This document shows, piece after piece, positions 1 through 64,000 of a stretch of DNA of 64,000 nucleotides. The DNA is from Malacoraja senta (taxonomy: Eukaryota), in the NCBI GenBank assembly GCA_038087875.1, contig CM075982.1, forward strand, positions 60,512,001 to 60,576,000. Reading direction: 5' to 3'. The first letter of the stretch is position 1, and each line of letters begins with the position of its first letter. Both the position numbers and the translations under genes were made by a program. A model generated the notes under the pieces. It ran no database searches. It worked only from the letters and a program-made list of their open reading frames with translations, and had not been told where the DNA came from.

Positions 1-210
1 CTACGTTAAGTAAATTGGTAGGGAATCAGTGGGGGGGGGGGGTGGATGCCGAGAACAAAGTGGGGCCATTGGGAACTATAATTAATTATTTGTAACTTTG
101 TTGTGCCCTCTTCGTGGTGACACTTTGCATACCGTGTGTATGGTATGCAAAACAAAGAATTTCACTGTGGCACATCACATGCGACAATCAGGTATCAATC
201 GATCAATTGA
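1..210 (+). mobile_element. Rex1/Babar-like LINE 3' UTR/tail fragment
   Basis: Ends in aaaacaaagaatttcactgtggcacatcacatgcgacaat followed by short repeats, the same tail style as the Rex1-like copy at 43487-43820. Confidence 0.4.
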
Positions 211-596
211 TCAGTGGCCTAAATATGCCTGAAAACAACATGAGAGTATAGGACTACCAGCTTTCCAGATGCATGATATGAGGAGTGAAGATTTGGACTT
301 TAAATGAAGTAACTCCTTTAATTCAGCCGTACTTATACATGGGTGGCATCAGGATAACTGATCCAAGATAAGGAAAGTGATTGGTAAAATAAAGTTCTTC
401 CAGGGATGTCCCTTGCTTCCACTCCAGTATGATAGGTTTTGAGGTGGCTAATGCGTTGAAATAACATAATGCTAACAAAGGCACTGTCTTTCAAAATCAA
501 AACCCACCAGCTTTCTTAAAATGAATGACACTAAATTGAAAAAGGATGTGGTTTTCCATCGCTTCTTGGACATCCTAGTTTCCTTAACAACACGAG

Positions 597-1195
597 AAAG
601 CAGAAATTAAAAAAAAGAAAAACTCAGAAGGCCAGACAACATCTGTGGAATAAAACGGAGTTAATGGCTCAGGTCGGTTCTGATGAAAGGTTTTCAATCT
701 GAAAGGTAAGTTTGTTTCCCTTTCTACAGGGCAGGCTAGGACTTTATTCCTTAGAGCACAGGAGGCAGAGAGGTGATGTTCTAGAGGTGTATAAAATCAT
801 GAGAGGTATAGATATGGTGAATCCACAGAGGTAAGGGAATCAAAAACAAGAGGACATATGTTGAAGGTGAGAGGGACAATATTTAATATGAAGGGCAACA
901 TTTTTACTCAGAGAGTGGTGGGTACATGGAACAAGCTGCCAAAGTTGGTTGTTGAGGCAGATACTATAACAGCATTTAAAGGGCACTTGGACAGGTACAT
1001 TGAAAGGCATAATGAAGGTTTCAAAGGATATGGGCCAAACATAGGCAAATGGGACTAGCTTACATGGGGTATCTTGGTCGGCATGGATATTGGGCTGAAG
1101 GGCCTGCTTTCGTGCTGTAAAATTAAGACTATGACCTTCTGAGCGTTTCCAACATTCTTGGCTTTTGCTTCAAATTTGCAACATTTGCATTTTTT
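597..1195. mobile_element. Old palindromic Penelope-derived repeat with hammerhead-like core, split by a CR1 insertion
   Basis: aaactcagaaggccagacaacatctgtgg arm; core ctgatga-a-aggtt-ttc-aatct-gaaa at ~680-704; second arm resumes at ~1132 (tgaccttctgagcgtttccaacatt...ttgcaacatttgca). Confidence 0.6.
729..1133 (+). mobile_element. CR1 (HER1-like) LINE 3' fragment
   Basis: ORF 858-1058 has CR1 ORF2 C-terminal motifs (FTQRVVGTWNKLP, FKGHLDRY, GYGPNIGKWD), followed by the tail ttgggctgaagggcctg. Confidence 0.9.
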
Positions 1196-1209
1196 TAACG
1201 TTCAACACC

Positions 1210-1345
1210 AGAGAACAGATTGTCTAGTTATCACATTGTACGTTGTGAGATCTTGCTAAATCTAAATCAATGTTGGTGTTTCCTGCATTGTAATTAGAAA
1301 AATCTGCTAAAAGTAACTAATTAGTTGTAAAGCATCTTTATTTGT
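1210..1345 (+). mobile_element. Deu-domain SINE (SacSINE1/AmnSINE-like) 3' part, decayed
   Basis: tcacattgtacgttgtgagatcttgct...gtttcctgcattg...aagtaactaattagttgtaaagc resembles the Deu core plus L2-type tail (recalled consensus). Confidence 0.55.
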
Positions 1346-3562
1346 GATGTGAAGGATATTTATAATATGGGGTATCTTGGTCGGCATGGATGTTGGGCTG
1401 AAGGGCCTGCTTTCGTGTTGTAAAACTCTAAGACTATGACCTGAGCATTTCCAGATTTATAATATCCTTCACATTCTTCACATATAACGCCTTATGCATT
1501 CAATTTTGATGATATATCTCATGGAGAAATCTGCAAATATTGCGTGGATGAAACATGATGGGATAAAATAATGACCATGTGATGGGAATCAGTAAGTCTG
1601 AGGAATGGTGGTTTTTTTCTTGTTGGTTAAAGGTGAGGATTCAAGTTCCCATTGGCCTTGATGTTATGATCAAACCTGCCAATAAATGATCTGGAAAAGT
1701 GTGTCAATAGCTTCATCTCAATAAGCTGTAAATCAAAATATTTAGATATATATGGTAAGGATTAATTGTGAGATGCTGTCAAAAATGTAATAGAGGTGAA
1801 TATCAGAGTGAGAATGGATAACATTCCAGTTAATTAAATTAAGCCGATCCTCTCAAAAAATATATGGCATGTTAAGATGTAGTATAATTGGAGGCACAAA
1901 GACAAAGTCTAAAAATGGTAGATTAAGGTGAGATGGAAAGTGCTTGACTTTTTTGAGAATTAGTCAAACACTGGATTAATTTATTTGCAAGAGAAGTTGC
2001 AGAGGTAATGAGATTATACGTTTTCCATGTCAAATTGGATAAACATCATGAGTTAAGGCATATGGATTTCTGCTGTTCAAATATAATGGTGTCTCTCAGT
2101 CCTGGGATTTGTTTTATCTGCCTGAGTTTTCCTACAATGGGGAATCCTTGTTTCCTTTGTAATCCTCTACTTTAAATGCTGAACAAGTGTTAATACCACC
2201 AGACTCATTTATAAAGGTCATGTGGCTCATTTCTAGCTCATTAAAGTCATTATTTTTTATATTTGCTACCGGGCAACTAAATCAGTGGTCAGCACATTTA
2301 TTATTCCAGCGAAAGTGGAAAATTTAGACTTTAACGCCCACCCTGAGAAAATCAAAGCCCAGGGTCCAATTTAAGAAAAGTCTCTTTTAAAATACTTGTA
2401 AATCATAATTATACATTTCATCTTTTATCATAGACTGGATTGAGTGTTTGTGCTGGAAAGTCACCAGGATAGAACAAGCCGATGAATAATCACATCTGGA
2501 CTGAAGCAAACTGAAGGGTCACCACACTCTGGTCACGAAGACCTGGCTTTCTTATCAACTCTATTTCTTTCACTGCTTATTGCTGAGCAGATGTGAGGAC
2601 TGTATAATATCAGGAAGAAATTACAAGGAAGCAATCTTTTCAAAGAGACTTTTACCATCCCCTTTCAACACCATCAACAAAGCTACCTAAAGTCAAATGT
2701 TGCTATTAAGACTTACTTCTGTGACAGCATTTCCGCATGGATAGATATTGCTTCTTCGATAACCACAGATCAGTCCAGAAGCTGCAGCTGTGGGGAGCAC
2801 TTCTATTTGCAAACTGAGGTAAGGAACTAAAAAAAACGATTTTGAATTCGGAATCATTTAAAGGAAATATAGAAACAAACACTGTTTAAAATGTCTGGCT
2901 GAGCAATATCTTTTCGGGTACTTCACTGGAAATTAATTCTTACTCTTCAAGAATAGCATTATTGAATATATGTTACAGAGATTTCAAAATTGATTAATCG
3001 CACTGTTTTTGTTGCAACAAAAAACACTTTTTTTCGTCCAACAAATCTGCATGACGAACAAGCCTCTTTATCAATAACACAAACAACAAAAATATCTATC
3101 TGAAACAACAAAAATATCTATTTTATTTCCAAAATACATTTGCTACAAAGAAAATGTTTTTGCAATGTATGCAGCCTGGTTAAATATTTCATTGGGGAAA
3201 AAAATTGTTCTAGCATTTGGTCCCAATTCCAAATAAAAGGGATCAATTACCTTGCAATATATATATGTGCAAAATGAAAGAAATTCTGTGCATCTTAGCT
3301 TTAGGTTTTCCAGCACTACCATGGTTCTGAGGTACATATTTCTGTACATGTAACATCTTTGCAACTGATCAAAAATATAATTATAAGAACTGGAGTTGTT
3401 ATTAGCATCAGCTACCACAATCTGCATAAGCTGTGAAACTGAACCCACACTTTTTCATTTTTGGGGTATTACATGAGTCCTCAGAGTTGATATTGATAGG
3501 TCGGCTGATCTTGATGCCTGTTTGGGAGCACAATGATCTTATGCTAATCCTTTCTTTTAGAC

Positions 3563-3763
3563 AGTGGCACAGTGCTAGAGTAAGTGTTAGCCTTATATTA
3601 CCAGAGACCCGGGTTCAATCCTGACTATGGGTGCTGTCTGTACGGAGTTTGTATGTCCCCCTGTGACTGCGTGGGTTTTCTCTGGATGCTCCAGTCTGCT
3701 CTCGCACTCCAAAGACATGCAGGCTTGTAGGATATTTGGCTTCTGTAAATTGTCCCTAGTGTG
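3563..3763 (+). mobile_element. HE1-type V-SINE, 3'-truncated
   Basis: tRNA-like head with B box (ggttcaatcc) and V-domain gctgtctgtacggagtttgtatgt...gtgggttttctctggatgctcc. Confidence 0.85.
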
Positions 3764-4781
3764 TTATGTTACCAAGCAGTTTTTGAAACAGTCATCAGAA
3801 AATCTGCATAGTTCTTCCCAATCTGGAGATTTCCCAATGGTAAAAAATTCAACAGAAATCGTTGGCCATTAAGTTTGTGCTGTGGAGGGTTGCTATGCCA
3901 AATGAAGGAGAGACAACAGCTTCCATCTCATCCAAGGAGAAGATGATGAGAGAGACCAAAGGACATGGCTGATCTATCAATACATGGAGCATGCAATGTC
4001 AATTTCTAGCAATAACCTGTGCAAGGTATAGGCCTGAGCCCTGTTCCTCTGTGCTTAGCAGATGTACCACATCCCCGGCCCCTTCAACATCAGCCCACAC
4101 AGATAGCCAGGCACACTCCATCTTCTCCTTGGATGGAGCTCAGTACAGTATCGTCCCTCACTGCAAGAATGGCATTGGTGACTCTGAACTGCTATGTTGC
4201 TCTGTATTTGTATTGACACATTGTTGTTTTATGCCCATCCGTTTGATGCAAAGAACAGTTTGTTTCATTAGGGCAATGAGCAGATGGGGAATGGCTGCTG
4301 TTTCATTGGTTATACGGTTCTGTGCCATTTACAGTCTCTTGGTCTTAACCCTGTTTCTGAAATTGTATCTTCTCCATTGACTTTTGACCACAGCCGGGCA
4401 TTATGTCTGTGCCTGGCAAAGGACAGCATTGATTTTCTACACTTGATGTCTACTGACTGGAGAGAGCAGCAGAGCAGCTGTCAAGTTTCCTGGTTGCCTG
4501 CTACATACTGGACAACCTTGTCATCTTGAGGACACGGACCATCCCACTTGCTATAAGACAAGCAGCTGAAGAACAGTCCAGGCAATACAGATAGCCATTC
4601 TGTTCCCATGTTATTTGCAAAGAATTTCATCCAAGTGCGATTCCTGCAAGCACTTCAATTCCCATTCATTACCAAATCCATAACTTATCTTTTCATTAAT
4701 GAGCATAGCATCTGCTTGACCTCAAATAAACATTCAAAGCTAAAGGTAAAATTGAAATCATGCTACATTTAATATTAAAAG

Positions 4782-5002
4782 TTTAAGAAGGAACTGCAGA
4801 TGCTGGAAAAATCGAAGGTAGACAAAAATACTAGAGAAACTAAGCGGGTGAGGCAGCATCTATGGAGCGAAGGAAATAGGTGACGTTTCGGGTCGAGACC
4901 CTTCTTCAGACTGAAAAAGGGTCTCGACCCGAAACATCACCTATTCCTTCGCTCCACAGATGCTGCCTCACCCGCTGAGTTTCTCCAGCATTTTTGTCTA
5001 CC
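4782..5002. mobile_element. Palindromic Penelope-derived element with back-to-back hammerhead-like cores
   Basis: ~95-bp inverted arms centred at ~4910; near-perfect TSD tttaatat(t)aaaag at 4768-4781 and 5003-5015. Confidence 0.85.
4882..4909 (-). ncRNA. Minimal (short stem III) type I hammerhead ribozyme motif
   Basis: Minus strand reads CUGAAGA-A-GGGUCUCGACCC-GAAA-CG-UC; core intact, stem I weak. Confidence 0.65.
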
Positions 5003-5478
5003 TTTAATATAAAAGGCATAATGTGATTTCCTTGGTACCATTCTCCATGAGTCTTTCCTACCCTCGCGGTCCTACCCACTGCAAACCCAAAACAACAACA
5101 TGGCTGGTAGAAGGACAATGGCTTTCAACAGAACATACAGTAGTTGGGTTAGAAGATGCCCTCAAGCTATTCTGGCTGAGAGGTGTAGCATCGGTCTTGT
5201 GTAGCAACAACCTAGGTTAATTGGCTGACAGTCAATGGCAAACATATTAGTTGAATGTAAGGTGTTGCAAGACAAATGGTCTCCTTGAGCCTTTGCAATA
5301 AACTTCCACACCACGGAGTTACTTTCACGACCACCTCTGCCTTAAAAAAAACTTCCAGCAAGCCAGCACTGATGGCATATGGGGCATGTATATCATCATC
5401 TTTGATGTATTCAATGTCACCGCTAGCCACCACCTCAGAAGTTGGAGTGTCAGTGTAAGTCAACAGTCCCGATAATCT

Positions 5479-5573
5479 AAGGTAGACACAAAATGCTGGA
5501 ATAACTCAGCGGGACGGGCAGCATCTCTGGAGAGTAGGAATGGGTGACGTTTCGGGTCGAGACCCTTCTTCAG
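5479..5573 (-). mobile_element. Penelope-derived short element with intact hammerhead-like core (5546-5573)
   Basis: 15-bp TSD cagtcc(c/a)gataatct at 5464-5478 and 5571-5585; element stops exactly at the CUG of the core. Confidence 0.85.
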
Positions 5574-6073
5574 TCCAGATAATCTGATGGAAGAGGGTTG
5601 GTGGGTTGTGTGAAACCGCACTGGTTCATCCGAGCACTTTAATCTGTGAAGCTGGAAATCTGGGTTTTCTTTGCAGGAGTCTTAACTTGTACTCCATCAT
5701 CAAGGCACTGGGTGGTTTCTGCTTGCATTTGAAACAGAAGCTGTGATGTTGGCCATCAGGTTCTGGATGACATCTGAGCTCCCAAATATGCAGACAATGT
5801 TGGCCACTACTGGAAAGGATGAGCTATAATCTCTGCATGAGATTGTTACATAGTGGTTAAATTGCTGGACAATCTGCCAGTTCTGAGCCATTCGTTCAGA
5901 TAAAAAAGTTCAAAATCCACCATGAATGTTGGAGAATTTAAATAGTTGCAATTAAATAAATCTGAACTTTAAGAAAATTATCATGCAATCACTTGTACAT
6001 CACTCCAGTTGACTCATAACTGACTCCTTCATTCATTCGGGACAAATAGAGATGGAAAAACAAACTAAAAAAC

Positions 6074-6198
6074 TCTGAAGGATCTCGACCCGAAACGTCA
6101 CCTATTCCTTTTCTCCAGAGATGTTGCCTGACCAGCTGAGTTACTCCAGCATTTTGTGTCTATCCGGTCTAAACCAGCACCTGCAGTTCCTTCCTGCA
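6074..6198 (+). mobile_element. Penelope-derived short element (core partly deleted)
   Basis: ctgaaggatctcgacccgaaacgtcacctattcc...ccagcacctgcagttccttcc; flanked by aaaaactctg repeats. Confidence 0.8.
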
Positions 6199-6352
6199 AA
6201 AATAGAAAAACTCTGTCAGCTTAGTGTCAAATTCCTGGATGCTCCTTGACAATGTCTGTAGGCTTCTCACAAGCCATTCAACATTTCATCTATAAACTTC
6301 TGTAGCAATGTTCCTCTGCAACCTCCTTGCCACCTAGCAAGGTGGTATGTAT

Positions 6353-6605
6353 GAAACATAGAAACATGGAAAATAGGTGCAGGAGGAGGCCATTCAGCTC
6401 TTCGAGCCAGCACCGCCATTCATTGTAATCATGACTGTTCATCCACAATCAGTAACCCTTGCCTGCCTATTCCCCATACCCCTTGATTCAGCTAGCCCCA
6501 AGAGCTCTATCTAACTATTTTAAATTCATCCCGTGAATTGGCCTCCACTGCCTTCCGTGGCAGAGAATTCCACAAGTTCCCAACTCTCTGGGTATAAAGC
6601 TTTCC
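6353..6605 (-). mobile_element. CR1 LINE 3' fragment
   Basis: gaaacatagaaacatggaaaataggtgcaggaggaggccattc tail; similar to 41817-42143 and 53821-54100. Confidence 0.9.
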
Positions 6606-7319
6606 TCTTATATTAGAAGCAGGCCACGTGTCTGGAGAGTCAAGACATAAGGTTCTACCCTTTGTCTGAACTTTCAACAGGCACTTTGGTGAAAGTGAAA
6701 ATTGGTCATTGTGATAATGAAATCAAGTAAAGGTGTCTTCCTTTGCCTTTATCGTTTTGCTTTGCAGTCCAAGGTGTCTGAATTTTTTTTGAAGAGTCAA
6801 AGGGAAGTACATGGTGCAGAGAAGGTGGGAAGTAGGTCCTATGAGCTTCCACCATCTGCAGCTAGTAAATCAGAAGGGAGGGTGTAAGGAGGGAAAGGTG
6901 GGATATGATTATGATTTAATAGGATGTTCAATTCATCTAGTGGTCAAGTCATACCAATTGGTATCCCAGTGATTGCCAACGCTTTCTCCCCCACAATATA
7001 TGGAAATACAATTGTATATTTCCTCTTCTGGTAAGTTGCTGCTGCACTCTATCTTCATCCTTGCAACATCTTTCCTTGTAAGAGAGAGGGACTGGTGCAA
7101 ACAATTACTGTGCATTCTTGAGCTCCGTGGATAAAGTTGATTTCCCATTCACCGGGGCAGCTGTGTGTCGTGCTATTCCTTACAGTTTACAGGTCAGCTT
7201 CATGTGTAGAACACTTCCAGCTCCTGGTCCAGACTTTCTCTGCAATGAATGGCATTGGCTGGACATTACCATCATTGTCAGCATAAAATTGATGTGTTGA
7301 TTGTGTTCCTCAGAAAGGG

Positions 7320-7530
7320 GTAACGGAGCAATGCTGCAACAAAAAGTAGCATGGAGGTTTCCTCAATCGCTCAGGGTGAACAGTTATCCCTCAATCAACA
7401 TCACCAAAACAGGTCATTGGTTAATTGGCCTTTGTGGGGCTTGGTTCTACATAACGAATACTATACGTACTCCCAGCCCTACAATGACTACACTTCAAAC
7501 GCACATCAAACGAGGGCTGCGAAAGAAGTT
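7320..7530 (+). mobile_element. Deu-domain SINE, decayed
   Basis: ttatccctcaatcaacatcaccaaaacag...ctttgtggggcttg...tgactacacttcaaa matches the recalled Deu core. Confidence 0.6.
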
Positions 7531-8439
7531 AGAATGTTTTTCTTTCATTAAACTGCTCTTTCATGAATAGAATTGTTATAGCCTTCAGTATATTTGTGTG
7601 TCAGATTAAAATATTTGATCAATGGTAAACTGGTTCAGGCAAGATTCGAGGTATGTTTATATGATATCAAATTTGGGTGTGTAGCTGAAGTGAAAAATCG
7701 GTTGTTTCGACTGACAGGTTGTTTTAAGCATTGTGCTGATTATTAAAGTTGTAAACAGGCAAGGTTAGGCAGGTTTGGAGAAGTTGCCAATGACTGATTT
7801 GACAGATTTGGTTTCTGGGTGTGTTGATATAATTGACAGGTCATGTTAGGCATGTATTAGGATGATATGTAATGAATAGGTTGTGTATGAGTGGAATATA
7901 TATATAACAATACATAATTGAAGTATGTACTCAAACTGCAACCTTTTCTCAATGTGTGGGCACAGCAGTGTACCAGCAATCTAGATGTCTGGGGTAAAAA
8001 CCCAGGCCTTATGTGTTCATATCCCACCCCAACAAGTTGTGGACAAGTCATGTGCGTAACCCACTGCCCACATATGGAACATTCTCTCTACTGTTCCATC
8101 ATCTAGGCTTCGGATAACATTCGCAATACAATGTGCTGTTGAAAAATCGGTCGTTCACGCAAGCCTAGACAGGTCACAGAATTTATATGGCAGTAGGATA
8201 CTTGCGTATGCAAGTAACATAAATGACATGAACAAAAAGTGCCCAAACTCTCACAAATTTAATTATAAGTGTTAAAATAAATTGTAGTGAAATAAATTAA
8301 GAAAATTACTACTGTATTGGCTTTGCATTGGGAATGAAAGACTGCCAATGCTGCATATAGTTTAGATTATCAAGAGTTTCAAGATAGCGACATGAGATAG
8401 ATACATGAGACATGAAAATGACGCCAAATCTGGCGACTC

Positions 8440-8590
8440 AGTGTCTCAGTGTACACTTGTACTGTATCTGAGATACTTATCTAAGATGTATCTAAGTGGT
8501 TATATATAGTAATACTTGTACTGAACTGTATAATGAATGAATTTCACTGTACCTCGGTACATGTGTCAATTAAAGTACCATGCCATACCA
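8440..8590 (+). mobile_element. Rex1/Babar-like 3' tail
   Basis: gaatttcactgtacctcggtacatgtgtcaattaaa followed by taccatgccatacc. Confidence 0.55.
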
Positions 8591-8593
8591 GCT

Positions 8594-8690
8594 AGATGCA
8601 GGGTCTCAACCCAACATGTCAACCATCCTTCTGTCTTCACAGATGCTGTCTCCACAGTTCCTCCAGCAATTTGTTTTTTGGGTTCAAGAT
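8594..8690 (+). mobile_element. Decayed Penelope-derived short element
   Basis: gatgcagggtctcaacccaacatgtc...cacagatgctg...gttcctccagca. Confidence 0.6.
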
Positions 8691-9134
8691 AGATTTGGGG
8701 GTTTACATAAAGTTGGCTGGCAGATGATGAGGATAAAGGTGAAGTTGCATGTTTTATTTGTTGGTGGAATATAGCAGATAATAATCTACATAGAGACCCC
8801 ACGTTAGGAAAGGGAGATTGATTATGACTATTTGGAACCATGATGGAAATAGAATGACTGACATGCTGTGTGATGTTAGGTCTAGTATATGACTAATTAT
8901 GATGTGTGACAGAAAATTGATGGCGTTGCTAAGATGTTGATTGATAGAATCAAATTTAGGTGGGTTTTGGATGAAGTAAGTACTGCAAAAAGTAGAATGA
9001 CTGATAAAATAGAAAATTTCTAAATACAGTTGACAGATAACAGATAGACAAAGAATGAGATGTGTAATGTTATGCTGGTAGGCAGGCAGAACTGATCATG
9101 GGGTGGATATCATTATTGAAGAAACATGGGGGTA

Positions 9135-10040
9135 AGTTAGGTAGGTGATGCTAAAGTGAGTGGTATTGTAGATAGTGGTTATCAAAAAGTGCAGCAAGAT
9201 CTTGATTGGTTGTGCAGGTGGACTGAGGAATGGAGTTTAATACAGAGAAGTGCGTACTGCTGCATTTTGGGAAGTCAAATCAAGCAAGGACCTACACAGT
9301 GCATGACAGGTCTCTGGAGAGTGTATAAAGCAAAGCGATCTAGGAGTGCAGGTACATACTGTAGTTCCTTGAAAGTGGCGTCACACGAAGATAGGGTGGT
9401 CAAGAAGGCTTTCAGCACATTGGCCTTCATCAGTCAGAATATTGAGTATAGAAGTTGGAAGGCCTTGTTTTAATTGTACAAGACATTGGCAATGCCACAT
9501 TTACAGTATTCTGCTCAGTTTTGGTCACCCTGTTATATGAAATATGTTAAGCTGGAAAGGGTGCAGAGAAGATTTACGAAGATATTGCGAGGATTTGATA
9601 GGCTGGGCTATTGGGAGGTTGAGCAGGCCAAGAGTTTATTCCTTGGTGTGCAGGAGCATGAGGGATGCTTGAAGATGTGTAAAAGAGGAAGAGAGGAATA
9701 AATAGGGTAAATGCACAGTTATTTTACCCACAGTTGGGAAATCAAGAAGCAGAGAACATAGGTTTAAGGTGGGGTGGGAGATTTAATAGGAACCTGAGGG
9801 GCTACATTTTTACACAAAGGGCGGTAGGTATATGGAATGAGCTGCCAGAGGTGGTAGTTGAGGCAGGTACTGTCACAACATTTAAGAAAAACATTTAGAC
9901 AGGGACTTGTATTGGTAGGTTTAGAGGGATATGGAACAAATTCTGGCAGGTGCGACTAGTGTAGATGGGGCATGTTGGTCGGCTTGGGCAAGTTGGGCCC
10001 ATGGGCCTGTTTCCACTCTTTTTGACTCTATGGCTCTATA
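9135..10040 (+). mobile_element. CR1 LINE, RT C-terminus to 3' tail, frameshifted
   Basis: ORFs 9156-9473 and 9474-9701 carry QQDLD..W, VKKAFSTLAFISQNIEYRS, PHLQYSAQFWSP and KLERVQRRFT; CR1 tail follows. Confidence 0.92.
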
Positions 10041-10275
10041 AATTAAAAATTGCATTGTTAGATTGTTGTATGCATATTGGAATCTTCTACTTCTTTAAGG
10101 TAGTTTATATATTTGTTTTCGTTGTTCACTTCCCATTGTCACAGTCAGTGCAGAAGGATGGTATGTTGCCAGCATCCCCCCTTTTGTGACATTAGCATAC
10201 TATTTGAGGTTCTTCAACCAATTATTCTGAGCAAGTGTGACATTGATGTGTGTGTCTCAACTCTCCTTCACTATT

Positions 10276-10564
10276 GGTGGCGCAGCGGTAGAGTTGAACG
10301 CCAGAGACCTGTCGACGGGTGCTTGTCTGTATGGAGTTTGTACATTCTCCTTGTGACCTGTGTGGGTTTTCTCTGGGATCTCCGGATTGCTACCACACTC
10401 TTAAGATGTACATGTTTGTCAGTTAATTGGCTTGGTATAATTTTAAATTGTCCCTAGTGTATGTAGGATAGTGTTCGTGTTCAGGGATCACTGGTCGGCC
10501 CGGACTCGGTTGGCCCAAAGGGCCTGTTTCCGTGCTGTATCTCTTAACTAGGCTAAACTAAACT
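10276..10564 (+). mobile_element. HE1-type V-SINE
   Basis: A box ggtggcgcagcggtag, V-domain, CR1-shared tail aagggcctgtttccgtgctgtatctc with (taaac)n. Confidence 0.9.
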
Positions 10565-11348
10565 ATTTAGAGGAGCATGGCAAGCATGATATCAGGACTT
10601 ACAGACAAAACAAATAAAAACAAAAGATGGACTCCAAATGTTCCAAGGTTCAGTAATTTCTCACTGGTTGCCTTCTTGGAGTTGTGATGGACATTAGGGG
10701 TATCAGAAGGGTAAAGCCACCCTTTAGCACTGAGAAGCTGTAGCTGGAAATTACCACTGAGATGAGTCGCAGAGTACTGTTTAGCATCATTGGATCCAGT
10801 GCTGTGGCAGCTGATATCCTTGTTAGGTCATGGAATATGAGAACAGTGGTTCCATCACTTGCATGTTGATGTAAACTTGCTTTATGTGTTAGCTTCTAAC
10901 AAAATTGCAGGATGCAATTCACAGGTGGTCACCTCCAAAAGTTTGGAAACTGAACCACAAACCCCATAGGTTTGGTTCCAATTCCAAAAATTGTTTCCAA
11001 ATAATTTTCTAAACAAACCTTTCAGCATAACGTCTGTGAAGAAAGCCATTCAAGGGATCACTCATATAAGCAGTTGTGTGGCAGCACTGTTTGTTGCCAC
11101 ATGTCAAGTGTCTAGGCCCCGTGCTAAGCCATGGTGGTTTCACTGGCTTCCAGGTAGCTGGAAAATCCATGTACATGCAGCTGAAGATCACAGCTCCTGT
11201 TAATACTGTTCTCAATGTGCAATTGCAATATTGCAATTGCCAACCTCCTCCTCCCAAGGGAATTCCTGCTCACATCCTCCTGCATACTGGTTAACTGCAG
11301 AAACTGGAGGGCTAGCATTTATTCCCCCATATGCTTCCAAACCTACTA

Positions 11349-11622
11349 GAGCCACAGTCATAGAGTGATACAGTGTGGAAACAGGCCCTTCGGCCCAACT
11401 TGCCCACACCAGCAAACAGTCCCAGCTACACTAATCCCACCTGCCTGCGCTTGGTCCATATCCCTCCAAACCGGTCCTATCCATGTACCTGCCTAACTGT
11501 TTCTTAAACAATGGGATAGTTCCAGCTTAATTACCTTCTCTGGCAGCTTGTTCCATACACCCGCCACCCTTTGTGTGAAAAAGTTACCCCTCGGATTCCT
11601 ATTAAATCTTTTCCCCTTCACT
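11349..11622 (-). mobile_element. CR1 LINE 3' fragment
   Basis: gtcatagagtgatacagtgtggaaacaggcccttcggcccaac...tggcagcttgttccatac...ctttgtgtgaaaaag. Confidence 0.9.
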
Positions 11623-13113
11623 TACAGAGGATAAAATTACCCCCATCATTTTAAACAACTAACTTCATCTCATGGTAGATAGATTAGAGTTGTCAAGCAC
11701 ATCACATCATTGCATCTTGTGTGGTTGCTGGTGTTCAGAGGGTCAGCATCTAATGAAGCACAAAACCGATTGAATCAGTTTTCAAACATTGTGCTAAAGC
11801 AGTACCAGAAAAGTCAATAGGCAAAGAAGATGCTAAATATTTATTGATTAATAAAAAAAACAATTACTGTGTGGGTCTTAATGGCAAAATATTAATGGCT
11901 AATTGCAAATAACAATTTAAACTCTGTAAAATTCCCAAACTTTATGAAATTCCCACACAAGAGATCTCCAACTAAGAATCAGAAATTATATGTTATCTTA
12001 TAAGGTATCTTTTAGGTTCCAAGGCACTTGAAATGTGGATAATTGTTAGACCCTTGTGACAAATCTAAAATGATTCTGATATGTTCTACGGATATATACA
12101 GATGTGTCACATCCTTAAATTTAAATTCAACTATATTAATTTCTTTATATATTTGATCGTTTTTTCTTTTGGCTAATTCATGAATTATACACCCTAACAT
12201 ACTAAAATGGATATTTTCATGAAATGGTATACCACTAAAATATTTCAGTGTTAAAATATTTTAAATATCACAGTGTAATTATTAAGCCAATACACTCTTA
12301 CCTTAGAGTCTTATATTTTGCAGGTACCAAAAGGAAAATGATTATGTTTAATATATGAAGTAACTGATGATGGGTAATGAAATGTAAATATGGATATTGT
12401 AGGGTCAACAAGTGCAAAAGTGTCACAAAATCAATTGAGGACCATACAAAGATTTATAATTTACCTTTGATATTATCCTTTTTGTATTTTGATTGTTTAA
12501 TGAAGTTGGAAATTAATAGCTATTCACGTTAGCTATTTACAATTGACCCAAATAGCCGCCTGTCAGGAAACATGTTGGATAACTGCATTTTATGCACCAT
12601 TAAAACTGTTGGATTATAAAATTGATAAATAGGACTGGTTAGGATTGAGTTGAAAAACATGAGACTGTATCCGGCAGAAAGGTGGTTGATTCACTGTGGA
12701 ACTGAAAATGGTAAAGCTGTGAACGGCTACCACACACAAATATGTTGAACGCACTATGGGTAAGAATAAAAATTAAATTGTCCTTGTCCTTAGTGCAGCA
12801 TATTTGAAGTTAAACCTAGTAAGGTAGCTTTAAAATGTCTGTAAATACGTTTTATATAATGGGGTTAGAATGACAGGCACATCTGATTTTAATTTAGTCA
12901 AAGTGAAAATAGAGATGGATTATTAAATTTTCATTAATAGACTGATCATAAAGTGGAAATTAGAAGTATTGTCTATGAACATACTTCATCAGAGAGTGAT
13001 TTGATGTTGAGATCATTTCTTCATTACCTGTATGTAGCCATTATGCTGTATCCTAATGGCATAACTTAATCATGAGAAATACCATATTACTAGGACTGCA
13101 CTTTGAATGATCT

Positions 13114-13221
13114 TGACAGATGGGGTTTACTGTATGTGAACATAATTGACAGAGTTAAAGTTGAAAGAATGAATGACAGATTGGGTTCAAGGTGGAATTG
13201 GAAAATAATTATGATTGACAG
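13114..13221 (+). promoter_or_regulatory. Candidate MEIS/PBX (TALE) binding-site cluster
   Basis: Four same-strand TGACAGA at 13114, 13147, 13174 and 13216; the last lies within the PBX-PREP/MEIS decamer TGATTGACAG (13212-13221). Motif evidence only. Confidence 0.35.
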
Positions 13222-15893
13222 ATTTGACTTCAAGGCAGAATTATGATTTGGGTATTTTCTCACAGATTTAGGGTTCAGGCTTTTTTGTATTACTAAATTA
13301 CGATCAGCAAATTTGGATGTTCGGGAAATGTTGATGATTGTCAACTATCAGTTTTAGGATAACATTTGAAGATTGAAGAAGGGGGTAATAAATTGTAATT
13401 GTTTCAGGTAGAAGTTCGGAGTGGAAACCGGAATAATGACCGCACGGACTGTTTAAGGTCTGCCGAAAGAATGAAGTAACATAATTAGGAAGCTGTGGTT
13501 TCGCTTCCAACTGGAATAATGTCATTCTGATCGACAAATCTAGATTACCATGAGGTTTAAATAAAAATCAGTTAGGTAGATATTTTGGGGGTTCAGTGTG
13601 TTTAAAGACCCTTGTCATGGTTCCAGTTAGTGCAGCATTTTTACTGCTGCCGGGTTGAAGCCTGAGATAGGAATTGTGTAATTACATTGTCAAATTGTTG
13701 ATTACACGACACCATAATAAACGTTATGAGTGGCAGATCGTGCAGGAAGCAGGGGGGGAGATCATACTGCGTCTTAGTTTCTAGTGTGGTATGGGTGAGA
13801 GGTTTTATTCATTGAAATTGGTTAAGAGTGTATATACACGATTGACGGAATACATTGGGCTGGGACTTACATAGTTTCTGCTGCTCTTGTACACGAATCA
13901 GGCTCGCGGTCATTCAATTGACATAACAGAGGTTAACCCATGGTCGGTGGTTTTGCTTGCTGGTTTACTTGATTAGATTACATGCCTTTGATGGTTTCCT
14001 AATCATTCAGGATCCGATCGGTGCAGCCTGCCAGTGAGTTTAGCTAATCGAAGAGGGTTGGAAATGTCAGTGATCAGAGATTTCTGTGATCCATTGCCGC
14101 CCAGGGACAGATAACACTGACAAAACCAGCTTCTCCTGAAGTTCTTATTAAGGGATCCAAAGCTCACAAGTCGCTTGGATTTCAGTATAAACAAGGGATA
14201 GAAATCATTGTGTATGTGAACCATCAAGGAAACCAGTCGAAGTTCAGCAACTGACTCTTCAATACTAACCAGTGAATTATTGTCGTGGCTTCCAATCTGG
14301 GACGTGGGGATCCGTAAGTACGGACACATTCCTCTCATCCCTCAATTTTAGAACATATCAATAACGTTGCTCATCAAAGCCACATTGATACAACATAAAT
14401 ACGCAAATTTATTAGGTTGGCGCATCGTGGAGCGTTTAAAAAATAACGTATTTGATTAGTTCACACTAAACGCAGTGGCCAAACATTTTATAAATATGAT
14501 TTTGTATGATTTTTATAACGTGGTCACAAATGTATCTTTTCTTTAAATTGTGAATTAAACGTCTAGTGATTTTTACTTTTCTGATTAAGAATTGCAAATA
14601 AACAATTGCAAACGTAATCATAAACGCTCATTTAGTTTTTAAAGGGCAAAATTGGTTTTGCTCAACTTTTCGAATTCAAGAATTAAACTTAACCTCGCGA
14701 AAATATGTAGAGGTTTCAAATTCCACTCTGATCTAAGCTTAACCTTACATGGACGTACAAATTCGCTGTTGGGATTCCTGTGCATTATTATGTTATCGAG
14801 TGCGTTGTAGTTTGACCTGGATTATTTAGTAACACTGGATTTTAAACCGCGTTCCACTGGCTTCATCTCTGCCTGTCTCTTTTACACATTGCTATTAGCA
14901 GCTTCGTGGCAAAGGTGATTTATACTTTCATACTAATTCTAGCTGTGGAAATATAACTCGCGTTTTATTTGACATGGATTATAAAACAAGTACAATTCAT
15001 ATTTTGCGTTTTCTTATCGACATTTCCGAACATATTTAAATATATACATAATGCCTACCGACCTAATGCCACGAATTGGTTTCAAATGATTTAATACGTA
15101 TCGGCATATATGTTATTTATGTCTCCAGTCCCCAAGCTATCAACATATGTCATTACCATATGTTGCAAAGCGAAACAACCTAATCATTTTTTTTAACTTA
15201 ACTGGGAACAATTCATTTGTAGCATTCATGAAAAAAATATATTCCCCGGGGCTACATGACGATTTTCTGTTTGCATACCTGATTTATATACATCGCTGTG
15301 ATTTATGTCCACCTCTGACTTGAGATAGCCGGTACCTCTATACTCGCGTGTGCATCCGCGTTTAACTAGTATTGATGTGGGACAAGTCCGGTAGTTTTGT
15401 TTATCAACATTATGCATATTAAAGCAGATTGCGTGTGGGGTTATGTGTAACGCAGGGAACTGCAGCTGAAGGTTACACGCGAATTTTCATCTTGTTAACA
15501 GTATAAATATTTCCCGAGCAACGTAAACGGGATATTGGCCGAATTAGCTTTCATTTAAAAAAGTTGGCAGAAAACATCTTTGCAAGGATTCATTGCTTCT
15601 TCGAATAAAGAGAGTTCCAAAAGTTTATATGAGAATATTATATTCTGAGAATACTTTTGGGTGATTTTTTTGCTTGTTTATGGTGTGTGTAATTGTCCAA
15701 TATGTGTTCAGCTAATGCTTGGATCGCATGGAATTAATAATTTTGTCACTGTGTAATAACATTGTTTTATTGCCGTTAACAAATGCCCGGCGCCTTGTTA
15801 TTGATAGCTTTCTCTTCTGCTTTCATTTTTCACTGTTCCAGATGCTGTCAAATGCAAGGATGAGGCTGCTATAGATTGCATTTGACTTTGCCA

Positions 15894-15929
15894 GCAGGAG
15901 GAGCAGGAGGAGGAGGAGGAGGAGGAGGA
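15894..15929 (+). repeat. (GGA)n repeat; perfect (GGA)8 at 15906-15929
   Basis: Read directly. Confidence 0.97.
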
Positions 15930-16034
15930 CATCGATGCTTGCTTCTATCGCTTACCCGTGTCTGTGCGATTGAGATTGAGCCCCAGTCCCTCCGGGGGAA
16001 AAAAAAAGCTGCCTGCCGCCGAGCGACGGAGAGA

Positions 16035-16064
16035 AGCAGCAGCAACAGCAGCAGCAGCAGCAGC
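16035..16064 (+). repeat. (AGC)10 repeat with one AAC interruption
   Basis: Read directly. Confidence 0.95.
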
Positions 16065-16310
16065 CCTCGCTCCGCCACTGATCGGCAGCGGCCGCGGGGA
16101 GACGAGAGAGGGGGCGCGACTGAGAGGGGAAGAGGCAGCGCCGGCAGGCTTGCGACCGTCCAGCCCGGGGGCAAAGCGGGCGTCCCTCCTGCAAACCCAG
16201 CCACCAAACTCCCCGCGAACAGGCACATCCACACAACAACACGGAAAAAAAACAATTTCAGATCTAACATGCATTATACTGTATAGAGAACAGCTTACTG
16301 TATCTCTCAG

Positions 16311-16333
16311 ACACACACACACACACACACACA
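16311..16333 (+). repeat. (CA)n microsatellite
   Basis: Read directly. Confidence 0.95.
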
Positions 16334-16463
16334 GTTAGACTCACACATACCACAACCATCGGGGACGAGCTTACAGCGATCACCCCCACCCCGCCCCCTC
16401 AACCCCCCTCCCCTCAGCACCTCTCACACACCTGAAGAAAAGTCAACTCGAAACTCTCACAGC

Positions 16464-16503
16464 ATGCCGCGAAGGAAACAGCAAGCACCCAAGCGGGCAG
16501 CAG
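16464..16503 (+). CDS. TSHZ2: Teashirt homolog 2, coding exon 1 (MPRRKQQAPKRAA + first base of Gly)
   Basis: ATG CCG CGA AGG AAA CAG CAA GCA CCC AAG CGG GCA GCA G|GTAAAC; A at -3; 40-nt phase-1 exon as in vertebrate TSHZ genes. KRAA matches TSHZ2 (TSHZ1 has RRSA, TSHZ3 RRAA). Too short for the ORF track. Confidence 0.93.
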
Positions 16504-16638
16504 GTAAACAAGCAACTTCTATATCCTACCTCTGCCGTCCAATTCACTAATTATTGTTCAGCAGTCTTAGATAAATGGAAATGTCCTGAGCAAAATGTGT
16601 GTTTTGTTTCACAGCTCCTGTTTGGGGATTGTTTCATC

Positions 16639-16667
16639 TGTGTGTGTGTGTGTGTGAGTGTGAGTGT
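16639..16667 (+). repeat. (TG)n microsatellite
   Basis: Read directly. Confidence 0.9.
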
Positions 16668-16806
16668 ATCTCCGCTGAGACTTTTTTTGTTTGAAGTTTT
16701 TTGTTGTATGCGAATTCTTTTTGATGGGGTTGAGGAGTGATCCGACTGTAGTTTAGGCTGAGACGGCTCTCTCTCGCTGGTCCAGTGCGAGGTGACCCGC
16801 TTTATT

Positions 16807-16878
<72 letters not shown>
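16807..16878 (+). repeat. Compound (TC)11(TA)25 microsatellite
   Basis: Read directly. Confidence 0.97.
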
Positions 16879-16881
<3 letters not shown>

Positions 16882-17379
16882 TTGTTGTTGTTTATCTCCT
16901 GTCAGTCAACCAGGATTTCGTCTCCGTGGTTTTTTTTTTGTTTTAAAAAAAAAAAGATGGACGGGTTGCAGAAATGCGAGTGTAATCAAATCGGCTGAAA
17001 CTAACTCGGTTTAAGGATTGCAAGGCCGGCGAAGTAACCCACCCCGAAATAAAAAGAAGCTTGGATGTGTTGTGGTAGGAGCATGCATGCACTTCGCAGC
17101 CTGTGGGAGGGGAAGAGGGTGGAAAGCTGCAAAGGTCGTGAGTCGCTCTAACTTTCAGCGGATCTGCCGAGTGCGCGAAAGATCCCCTAGTTGAAGCAAA
17201 GAGGAATCTAATCTGTGAGATAAAATGCCTGCTTAAACTACCGCTTTTCCTCTCGCTGCCCTCCCCTCCCTCTCCCCTTCTCCCTCCTCTCTCTCCTGAG
17301 AGTTGTGATATTTGGTCTGGGGCACTGAAATAAAAGTCCATTTTTCATCCGCCGGATCCACCCACTTAACTGGTCTTAG

Positions 17380-18160
17380 AGTCGATTGCCATCTTTGATT
17401 TGACGGGTGACTGATCACCTGTCATCTGGCAAGCTTTGATCTATTCATTCTCGATAAATATCAATAAATCACTCACTATGGCAACGCATGTGCTACTGAC
17501 GTAACGCCTGCCCCTGTCATTTCCTTGCCCAGACATGCACAATAATTTTGTTTAGTTTTTTTTTTCCTCTCTTAATGTGAGTGTTTTTCTTCATTTCCTT
17601 TCCTTTAAGGAGAGTAGGATGAATACATTATGAAGAAATCTTAGCTATTAGTTTACATGCTTTCAACTTGCATGGCTGTAATCTGGTAAATGTGTCACAG
17701 CTATAGAAATAACCCTCCAGAAGACTTTCTTCATTGTTGAGGTAATTGTCTCTCCCTTGACAGGCACATTCATCAGTGGCTTAATGGTCAATCAAAAGTT
17801 GGCAGGCTGAGTGTTTTCATTCTTTCCTATACACTACATTAGGCATACTTAATCAAAATGTCTCTGTGTAATGGCTGTGAAGAGTTCATGACTGAGTGAT
17901 CTGTTGTCTGCACAGATAGAAAATTAACAGCTCAGTGCTGGAAGATGTGCGCTTGCAGATAAACAAATCGTGCATTAATATTTCATCTTTGAGACCTCGA
18001 TGTGCTATCAGCAGCATATTCTTGGCTGTTCTTCTTCCTGATGGTTTCACAGCTGTAACTCATTTCACTGATGACTTTACTGGGGTTACCAAGAGTGACG
18101 ACAAATTGATTACCTGGCCATGCAGGAAGGGGCGAAGAGATGTGGGTTGACAGATGTGAT
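17380..18160. promoter_or_regulatory. Candidate conserved intronic enhancer(s)
   Basis: Repeat-free; PBX-HOX-like tgatttgacgg and atcaataaatca, several TGACAG/CTGTCA, RFX-like ctatggcaac, CRE-like tgacgtaa. Conservation not tested. Confidence 0.45.
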
Positions 18161-21100
18161 ATAATAAGTTCAACAATGTATGGTAGGAAACAGAGGAGGT
18201 GGGGGTAAGAGTGAAAGCTTTGAAATAGCATTCATAAGGAAAACTTTGACCGAAGTTGCAATGTTTTAAAATAAAGTTATTTAAATAAATGTCAGTTTTC
18301 AATGTTCCTGTCATTACTTAATCTCGACATGACTGTCAACCAGGGAATTCAAAAAATGACTGATAACAATATGTTTTATAATTTGAAAGTATGATGAGGT
18401 TAAAAGTGCAGGAATACCACTTGGTGGGATCTACCAGTTTATATGGTGTCAAGTATGCCTGTCTTAGATTGTCTGTCTGCAAGTTAACTGCGATCATAAT
18501 GTAACACTGGAAAAGTCAAGTGAAACTAAAATCCTTCATGATATAAATCTGCTCATAGGTTCAAGAAGAACAAAAACATAATTAAATATTTGCTTCTAGA
18601 AGCCAGTCTCCATTTTTTTTCATTTCAATATTTTGATTATTTTTTAAATGGGTCTCTCGATTAGCCGTACATTTACTCAGGAGGATATTTACATTATTTA
18701 TTTTGAAATAGTATTTATGTGGATGATAAATGTTGGAAAACATCTAGCGAGGTGTAACCTATAGAGTATGGAAGAAAATATTGATGGAGTGAAAATTTGG
18801 ATTTCTAAATTGCCAATAAATAGAGGGATTATCTGGAATAATCTAACAAAAAAATTATTATAAATTTTATGATCTAGACTTTTAAATGGTTTTGTGTTAC
18901 ATTAGAGAAGATGAAACTATAGAGAACAGGGTTTAACTTGACTATTTAAAAAGGTCATAATTTCAGTTGCATCTTTTCATGTCTTTTAACACTTCTTTGA
19001 TGATTACTGTTTTAAAGTTCTGTGTTCTTTTTAAGTCCAAAAACACTATCGAACTTAATCTTTTTTTCTACACCAGTTCTGTGTAGAAATTTAACTATCT
19101 GGATTCATACTTTCCAATTTTCTCAAAATCACATTGTGCTGATTGGCCATACAACTCTTTCCATTAATTTCCTACACTGTTCTCAAGCCCAGACTTGGCA
19201 ACACCCTTTGTGACATCTTAATTTACATTATTGTTTCCTTCTTCTTCAACACACTAGTGGCAACAACATTTAACAGGCCTGGGCCTTGATGGTTTCTCAA
19301 TTAAAAATAAATCACTCATGTTAGAAAGATATTGATATGAACTAACTACTGAGAATAACCTGTGAACAAGAGTAACTTTGTCTTAGAATGCACTCTCTGT
19401 AGGTCATATTGTTCCAAGGTATTAGTGGAATGTTTTAAGTTAGTTTGGAAACTGTACAGTTGGTAGATTACTGGAAAGGTTAATCACCTTGTTTTAAGTA
19501 TTTATTTTGTCATGATCTATATTCTAGGTGATTGTACCAATTTAAGTGCATCAACACATAGACCTTACTGTGTCTTAAAATACAAGTGTAACTGCCAGAC
19601 ACTATATATCACTGTGTGCACGTTCTTCCCGATAATAAGTAGTTCTGTGTGATTCAGATTGGCTCTGCGAAGATTAATTTCTGACTTCGATTAACTTTTG
19701 TGGTCTCACCAGGTGAATTTTTTTTTTAAAGTTAAGAGTTTTGCAGCGGCAGTTCTGTAATAAGAATTTCTTACTTTCAAGCGCGTAAAACTGACAGTTT
19801 GGAGTGAGGTTTTACTTCTGCAATTGTAGCACCGTGAGAGGGAGTCGCGTAAGAGTGATTTCATTGCTCCATAGACAATCATGAACTCTGGATGGAGAGA
19901 TGGCTAGTGAAAAGAAAAAAAATGCAAATATAGGCAATGAGATGCAATAAAACAGAAAATGCTGCAAGTTCACGCCAGACATCATCTGAAAACACAGATT
20001 AAATTCCCAGTGTTAGAACTTTCACAGTCCAAAGTAAGGTGAGTTTTCGCATTTCAAAGCCCAATAGACGCATTGTATTTGAATCATTTACTACTTTTCA
20101 GGGGAGGAAGTGTGCATTGTAAAATTGTAAGGACTTGCGTTACTAAATCAAAGCTTTCTAAATCTTGATACTTTCCAGCCAACATTTTCATGGCGGACCA
20201 TGCTGCAACAATTTGTGATGACAAGTGGTTTATTCACTAAACAGGAATTAACTGTAATAATTACAGTTGTTCGTTAGCTCCACATGAAGTAATTATAGAT
20301 TAATGAACACCTGTGTCCGGAAGGGGAGAACAGACTTAAATTCTTGCTTTGAACATTCCCACTAATTGTACCAGTGAAATATAACAAAGGGGAATGGTAA
20401 AATAGAAGAAAGGTCTCTTGATTTTAACATCTGTTTTCAATGTGTTTTTGTGAATCTAGTGAGTTTGCTTTTGAAATCATGGTTAATTCTAAGGCAGTTT
20501 ACTGGATTTTCTAATGGTAGCTCAATATTTGGATACATTATAATCCCACCTCACAATAGCATTGATTAATTAAATTCCTTATTTAATTTTTTTGTTATCT
20601 GTAACAGTGACCATGACATTGTCAAATTGTCCTCCATTCTCCACGGGGAACTCTAATATCTTTTCATAAGGAATTCTGTCTTTACTCTGCTGATCAATTT
20701 GTGATTCCAGATTCGCAGAATTGTGCTTGTCTTTTCATTGTTGTCTGGCATCTCAGCAAACTACCCTTTTGTTTGCAAATGCTACAAAAAAGTAGTGATA
20801 GAACTGGACTGATAACGCCACATGGCACGGCATGACAAAATTAGTCAACCCTTCTTGCGTAGCTTCAACAGAATTCAAAAATTAGACAAATCAAGTGGTA
20901 GCTTGACAGAATATTGCTTACAAGTTTGTACTTAATTAGCCAACATCCCACATTCTTTCTTCATTATAGGTATATATACACTCAGTCCCATTGGCAAGGC
21001 AGATCTATCATATGTAGTAACAAATTATCTATATAACTAATGGATGGAGGGGCTTTGCCGGGGTGGGGGCAGTGGGGAGGCGTTGGGAGCTATTAGTTCT

Positions 21101-22397
21101 AGACCCAATGAAGCAACATTAATTCTCAACCCTAGGAAGTCTCAATGCATCATGTCAAAGACGGGCAAAGAAATTGAAGATGGATTACCAGCGACTTTCC
21201 TCCCTCTCCAATGTTGCTCCATGGAGGAAGCATGGAGAGTAGTAAGGCCATAGAATAGACTTTGGTGTTGGCACTTCATAGTCTGTCACCAAGTTGGCAG
21301 CATCACACCTGTCTGAGCCAACTGAGTCCTGAAGTGCAAAGCTGCCTGCTAGCGTGAGGGAGATGCATATGAACTTTATCAAGCTGCCGCTGACTATATC
21401 ATTGACAGTCCATGGCATAGGCAATTTTGGAGATGAGTTTTCTTCTTCAAACAAAGGACAAGCTGCATTATGTTGGGTTTTGTTGAGCCTGGAGTTACAT
21501 TGAGCAAGAATCTCTATGTCCATCTTGAATCACGATTGAACAGCTATAATGCTGGAGATTGATCCGTGAACATACCTATCCTCAATGTTAGTGGAGCCCA
21601 GCTCACAAATATACCACTGAGTACAGAGGGATAAGTTCACAGCGGTTCTAGAAGCTCTCAGAAATGTGAATATGGGATCCCGTGGACAATCAGCAGCAGA
21701 GGAATGGCCAGCCTCCACAATCTGTAAAGACGTGCACATTTCCAACTTTGCCATTACGATCAAGTCAGAGAATCAATCATGGTTCACGAAGGACATAGAA
21801 ATTCATGCTCAGAATAGCTCCAGGCACATCAAAACCTAGAGAAGGAACAACACAGGACTGCATCTAAACAAGGTATCAAAAATGGCTTGCTGCAGGCAAT
21901 TTCAGAAATGACTGATCACGTCAAACTCTGCAGTCCTTTCAAACCCAGTAGTTAAACAGCGAAATGCTGAAGAAGCATCCATGAACATGCCTATCCTCAT
22001 TGTTAGTAGAGCCCACCCTGCAAATGTAGAAGAATATGCAGAGGAACTTGGTATTATCTTCAGCCAAACAAATGAACCATCTCGGTACCTCCTTCAGGAA
22101 GCCAGGATTTAGCCATTATGATTCATTCCATTTAAAGTCAAGAAATGGCTGCATGCATTGGATATGACAAAGATAATGAGCCCTGACAATATTACATTCC
22201 TTACTGTTGGTGCTTAGAACAGCTAACATTCATCAACCTGTTTGCAATTAAATAAAAACTCTGGCACCAACCTGATTAATTGTAAAATTGTCCAGGTGTC
22301 CCATGTACAAAAAAAGTAAATTATTGCCACCTTCTCAATCTACTCTCATCAGTCATAAGTAAATTAAAGTAACAGAACATTTCATTGACTGTCCTGT

Positions 22398-22596
22398 GAA
22401 GACAAAAGAGACTGCAGATGCTCGAACCTGGAATGAAAAAACAACACTGGAACAACTTAGCAGGTTAAGCAGCACCCTGCAGACACAAGTTGTACGTTGA
22501 TGATGAAGGGTCTCGACCAGAAACTTTGATTTCCACCTTTTACCTCCACAGTTGCAGTTTGACCCACTGAGCTCTTCCAGAGTTCCGTTATTTGTA
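22398..22596. mobile_element. Older palindromic Penelope-derived element
   Basis: Inverted arms around tgatgaagggtctcgaccagaaac; TSD cattgac(t/a)gt(c/a)ctgt at 22383-22397 and 22597-22611. Confidence 0.75.
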
Positions 22597-22749
22597 CATT
22601 GACAGTACTGTCAACTTACAGTTTACTCACCAGTAACTTGCTCATCAATGCCCAGTTTAACTTCTGTCAGGAATCTCTGTTCCAGAGTGCATTATAGCAA
22701 TATAATGTTATGTCCAACAATGGTCAAAGCAGCCAAATTCTAGATATCA

Positions 22750-23057
22750 GGGTGGCACAGTGGTGCAGCGGTAGAGCTGCTGCCTCACAGCATTTGAGAC
22801 CAAGATTCAACCCTGAGTATTAGTGCTGTCTGTGCGGAGTTTGTTCGTTCTCCCTGTGATCGCGTGGGTTATGTTAGGGTGCTCCAGTTTCCTCCCACAT
22901 TCTAAAGATATGCAGATTTGTCAGTTAATTATCTTCTGTAAATTGTCCCTAGTGTGTAGGATGCAAAAGTGGGATAACAGGGAGCTAGTGTGCAGGTAAT
23001 CAATGGTCGGTGTGGATTTGGTAGGCTGATGGGCCTGTTTCCATGCTGTGTCTCAAC
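22750..23057 (+). mobile_element. HE1-type V-SINE, full length
   Basis: gggtggcacagtggtgcagcggtagag head, V-domain, gggcctgtttccatgctgtgtctc tail. Confidence 0.9.
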
Positions 23058-23734
23058 AAAAAAATTAGATGCGCGTAATTTGCCGTGAGATCAAGGCAGC
23101 GTTTGACAGCATATACTGTATGGCAACAAGGGGCTTTCGTAAAATCAGTCATAGGAATCAGAATGAAACAACCTTTATTAGTGGGTATTGCACCTAGCAC
23201 AAAGAAAGGCAGCTGAGGTTGTTAGAAATTAATGATTTATTTGTGAAACATCATTGCAGGAGCTATTCAGGGCAATGCATTGTCCACCCATTCTCAATTA
23301 CTTCTTGGGATGATTTAGTGTATGCATTATGTCTCACTCCTCAGATAACATAGCATTCGGTCCCTGGACATTGAGAGATCTCAATCACTTTCAGATTTGC
23401 ATTGAGACATGGAAAGGTATAATCGCATCACATTAACCAGGCATTGACAACCTTCAAAAGAATATCCCTTGATAATCAATTGATTTTTCCATCATCAGAT
23501 CCTCCACAGATCAAATAACCAGAAAGTTAGCTAGAGCAACTCTTTCAATAGCGACACTGTGAGAGCAGGCAGAGGCTTCTGATTTCCAAAAGACTACAAA
23601 GCACTATCTGGATTATGATGGAGTACCACAAAATTAATGAAGCTCAATAATATCTGAATCAAAACAACTTGGTGCATCACTCCATCACCATAAACAATCA
23701 TTTAGCTCCACACTAGTGCACCAAGGTCCAGTAT

Positions 23735-24215
23735 GACAATAATAGACAATGGGTGCAGGAGTAGGCCATTCGGCCCTTCCAACCAACACCGCCATTCAAT
23801 CTGATCATGGCTGATCATCCACAATCAGTACCCCGTTCCTGCCTTCTCCCCATATCCCCTGACTCCGCTATCTTTAAGAGCCCTATGTAGCTCTCTCTTG
23901 AAAGCATCCAGAGAACCGGCCTCCACTGCCCTCTCAGGCAGAGAATTCCACAGACTCACAACTCTCTGTGTGAAAAAGTGTTTCCTCATCTCAGTTCTGA
24001 ATAGCTTACCCCTTATTCTTAAACTGTGGCCCCTGGTTCTGGTCTCCCCCAACATCGGGAACATGTTTCCTGCCTCTAGCGTGTCCAAACCCTTAATAAT
24101 CTTATATGTTTCAATAAGATCCCCTCTCATCCTTCTAAATTCCAGAGTGTACAAGCCCAGCCGCTCCATTCTCTCGGCATATGACAGACCCACCATCCCG
24201 GGAATTAACCTTGTG
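23735..24215 (-). mobile_element. Young CR1 LINE 3' fragment
   Basis: ORF 23825-24196 (LEFRRMRGDLIETYKI...FFTQRVVSLWNSLP...GYGEKAGTGY) plus tail. Confidence 0.95.
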
Positions 24216-25512
24216 AGTATGCACCATTTAAAGGTTATGTTTCAAAAACATGCAATGGTCTTTTTAACAGCACCTGTCTAGCCCAACTTTTCTACCTAGA
24301 TGGCCAAGGGCAGTAGGAAAATGGGATTATAACCACCCGTAAATTCTATTCAAATCATGCACTATTCTATTTATCCAGGAAATAGGATGCTGTGTAGCTG
24401 CTAGGTCATATATTTCTAGAGCTTCCTGTCTAACAGCTGTGTGAGTATGTGTACACTTCAAGAACTGCAGATGTTCCAGAAACTGTCTCCCTGCCACTTC
24501 TCAAGAAATGAGCAATGAGCAAAATCACTTGCATTATCAGCAATTTCCATTTCCCAGGAATGAATTAAAACAAACGCAGTGAAGTTTTGGTGCTGACAGA
24601 AGTCTTCTAACCTCTTCCCTGTGCTTGTGGTACTAATTCAAAATTTATGCTCTTGTGATCTGAACATTTCATGCCCAGAAAACAAGCTGCTAGAGTTATA
24701 ATTCCGTAGACAAATTCACTTCACAATATCATTTGGGTTTTGTGCTGCCTGGCTGTCTGAAGTGAAACTTTGAAGCAACAGGACATTTATGGGGTTAGCA
24801 CCGTAATTAATATTTTTTCCACACAATATCTGTAGAGAATCTATCTCCAATGGCAGAGTATTAGAGCAATGTTGAGCTATTGCAGTGGGTGAGTGTTCAA
24901 AATATAGTAGTTTTTAAATAGAATTTACTTGTTTCATGATGAATGACCTTGGCGACAAGCTCGAAAGTCATGAGTCCAAATCCCAAGCTTCCCCTCAGTG
25001 CACTGCTATGAGATTGGTACTTCTGCAGGATAATGTTAGAATGGAGGAGGTGATAGTTATGGATCAAATTTTATTTGAATTTCTCCATCTTCTTGGTTGA
25101 CTGAGAGAAGTGGAAGAAAGTGGGGAACAAATTAGGAATATTTTGTGAAGTGCTTTGTTGAAGGGCACCTCAATAGCACAGGGGAAAAAATTATAGCATT
25201 TTGTATATGCTTCAGCCTTCCTATAAATAACATTAGTGGAGATATGTCTTTTATATGATTTACTATCAGAAACAGATGCTGCTTGCTGATTAAAAGTATA
25301 TAGGTAATGACCACATTGCGCTGCCTTGGTAGGACTTATATTTTAATCAAAAGCATCTGTTTCTCACTTTCAGTGTGCCATATTTATATGAAAGCTGTGC
25401 ATTAAAATAAGTCACAGGATCCTGTGGGACAATCCTTCATTCTTTCAAATACAGATCAGAGAACAGGCTGAACAGTTGTGTAGCGTCTCTTTGTCCATCT
25501 TCATTTATGCAC

Positions 25513-25602
25513 TTATTCTGAAGTAGGGTCCCAACCCGAAACATCCCCTCTCCATTTTCTCTGGAGATGTTGCCTGACCCGCTGAGTTTCTCCAGAATTC
25601 TG
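25513..25602 (+). mobile_element. Penelope-derived short element
   Basis: ctgaagtagggtcccaacccgaaacatc; 21-bp flanking repeat at 25492-25512 and 25603-25623 (2 mismatches). Confidence 0.8.
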
Positions 25603-26309
25603 TGTCCATCTTCAATTATTCACCATTGATTTGCCTTAGACACCCGTAGTTGTTTTTTAAAATATAAGTTTTGAGTTATTGGGTGAAGATTTGAATGCAG
25701 TTTTGGGTTCATTTACTTATCTTAGGCTAATTTCTATTTCTCATTAGTGCACTGTCTCTAAGTGAAAATCATTTAGTTTCATATCTACTTCGATAATGCC
25801 CAACTCCACCTTTCCAAAATGTATTTGCATCGTTCCACTGCCTCCACCTTGTCAGGCTATGTGTCCTGAAATTCACTAATATAGCATAAGTATTGGGAAT
25901 ATTGAGTCATTTGTCTTTATTTCCTATCCCAATCCCTGTACAGTGGCTACCAACACCAACCCTCCCCTGGTAACCTGATGTCGCGTTTAGATCTGGGACG
26001 AATTGCCAGCCATATAACTACATCACCACTAAGTTTGTTTTTACCAGCTCGGAAATATTGCTCGAGCCTACACCGTCTCTTCATATATAGTTCATCAGAT
26101 GTTTGTCCACATTGATGTGAACTATAGCTGCAAATTTAAATCTAGGGTGTTGGGAGTTCATTTTATTTGTGACCATAAATGTGTTCCCAAAATATACTGT
26201 CGACTTGAATAAGCAATTTTGAAGGTCCAGTTTACAAACTACCGATTTGTGAGTTATTTCACAGAAATATATATTGAAACTAATAGCACCAGAGACTATT
26301 TACCTCATT

Positions 26310-26620
26310 GCATTCATGCTGGGTAAAAAATAGCTACTTGGTCTACTCTTGCAGCTCAGATCCCAGTCTATAGCTTTCAGAGTCAAGGGCACTTCAAGTG
26401 CTCGATCAGCTTCTTTTTAAATGTGTTATGGGTTTTGTTTCCATCACCTTTCCAGGCATCGAGTTCCAGACCAGTTTCATGCTTTGGGTGAACAACATCT
26501 TTCCTCAACTCCCCTTTAATCATCCACTAATTATTTTAAATTGATGCCTCATGTGTTTACATCGCTCTGTTACATGAATTGGTCCTTCCTGTTCACCCCT
26601 CTGGCCCTCTCATACATTAC
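26310..26620 (-). mobile_element. Old CR1 3' fragment
   Basis: ccatcacctttccaggcatcgagttccagacc...tttgggtgaacaacatctttcctc...attttaaattgatgcc. Confidence 0.6.
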
Positions 26621-29519
26621 AAAATGCACTTGAACATGCATTTAGATTTGAAACCGGTTTGAGGGGTTGAGGCTATGTTACTTCACAGCAGTAAGTGTTG
26701 AATATGACATTTTCTTACTAATTTTTGTACTTTGTTCAGAACAATATACTTACCATGTAGCCCACAAAACATGGCCCAAATATATATATTATTCATATTT
26801 CCGTGTTATATGGAGAATGATCACAAACATGCTTGATCATCTTCTGATCTAATGCCTGTACAAGTACACTTCTAACATGAATAAATGGTGCCCAGATCTT
26901 GCACCAATAGTTGCATCTCCACCATTTTGCCCAATTAATATTTAGTTAGCTCAGCATTGAATAATGATTAGACGAGCAAAGAAAGCAAAATATGTGTTTT
27001 GGTATTTTCTTTCACATCTCAGGATGTTTCCAATCGTTTTGGTCCCAGTGAAGCACATTAATAACTGTTGTCGTAATGTGGACATTGTTCTGTGAATGCT
27101 GTGAAGTTATATGACTGGCTAAGTTGATGCAGGATTTGGTGCAAATATGTATGTTAAAGAAACTACACGTTGGTAAAGTTGCCTAGCTTCCTTTAGGTAA
27201 AACTGCATTTAGCCTGCAGGTTTGTGCTAGATTAGATTAGATCCTTCTCTAGGCTCAGGGCAGACTGTGGCGCCACTTGTCCTCTGGAATACTCAAATCA
27301 ACTAAGAGTGAAATAGGTGTGTTTGTTGCCATTCTCACTATTTAAAGGGACATTCTGATAACAGTGAAGATTGGGCTGCAGCTTCAGAACTGATTCGGGC
27401 TGCTCAGACACCTACCAATTCCACAGAGTGCAATACAACAGAAAGAGAATGTTTTATCCAACATTTGAGTGTTGAGATATTCTTTCCATGGCTGCATAAG
27501 TAGCAATGTCATTCTGAACATGCTATCAGTTGAGGCCTCATTATAGCCAGAGCTGGATTCAGATACCTCAGGGGAAGAGATAAGGACATGTCCATCTGTG
27601 AAGAAACCACTGCCAGAGAGTTTTCAGAGATGCCACATCCTACTTGGATTTGTTTGATCAACAAAGTGTTTACCGTTATAAGTTTACCAAAGCTGAAAAA
27701 GCTTCCTCCACCTGATTCTGATAGTCTAATGGGGCATGGGGCATGGGGGGGGGGGGGACCTTCCTGACATTTACCACACCCATGAGAAGATCAAATTCTC
27801 TCACCAAATTTAGGGATCCCTCTTTCTCCTACAGCTTATCTCTCTGTGGCAGTTTGATTGTGTGTCATTATTGCCTGTCTGCAATATGGACTGTGCCTTT
27901 AAGAACAGCGAATGTCTCTTTTAAGAAAGATGCCCTTTGATTGAGATGTAGAAAATTATTGTAAGCTGTGTACAACTGCATGTAGGTCTCAGTTTAATGC
28001 ATAATTCTGGGTGTAAACTACTCTAAAGCTGTTTCATTATGTGTTTGGCCAAGTTTCGGATTTTGTTGCGAGCATCCTAACCTGACATTAGTGTTCCATG
28101 CAGTGACATTTAGTGCACCAGAGGTAGATGAATGTAAATTTCCCTGCATCGATATTTTCATTTATAAGTAGTAGTAGGCAATGTGTTTCGCATGTGTCCT
28201 ATTTTTTCCATTTGTTTTTTCATAAAATGGCAAGATATATACAGATGAGGGTTGTTGTTTGGACTACCGTAGTTCAGATATGCAAAGAAAACCCAGCTGG
28301 TCTTCCAAAATCTTTACTCCCATCTTCTGACCCCAAGAACCATTTAAACTGTCTTTTGAATGTAAGGATCCTCTCCGCATTCACAGCGTCCGTTTATTTA
28401 TTGTGATTAGTTTGTTGTGTTCTATTAATGGATTGCCAATTTGCCTCTTGGTTGGTGTGGGAAAGTTGGGCCGAAGGGCCTGTTTCCACACTGTATTACT
28501 CTAACACTCCAATTTTGAATAGGGGTTAGCACATACAACATTTCTGTATATTTCAGTACAAAAAAAGTCTTTTTTTAATCATCTTCCACAGCAAAATAAT
28601 TATATGCTTTCCATTATTCCCTTCTTACTCTCATAGTTTTTCCATGTCCTGAATATTTTCATTAAGCCTGTGACCTAAGCTGAGTACAAGATTTGGCACA
28701 ATTTGACCAGTGAATTACACAGTTTAATCTTGACATCTTCTGTCTTTACAGAAGTAATAATGTTCAATGTTCTACTTTCAGTGTTCAGTTGCTGATTCGC
28801 AGTAATCTAACGGATGTGTTAAATGACAAGTCTGCGGTGATTCCAAGACTCTTCCCAAATATACCAATTAACTGTTGACCTTAGTTGCACTATAGCAACT
28901 TTTCTGAGTAACATTTATTATTTCCATTTGTCTGCATCAAACCTCTTGTCACTGTTGCATTAATTTTCAGCTTTCATCCATCTTCAGGAGATTCTGACTA
29001 GCCTCTTCTCCACTAACATCTATTGCCTGAAAATCACCTCTCATTCGATATTGACTGGGGAAAGAATTTCAAAGGCAAAGAACTGCACACTGACACAGAC
29101 AAATAGTGTAGGAAGGAACTGCAGATGCTAGTTTAAACGAGAGAGAGACACAAAACGTCAGAAAAGTGACGTCATTATCCTTGGCTTCCATCTTTATTGC
29201 CTTGGGCTGCTCAGAGTCTTAAAACTTTATTGACTTGGAGATGAGCTTCTAAACAATGTAGTTTCATCCCAAACCCCAACTCCTTCCTTTTTGGTTATAT
29301 CACCACATAAACCACTAATTCATTCATTATTTGGTTGTAAGAGGAACGTACCAGGTGTCTTCTTTTGTGTTCATCTTCCATGTTTCAAATGTTGACATCG
29401 CTGTCATCGTCCATCCTGAAAAGGATGCAAGCTTCTGCGACAATCAATGGGAGCCATCACTTGTTGCAATAGATGATGGTGGTAGCAGAATTAGCTCAGG
29501 ATACTTCCAGTTTCCAGCC

Positions 29520-30815
29520 CCGTGACATGAACACTTCTGCTATGAGGCCATACCAAGTGTGATAGAGAAGGAAGTAAAAGACATGAATGAGTTGCATTAT
29601 TAATCATGGAGAATGTCATGGTTGCACACAGAGATGACATATTGGACGGTTCATCTACTGAAGCAATAAGGCTAGAACTCAAAAATAAGAAACAGTATAA
29701 TTAATGATCCAATTATATCATAGGCCTACCAATAGCCAGCAGCAGATAGAGGGACAGATATGTAGACAGATTATCAAAAAATGCAAATGTAATAGGGTTG
29801 TCATAGTGGATGACTTTTACCTCCCCAATATTGACTGGGATTTCCTTAGATGGGGCAGAATTTGTTAGGTTTGTTCCAAATGGGTTTCTTGAAACAGTAT
29901 ATAGACAGTCTAACTACTAGAGGGACCATACTGAACCTTCTATTGGGAAATTAACCTGGTCAAATGATTGGAGTTTCAGTGGGGGAGCATTTTGAGAATA
30001 GTGATCACAACTGTTTAAGTTTTAAGATAGTATGAATAAGGATATGTCTGGACCTAAATTGGGGGAGGGCAAATTACAACATTATTGGGCAGGAGCTAGG
30101 GAGATAAATGGGGACGCCAGTTATAAGTTCACATTTGAATGAGAATTGATTATAGACCAGCAGATCAGAGTTCAGGACCACTGCCTTCCAATAAAGAGGA
30201 GGGAAAATGATGGCAAGGTAAGGGAACCTTGGATGATGAGAACGATTGGAAAACTTGGTTAAAAAACATAAGGAAGCATATGTAAGGTTTCAGAAGAAGA
30301 AATCAGATAGGGTCTTTGTAGAATATTAATAATATAGGAAATAACATTATCTTTTAGGAGGGCCAAAAATGGGCTATGAAATATTACTGGCAAATCAGAT
30401 TAAACAGAATCCTTGTTTACGAAGGTAAATGGAGATAATCTAGGAGATTATAGACTGGTGAGCATCATATCAGTGATAGGTAAACTATTTGAGAGGATTC
30501 TTTACATTAGGATTTATTCTCATTTGGAAGGGAATAGGCTAAATAGGGACAGTCAACATTGCTTTGTATGGGGCAGATCATATCTTAGTGTGGTCATAGT
30601 GGTGGAAAGGTGTCATTTTGGCAGTAGGTTTGTGACCAATGATGTTCTGTAGAGATCAGTACTCAGACACACATTTTTAGATGACTTGGACATAAATGTA
30701 GATGGGTTGGTTAGTAGTGTGTGGACAGAAGAGATTAGTCTAATTTGGCATCATGTTCAGCATGGACATCATGAGCCGAAGGGCGTGTTCTTGTGTTGTA
30801 CTATTCTATTCTAAC
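29520..30815 (+). mobile_element. Internally deleted CR1 (endonuclease, start of RT, 3' tail)
   Basis: RPTNS (YRPP-like), DFYLPNIDW, SDHN, GDYRLVSIISVIGKLFERI, DSQHCFV; tail gagccgaagggcgtgttcttgtgttgtac. Confidence 0.85.
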
Positions 30816-30832
30816 TGTTGCCATATCGTTGA

Positions 30833-30933
30833 AAGTAGACACAAAATGCTGGAGTAACTCAGTGGGACAGGCAGCATCTCTGGAGAGGAGGAATGGGTGA
30901 CGTTTCGGATCGAGACCCTTCTTCAGACTGATG
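30833..30933 (-). mobile_element. Penelope-derived short element with intact hammerhead-like core (30899-30926)
   Basis: Perfect 10-bp TSD atatcgttga at 30823-30832 and 30934-30943; core CUGAAGA-A-GGGU-CUCG-AUCC-GAAA-CG-UC. Confidence 0.88.
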
Positions 30934-31019
30934 ATATCGTTGACACCTCTATACTGTACTTAAATCTTCCAAAATCCATTCAGTAAACTTCTATGCTCTA
31001 CTCCTATTCTAAATTTTGC

Positions 31020-31125
31020 TTCCTCCGACGAGGCGTCTTCAACCTTAAAATGCTAACTCTTTTTCTCTTTCCACAGATGCTGCCGGACCTGTGAGTGCTT
31101 CCTGCATTTTCTGTTTTTATTTGCT
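31020..31125 (+). mobile_element. Old Penelope-derived repeat
   Basis: taactctttttctctttccacagatgctgccggacctgtgagtgcttcctgcattttctgttttt. Confidence 0.6.
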
Positions 31126-33634
31126 CCCTCCTTGTGCTGCACAGTCATGCACACTCATGGATCTACACTGGCATGGCCCACTGTTTAAAATTCTCAAATC
31201 CCTGTATTGAGTTTCTCGACAGACCCATCCAATACTAACAGTCTAATTTCCTCTAGTTTTTTAACTTCACACTTTGAAGTCTCAATTTCTCTGGTATTTT
31301 GCCCATTTCACCCCTTCCCACAATCTACTTCTGCTAATGCCCACTAGCTGCTGAATTATGTTTACTAGAATCTGTTCCAAAACCTTTCTGCCTCTTCATT
31401 TTCTTCTTATAAGGACACTCATTAAAATCCACTTATTGTGATAGCATTTGCCTTTGTATTTCAATATTTCTATAAATTCTCAAGATTCTGCACAGCCACT
31501 CTTTCTCTTTTGACAGCGACAGGGATAAAATTAAATATTTTGCTTTGGTGAATTTTTCACAGACAAATGAATGTTGTTTTCCTCCAATGTTGCAGTATAA
31601 GGGCTAACTCCGTAATCGTGCATCTGGCCAAAAAAACAATGCTCACAAGTGAAAGCTCGTCAGGAAATCTTGCTCCACTGATCCATCTGTTCCAATGAAT
31701 CTCAGTAAAATTGGGCTGTAGGTCCAAAGCTTCCCAAACAGTCCTACCCTTGGCAGATGGGTAATTTATGGGGATGGAAATACCACTTCTCGCCAGGGCA
31801 CCCAGTCATGGAAATCAGCAGTGTACTATTTATACATAACATTGGTGATTTGCATAATTACAACTGAGTCCGACTGGAAGCATTTAAAATCTATAAGACG
31901 CCAGCCTTTGGAAGAACAGCTCATACTCTCTCACTTAGTATTACGCATCCAATCTTGTTTTCACAATAAATTTTTAAGTAGTAGGTCCAGCTTCTGCTCT
32001 GGATTTATTCCAATCTATAGCGTATATAGAACAGAATTTAGTTGTGGTTTTTTCCTATGTGATTGCGAAAGTGGTAATGTGCAAAATTTTAAGACCAAAG
32101 AATTTACAGCATCTTCTGACGTACCTCATCAATTTAGCAGCACAGTCCAGCACTCTTTTTATGTCGATTATTGATGTTCTGCGGTGATTTGACATGTAAC
32201 ACGCCAAGTCTGTTTTCAATCCTAGGTATGAATAATTTCCTCAAAGCACATAAAAGTTAACTGCGTTAAAATACTGTATAATTCTGTGCAGCAACCTGGC
32301 ACCTATAAATTATTCTGGTCTATGAAATGTCGTAACGTTAGCCTGTAGAAAATTGCCATTAGATCAATTCTATTATAATTGATTTATCAACTGAATTCTC
32401 ATGTCTTCATTTTTTAATTCTCCAAAAGTAAAAGATTTGGTTATCTTCATCAATACTATTCTTTTGCTTTTCTGACCCTGTTCTGTTCTAGTGATCATTA
32501 AGTCGAATCTCAATCTCAATGCCTGCAAGTGAGGTTTCAATACACATTTTGTAAATTTGTTGTTCAGAATGACAAAATTTACCTTGCTTCCTCATTTGGT
32601 CTGCATACCTTAAGAAAGAGAAATGGAGAACAGCAAAAAAAAAGCTAATTCTAAAGCATCTCAACTAGGCGGAGATCCAAAAATGTCAAGTTCTGGAACC
32701 CAAGCTTTGTGCTTCTACTTAACTGCAAAGTTGATGGATTTTTGACAGGTTTATAGCTGACAAGTTCCATGGCTAGTCAAGCAGTGCAATTATGTTTGAG
32801 TTAATTTGATATAATCAAGTTGATGTTATGCAGTCCCAGTTGACTCAGGCAGTGTGTGTAGTCAATTTTCTGCTGGAGGTTATAAATAAGAATTGAAATT
32901 TTAGCTAATCCCATCACAGGGAAAAAACAAATATTGCACAGTGGTTTATCTCAAGTTTATTGTGCTTTCTAAAATAATGCTGAGAAAAGTCAATTAATAT
33001 TGCAGGTAACCTGATCATTCACAAGAAAGGAAAGGGACATTTAGCTGTTAGTGAGCAAAGCAATAAATGCTGAAACACAGCACTTGTTTTGATATGTTTC
33101 TTTTAGTGTAGTTAAACTGGCAGGGGCTGTCTCTTTTCTGAACTGAGCTGAGCATGCATGCTTAAGAAAGCATGTCATGGGAACAAGCTTTTGGGAGTCT
33201 GGTTGTTGCAGTCTACACTGCCTTTCCAGATGTGCTCAGTACTAATGCATTAACTAGCAGCAGGGAGTTTGGGTTGATGTGGGTTTCACTGTGTTTAAAT
33301 CCAAAGGCTAAGTTTTGCTTAGAAATATGATTATGACCCGGATCATATATTGAACAATAGCAGAAAAATAACACCTACTTTCCGTACAAAAATTAACCCA
33401 GTTCCCCCTCCTGTGGCTCTCATAATAACGTATAGACTCTTTTGGCGGCTTCTGACAGGGCTGAAGACAGACGGGGGCACTATTTGGGCAAGAATCAAAA
33501 TTTGAGTTTACTTCACTACTTTGGAAATTCCATTCTAAACTAATAATTGTTTAGTTCTTTTGTAGCATTCAGTAGCTAAGGAAAATTACTTGTATGTTAA
33601 AATATATATTAGGGCTCTGATTCACAAACAATTA

Positions 33635-33825
33635 CAGAATTGTAGAGCCATAAAGCACAGAAACAGGCCCTTTCAGCCACCTCTTTCATGCCGACTGTGA
33701 TGCCTATCCATGCTAATCCCATTGGCCTGCATTTTCCTGTATCACTATCCAAGTACCTGTCCAAACACCTTTTAAATACTGTAATTATATCTGCTTCCAC
33801 TATTTTCTTTGGCAGCTTGTTTCAG
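33635..33825 (-). mobile_element. CR1 3' tail fragment
   Basis: ORF 33609-33800 contains EADIITVFKRCLDRYLD; cacagaaacaggccctt tail. Confidence 0.85.
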
Positions 33826-34324
33826 AACCGTACATATCCTGATATAGGTGGGTTCTAATAGTGAAAATAGCCTCAGCATGTAATTCATCTCAAGGGGACC
33901 ATAGTTTGATTTATTGCATGACTCTGCCTCCCAAACCTTGTAACCTTTTGGAGAAACATCACAAAACCAAGGTTAAATATCTTTTGTACAGTCAATGTAC
34001 ATCCAGTGAGAATTAGTTCAAACTGTGCATTTTTAATTTGCAGTTCAGTGGCATCCTTTTAAGTGAAAGACTATCCGAAGATATCAGTAGGTATCCTGCA
34101 GCAGATGATGTGATACCCAATAATCTGATTTCAGATTATTTAAAGTCTTCTACCGTTGGTTTTCATCAATTGTCCACATTGAAACAGATTTACATTGACT
34201 TTCTAAGGCATTGCTGCATTGTCTGAACTGACTTCTTTCAGTAACAATCTAGTAAAACTTTTCTTTTTCTCTCTCAGTTGGATGCATGTTAGCATTTTGA
34301 AGAAAAAACATTTCTCCCATGTTT

Positions 34325-34650
34325 ATCCTAAACCAATATCGCTAAATAGATTAACTTGTCATTATCATGCTTCTGTTTGGGGGATCTCATTATCTGCAAA
34401 TTATAAGTCGTTTTTTCCTACATTACAATAATATATCCACTTCAGAGGTAGACAAAAATGCTGGAGAAACTCAGCGGGTGAGGCAGCATCTGAGGAAGGG
34501 TCTCGATTCAAAAGGTCACCTATTCCTTCGCTCCATAGATGCTGCCTCACCCGCTGAATTTCTCCAGCATTTTTGTCTATCCACTTCAGAAGTACTTCGT
34601 AGGCTATGAAGCATTTTGGGACATTTTTGGTTAGCATTAAGGCTATTTTA
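34325..34650 (+). mobile_element. Deu-domain SINE interrupted by a Penelope-derived palindrome
   Basis: gtcattatcatgcttctgtttgggggatctc...ttcctacattacaa...cacttcaga[insert]agtacttc...aagcattttgggac. Confidence 0.65.
34447..34577. mobile_element. Palindromic Penelope-derived element
   Basis: Perfect 13-bp TSD tatccacttcaga at 34434-34446 and 34578-34590; inversion junction at the CUGA of the core. Confidence 0.88.
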
Positions 34651-35157
34651 ATTTAAGATTTTGTTTGATTAAGATTTGTTTTTTTGGTTAATATTTTTTA
34701 ATAAACTTTACATATGAATGCTTTCCTGTACATATATTTAAAGTAAAAAAGTATGAAACCAATGGGAAACATCACACTTACTACTCATACATAAAATATC
34801 ACGTTTGTTTATTTCATGCACTCAACTACTTTCAAATTTTTGGGGGGTTTTGTTCTTGAACCCATTCAGATTGGGTTCACTTGGGTTACTGCCATTTATG
34901 TGTGCATTTACTTTTGTACAATGTCATGGCTAAACTGAAGAGATTAATTAAACGTATTCTTTTGTCCAAAGAATTAAGTGTCATCTTAAGTTTGATACTA
35001 TTATGGAACTAAAACATTGTTTTCAAACTGGAGTTAATGGATGTCTGCAAACCTGCTTTCAGATATTTATGTTAGGTTGATTTAGAAGTACACATATCTG
35101 TTGTGGTAAAGTAATAACATCTATCCTGTAATGATAGCAATGTCTTCCATTTAGTTA

Positions 35158-35527
35158 AGGGCCTGTCCCACTTTCCCGAGTTATTCACGAATTCTCCCGA
35201 GTTTTCCACTTGATTCAAACTCGCAGAATGTTTGTAACGAGTCCGTAGGAGGCCGTAGGAGTCCGTGGATATATCATAGCGGCTCGTTATGCCAGCCGTA
35301 GGTACTCGGGGCATCAGGTAAGTTGGGACGTTTTTTCCAGCCTGATCAAATATGTCCACGAGTAGACAAATAGCCCCGAGTACCTACGGCTGGTATAACG
35401 AGCCGCTACGATATATCCACGGACTCCTACGGCCTCCTACGGACTCGTTACGAACATTCTGCGAGTTTGAATCAAGGGGAAAACTCGGGAGAATTCGTGA
35501 ATAACTCGGGAAAGTGGGACAGGCCCT
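35158..35527. mobile_element. PIF/Harbinger-type MITE with 155-bp inverted arms
   Basis: TIR AGGGCCTGTCCCACT...AGTGGGACAGGCCCT; TTA TSD at 35155-35157 and 35528-35530; arms 35158-35312 and 35373-35527. Confidence 0.9.
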
Positions 35528-35912
35528 TTAGAAGTACTTCACTTTGAGAAGGAGTCCCTATAAAAGTAAATCCTACATGTGGAAGATTCTAGATAGTAGT
35601 TGTGTGAAGTAAAGGACAAGGGCAGCTATTTAGCAAACTTGCCATTTTTTAAAAATGTTCTACCTCAGGAGCATTATAACCCAACAGGGAAAGGGCAGCT
35701 TTTGAGGAAGTGCTCGTCTTCTTTTGTATTAATGCGTTATTGTCTAAATTCAAAACCGCACCAGCCATCATCAGCCACGTGGTGAAATGCAACTATGATG
35801 TTTGTGAAAGGCATGGTGAAAGGCAAAAACAATTACACTGCTGGAAGGTCCAGTCTTCAGCTGTCAAAGCTAGATAGAAGGACTCATTAAAGCACACAAT
35901 GCCATGTGCATT

Positions 35913-35991
35913 TACACACGCGCGGTGTGCGCACACATTAACACACACACACACACTCACTCACACACTCATACTCACACACACACACACA
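35913..35991 (+). repeat. Imperfect (CA)n microsatellite
   Basis: Read directly. Confidence 0.9.
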
Positions 35992-38806
35992 ACAAGGCTC
36001 TAACAAATGTATACATGCCTACGTGAAACATTTCAGTATCAATGTTTAAGAGCCATAGATCGCTCTGGTGTTTGTAAAATATTTATTTACACATTGTTTT
36101 GCTGTTAAAAGTCTTATGAGATGTGACACTCACTGCAAGTTAACTTTTGTTCTTTATTTTCGAAAATCATTGACGAGTCCATCGCAGTCTAAAAACTCTG
36201 ATGTAGTTGTGTAAAGCTTGACAGTAAAATCTCATTGCTGCTGTGTTTCATAAAATGTTCTTGATGGTTGCATTTTAGAGTGAATACTGTCTTCACCAGT
36301 CATTCACTCTGGATGTCTATGATTCTGGCAAGTGATAAAAGAATGTACCTATTACATGGCAGACATTTTTTGCATTTTTAATTAAGAAAATTGTAACTCA
36401 TAGCATTGCAAGCATGTAATAAGGTTGAAATCGTGTCGGGTTAAATTAAATCCAGCTTTCCTCAATATAAGTGCATCGTGCATCAAATTTAATCCACAAA
36501 GATAACATGTTCATTCCTGATATGTGTTTCTTTTCTTTCAAGTTGTCTTCTCTGATGCATGTGAACTGTTTGAGTCAAGTGCAAGCATATTTCTATTTGT
36601 GAATGCAGGCAAAAGTGGCAGCTTGTAAATGCTGTTAAGTTAATTTGATGCGCATCAAAATAAAGTTGACTCCAGTTTGAAATTGACTTGTGTCGTGCGT
36701 ATAAATGTGGTACATGTCATTGCGTGTTTTTGTTTACCAGACTGCCATTTTGTTGGAGTACTCCAGGAGTAAAATCAAATTAGTCTCGTCTGAATCCAGG
36801 GTTTTGATTGTTCAGTGATTAGGGCACTCTATTTTAAAGGCCTTTCTTCAACCAATTTAAACAAAGAGTTGAAATATTAACAAACAAAACTTAAGCATGC
36901 ACAGACCAGGAAGGGAAACATTCCCAGAATTTAAATATTTCTCAAAAAAATCAAATGAATATAATCTTCAGAACAAACTCATTCTCATTAATTCTTTGTT
37001 TGTTTCAAGTTATTTTAACCAATTTTTTTAAAAGGGATTTATCTTGATTCCTTGAATGATAAGACTGTACATGGCAGTTTGTTGAAAAGAGCCTTGGGTT
37101 AGATTGAGTAATGAAGATATGTGGATAACTAAATGCTGTGGAGTTTCAATAGCCTAAGCGGATAGGGGAGCAAGTTGCACAGGAGTAGACAAATGGGGTA
37201 GACTGTGTAAATGTCCTCGAGTCAGGATTTAATGGTGAAAATGCATGGGAGTGGAAAAACATCACAGTGTCTTGATTGTTTTATTCTTTACTCAGTTAAA
37301 TGAATGGAAAACTCATCTAGTATTGACTATGTTATAACCAATCTTTGCAAGGAACAGGCTTCTTGGGTCAAAATATTTGTGCTCACTGACTTTTACAATG
37401 CTTTTCAAATTATGGATGGGAAAATAGTTTTACCAAGTTGTTATCAAAAAGGGCATGGTTTATAGTTAGACTATCTTAAGGGGTGCCCTTACACAGGTCA
37501 TATTGCTCCCAATAAGGACTCGGGTGGAATTTCTCTAGATTTTGTTTTTGTTGCATGACCCACTTTGAGGAGACCTTCTGCTCATAATTCTGCATTGGAA
37601 TTCATTCCTGATTCTACCTATTAAAGTCCAGCATTTACTAAGCCAGACTTTTCCAATCTTGTATACAAGTAGTGCAATCAATACTATTTAAATACGTTAT
37701 TACACGATTTCATATAGGGAATAGCTGAAGTTTCTTACATATCTTTAAAATGAGTGGTATGATTTTTGTAGTCACCATGCATCATCACCTTGTAAACCTT
37801 TTGAATATATGCATTATGGCTACACATACTAGAGCAATCCTATGTCAATTACACTATTTAAAAGGACATTATGTATTAAGTGAATCATCTTGTGAGATAT
37901 TTATCAAAACTGCACATAATATGATTGACATGATGATGCACAGTGTAATGTATGTGCTCTGCAGGGATATGGGGAAAGAACATAGGAATGGGATTAGACA
38001 GCTACAGCTGAAGAACTGGAATTGGCACAGGCACAAAGAGGCACCATCTGTGCTGCGTTTTCTGCGATGAATCTTAAGGCCTGGTTCTGCAACAAGATGG
38101 CCCTGATGTAGAGCGGAAGAAGCATAGGTACTTGGCCAAGATTGCCCGATGGTAAAGTCGTTTCGAGGTAGAAATGTAACAGCACAAGTGGGCTATTGTG
38201 CCTCTCAATCTATTCTATCATTTAGTGATATCACCGCAGTTCTATGAGCTAATTCCACAAGCTCACCTTGTCCTTATTTTCGTAAGAAAATTTACGAGGA
38301 GTATGTTAATGTCATTGGTTTTCAAAGATTTATGAATCTTGGATGTATAATTAACAGCTGATTTAACATCAATTATAAAATAAAAATGGAAAATCTGGAA
38401 CTACTCAGTAGGTCAGGCCATTATCTGTGGGGAGAGAAACAGAATTGAAGACCCTTCGTCTAAAAAAGATCTTCCATTATTTTTTGTTTTTCAATTTAGA
38501 TTTTCATTATCATCAATTATCATTTCAATTATCATCAATTATCCTAATCTTGCAACTGTTTGTATGTAGAGGTCTTTTATGTCTATGTTCCCTAAAGAAC
38601 GGGTTTTAATTGTTAGATCATGAACTTAGCCCTTGTTTTTCCAACCATTGGAAATATTTTGTTCTCTTTTATCCTCTGTTTTATATATATTTTGAAAGGT
38701 TTAATCAAATCAACCCATAACGTTCATAGTTGCAGAGAATACAATCCTCATTTTTGTAATCTTCTCTTGCTACTGAATCCTAGTTTTAGTCTCCCCCTTC
38801 CCACTT

Positions 38807-39041
38807 GGGCCTGTCCCAATTGGCGATTTTTTTCGGCGTCATATCAGTGTCGCCAAAAGATTTTGAACATTTCAAAATCCAGCGGTGACAAAAAAATGTT
38901 GCGACACTTGAAAAAACACCGCATGTCATACGTCATCACGCCGCGTCACCGCTGCATCATGCCGCAAATTTTTCGGTGACCTTATACGTCAGTCAATGAT
39001 GCTGGCAGTCGCAGAAAAAATCGGCAGGTGGGACAGGCCCT
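38807..39041. mobile_element. PIF/Harbinger-type MITE (second subfamily), inside an old CR1 remnant
   Basis: gggcctgtcccaattggcgattttttcggcg...gcagaaaaaatcggcaggtgggacaggccct followed by TAA; left TSD not preserved. Confidence 0.82.
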
Positions 39042-40484
39042 TAAGAGTTGCCATTATTCTGGTAAATCTAACTCTGGTGTCCTGAACTATTTGCTGAACT
39101 CTTAATGTGGTCCATGGAATCTTATCCACAGTTACAAACTTATCCCATTTCAATTTAGCCCTCTGCAAGGCCAGAAAATGAAGGTTTAGGTGTGAAAGTA
39201 CGACTAATTATATCTTAATCAACCAACAAACAGATTTTTGCCATTTTCTGTCCTGGTATCCAAAGCAAGAAATGTTGCATTAAACATAATCTGCTCCTGC
39301 TCAAGAATGGTCATGACTCTAACCCGTTGGGCATTGTCCATACTTTTTAATCTGACAAATTGTGAGGGTGAGTCCCAGAGTAGGTCACTGCATCAAAATG
39401 TCACCTGTCCTAATTACAAACCAATGCTAATGCTCTAAATCTTGCTGCTTAGGTTTATTGTTCAGGCTGATTTTGGTATCTGCATGGTGACTTTATTAGT
39501 GTTCCTTGTCGATGAAATACAAGATCGTATCCAGTGAAGTTGATTTTGATTATATTAGTGCAGTAAGGGTGGGAACCTGCAAAGAGATTATACAAGCTTC
39601 AGGTAAATAACATCCTCCAGAGGCCTTTGTTGGTTTAGTTCCTGAGGGAATCGAGGTATTCAGGTGACATAGCCCTGTGATGTGCTGAGTTCTGCATCAT
39701 TCCTGCCCAATCTGAACTTTAATTTTTCCTTTGCACTGTGTTGCCTCGCATGCTCTTCCCTGTGCTGCAGTAAAGGTGATATTGTCATTTGACACTAATA
39801 CACGTAGGGACTGGTAGCATAGAGGGAAATTGCTGGTCACCCTGCCAGAAAGTTGTAATTCACCTCATTATCTTACGTGATAACTCATTGCAAAAACCTT
39901 TCTGACTATAAATTATTTTTATTTGTGCAGACCATATGGCTGTTGCTGGCAAGATCTCCATTTGTGGGTTGTTGTTATTTGCCTTTGAGTAAGTGGTAAT
40001 GACTTGTCTTTTTGAATCGTTGCACTCCTTATAATGAAGTTAGCCCAGTAGGGTTGATAGGTAAGGATTAATCTGACCTTTTTGCAATGACAACAAAGGT
40101 ACGTAGACATATTTCCACATTGAGATTGAGAATGGGATGGAAAACTGTTCATTTTGATCTCCGATAGTTATGTGTTAGGAGACGACTCTGAAGATATCAG
40201 TAAGTTGCTGCAGCATCTTCTTGTGGGTGATGTTCTCCCCTCAATTCCCATTGACTTTATTTGTACCAGTCCTTGCTGCATGATTCCTTCACCAGTGATA
40301 CACCATGAACGCTATACTTGGTCAAACAGTACCCCGTCTATCTACAGCAGCCACCCTCATCTCACTTCCCAATGTAACTTTTTTTTAACCCAGTCCTTTG
40401 GCAGACACAAAATCATGCTCTATCATTCATTTGATTGACTCAAAGCTGTACTTGGGTCAGAATCAGAGAGTCATGAAGATATGT

Positions 40485-40950
40485 AACATGAAAAATGACC
40501 CTTCAGATCATTAAGTCCACATGACTATCAACTATCCATTTACAATAATCTTGCATTATTCCCATTTTTTTAATTCTCCCCAAAATATTGTTGACTCTCT
40601 CCACCCCCACCGCCCCCTAATTCTTGCATTGACTTATACACCTATTCACAGCAGCTAAATAACCTAACGACATGCATGACTTTGGGATGTGGGAAGAAAC
40701 TGGAGAATCCTGGGGAAACCCATACGGTCTGCACACAGAGAGCAACTGAAGTCAGTAGTTGTTTAAGAAAGAACTGCAGATGCTGGTAAATCGAAGGTAG
40801 ATACAAAGTGCTGGACCTATTCCTTCTCTCCATAGATGCTGCCTCACCCGCTGAGTTACTCCAGCATTTTGTGTCTACCTTTGAAGTCAGGAGTTAACGT
40901 GGTTCTCTGGTGCTTTTAGGAAGTGGCTCTACGAACCCTGCCTAGTGTGT
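40485..40950 (-). mobile_element. Older V-SINE interrupted by a Penelope-derived insert
   Basis: ctttgggatgtgggaagaaactggagaatcctggggaaaccca (reverse V-domain). Confidence 0.7.
40756..40881. mobile_element. Palindromic Penelope-derived element lacking the hammerhead core
   Basis: 9-bp TSD tgaagtcag at 40747-40755 and 40882-40890; forward arm starts at acctattcc (40815). Confidence 0.85.
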
Positions 40951-41816
40951 TGTCCCAGAGTTCAGAGCTGAACTTTGCTAATAAAAGTAAATGGATACCA
41001 ACAATATATTCTTCATGTGTCAGGTGTCAGGTGTCATCATTACGAACAATGCCTTTCATCACTGCTTTTGAGTGAGAATATTTTGATGGCCAGTAATTAG
41101 CCAAATTGGTTTTGCTGGCTTTTGGGAGACAAGGTACATACATTTGGACATTTTGTGCAGTAAGTTGTGAAAAGTGCTCTCTCCAGTTGAGGATGATGTG
41201 GGTTCTCAGAACTGGTAAGGCACTGATATAAGGATTGATGAGGGATAGTCAAGTGACATCTCAAGGAATGCATTGATTGTTGTAGGTTATTGCAAAAGCT
41301 TCATAAAACCTTGTCACAGTATATTTTATGTATACTGTGACACATCCTTGTTATATTGCAGCCAGTAAAATATCTATTAGTATTTGTGGATGGAGGAACA
41401 GATTTGGGAGAGTGTTTAGTTTAAAGTTGTCGTGACTTTGGAATTGATGGTTACCTAGTCCTTTAGCAGTCAACAATTCACGCTATATCATTCATTTCAT
41501 TAGATTGGTCTTAATTGACTTGCAGTGTAAGTTTACAAGTATATAACAAATAAAGACATCTAATATTCCAAATAAAAATTGCTGGGTTGTGGTTTCAAAA
41601 TGGCCCCTACGGTCTTGGGTGGGGAGAGAATGCAGGGAGTGCACTTGCTATTTTGTTCTTGTTGATCTTGCTTGTTTTTCACTTTTGATAGCTAACTGGT
41701 ACATACATACAGCTGAAAGCACATATGAATTATTGTGTGACTAGATTTAGGGTTGAGAGTAAAAGTTGACAAATCACTCCAATTTTTTAATGCGACAAAG
41801 GACCCCATCTACATTG

Positions 41817-42143
41817 TTACATAGAAAATAGGTGCAGGAGGAGGCCATTCGGCCCTTCGAGCCAGCACCGCCATTCATTGTGATCATGGCTGATCGTCCC
41901 CAATCAATAACCCGTGCCTGCCTTCTCCCCATATCCCTTGATTCCACTAGCCCCTAGAGCTCTATCTAACTCTCTCTTAAATCCATCCAGCGACTTGGCC
42001 TCCACTGCCCTCTGTGGCAGGGAATTCCACAAATTCACAACTCTCTGGGTGAAAATGTTTTTTCTCACCTCAGTCTTAAATGGCTTCCCCTTTGTTCTAA
42101 GACTGTGGCCCCTGGTTCTGGACTCACCCAACATTGGGAACAT
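41817..42143 (-). mobile_element. Young CR1 3' fragment
   Basis: ORF 41904-42143 (GESRTRGHSL...FTQRVVNLWNSLPQ...GYGEKAGTGY). Confidence 0.95.
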
Positions 42144-42965
42144 TGTTCAATGCAACAGTACAAGAAAGTGTGTGATGGAGAGAAAGGGGAGACTAGCACT
42201 AGCTACACTAGAAAGAAAAAAACTAGCTACAAACACACTTTAGAGTGTTCATCTCAACTTGTTAACTGCATAGTACTTGTGGTCATCTTCTTGGTCAAGT
42301 GCAAGAATCTTCAGTTAAATTAGACATTGCAAAGTATCCAAAATGATATTGGTACACCTTCAGTCATGTTTTGGCATTCTTATCTGTGGTTGAAAGGATG
42401 ATCAAACAGTTGGAGGGAGTTATTAAGAGTTTTTTTAAGAAATCCATTTTAGTTTTAAATATTTTTGTTAGAACTGATAGGTTCTGCTAACATCAACTGT
42501 CCAGACAATCTGCAAAGATTAACTAAATCCAACAGTAAGTAAAGAGACGAACATATATAGAAATGAAATGACACACTTGCATAAACACCTCAGGTTTATT
42601 GCTATATATCTCTCCTGATATTAATCCAGTTGTGACATGCTGTCAAATTCAGTAACTCTTCCAGATCACTATTCTCTTAGTGGTGTCATCAGGTTGTCCA
42701 GCAGTGGACTTTTGAAAAAAAAAGCAGAAATTATAGTTTGGTGATATCCAACACTGATATCTTAATTTGCTTTGATACTATAAATATTGTTGTAATTGTT
42801 AATAGAATATTGAAAGTTTTCCACAATGTGGGGTAGATAACTCTTGGATTCTATCAAGCCGTATCTTAATCAAAGTGTGAGAAAATGATTAATTCTGTTA
42901 GTTTTCACTATCACACTGTGGAGTGTTGTATTGTAGCGGCTGAACAACCAAGCAATTAAGCAGCA

Positions 42966-43312
42966 ATCAAAACCAAACTGCTGGAGGAACTCAGCAGGTC
43001 AGGCAGCATCTGTGGTGAGATATGGATAGTCGATGTTTCCTGTCAGGATTCTTCTTCAAATTGTTTAAGGAGGAACTGCAGATGTTGGTTAAACCAACAT
43101 AAAATGCTGGAGTAACTCAGCGGGTCAGGCAGCATCTCTGGAGAAAAGGAATAGGTTTACTCCAGCTTGCCTTCAGACGATGAAATCTGTCTAAACCCAA
43201 AATGTCGTCCGTCCAGTCCCCCCCACAGAGGGGGCATGTTGCCTGACCTACTGAGTTCCTACAGCAGTTTGTGTTTTTCTCAAAATTCTAGTATCTGTAT
43301 CTCTTCTGTCTC
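42966..43312. mobile_element. Older Penelope-derived palindrome with a younger relative (~43063-43170) nested at its centre
   Basis: Outer arms aaactgctggaggaactcagcaggtcaggc / gcctgacctactgagttcctacagcagttt; flanking repeat caa(t/c)taa(g/a)cagca at 42953-42965 and 43313-43325. Confidence 0.75.
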
Positions 43313-43486
43313 CAACTAAACAGCATAATGTTTCATAGAAAGGACAATTAGGCTAATTTTTTGGATAATTGGATTAAGAAAGGATTTCCTTGCTGGCGAG
43401 AAACAAACAACGTAAAAAAAAAAATTTAAGTTTGTCAAATCATAAAGGGAATCAATGAAAATTCTGTGAGGAATATTCTTTACAGT

Positions 43487-43820
43487 TTTAGTTTAGTTTA
43501 TTGTCATGTGTACTGAGGTACTGCAAAAAGCTTTTGTTGCGTGCTAACCAGTCAGCAGAAAGACTATACATTACTACAATCGAGCCATCCACAGTGTACA
43601 GATACATGATAACGGGAATAGTGCAAGATTATGTCCAGTAAAGTCCAGTAAAGGTAGTCCAAGGGTCTCCAGTGAGGTAGATGGTAGCTCAAGACCTTTC
43701 TCGAGTTGTTGATAGGATGGTTCAGTTGCCTGATATCAGCTGGGAAGAAACTCTCTCTGAATCTGGAGGTGTGCATTTATCACTTCTGTACCTCTTGCCT
43801 GAAGGGAGAGGGGAGGAGGA
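43487..43820 (-). mobile_element. Rex1/Babar-like LINE 3' end
   Basis: Minus-strand peptide GKRYRS...HTSRFRESFFPADIRQLN (Rex1 C-terminus style); tail acacatgacaataaa(ctaaa)n. Confidence 0.8.
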
Positions 43821-46174
43821 TTTGGAACAGGACTGAGAACTTCAGAGGTGTTTTTCTTACATCCTTGGCTCATTAGTACCTCACTGGATATGTTGATGCT
43901 TGCCAAGAGCATCTCATTAGGTAATTAGGCCTATTGTCGCCTTGCATGAATATGTCCATATACAGAGCATTCTACCTCCAGGTTCACTGGAGAGATATAA
44001 ATGATCTTATTGCAGTATCCAACAATGTGAGACATACAAGTTTAGTAAAAGACAAAATTGATCAGATTCAGTTCTGAAATGTTAAACTCAGAGGTCACAT
44101 CAAGTCTCAAACTATAAACTCATGTCAGTTAATTAACACTGAAATATAATATCTGATCATCTCTCCATGATTGAAAAACATATACAATCATTTAATTTTG
44201 ATATTTATGGTATGTCTTCCAAGTAATGTGTTCAACAAGCAGCAATTAAGAATGAAATGTCAATTCATTGCAAAATTCAAACTGTCAAAAAATCCAACCT
44301 CGTCCATATTGTCATAAAATAGGCTGCCAGAGTTAGAAATTATTCAACTCTACTTGCAGTATAATCTATGCCTCCCAGGAACTCGCGAGTCTGCTTTACC
44401 TCGACTATAGGGACATGCATTATCCAGCCTTTGTAAATCAGGGCATTCCTGAAAACCAGATGTCCATTCCCTGTAGACACCCGCACGGCTTTTTTTTTCT
44501 GACAGTTCAGTTCAGATGATGGTTCGTTTCGTCTTAACTGAATTCCACAACACAACAGTTGTCATATTTGATTTGTCATATTCAATTAAGTTTATTTGTA
44601 ATACCCTGAACAGTTTGACAGGCTCAAATAAGCAGAAGAGAATGATGCACAAGTTTCCATTTTAAAAATTTAGACTATATTGGCCAACAAAAAGGGTACT
44701 ACCTTTTTTGAGTGTATCATCTGGATAAAATAACATTTGACAGCGCGCAGATGTCACTCGAAGTTTTAGTACATGAAATAACTGCTTCTGCATACAAGGA
44801 AGAATAGGAGCTACCAGAGGAGTGCATTTTACACCGTCAGTGGTATGGCTACAGTTTAAGTGTTACAGACCTTTGACACAATATTTTCCCAGACCAGGTA
44901 AAATGTCCAAGACAGTAGAGTCACAATGTTGCCTGTATAGGAGGTAATGAGATCATTAAGATAGCTGAAAATGCCTTTTTGCCAAGTGCAAGAAGATTTC
45001 ACTGAACGAGCCCCATGGTGAGGAGTCCACTTCAAACTGATGGACAGTCAGGAACCTTCCTGCTGCCTTTTTCTATTGAATGCTTTAGATTACAACCACT
45101 CTTGTTTTGAAAAGGAGGTTTGCATTAGACATTAATTCTGTCATAATATTAGAACATAAATCATTATTGTTACGGTTATTAAATGACAGATGTAATAATC
45201 TCCAGGCTGTCGAGTTTTAACCCGTTGGTGTATTTCAAGAGTAATTCAGCAAAAATGTAGAAAAGGTGACTCTTCAGCATGTTGGACACAATTTTTTGAG
45301 AAGTCAGGGTATGGATACTATATGGTTCTTGTGACATGAAAAATCATCAGAGGAACAACGAGAGGAAATTAAACATAAGGAATATTATAGCAAAATTTAA
45401 TTTTCCAGTGTAATGTTGTTATTCAAGGAGTGTGAATCAATTGGGATTTTATTTCTCTTTTGTATAATTGTTTCCATCTGTTTCCATCTGGTGCCTAATT
45501 TTCATTGATTGACAGGATTTTTGTTAGCTCTAAAATTATGCAACGTCCTTGTGTTTGGTATATAAAAACAAACTAATTGTTTCATAAGTGTGTAGATAAG
45601 TAGGCGGGATACTGATAGACACACTTTAACTAATGATGTGTGAGATTTGGATAGATATCCCAAGATATTCCATCCACTTTTACAGTATTAAAAAATATAT
45701 TTCCTTCTGGAGCAAAACATGGCAATAACCACTCTGAGATCTTTTTATTTCACTCCAGGAGTTTGACTGGACACTTTATGGGATGAGTCACCCTTGCTCT
45801 CTTGACAATCAGAGCATCCATCAATTCCAGAACTCATTTGCCGTGCGGTAATCATTATCTATCATTGCGGAGGAATTTAGACCTAGTTGTCTGATCTTTG
45901 GTCATCACCAGGCCAACCATGCCTGTTCACCACTATGTTGAATTGGGATCGCTGTAAACTCAACCCAACACTTCTCTATTACAATCCCCAGTGTCATAAT
46001 GAACACACCTCAAATGACTCCAGCTTTGTCAGTCCTTTCAAATCCAGGTCCTCAGTGGACTGAGGTGTCTCTGATTTTTACCTACACCCATTCCAACTCA
46101 GTGACCATCTGAAGCCACCGATGAACAAAACCCACCCAACCCAATCTCTTGTCCGAATGCTTTCTGCACTGCAA

Positions 46175-46275
46175 TGCTTACAGTGTGCTATGTTTACATA
46201 TTCTGCTGTGCTGCTGCAAGTAAGAATTTCATTGTTCTATCTGGGACATATGACAATAAAACACTCTTGACTCTC
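46175..46275 (+). mobile_element. Rex1-like 3' tail
   Basis: gtaagaatttcattgttctatctgggacatatgacaataaaacactcttgact; sibling of 51560-51940. Confidence 0.65.
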
Positions 46276-46502
46276 ATCCTTAGCTTTGCAATCCAAGGCC
46301 TTGATACTTGATTTGCTTAAGACCTGAATTAAGGCACCAATTAGTCTAAAATATTTTGTACTCACCCCACATCCTCTGACCCAAGGAACTTATGTTTCCA
46401 GATTCCCTGTTCCCCTGACCATTTTAGAAAACCTAGTTGAGCCTTGGGTCACCCAGCCTCCCACTGATCCTGCATTCAGGCCCAGGCAGCTGATCTGCAT
46501 CC

Positions 46503-46755
46503 TTAGTTTAGTTTAGTTTAGATATACAGTGCGAAAACAGGCCCTTCGGCCCACCGAGTCCGCGCAGACCTGCACACTAACGCTATCCTACACATACTAG
46601 GGACAATTTACAACTATACCAAGCCAATTAACCTACAAACCTGTACGTTTATGGAGTGTGGGAGGAAACTGGAGATCCCGGAGAAAACCCACGCAGGTCA
46701 CGGGTATAACATACAAACTCCATACAGACAAGCAACCGTAGTCAGGATCGAACCC
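46503..46755 (-). mobile_element. HE1-type V-SINE, 5'-truncated
   Basis: 11-bp TSD gatctgcatcc at 46492-46502 and 46756-46766; (tttag)n tail. Confidence 0.92.
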
Positions 46756-47029
46756 GATCTGCATCCGGGAAACATGCAATACTTGTTCACTTTGGCTACA
46801 ACTGTGGTTTGCAGTACAGACTCATGACCAACATGGTGAAAGGAGAGAAGAGAGGTCCCGCCTAAAGAGTTTCAGAGTTAGTCTCTAAATTAAAAGGAAA
46901 AATGTTGAGAGCAACATGTAAAGTGTCAAAGAAGGAGACACTTCAAGGGAATTGACACACGGATAAATATCTGGTGTAGCAAAGAGAGGCTCCTTCCCAT
47001 AAGACCTTGACATCTCTTCTGGGATAGAA

Positions 47030-47330
47030 AGGTGGGCACAGTGGTAGAATTGTTGCCTTACAACGCCAGAGACTTGGTTCGATCCTGACGACAGGTGCCT
47101 GTGTGTACGGAGTTTGTACCTTCTCCCGTAACCTGCGTGGGTTTTCTCTGGGATATCCGGCTTCCTCCCACACTTCAAAGACGTACAGGTTTGTAGGTTA
47201 ATTGGCTTGCTATAATTGAAAATTGTTCTTTGTCAGTGTAGGATAATGTTAGTGTGTGGGGATCGCTGGTTGGCGCGGACTTGGTGGGCTGAAGGGCCCA
47301 TTTCCGTGCTGTATCTCTAAACTAAACTAA
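47030..47330 (+). mobile_element. HE1-type V-SINE, full length
   Basis: A/B boxes (ggttcgatcc), V-domain, tail gtatctctaaactaaactaa. Confidence 0.92.
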
Positions 47331-47339
47331 TTAATTTAT

Positions 47340-47478
47340 CGAGTGGTACATGGATAGGCCAGGTTTAGAGGGACTTTGGCCAAATGCAGGCAGGTGGGAC
47401 GTGTAGATGGGATATGTTGGCCAGCGTGGGCAAACGGGGTTAAAAGGCCTGTTTTCGAGCTGTAAGACTCTATAACTC
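47340..47478 (+). mobile_element. CR1 3' tail fragment
   Basis: ggtacatggatagg...ggccaaatgcaggcaggtgggac...aaggcctgtttt...gactctataactc. Confidence 0.85.
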
Positions 47479-48607
47479 CAAAGCCTTAAGGAGGCCTGCA
47501 AATGCATGCCTTCTGAAGGACCTGGATACCTCTGAACAGCAATTTGTGGATTTCCATGCACAACTTGTTTGTACTGTAGAATTCTCTGTGCTTGTAGATA
47601 GCCTCCCAGTGAGTCGTACTGAAAGTTCCATGCCATAATCTCAAGAATTTGAACTAAGCCAGTTTACACATGAATCTAGGAAAAACACATGAAATGCTAT
47701 GCAATACTTTACTCCAAAAGGACATGGATGCTTAGCCAAAGTTTTTAAAAGGGCAGATATTTATTTATTTGGGAAGGATTGCTAAATTTTTGTAATGTTT
47801 TACTAAAATCTTTTTGAGATCCCAGGGAGTTTTTCACTTATATGTCACGTGGTCGGACAAATAATGAAGCAACGCTTTACATTTTTTTCAGCTTAATGAT
47901 TTAACATGTTTCCCCTCAGTTGATCTTCCTTGACTTTGGACAGCATCAGAATAACGTGTTTTAATGGTCAAGTTAAGTTATTACACATTAAAAGATTAAG
48001 TGACTGGTAACTTTGGAACAACAAAAGGTATGTGGCTATCTCCTGAAGTATGTAGGAAGTAACTAATACTTACAACTCTACGTTCCAATGAGAAAATTCA
48101 TTTTTTTAAATCTGTCAATATCTGAACGGCTCGAATGGCCTCTCTGATTAAAACCAGCTGGGCTGAAAATTAATTTCTAGAAAACAGCTGGGTACAAACA
48201 AATTTAGCTAACTGTTAAATTCAGAAAGAAGCAGCCAATCAAACCTAATCAAACCATTTTTACCAGATGTTTGTATTTGAATTGAAATGCTACAACTATT
48301 GTATAAGATTAAGTGTGTTTCTTGTTAAGAAGCATGGTTTATCCTTTCTAAGTACCAGACCTTTAAAACATCAATAATGTGACAAAAGGGATCACTCACC
48401 ACCCCATTAAAACTTACCTGAATGGACCAGCCTTAACCTTTTTGCTTTCTTTTAGTGTAGAACAGTGGGGCAGTTGCAGCTAATCAGATAATTCCAGTCA
48501 AATCGGTGCTGAGTCTTTGGTGTGGGGCACCAGCAGTGCCCCCTATTAAGAAGCAATGCATCTCTCCCATCCCCCTCACCCCATCATTACTAGATTCAGT
48601 ACTGACT

Positions 48608-49082
48608 TTAGACTTCAGAGATACAGCGTGGAAACAGGCCCTTCGGCCCACCGAGTCCGCGCTGACCAGCGATCACCCCGTTCACTTGCACCATCTAACA
48701 TACTAGAGATTCTATAAATTTTCAATTTATAGAGTCCAATTAACGTACAAACCTGTACGTCTTTGCAGTGTGGGAGGAAACCGGAGCGCCCGGCGCAAAC
48801 ACACGATGCTACAGGGAGAACTTACATACTCTGTATATCTGTACATGCAGTCTGAAGAAGGGTCTCGACCCAAAACGTCACCTATTCCTTTGCTCCATAG
48901 ATGCTGCCTCTCCCGCTGATTTTCTCCAGCATTTTTATCTACCTTTGATTTTTCCGCATCTGCAGTTCCTTCTTAAAAATACTCTGTACAGACAGTGCCC
49001 ATTGTCAAGATTGAATCCAGGTCTCTGGCACTGAAAGGCAGCAACTCTACCGCTATGCCACCCAGTCTGCCACTGTGCCGCC
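48608..49082 (-). mobile_element. HE1-type V-SINE interrupted by a Penelope-derived insert
   Basis: gagatacagcgtggaaacaggcccttcggcccaccgagtcc...ggcagcaactctaccgct...ccactgtgccgcc. Confidence 0.9.
48849..48978 (+). mobile_element. Penelope-derived short element
   Basis: TSD atactctgta at 48826-48835 and 48979-48988; the core GAAA is mutated to AAAA. Confidence 0.88.
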
Positions 49083-50389
49083 TAGCCAGATGCTGTAAAA
49101 AAAAATGCAATTTTAACTGCTAATATGTACACCTGCCATTTTTTTTTAATTTCTAATGAATTCAAGTCTTGAGCTAGCAAAAATTTGGCAGTGCCATATT
49201 TATCAAGGATCTTCTTCCATATGAGTCATGCCATTCTGATCATTTCTACATGGAGCAAAATGAGCATCAGTAACATTGATGATGCCAACAGATTTTATAA
49301 ATTCTAAATTACTCTCCATGCTTAAAATCTACATTTGTTTTCTTATGTATTCTGGATATTATGTGCCTTACTTATTCACTTTAATATTCTCAATATGATA
49401 TGCCCTTGTTGACATTCTGGATGAAGTACATAGCCTGGTTTATGCAAGATGGACGGCTGAATCATGAGCAGTCGCTTTTCAAATTGGTTTAATCTCTGTG
49501 GGAATCCTGGTAAAATTGATTCTTCCATGGATAATGTCAAAGGAAGAATCAATTTTACTCTTGGACAAGAAGCCAACAATCTCTCCTTTCTCTTTCACTT
49601 CGGGCTGAGGTACATTTAAATTATTTTTAATGCTGGACCTCTGCCATTTGTTGGCTTCTTAAGTAGATGGTCTTCCTTGGCTCCACTTTTCCATTGCTCT
49701 TTGGAGGCTTTGATGTAGGTCACCTTATATTCCTGATACCTGGTCAGGGATGCCTACCAACTCTTCAAATGGCCTTGCACATATTCTAATGTTCACTTTC
49801 GTCCAATCCGGTCAGAAAACATTCAGTTTAAGTCATACTCAGCTGCCCTTCTGTCCTTGTCAAGTTAACTTCCTTGAGTACGTTTAGCATTAACAGACAA
49901 TGACAGCAGTAACTCAAAGAGTAAACTCCTTGTTAATGTTGGGTATATGCCAAAAACCAGGCAATAAATACCTCATCTCAGTCATTGAAATTCTGCTTGT
50001 GCACATCTTTGATATCAGTTTGACGTCAAGCTTGTCACCCAGCTTGTTTGCTTGAGGATAGTACGGTGAAATTTAAGTTGTTTTGTTTGACAGGATTTCC
50101 ATAAATAAATGATTACCTGAAATTTGAAGTTAGTATTTGCATTGGACAAAACTCTGCTGGGAAGAAAATCTAGAGACTATTTCTAATAGTACTTATTGGT
50201 TGTGGGATGTGTGCCATAGACCAAGAGTTATCGAATGTAGGTACCAAGATTCATGCCTAGTTTACCATGGTTAATGTGTATAATTTCCATAACCAAGGTA
50301 TAACCAGTATATGACCTATGCTATGCATACAAACACGAAAGATTAAATAAAGTGGTCAGTGTTTGTCACAAACTATTAGTTGATTGATT

Positions 50390-50890
50390 GCAAGATACAG
50401 CATGGAAACAGGCCCTTCATCCCATCGAGTTCATGCTGACCATCGATCGCCCGTGCACTCCAGTTCTATGTTATCTCACTTTTGTATCCACTTGCTACAC
50501 ATTTGGGGGCAATTTACAGAGGCCAATTAACCTGCACAACTTTGGGACGTGGGAAGAAACTGAAGCACTGAACGGGGGAAACCTTCGTGGTCACAGGGAG
50601 AATGTGCAAACTCCACACAGACAACATCCAAGGTCAGGATCGAATCCAGGTCTCTGGCAGTGTGAGGCAGCAGCTCTACCAAATCCGCCACCGTGCCACC
50701 CCATGATCCACAGTTTTACCCATTGGGTGATATTACTGATACATCTGAAAAAAAACAAAAAAACAGGCATAGTTTTGAACATGAATAGCCAGATACAGAC
50801 TCCACACAGACAGCACAGAAGGTGAGGATCAAACCCTAGTTGCTGGAGCTGTGAGGCAGCAGCTCTACTTTCTCTACCACTGTGTCACCC
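50390..50890 (-). mobile_element. HE1-type V-SINE (50390-50700) plus a second partial head (50790-50890)
   Basis: Reverse tail, V-domain and two tRNA-like heads (gtgaggcagcagctctac). Confidence 0.85.
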
Positions 50891-51055
50891 CTGCTCCGTA
50901 ATAGAGCCCCAATTAACATGAAAACGGGCCCTTAACCCACCCAGTCCACACTCATCATTAAACACTCATTCATGCCAATCCTATTTTATTCTGTTCACAT
51001 TACCTAATGTTACCATGCACTAACATTCTAGTTTAAAGGAAGTATATATACTGAC

Positions 51056-51271
51056 AGTAGAGAAAAATGCTGGAGGAACTCAGCGGGTGAGGCAGCATCT
51101 ATGGAGAGAAGGAATAGGCAATGTTTCAGGTCGAGACCTCTGAAGAAGGGTCTCAACCCGAAACATCGGCAATTCCTTCTCTCCACAGATGCTGCCTCAT
51201 CCGCTGAGTTCCTCCAGCATTTTTCTCTACCTTCGATTTTTCCAGCATCTGCAGTTCTTTCTTAAACATTT
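51056..51271. mobile_element. Palindromic Penelope-derived element
   Basis: Perfect 13-bp TSD tatatatactgac at 51043-51055 and 51272-51284; core ctgaagaagggtctcaacccgaaacatc at 51140. Confidence 0.88.
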
Positions 51272-51289
51272 TATATATACTGACGTTAT

Positions 51290-51515
51290 TTTTACAGAGT
51301 AAGAGCAGGGTGCCTGGTACGTGCTGCCGGAGAGAGTGATTGAAGCAGATACGATAGCAAGGTTTAAGAGGCATTTAGACAGAAACGAGAACAGGCAGGG
51401 AATTTAGAGATAAACCGCGTGAAGATAGATGCGTAGTTTAAATTGGCATCATTTTTGGCACAGATGTGGGCCAAAGGGCATAGTCCTGTGCTGTTTTATT
51501 GTATGTTCTATGATT
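51290..51515 (+). mobile_element. CR1 3' tail fragment
   Basis: gaagcagatacgatagcaaggtttaagaggcatttagacag...gtgggccaaagggc. Confidence 0.8.
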
Positions 51516-51559
51516 CCCAGAAAAAACAGACACTTAAAAAAGCACAGTACTGGGGGTGG

Positions 51560-51940
51560 CGTTTATCATATTGTTTACAGTGTACTATGTTTACATATTC
51601 TGTTGTGCTGCAGTAAGTAAGAATTGCATTGTTCTATATAATAATAACAATAATAATAATGAATTTTATTTACGGGCGCCTTATACCGAGGTCTCAAGGA
51701 CACCTTATAGAGATTTATAGGAAACATATAATCAGAATTAAAAAAAAAAAAGTTATAAAGACCAATACACAAATCAGGGACAGAATTCCTTCCAAAAACA
51801 CAAAAAAGAAAATCAGAAACACAATTTGAGGAGAGAGCAGCGGCAACGAAACCGCGCCAGCGTCCACTCTCCCCTCCGACCGACCGGACATTGTCATATG
51901 TCCCATATATGGGACATATGACAATAAAACACTCTTGACT
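51560..51940 (+). mobile_element. Rex1-like tail split by a short insertion
   Basis: The two halves join to match 46175-46275. Confidence 0.7.
51640..51889 (-). mobile_element. Short L2-tailed non-autonomous element
   Basis: Minus strand ends ggtgtccttgagacctcggtataaggcgcccgtaaataaaattc(att)n, an L2-type tail; CpG-rich head without tRNA boxes. Confidence 0.6.
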
Positions 51941-52649
51941 TGGAGAAAATGTATCTGCCTTCCTGACTTAAAGGCGTGGGGAATGTTTTCCCTTGGAGAG
52001 GAAGGTGTGAACAACCAGCTTTAAAAAAAGGCACTTAGCTGTAGTATCTTTTCTGAATGACTTGAAGTGTTGCCTTTGGGGTATCCCCCTGAATGGACAG
52101 TTTATCTATGTTACATGTGCTCCACTGGGTTCCAGTGGCTTTTGACTTTTAACTAGATATTCAAACAAATAGAAAACTTTCTCATCAATAATCAGAGGGA
52201 TGTTTAAGTGTTTGTACGAGTAACATGGAAGATGTGCAAAAAAGTACAGTAGATGCTGGTGATTTAAAATATTAAAAATACACAGCATGGCAAAAACCAT
52301 TTGCACAGAGGGAAACAGATTTAATGTTTAAGGTCAATACCCTTTAAATTTGAATAAAAGATCATCCATTTGAAACTTTTTTTCTCCACCGCTGCGAGCT
52401 TTTTCTGGTTTGCCAAGATTGTTGGCAAAGTAGTAAGAGCATCACAGACGTGACGAGTAGAACAGTGAATAAGAAGCACCCGATGTAATGGGGAAAAGAT
52501 CCATCAGAAAGATGTGAGGAGGCAGTGGACCTGCCACATGGAGCAGTGAACAGAGAGAGTGGAGGAAGGGATTGAAGCATGGAGGTGGAAGGTGGAAGAA
52601 CATGCGTCGGAGGGAGGAGGAGCAAATGGCAAAGAGTGGGAAGTCTAAG

Positions 52650-53390
52650 AAGGGCAGGACCTACACAGTGAATAGCAGGGCCCTGGGGGAGTGTTGTAGA
52701 TTAGTGGGATCTAGGAGTGCAGATACATAGTTCCTTGAAAGTGGCTTCACAGGTAGACAGGGTGGTCCAAAAGGCTTTCAGCACTTTGGCCTTCATCAGT
52801 CAGAATATTGAGTATAGTAGTTAGGAGGTCAAGTTGCAGTTATATTAGACATTGGTGAGGACACATTTAGAGTATTATGTTCAGTTTTGGTGTCCATGTT
52901 ATAGGAAATATGTTGTCAAGCTAGAAAAGATTCAAAGAAGATTTACAAGGATATTGCCAGGTCTTGAGGGCCTGAGCTATAGGGAGAGGTTGAGTAGGCT
53001 AGGACTTTATTCCTTGGAGTGCCGGAGGACTAGGGGTGATCTTGTTGAGATGTACAAGAGCATGAGAGGAATAAATAGGGTAAATGCACAGTATCTTTTA
53101 CCCAGTGTAGAGGAATCGAGAACCAGAGGACATAGGTTTAAGGTGACAGGGGATAAATTTAATAAGTACCTGAGGGGTAACATTTTTATACAAAGGGTGT
53201 TGGGTATATTGAACAAGCTGCCGGAGGAGGTAGTTGAGGCAGGTACTAACATAACGTATAAGAGGTATTGGGACAGATTCATGGATAGGAGAGATTTAGA
53301 GGAATATGGGCCAAGTGCAGGCAGGTGGAACTAGCATGTTGGTCATCATGGGAAAGTTGGGCTGAAGGGCTTGTTTCCATGTTATATGAC
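52650..53390 (+). mobile_element. CR1 LINE 3' part
   Basis: ORF 52852-53334 (VRTHLEYYVQFWCP...RTRGDLVEMYK...YGPSAGRWN) plus tail. Confidence 0.95.
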
Positions 53391-53820
53391 TGAGTGGAGG
53401 AGCAGGAGATAGAGGATTGGGGAGCAAGGGGGTAGTAGATGAAAGAGCAGGGGGCGGAGGATGGGGGAGCGAAAGGGCAGAGGGTGAAGGGGTAATGGAG
53501 CAAGGAGGGAGGCGGTAAGTGAATATCCAAAAACTGTGCATCGATATCTTTTGACATGATTACAATATCAGTCCAATTATGAATTGGTAAGATTTACTTC
53601 TTATAAATGGTCCATGGAAGTGTCTTTGGATTTTAGATCAAGCCGTCATCACAAAGATATTCTGGACCATTGCCTTTGAGATACCAGGCATGTGAAAATT
53701 TGTTAAGACTGAAGTTGTTATTTATTTATTTCAGCCCATGATAGGCTGCAAGCGGATAGAGTAAACCATTCAGTTTGACAGCAGTGCCTCTATCTGCCAA
53801 ATGCTGTCACCTATCTGGTA

Positions 53821-55316
53821 TAGATACATAGATACATAGAAATTAGGTGCAGGAGTAGGCCATTCGGCCCTTCGAGCCTGCACCGCCATTCAATACGATC
53901 ATGGCTGATCATCCAACTCAGTATCCCGTACCTGCCTTCTCTCCATACCCCCTGATCCCTTTAGCCACAAGGGCCACATCTAATTCCCTCTTAAATATAG
54001 CCAATGAACTGGCCTCAACTACCCTCTGTGGCAGAGAGTTCCAGAGATTCACCACTCTCTGTGTGAAAAAGTTTTTCCTCATCTCGGTCTTAAAGGATTT
54101 CCCCCTTATCCTTAAGCTGTGACCCCTTGTCCTGGACTTCCCCAACATCGGGAACAATCTTCCTGCATCTAGCCTGTCCATCCCCATAAGAATCTTGTAC
54201 GTTTCTATAAGATCCCCTCTCAATCTCCTAAATTCTAGCGAGTATAAGCCAAGTCTATCCAGTCTTTCTTCATATGAAAGTCCTGACATCCCAGGAATCA
54301 GTCTGGTGAACCTTCTCTGCACTCCCTCTATGGCTATAATGTCCTTCCTCAGATTTGGAGACCAAAACTGTACGCAATACTCCAGGTGTGGTCTCACCAA
54401 GGCCCTGTACAACTGCAGTAGAACCTCCCTGCTCCTATACTCAAATCCTCTTGCTATGAAGGCCAACATTCCATTCGCTTTCTTCACTGCCTGCTGCACC
54501 TGCATGCCTACTTTCAATGACTGGTGTACCATGACACCCAGGTCTCGCTGCATCTCCCCATTTCCTAATCGGCCACCATTTAGATAATAGTCTGCCTTCC
54601 CGTTTTTGCTACCAAAGTGGATAACCTCACATTTATCCACATTATACTGCATCTGCCAAACATTTGCCCACTCACCCAGCCTATCCAAGTCACCTTGCAG
54701 TCTCCTAGCATCCTCCTCACAGCTAACACTGCTCCCCAGCTTAGTGTCATCCGCAAACTTGGAGATGTTGCTTTCAATTCCCTCGTCCAGATCATTAATA
54801 TAAATTGTAAATAGCTGGGGTCCCAGCACTGAGCCTTGTGGTACCCCACTAGTCACTGCCTGCCATTGTGAAAAGGACCCGTTTACTCCTACTCTTTGCT
54901 TCCTGTTTGCCAGCCAGTTCTCTATCCACATCAATACTGAACCCCCAATACCGTGTGATTTAAGTTTGTATCCTAATCTCTTATGTGGTACCTTGTCGAA
55001 AGCCTTCTGAAAGTCCAGATACAACACATCCACTGGTTCTCCCCTATCCACTCTACTAGTTACATCCTCGAAAAAATCTATAAGATTCGTCAGACACGAT
55101 TTACCTTTCGTAAATCCATGCTGACTTTGTCCAATGATTTCACCACTTTCCAAATGTGCTGCTATCCCATCTTTAATAACTGACTCTAGCAGTTTCCCCA
55201 CTACCGATGTTAGACTAACTGGTCTGTAATTCCCCGTTTTCTCTCTCCCTCCCTTCTTAAAAAGTGGGGTTACGTTTGCTACCCTCCAATCCTCAGGAAC
55301 TACTCCAGAATCTAAA
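53821..55316 (-). mobile_element. Young 5'-truncated CR1 with an uninterrupted RT reading frame
   Basis: Frame open from ~55315 (LDSGVVPEDWRVANVTPLFKKG..GNYRPVSLTS) through QHGF, YLDFQKAFDKV, GVPQGSVLGP and FADD to the stop at 53918; (tctatgta)n tail. Confidence 0.97.
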
Positions 55317-55467
55317 TTGATTTAAATATCAGATAAAATACTTTTCTCACGCCATTACATTATTTTAGACAGTGGGTCTGTGATTCCTGGGGTAATCTAA
55401 ACTCACACACTTTATGCTAAACTGCCATTTGCTGAACCTTCAAAACAACCTATTTCTCCAAATGTAA

Positions 55468-55827
55468 AGGGCCTGTCCCACTAACGCGACTTTTCAGCGA
55501 CTGTCTTCGGCCTTCAAGCTGGAGGGCACTCGCCTGAATAACCTCGAGCTGGATCGACCGTCAGTGATGAAACCGCGACTAAACCTACGAGTAAAAAAAG
55601 ATTGATTTTTTTTCCATGGCGACCTTTTTTCACTCGTGGGCATTTTTCAGCATGTTGAAAAATGAGCCGCGACCTAGCTAAGGCCTCGAGTACACGGGGA
55701 CTACTCTCGAGCATGAAGGAGAATTACAAAGACTTCCTAGGACCTCGTGTCGACCCTGCTACGAGTATGAGTCGAGGGAAAACTCTTTTAAACTCGCCAA
55801 TTAGGTCGCCGCAGTGGGACGGGCCCT
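55468..55827. mobile_element. PIF/Harbinger-type MITE (third subfamily)
   Basis: TIR agggcctgtcccact / agtgggacgggccct; TAA TSD at 55465-55467 and 55828-55830; CpG-rich. Confidence 0.9.
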
Positions 55828-56210
55828 TAAGGGAGTCCTCATCTGTCTTAAGTATTTATGCAGTTGGGAATTTTTGTAAGCAACAGTTCCTTTTACCAAT
55901 ACCTTAATCTCAGGTGCTGAACTGATCTTGCTTGAGCAGCCTTGGCTTTGAGCCACTGTTGTGCCTGAGACCCTATAACATCCAAGAGTTGCTTTTTTGA
56001 GCAGATTAGCCACAATGACCCATCATTCACATTATTTCTCAGCAGTACAGTCGGTGCCCATCCTTTAACCTCAAGCAGTTACTGACTATATGAGTGAACC
56101 ATTCGAGAACATGGATAAGGATTTTTCCCCCCACTAAATTGTTTTATCCAACATGCGGTTTAATGTATGCACAATAATACCTAATCCCAATAACACCCAA
56201 AACAGGCCAC

Positions 56211-56305
56211 ATCAGTCTGAAGAAGGGTTTCGGCCCGAAACGTTGCCTATTTCCTTCACTCCACAGATGCTGCATCACCTGCTGAGTTTCTCCAGCATTT
56301 TTGTC
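56211..56305 (+). mobile_element. Penelope-derived short element
   Basis: atcagtctgaagaagggtttcggcccgaaacgttgcctatt...catttttgtc; possible TSD tacctaatc at 56178-56186 and 56306-56314. Confidence 0.85.
56217..56244 (+). ncRNA. Minimal hammerhead ribozyme motif in TSHZ2 sense orientation
   Basis: CUGAAGA-A-GGGU-UUCG-GCCC-GAAA-CG-UU; all core nucleotides present. Confidence 0.62.
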
Positions 56306-56827
56306 TACCTAATCATTCATTGGTCACCAAAAGAATGCAAATTATTGCAATGCTTTTCAAACACAGTTGCATCCCTGTTCATTCTTTCCAGTTGTCCTGG
56401 GCAAAACATGTGTAAAATGGCATGCTTTTTGGGGAGCACTTGAGCTTTTTTTCAACATACTGTGATCTATTCACCATTGACCTCCATTAAATTATTCCCC
56501 ACTCGGCCCACCTTTATATATTTATAATGGCATCATTATGTTGCTGTTATTTATGGTGGTCGAGGAAAGAGCACAGCAAGCATTGTCAATTTTTGATTTC
56601 GTTTTATAAAAATAAAGGAATTTTAATGCTGATAACCAATGATAAAAATGTGCTGAAAAATATCTATGTTTGGCTTAATGTTATTGGGAATAAACAATTA
56701 GATTTTGTTTCAATCCAATGTAGGATAAAGTTTGCAGTGCCTAGCCTGTGTAATGAGAGGGTTAAATGGAAAAGGAATAAGAAATAGGCCTTGAAATGTG
56801 GACCAGAAGAGTTTTATGAAGACGTGC

Positions 56828-57111
56828 TTAGTTTTTTTTAGTTTAGAGATGCAGCGCGGAAACAGGCCCTTCAGCCCACTGAGTCCGCACCGACCAGCGA
56901 TCCCCACACATTAACACTATCCTACTACTAGGGACAATTTACACATATACCAAGCCAATTAACCTACAAACCTGTACGTCTTTGGAGTGTGGGAGGATAC
57001 CGAAGATCTCGGTCACGGGGAGACAGCACCCATAGTCAGGATCGAACTCGGGTCTCAGGCGATGCAAGTGCTGTAAGGCACCCACTCTACCGCTGCGCCA
57101 CCATGCCGCCC
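56828..57111 (-). mobile_element. HE1-type V-SINE (internal deletions)
   Basis: Reverse tail, V-domain and head ctctaccgctgcgccaccatgccgccc. Confidence 0.92.
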
Positions 57112-58960
57112 AGATTTTGTTTTGTATGTTCAAGCCAATGCTACTCTTCCATTGTTGCTATCCCTTGGCCAAGTTGGCACCTCATCCCAAGAACAATTCA
57201 GTTACAAATGCTGGCAATTAACAATCTAAAACTCCTATTCTAAGATGCACGTTGAAACCTTCTCATCTACCAACGTGAGTCTAACTCCATTAGTGACATT
57301 GTACGAATGCAGCTGCACTGGTTGATAAATTGAATCTCTCGCTAAGTGTTAACATGCCCTTGATTTTCGAAAACTAGGATTGCACTTTATGTATGGTTCT
57401 TACATTACATCTTAGTTTATACATTTGGAATGTGTGCCACTTTGAAGAATGATGCATTGAATTTGTGTGCAATTCAGGCAGTGGTAAAGAAAAAAGGATT
57501 TGTTAATGCTCACACATGCCTGCTTGATGTATTAGAATGGAACATTTTACCAAGTATTCTTAATGCAGGTGAAATAGGCCAATTACCATTATTCCTAATT
57601 ACAAGGGCACTATCTGCAATCAGAGCATCAGGTAAGCAGCCTTCTGCCCTGCATCTTCTATTGATGCTCATTATATGTCCACTGGGAGGCCCGGGAGAAA
57701 TATTTGGATGATTTATGCATATACATATACTTCTTCCTTAAAAAGTGGTGTCCTTTGCTTACAGCTCTTGTGCCTGACAGTCCAGCATTGTGTGAAGGTT
57801 GAAAAAGTGCCCATTAGCTTTGTAACTTGTTAGGCATTTGCTTAGGAGAAAAATTATAATTGTTTCCCTTGCATTTGAGCTGGTTGACAGGTTGAAGATA
57901 ATTGTAGATCTAAATGTCATCATCAGTTGGAGTCTATTCGAAATGCATCAGACTCTCAAATTTCCTTTGAATTGTTAAAAGTAGGATAAAATATATCATT
58001 GGTAATAGTACGGTGTCACAGTCAAGATTAGATGACATTGGTCTTTTGTACAAATAAAAGAGTGTCATTAACCCAGTACTGGTGATGCTGCAGTCTTTCT
58101 ATCCACTGCACGGTTTAAAATGCTATGTGCAGTACCATACAGTAATTCAGTATTCCCTCCAATGGTTCATTGAGATTAACCAGTGCTTACTGACCTTAGC
58201 CAGGGCAAGGATAGATGTATTGTTAAGCCTTGGTAATTTTGGACCGTAGACAAGCTAGATTCACATTCTGTGTGCAGGGATCTCTGCTGGAATGACTTGT
58301 TTGTAAAACTGGATAAGACAAGATCAGGCTTGTCTGTAGTATTCCCGGCAGAGATTGTCAGCAACTATTGTCAAGGGTTATTGATGTGTAGAAGACACTT
58401 GAGTCAGGAGACCAGCAATGGATGGAAAATCACATTTGCCATTTTAGCTTGAATTCGCAATTGGTGCTTCCAATAGGTAAAGCACATATTGGGAAAGCGG
58501 TTTTTTTTTGATTTTTTTAATCACATCTGGAATAGGGTTGGTTTTTAAAATATTTATTTTTTAAATCGCCCCTCCATTTGCAGCAAAATTTGTGTCCCTG
58601 ATAATGAGTGATTACATTTTGTGATTGAACTGTGCTCACTGAGTGTAGCTTCATGCTATGTAAGGTAGTTTATGACGAGCATCCGTGCAAACCAGCCTGT
58701 GCTGCAAAGAAGGTGTACAGATGACCCCTCCTTCACGGCCGATCAGGTTATGGAAATTTGCCCTTAGGAACTCACAAATTGGCACCCAAAGATTGAAGAT
58801 ATGGAATAAAATTTGCTTGGAATTTATATATATATAAAGCCCACAAAATGTATTTTATTTCAACTCGCATTTATTGATGCCTGCACAGTTTCACATTATG
58901 GAAAATTGTGATGCAGACTGTTTTCTAGAAAAGCAACCTCCCCTCAACCCCACCTCACTT

Positions 58961-59200
58961 CAATAGACAATAGGTGCAGGAGTAGGCCATTTGGCCCTTC
59001 GAGCCAGCACCGCCATTCACTGTGATCATGGCAAATCACAGTACCCCGTTCAGTACCCCGTTCCTGCCTTCTCACCATATCCCCTGACTCCGCTATCTTT
59101 AAGAGCTCTATCTAACTCTCTCTTGAAAGCATCCAGAGAATTGGCCTCCACTGCCTTCTGAGGCAGAGAATTCCACAGATTCACAACTCTCTGGGTAAAG
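58961..59200 (-). mobile_element. CR1 3' fragment
   Basis: caatagacaataggtgcaggagtaggcc...; close to 23735-23970. Confidence 0.92.
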
Positions 59201-59279
59201 AACCCAGTACTTTACCCAGTGAGTAACTCTCTGGGTTCCCTTTAATGGGTACGACTGGAGGAAGTGAGAACAGTATTTT

Positions 59280-59950
59280 TACATTGACAATTCTGTAAAT
59301 ACTCGGCAAGTCAAACAGCAATTGTGGAGCAAGAAGCAGAGTCAGTGATCTTTCATCAGCATTGGAGAGCATTGGCGATGAAATAGGTTCTCAGCAAGGA
59401 CAGTTGGGGAAAATTGGCTGGGAAGGAAAGAATGAAAGGATTTTATGATAGGATGAATTTCAGCTTTAGATTTAATGATAAAATAGGTGGTAGTGCAATA
59501 GAGGTGGATTATGGAACAAACAAAAATGATAGAAAAGATGTGTCAAGAGAAGGCGTAAGTGGGAATATCAGAATGATTATCTGAAATTATTCACCTGTTG
59601 TGTTGAATCAGAAGCAATAACCTGCCTGTTTGGAAGATAAGATTGCACACCTTGAGTTTACATTGAGCTTCGCTGGAACATATTAAGAGGCCGAAGATAA
59701 AGGCGCTATTGGTAGTGCAGTGGAGATTTTGACAGGAAATTGGAAATTGTACAATGATGACTTAATGTGCATTTGCATCCCACCTCACACAATATCTATC
59801 TTTCCCTCTTTGCCAACAGCCGACAGTTGAGACAGTATCATGAGCATCATGCATTCTGTGCTAAGTGGAACATAGTACTAGTACTAGTTCCATCCAGGTG
59901 CAGTATTTGGAAAAGGAAATGATAGAAGGACTGGTGTTCCCACCCCAATT
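59280..59950 (-). mobile_element. Decayed Penelope-like element: GIY-YIG endonuclease remnant plus pLTR
   Basis: Minus strand 59702-59601 translates FIFGLLICSSEAQCKLKVCNLIFQTGRL, resembling the PLE GIY-YIG C-terminus (GLL.C..EAQRKL.EQHLIF.LG.L); downstream ctgatgaaagatcactgac (59341-59359) is a hammerhead half-core. Confidence 0.72.
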
Positions 59951-60339
59951 TCCCATGCAAATCCTAAAATAATATGCAAAGCATGTGTTGTACATTGGAA
60001 ACCTTGATACCATAGTGCGATGGTGATTGTGTTGAAGATAGTTAATTGGATTTATTATGATTATGTTGCCAGAACCTATTACATAATTCTAACACAATTT
60101 ATTACCTTCGGCTAATGGTGCTTTTGTCTTAAAGTTGCTGGTGTATATTAGTTGTTTTCTAACAGTTGCAACAACTAGTTTCATTGATCTGATACCAATA
60201 ATTATGTTGTGTAGCATCTTTAATCGATATTCCTTAATTTTAACTGAAGTTTGTCACGGAACCTCAGGTGTAAACCACAGAGTACACCGTTCATTGCCTA
60301 CTGATGTTTAAGAACGGCGAATAAAAAATGAGGGGTGGA

Positions 60340-60578
60340 ACAGCGGTGGAGTTTCTGCCTCACAGCGCCAGAGACCAGAATACGATCCTGACTACGGGTG
60401 CTTGTTTGTATGGAATTTGTATGATCTCCCCGTGTCCATGTGGGTTTTCCCCGGGTGCTCCGGTTTCCTCCCACACTCCAAAGATGTACAGGTTTGTAGG
60501 TTAATTGGCTTCAGTAAAAATTATAAATTGTCCCTGGTGTGTAGGATACTGCTGGTGTACGGGGATCGCTGATCGGCC
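60340..60578 (+). mobile_element. HE1-type V-SINE
   Basis: cagcggtggagtttctgcctcacagcgccagagacc head and V-domain. Confidence 0.9.
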
Positions 60579-61294
60579 ATTTTCTTGGTTTGGAATAGTG
60601 AATATTCTATCAAATGACACCCATATATATACATGATCTTTTTAAATAAAACCATATGTAGTTTTTGAGTAAACGTATTAACATTTTCAACAATTTTTGA
60701 ACTAAGAAAATACTTTTAATTTGAATTATGTCCTAGCCATTTGTAGAATATTAAAAGAATAAATATTTGCCATGTGGTTTTGCATTTTGTCGTAGGCTGT
60801 GTTGAAATAAAAGGTAATGCATTTATTGTGCCTAACATCCTAACCGTATTAATATTTTCAAACCTCCTGTATGATAAGGAGCCTAGAAATTGAACAGCAT
60901 AGCAATTGCTTTTTGGGCGCTAGCCATGCAAAACCTGACTTCAAGCAGAATAGTACACTTGGAACATTTTCTTAACCAAGAAAATGTTTTAATTATTAAC
61001 AGTTACTTTGCATCAATTATGTGATTGGTACTTATTAAAACTTCTTAAACATAAATGAAAGGAGTACTCTGTGATCTATCTCATATCTTTCAGTAAATCT
61101 CAGTATCTCTCAGTAAATAGCATCTGTAAGATCAATGACGTAGAGCTCGATGTTATGATCATCATAGGAGTGCACGTATGATCGCCCTCCTGGCACCTAT
61201 CTTATTTAAAATAACTTGTATGTCTCTGTGAATTAGAGTGGGAGCTGTCTCCATCACCCCAGTTGCCACTTTCTCCCCCTTGGTTCGGACAATC

Positions 61295-61985
61295 ACAATG
61301 AATGGCAGGGTCTTGGGGAACAAAGAGACCTTGGTGTAGTAGTCCCAAGATCCCTGAAGATGGCAGCAGGAGTAGATAGGATGGTGCAGAAGGCATATGA
61401 GATGCTTATCATCATTGGTTAAGGCATGGAGAATAAGAACAACATGCACCTTATAAAACATAGATTTAAGCCACAGTTGGAATATTGTTTGCACTGCTGG
61501 CCACTAAACTCTGGGAAGGACATACTTGCAGTGGAGAGGATGTTGACGAGGTTCGCCAAGATGTTACCTAGGGTGGAATGTTTCAATCATAAGGAGAGAC
61601 TAAAAAGACTGGGTTTGTTTTTCTTGAGGGAGAGTGGTAAAGGTGTAAATAAAAACATTATGAGTGTCATGGATTGAGCAGAGAGGGAGAAACCTGTCCA
61701 CATGGCAGAGTCATCTACATATAGAGAGAAGATAAGTTTAAGGATAGGAGTAAGAGGCTGAGGGGGGATCAAAGGAAGAGTTTTTATTTAATTCAAGGGT
61801 GGGTTGTCATCTGGAATGCACTGCCTGGGAAGTTGGTGGAGAAGGTTAATCTCACAACATTTAAGTAGCCTGTGAATGAGCACTTGAACTGCCAAGCAAT
61901 ACTAGTCTAAGCATCAATTGCTGGTAAATGGGATTAGTATAGATATATGCCTGATGAATGAATGAAAGGCCTGATTCTGTGTGGT
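61295..61985 (+). mobile_element. Old CR1 3' part
   Basis: ORF 61426-61677 (KPQLEYCLHCWP...KDILAVER...ERLKRLGLF). Confidence 0.85.
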
Positions 61986-62271
61986 GCTGCTGTCGGCCTG
62001 CCATGGGAGTATGCCTTTAACGCAGATATACTTTGCTGATACTTTGCAAAGCAAGTGTCAGTAGCTGTTAAATTAAGCCTCGCGCTGTGGAGATGCATAC
62101 ATTTTACCTCAGATTTTAATTGTGAGTGTAACTTAATATTGTTTCACTTTGAATCTGGGTCAATTTGGTTTTCATGGAGGACCAATAATGACATTGGTGC
62201 TAAATGAAATGATGCAAAAAGAATAACTGCAATCCTGTTTCTGGGTGAAGGTAAAGATTCTGAATACAACT

Positions 62272-62556
62272 GGGGCGGCACAGTTGCGCAGTGGTAGAAT
62301 AGCTGCCGTATGACGCCAGAGACCCCGGTTCGATCCTGACTACGGATGCCATCTGTATGGAGTTTTTACGTTCTGATGACCTGCGTGAGTTTTCTCCTGG
62401 GACTCTGGTTTCCTCCCAAACTCCAAAGACATACAGGTTTGTAGGTTAATTGGCTGGGTTTAATTGTAAACTGTCCCTAGTGTTTGGAGGATAGTGTTAC
62501 TGTGCGGGGATCACTGTTTGGAGTGGACTTGGTGGGCCGAATGGCCTGTTTCTGCG
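62272..62556 (+). mobile_element. HE1-type V-SINE
   Basis: ggggcggcacagttgcgcagtggtag head, ggttcgatcc B box, V-domain and tail. Confidence 0.92.
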
Positions 62557-63156
62557 ATTTTTCTTTTGTGGAGTATCCATGCTAGAATAATGCTTTTGAG
62601 AATGTGTTTCTTTCTTGCCCTCCTCCCCACTTTAATGTTATGTGTTTGGTACAAGTCTTTCTGTGTTGTGTGGTTAATGGTTATTTTAGAGTGGAGATAA
62701 TATCCAATGTTTACCGGTTGTATGCCTTATTTCTAAGTTAAAAGATGGTGTAACACTTTTCTGAGAAATTTGGTAATTTGTTATACAAATTTGTTAGAAT
62801 ATCAACAAAATAAAAGCCCACTGATACTTCTTAATCAGTACTTTGCACTTATCTGAGTTAAATTCAATCTGCCATTCCTTAGTTCACTTTCCCAGTTGAT
62901 CAAGATCCTCTGGTAATCTTAAACAAACTCCTTCACTACCCACTATGTTAGAAACAACAGGTACCACTGAGAAATGTGGTTTCTCGTTATTTCCAGTGCT
63001 GAGCTGTACAGCTGAGAGATCATCCGCCAGCCCTTAAAGGCACAAGTGCACAATGTCAACGTCACTCTTCTGGCTACTTGACAATGAGAGCACTAGTGAT
63101 TCCTGAGGATAGGAACTTGGTTTCCCACTTTACTAAGAGGGTCATAGGGTATTTCA

Positions 63157-63256
63157 AGTCTGAAGAAAGGTTCCAACCCAAAAAGTCATCGATCCTTTTC
63201 CTCCAGAGATGTTGCCTGGCCCACTGAGGTACTCCAGCACTTTGTATCCATCTTTA
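63157..63256 (+). mobile_element. Decayed Penelope-derived short element
   Basis: agtctgaagaaaggttccaacccaaaaagtc...ctccagagatgttgcctgg...tactccagcactttgt. Confidence 0.75.
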
Positions 63257-63269
63257 GCTGGTCGGTGAC

Positions 63270-63960
63270 ATCTCTTATAAGAGGGATGTTCAGGGTGGCC
63301 ACTCCTGAGCCAATGCCAGTGCTACTGGTAAGGAGTTACCACAGGAGTCTTTGTAAGGTTGTAAGGACTGTAAGGACAGTCAATGCAAGTACCATTGGGG
63401 GAGCATGAGCTTGGCTGGTCTGTCTGTTCCCATGGGCTGATGGAGAAATCGTGAGTCGAATTTTGTGGGATACAAGCAGCAAAGTCCTCCCTAATATATT
63501 GGTGATCAGAAAAGTATGATCGATGGCAAAAGTGGGCTGAAAAGATTTTGAGGCTCAGAAGCTGTGAGTAAAAGTGACATTGAAAGCAGTGTTGGGGGGC
63601 TTGTAATTGAGGTTTTATAAGGTAATGGATGTGAAAGAGGATTTCAGTATGGAGCAGCTTGGAGTCCAAGAGCTTACGTAAGAGTACGCCTCTAAATATG
63701 GGATGATAAGCATTTGGCTGCTCTGCTCTTGCATTCCATCTGCAACTTGGTGTATGTATGTGTCCATTTCAGCTCTACAGCACTTTTTTTTTGCAGAGAT
63801 GAATTTCCAGGCCTCCAGCTTTGTACTACAGTGCCCATAATGTTTGGGACAAAGACCTATCATTTATTTATTTGCCTCTGTACTCTATAATTTGAGATTT
63901 TAAAAGGATATTGGGATGAGGATAGGTGATTGTGAGTGGGATATTTGTTATACTGATTGT
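63270..63960 (-). mobile_element. Old LINE (L2-like) remnant
   Basis: Purine-rich texture typical of antisense L2 only; no motif confirmed. Confidence 0.3.
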
Positions 63961-64000
63961 ATTGGGAAGGGTGATTATAGGGTGATAGGTTGTATATATG

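What the first reader, a model, noticed from the sequence alone, without database searches (positions are those of the whole stretch)
4782..63256. Family of short retroposed elements built around a minimal hammerhead ribozyme
Seen: about 15 related 90-220 bp inserts (4782, 5479, 6074, 8594, 22398, 25513, 30833, 34447, 40756, 42966, 48849, 51056, 56211, 63157, and older ones at 597 and 31020). They share CUGA(A/U)GA-A-[stem II]-GAAA-CG-U(C/U); cores are intact at 4882(-), 5546(-), 30899(-) and 56217(+). Stem II stays paired across variants (GGGU/ACCC, GGGU/AUCC, GGGU/GCCC, AGGUU/AAUCU). Known: Penelope-like elements carry short-stem-III type I hammerheads whose palindromic stem III (here ACGU) allows cleavage as dimers, and an extra A between A9 and stem II occurs in natural hammerheads (CChMVd +). 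Inference: this is an abundant, recently mobile, non-coding ribozyme-bearing family. Caveats: stem I is weak (AUCAGU/ACCUAU, 2 bp + 2x2 loop + 2 bp) and some stem II variation is just CpG decay. The class is known; this family may not be characterised.
Basis: partly seen in the sequence, partly recalled or inferred. Interest (0 to 1): 0.8.

Follow-up and report, generated by a model that had tools for sequence, protein, structure and literature searches.

The report
Penelope retroelement ends with minimal hammerhead
The short repeats are real and very abundant, but they are the ordinary retroposed tail ends of a Penelope-like retrotransposon, which are already known to carry this kind of minimal hammerhead ribozyme motif.

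Summary
The four cores called intact are intact.

The repeat is the last 95-135 nt of a Penelope-like element (PLE). Longer copies run upstream through a 100-250 nt UTR into a GIY-YIG endonuclease ORF. In a little-skate copy that same ORF also holds a reverse transcriptase.

The insertions carry the published PLE signatures:
- two 3' ends about 32 nt apart (the "tail");
- head-to-head fold-backs inside a single 10-18 bp target-site duplication;
- 5' truncation.

The motif has the published features of the PLE minimal hammerhead: an extra A after A9, G10.1-C11.1, palindromic ACGU and a GUC site.

- Stem II shows no real covariation. Changes are one-sided and strand-symmetric.
- The elements are not retrozyme-like. 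Tandem junctions are rare and unit ends are not at the cut site.
- Most copies are not recent (median 84% identity to the family majority).

Two things stand out. The family is huge: about 3% of sampled DNA and 33,610 exact intact motifs genome-wide. About 90% of copies with a complete motif start within a few bases of TCAGTCT, just upstream of it.

The scan has flagged this family in at least 16 other first-reader notes on this genome. Verdict: a new member of a known kind.

The parts
4782..4914 (-). Left arm of a fold-back insertion. Full unit with the long ('tail') 3' end. Intact hammerhead motif at 4882-4909(-).
   Evidence: nhmmer profile positions 4-137, E 1.9e-34. Core read. A single TSD, TTTAATAT(T)AAA, flanks 4782-5003.
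4906..5003 (+). Right arm of the same fold-back, with the short 3' end. The core is mutated (G8A; CG to CA in stem III).
   Evidence: The two arms are 92% identical.
5475..5576 (-). Single short-form unit with an intact hammerhead motif at 5546-5573(-).
   Evidence: profile 6-107, E 2.4e-32. 15-bp TSD AGATTATC(T/G)GGACTG.
6075..6199 (+). Single long-form unit, truncated at its 5' end inside the CUGANGA box, so the ribozyme is incomplete.
   Evidence: profile 12-138, E 3e-42. 10-bp TSD AAAAACTCTG.
8590..8676 (+). Diverged single unit with a mutated core.
   Evidence: profile 6-96, E 1.8e-10.
22407..22586 (.). Diverged fold-back: arm 22407-22483(-) and arm 22500-22586(+).
25514..25616 (+). Single short-form unit with an A9U core mutation.
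   Evidence: profile 5-107, E 4.4e-23. 15-bp TSD.
29106..29158 (-). 3'-terminal fragment (profile 86-138, long end only).
   Evidence: E 2.6e-09.
30830..30931 (-). Single short-form unit. Intact core at 30899-30926(-) with a G.U wobble in stem II.
   Evidence: profile 4-105, E 5.3e-32. 12-bp TSD.
31025..31116 (+). Old, diverged unit.
   Evidence: E 1.6e-07. 12-bp TSD.
34442..34582 (.). Fold-back. The left arm (-) is truncated at profile position 52. The right arm (+) covers 6-102. Both ends are the short form.
   Evidence: One 17-bp TSD flanks the pair.
40761..40885 (.). Fold-back. The left arm (-) covers 81-138. The right arm (+) starts exactly at the predicted cleavage product (ACC..., position 37).
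   Evidence: One 14-bp TSD flanks the pair.
42973..43300 (.). Composite of three arms: 43156-43063(-), covering positions 37-138, is directly followed by 43062-42973(-), covering 6-94; the third is an inverted arm at 43188-43300(+).
48847..48978 (+). Single long-form unit with a G12A (CpG decay) core mutation.
   Evidence: profile 4-138, E 2.8e-33. 12-bp TSD.
51046..51267 (.). Fold-back with one short arm (-; 16-111) and one long arm (+; 8-138).
   Evidence: One 13-bp TSD, TATATATACTGAC.
56212..56310 (+). Single short-form unit of the second subfamily. Intact core at 56217-56244(+): stem II GGGU/GCCC, GUU cleavage site.
   Evidence: profile 4-102, E 2.2e-24.
63156..63257 (+). Diverged single unit with a mutated core.
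   Evidence: E 5.9e-23.
618..676 (-).
   Evidence: E 4.5e-04.
38390..38458 (-).
   Evidence: E 4.3e-05.
59289..59354 (-).
   Evidence: E 2.2e-03. Marginal.

Best explanation
These repeats are retroposed copies of the terminal (pseudo-LTR) module of a Penelope-like retrotransposon (PLE). The PLE has a C-terminal GIY-YIG endonuclease, and its linker motif (C-x4-C-x2-C-H) is of the Neptune/Nematis type.

The module reads 5' to 3':
- TCAGT;
- a PLE-type minimal type I hammerhead motif, CUGAAGA-A-GGGU(CUCG)ACCC-GAAA-CGUC, with the predicted cut before ACC;
- about 65 nt to a first 3' end, or about 97 nt to a second one.

Shown here:
- the link to the PLE ORF;
- the two discrete 3' ends;
- 5' truncation;
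- a large excess of head-to-head pairs enclosed by one target-site duplication;
- a sharp 5' boundary 3-5 nt upstream of the motif.

Inferred mechanism, which follows the published PLE model:
1. The PLE protein cuts both target strands with a 10-18 bp stagger.
2. It starts reverse transcription at either of two internal sites in the RNA. This gives the short and long ('tail') ends.
3. It often primes on both strands. The two convergent cDNAs then meet at the RNA 5' end and are joined by microhomology, giving a fold-back.
4. Most templates were short RNAs beginning at the initiator-like TCA(+1)GTCT. These could be PLE transcripts copied from the RT entry site nearest their 5' end, or transcripts of earlier short copies.

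The hammerhead motif is carried along as part of the module. By analogy with tested PLE hammerheads it could cut only as a dimer or with protein help. The inserted copies show little sign that cutting shaped them.
For: Family and coordinates.

Link to the PLE:
- Copies continue upstream into an ORF ending ...YIGETKRRLGDRF...KLEEQHLIF...FSNF.
- That ORF hits Pfam GIY-YIG at 23.5 bits against a cut-off of 22.6.
- At least 150 near-identical EN copies and 103,686 first-look candidates are in the genome.
- In little-skate locus L051, one ORF holds RVT_1 (68 bits) followed by this EN. About 110 nt further on lies the unit, with an intact motif and the short 3' end.

Insertion signatures:
- 3' ends: 84 short and 51 long among 152 unbiased arms, about 32 nt apart.
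- Arm arrangement among 183 arms: 35 head-to-head, 3 tail-to-tail and 5 tandem pairs.
- Genome-wide: 1,540 perfect symmetric junctions and 2,637 fold-back junctions with a truncated second arm, against 64 tandem junctions.
- TSDs of 10-18 bp flank single copies and whole fold-backs: 29 of 136 insertions against 2 of 131 shifted controls.
- The two arms of a fold-back are more alike than random arms (0.857 vs 0.779, p = 2.5e-4).
- 5' boundary: 90 of 152 arms begin at profile positions 4-12, and only 6 of those 90 continue upstream.

Published match:
- 30-40 bp tail, inverted 5'-truncated partner and hammerhead near the 3' end (PMC8557442).
- Two internal RT start sites that define the tail, and cleavage and extension of both strands (PMC11167929).
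- Minimal hammerhead with a nucleotide between 9 and 10.1, G10.1-C11.1 and palindromic 15.2-16.2; mostly single truncated copies, some on opposite strands (PMC4209133).
Against: - The RT link rests on a related species, and the position of the ORF start relative to the motif is unknown.
- The transcription-start reading of the 5' boundary rests only on the pile-up and on my recollection of the initiator consensus. A strong RT stop or end-processing would give the same pile-up.
- Self-cleavage is untested.
- Rfam hammerhead models do not match, neither at gathering threshold nor at E <= 10.
- The canonical dimer fold scores -12.7 kcal/mol against -29.7 for the predicted optimum.
- Stem I is only 2 bp, then a 2x2 loop, then 1-2 bp.
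Confidence: 0.85

Rival explanations
1. Retrozyme-like element: tandem units are transcribed, cut by the hammerhead into monomers, circularised and retroposed, so that unit boundaries lie at the cleavage site.
For: Animal retrozymes carry type I hammerheads and are thought to be non-autonomous PLE derivatives (PMC7229834; bioRxiv 10.64898/2026.07.22.740005). One window composite (43156-42973, minus strand) reads positions 37-138 followed directly by 6-94. That is what a tandem template cut at the ribozyme site would give. 5' ends are weakly enriched at the cut site: 9 of 62 truncated arms at positions 33-37 against 3.3 expected.
Against: Tandem junctions are rare: 64 exact genome-wide, against 1,540 plus 2,637 fold-back junctions. 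TRF finds no arrays of the unit in the window. Unit ends lie at profile positions 4-12 and at about 101 or 135, not at 36|37. The symmetric cut-site junction has 0 matches.
Confidence: 0.05
2. The copies are nothing more than randomly 5'-truncated PLE insertions. No distinct short RNA or short-element lineage exists.
For: 41% of arms are truncated inside the unit at scattered positions. The subfamilies of the short units mirror those of the EN-bearing copies. The published view is that single motifs are 'probably related to truncated PLEs' (PMC4209133).
Against: Copy number falls from 90 arms reaching position 12 or less to about 6 that continue past position 4. Gradual loss of processivity does not produce a step like that.
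Confidence: 0.08
3. The hammerhead-like motif is kept for a reason other than RNA cleavage. It could be a core-promoter or RT-binding element. Alternatively its palindromes could pair two template RNAs or two cDNAs.
For: The cut site does not define the ends of inserted copies. For an Anolis PLE, catalytic mutants did not affect insertion in vitro and no RNA-seq reads ended at the cut site (PMC11167929). The canonical fold is not favoured thermodynamically. Fold-back junctions cluster at the near-palindromic 5' end and at stem II. The motif starts 3 nt after an initiator-like TCAGTCT.
Against: Every catalytic-core position and the published accessory features are kept in the family majority. 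That is hard to explain without ribozyme function in the source copies. Related PLE hammerheads do cleave as dimers or with protein (PMC4209133, PMC11167929).
Confidence: 0.2
4. A tRNA-derived SINE read on the opposite strand, or a fold-back DNA transposon (MITE).
For: By eye, the antisense strand has box-A-like (TAACTCAGCGGG) and box-B-like (GGGTCGAGACC) strings. Many copies are palindromic and have TSDs.
Against: Rfam finds no tRNA or SINE family in the window at gathering threshold. The upstream EN ORF and the constant 3' ends fix the orientation. Single arms share the outer ends of the fold-backs, while the centre of each fold-back varies. TSD length varies from 10 to 18 bp, unlike a DNA transposon.
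Confidence: 0.02

Closest known systems
Minimal hammerhead motifs in the pseudo-LTRs of metazoan Penelope-like elements (Cervera & de la Pena 2014, PMC4209133; Lunse, Weinberg & Breaker 2017, known to me only through PMC6765202)
   Same: Type I topology. CUGANGA...GAAA core. One unpaired nucleotide between A9 and G10.1. G10.1-C11.1 pair. No closed helix III, but a palindromic 15.2-16.2 (ACGU) that allows a dimer. A short, weak helix I. Thousands of dispersed, mostly single copies, some close together on opposite strands, and only a few inside full PLEs.
   Different: Helix II is 4 bp with a tetraloop, not the 6-8 bp described for schistosome and Drosophila PLE motifs. The copy number is higher: 33,610 exact intact motifs, against the roughly 4,000-9,000 reported for coelacanth and Xenopus with another descriptor. 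No cleavage assay exists for this sequence.
Canonical EN+ PLE insertion architecture (Neptune, Penelope/Poseidon; Craig et al. 2021, PMC8557442) and the Anolis Poseidon in vitro mechanism (Frangieh et al. 2024, PMC11167929)
   Same: C-terminal GIY-YIG EN. Hammerhead near the 3' end. Heavy 5' truncation. An inverted 5'-truncated partner. An optional 30-40 bp tail, usually at one end only (7 of 14 fold-backs in the random sample pair one long with one short end, the commonest combination). The two 3' ends fit two internal RT start sites. The fold-backs fit cleavage and extension of both strands.
   Different: Here the dominant product is a 95-135 nt unit with a discrete 5' end just upstream of the motif. 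The papers I read do not describe such a pile-up. The TSDs are clear and are not confined to microsatellites.
Non-LTR retrozymes of animals (Cervera & de la Pena 2020, PMC7229834; Li, Clavereau & Pollet 2026 preprint)
   Same: Non-coding, carrying a type I hammerhead, related to the PLE pseudo-LTR, and presumably mobilised by the PLE RT.
   Different: Retrozymes are tandem arrays whose monomers are bounded by the cut site and form circular RNAs. These units are dispersed or head-to-head, are rarely tandem, and are not bounded by the cut site.
Schistosome Sm-alpha / Sj-alpha SINE-like elements with hammerheads
   Same: Short, very abundant, non-autonomous retroposons that carry a type I hammerhead.
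   Different: Those have a Pol III promoter and a canonical hammerhead with tertiary contacts. This unit has no tRNA-like head, and it is the terminal module of the autonomous PLE itself.

Membership tests
Penelope-like elements (EN+) | GIY-YIG endonuclease at the C-terminus of the element's ORF | tested here: met
   Pfam PF01541, 23.5 and 23.7 bits against a cut-off of 22.6, for ORFs directly upstream of the unit in L012 and L033. The ORF ends 100-250 nt before the motif in six loci.
Penelope-like elements (EN+) | Reverse transcriptase in the same ORF, upstream of the EN | tested here: met
   Met only in a related genome. Little-skate locus L051 has one open frame with RVT_1 (68.2 bits), the homologous EN tail and then the unit. 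In this genome, open frames of up to 541 aa end in the EN, but their DNA could not be fetched. No RT phylogeny was made.
Penelope-like elements (EN+) | Optional 30-40 bp 'tail' at an insertion end; inverted 5'-truncated partner copy; heavy 5' truncation | tested here: met
   Two 3' ends about 32 nt apart, 84 short and 51 long. 35 head-to-head pairs among 183 arms. One TSD per fold-back. 41% of arms are truncated inside the unit.
Penelope-like elements (EN+) | Direct pseudo-LTRs flanking the ORF (partial tandem) | not tested
   No full-length copy was available in the DNA I could read.
PLE-type minimal hammerhead (Cervera & de la Pena 2014) | Catalytic core C3 U4 G5 A6 N7 G8 A9 ... G12 A13 A14, A15.1-U16.1, H17 | tested here: met
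   Present in the family majority and in 27 of 86 fully covered copies. 33,610 exact genome matches. Four intact copies in the window.
PLE-type minimal hammerhead (Cervera & de la Pena 2014) | Unpaired nucleotide between 9 and 10.1; G10.1-C11.1; palindromic 15.2-16.2 in place of a closed helix III | tested here: met
   The extra A is present in 85 of 86 copies. The 17-28 pair is G-C in 64 of 86. 15.2-16.2 is CG in 44 of 86, and most of the rest are TG or CA from CpG decay.
PLE-type minimal hammerhead (Cervera & de la Pena 2014) | Helix I of about 4-5 bp | tested here: inconclusive
   Only U2.1-A1.1 and G2.2-C1.2 pair, followed by a 2x2 mismatch and 1-2 further pairs. A 2-bp helix I is described for the D. 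virilis PLE motif (PMC4209133).
PLE-type minimal hammerhead (Cervera & de la Pena 2014) | Compensatory covariation in helices | tested here: not met
   Within this family, stem II changes are one-sided: GT/AC counts of 4/4 and 7/9, and TG/CA of 5/4. The excess at pair 17-28 is CpG-driven. The two subfamilies differ by U-A to U.G only. This is expected for dead copies and does not argue against the fold.
PLE-type minimal hammerhead (Cervera & de la Pena 2014) | Self-cleavage after H17 (as a dimer or with protein) | not testable with these tools
   Only indirect data. 5' ends are weakly enriched at the cut site: 9 observed against 3.3 expected. The RNA runs were available only as contigs, so read ends were not visible.
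Rfam hammerhead families (RF00163, RF00008, RF02275-7) | Match to a covariance model | tested here: not met
   No hit at gathering score in the window, nor at E <= 10 in 4700-6300. This is expected because the motif lacks a closed helix III.
Non-LTR retrozymes | Tandem arrays of units, each with a hammerhead; monomer bounded by the cut site | tested here: not met
   64 tandem junctions against 1,540 plus 2,637 fold-back junctions. No arrays of the unit in the window. Ends are not at 36|37.
tRNA-derived SINE | tRNA-like Pol III head at the 5' end | tested here: not met
   No tRNA or SINE family from Rfam in the window. The box-like strings lie on the antisense strand of an element whose orientation is fixed by the EN ORF.

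The most novel reading that the evidence does not exclude
The 95-135 nt unit may be a self-contained mini-retroposon, the PLE counterpart of a SINE. It would consist of an initiator-type transcription start (TCA+1GTCT), the hammerhead motif and the RT entry module. Because PLE reverse transcription starts internally, any transcribed copy could be a template. On this reading, the near-palindromic 5' end and the hammerhead palindromes (stem II, ACGU) serve mainly to pair two templates or two cDNAs and so produce the fold-back insertions, rather than to cut RNA.
Probability: 0.2. Interest if true: 0.55.

Novelty: new member of a known kind. Interest (0 to 1): 0.3.

Why it matters
The class is well described: minimal hammerheads in Penelope-like elements, together with their tails, fold-backs and truncated copies. 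The finding therefore does not open a new kind of system.

Its value is as a natural record. An estimated several hundred thousand insertions in one vertebrate genome show the same signatures that a single 2024 in vitro study reported for an Anolis PLE: two internal RT start sites and priming on both strands.

The record also adds a sharply defined 5' end next to the ribozyme, which could be tested as a transcription start. With about 33,600 intact motifs, this is one of the densest hammerhead loads I know of for a vertebrate genome. The nearest named relatives of its PLE are in the little skate. That makes the genome convenient material for asking whether PLE hammerheads cut in vivo at all.

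Tried and rejected
- **Rfam:** the scan at gathering score and at E <= 10 over 4700-6300 found no hammerhead. The only hits were sub-threshold miRNA-precursor matches, caused by the long hairpin of the fold-back.
- **Covariation:** stem II pair counts over 86 copies show neutral, one-sided decay. Covariation cannot be established from this family.
- **Folding:** the canonical dimeric hammerhead is not the predicted optimum (-12.7 vs -29.7 kcal/mol).
- **Cleavage-derived ends:**
  - The symmetric cut-site junction has 0 genome matches.
  - In the first 100 listed fold-back junctions with a truncated arm, only about 5 start at positions 35-37. Most start in stem II.
  - The sample enrichment is weak (binomial p about 0.02 for positions 35-38).
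- **RNA evidence:**
  - No run is on record as RNA.
  - The four runs I laid (three other coded organisms) are contigs only, and two of them are flagged as probably DNA, so transcript ends could not be seen.
  - They do show 5,000-30,000 contigs per run matching only the repeat parts at 90% or more.
- **Full-length PLE of this genome:**
  - The EN-bearing copies in hand (L033, L036) are 5'-truncated.
  - I used a little-skate locus instead.
- **Species:** run and organism names are coded, so the species was not established. The closest named proteins are from Leucoraja erinacea at 79-83% identity.
- **Rejected readings:** a tRNA-SINE on the antisense strand, and a MITE or fold-back DNA transposon (see the rival explanations).

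Full report
**1. Observation**

The window is G000:C6:60512001-60576000 of a 1.94 Gb vertebrate assembly. An nhmmer profile built from 36 natural copies finds 26 arms in about 20 insertions.

Reading the aligned cores confirms the four 'intact' motifs:
- 4882-4909(-)
- 5546-5573(-)
- 30899-30926(-)
- 56217-56244(+)

The remaining copies carry point mutations in G8, A9 or G12, or are truncated.

**2. Anatomy of the unit**

Positions below are profile positions: C3 of the hammerhead is position 9, and the predicted cut lies between 36 and 37. In the sense orientation the unit reads as follows:
- TCAGT;
- CTGAAGA, an extra A, GGGT-CTCG-ACCC, GAAA, CGTC, with the predicted cut before ACC;
- about 65 nt to a first 3' end (...GTGTCTACC, around position 101);
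- or about 97 nt to a second 3' end (...GCAGTTCCTTC plus about 6 nt, around positions 133-138).

The 190-220 bp 'inserts' are two such units head to head.

**3. What it belongs to**

Some copies continue upstream through a C-rich 100-250 nt stretch into the end of an ORF (...IYIGETKRRLGDRF...KLEEQHLIF...FSNF).
- This ORF passes Pfam's GIY-YIG threshold.
- It carries a C-x4-C-x2-C-H linker of the kind described for Neptune/Nematis PLEs (PMC8557442).
- The genome holds at least 150 copies of this domain at 86-93% identity, and 103,686 first-look candidates.
- The closest named proteins are two 'uncharacterized' little-skate (Leucoraja erinacea) proteins, one with an RVT_1 domain.
- In the corresponding skate locus, a single open frame has RVT_1 (68 bits) followed by this endonuclease. 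About 110 nt of UTR come next, then the same unit with an intact motif and the short 3' end.

The repeat is therefore the terminal module of a Penelope-like element.

**4. Insertion signatures**

The sample has 152 arms and excludes the copies used as bait. It comprises the window, 20 arbitrarily chosen 10-kb stretches, and the flanks of 29 loci.

3' ends:
- They fall into two classes, 84 short and 51 long, about 32 nt apart.

Arm arrangement:
- Among all 183 arms (the sample plus the bait copies), 35 adjacent pairs are head-to-head, 3 are tail-to-tail and 5 are tandem.
- The outer ends of fold-backs are the constant 3' ends. The centre varies.
- In the 264-kb random sample (the window plus the 20 stretches), 7 of 14 fold-backs have one long and one short end, the commonest combination.

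Genome-wide exact counts:
- The perfectly symmetric junction CCTTCTTCAG-W-CTGAAGAAGG occurs at 1,540 sites.
- Fold-backs with a truncated second arm give 2,637 matches.
- Tandem junctions number only 64.

Target-site duplications (TSDs) and arm similarity:
- Direct repeats of 10-18 bp flank single units and whole fold-backs: 29 of 136 insertions, against 2 of 131 shifted controls. Each fold-back is therefore one insertion event.
- Its two arms are more alike than random arms (0.857 vs 0.779, p = 2.5e-4).

All of this is the published PLE architecture:
- heavy 5' truncation;
- an inverted 5'-truncated partner;
- a 30-40 bp tail, often at one end only;
- a hammerhead near the 3' end (PMC8557442).

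It also fits the Anolis in vitro result. There, reverse transcription starts at two adjacent internal sites that define the tail, and both target strands are cut and extended (PMC11167929).

**5. The 5' boundary**

- 90 of the 152 arms begin at profile positions 4-12.
- Only 6 of those 90 continue upstream into the PLE UTR.
- The other 62 arms are truncated at scattered positions inside the unit.

A step like this needs a discrete RNA 5' end or a very strong stop. The boundary coincides with TCAGTCT. From memory, this fits the initiator consensus (YYANWYY; Drosophila TCAKTY). It is also conserved in long copies whose upstream UTRs otherwise differ.

PLE transcripts are reported to start inside the pseudo-LTR (PMC6765202, citing Arkhipova 2003 and Schostak 2008). 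My inference is that most short units were copied from RNAs starting here, with reverse transcription entering at the site nearest the 5' end. This step is inferred, not shown.

The RNA 5' end UCAGUCUGA is nearly palindromic. Two convergent cDNAs could therefore anneal at their 3' ends, which would explain the symmetric junction. Other junctions cluster in stem II with GAC or CT microhomology.

**6. The hammerhead**

The motif meets the core consensus and the three accessory features that Cervera and de la Pena list as not imposed by their search descriptor (PMC4209133):
- a nucleotide between 9 and 10.1 (A in 85 of 86 copies);
- G10.1-C11.1;
- palindromic 15.2-16.2.

Weak points:
- Helix I is only 2 bp, a 2x2 loop and 1-2 bp.
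- Rfam models do not match.
- The canonical dimer fold is not the predicted optimum.
- An alternative helix between GAAGAAGG and the downstream CCUUCU would sequester the core.

Stem II changes are one-sided and strand-symmetric apart from CpG sites.

Three CpGs lie in or next to the motif. One of them includes G12, which is why many copies are G12A.

Ends at the predicted cut site are at most weakly enriched:
- 9 observed against 3.3 expected in the sample;
- three copies start exactly at A1.1, two of them in the window (40815 and 43156);
- about 5 of the first 100 listed junctions start there;
- the symmetric cut-site junction has no genome match.

This agrees with the Anolis finding that uncut RNA is the main template (PMC11167929).

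**7. Abundance, age and range**

- In 264 kb of sampled DNA the unit alone makes up 3.0%, at 0.34 arms per kb. That extrapolates roughly to 6-7 x 10^5 arms.
- The intact motif pattern has 33,610 exact matches, against none for the reversed control.
- Non-CpG identity to the family majority runs from 74% to 94% (5th-95th percentile), with a median of 84%. The bulk is old, and 'recently mobile' holds at best for a minority.
- Contigs from four runs, from three other coded organisms, cover only the repeat parts of 4770-6210. Each run gives 5,000-30,000 matching contigs at 90% or more.
- The little-skate locus has five profile hits to the unit in 12.7 kb.

The family is therefore shared by related species.

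**8. Comparison and verdict**

This is the known association of minimal, dimer-type hammerheads with Penelope-like elements, with the known insertion architecture. It is not a retrozyme (no arrays, and ends not at the cut site). It is not a tRNA SINE, and it is not a fold-back DNA transposon.

Three things go beyond the papers I read:
- the scale of the expansion;
- the dominance of a discrete 95-135 nt product;
- the position of its 5' end at an initiator-like sequence next to the motif.

I file it as a new member of a known kind, of modest interest.

The scan's first readers flagged the same family in at least 16 other notes on this genome. I treated those as leads only.

**9. Limits**

- No full-length PLE from this genome.
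- No RT phylogeny.
- No raw RNA reads.
- No cleavage data.
- The species is not identified.
- The end statistics rest on 152-183 arms plus exact-pattern counts.

Noticed in passing
window 53918-55201 (-) and 52852-53334 (+): A 427-aa open frame with a non-LTR reverse transcriptase domain (Pfam RVT_1, 95.7 bits). About 600 bp away, in inverted orientation, is a 160-aa ORF resembling the C-terminal part of the same LINE protein. This is a different retroelement from the PLE.
   Followed up: partly
window 15869-17341: A region whose only long ORFs are low-complexity (poly-Leu, poly-Gly/Pro, poly-Ser), with a perfect (TA)25 microsatellite at 16829-16879. Possibly a CpG island or first exon. Not examined.
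   Followed up: no
window 4835-4983 (-): Sub-threshold Rfam hits to plant miRNA precursor families (MIR2118 at 45.8 bits against 85 needed; MIR1507). They are produced by the about 100-bp perfect-ish hairpin of the fold-back insertion. A transcribed fold-back would form a long dsRNA hairpin and could feed small-RNA pathways.
   Followed up: no
genome-wide junction list; e.g. unit profile positions 20-27: Fold-back junctions with a truncated second arm are not random. By eye, about 35 of the first 100 listed join ...CTTCAGAC to CCGAAAC (GAC microhomology, arm starting at positions 25-27). About 25 more start at positions 20-22. So the stem II palindrome is a hot spot for joining the two arms.
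   Followed up: partly
window 43063-43156 (-) followed by 42973-43062 (-): A head-to-tail pair. The upstream unit begins exactly at the predicted hammerhead cleavage product (ACC...) and runs to the long 3' end. It is then joined without a gap to a second unit starting at profile position 6. This is the one arrangement in the window that looks like a copy of a cleaved tandem transcript.
   Followed up: partly
unit profile positions 11-18 vs 44-51 (e.g. L014 arm at 1425, minus strand): The predicted lowest-energy fold of the monomer pairs the catalytic-core segment GAAGAAGG with the downstream CCUUCU(C). This would keep the hammerhead inactive, and is a possible switch.
   Followed up: no
L036 4933-5220 (+): An ORF with a YWTD-repeat-like sequence (...LYWTDWQTRSIHACNKRTG...) in one of the arbitrarily chosen stretches. 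It is probably an exon of an LDL-receptor-family gene and is unrelated to the finding.
   Followed up: no
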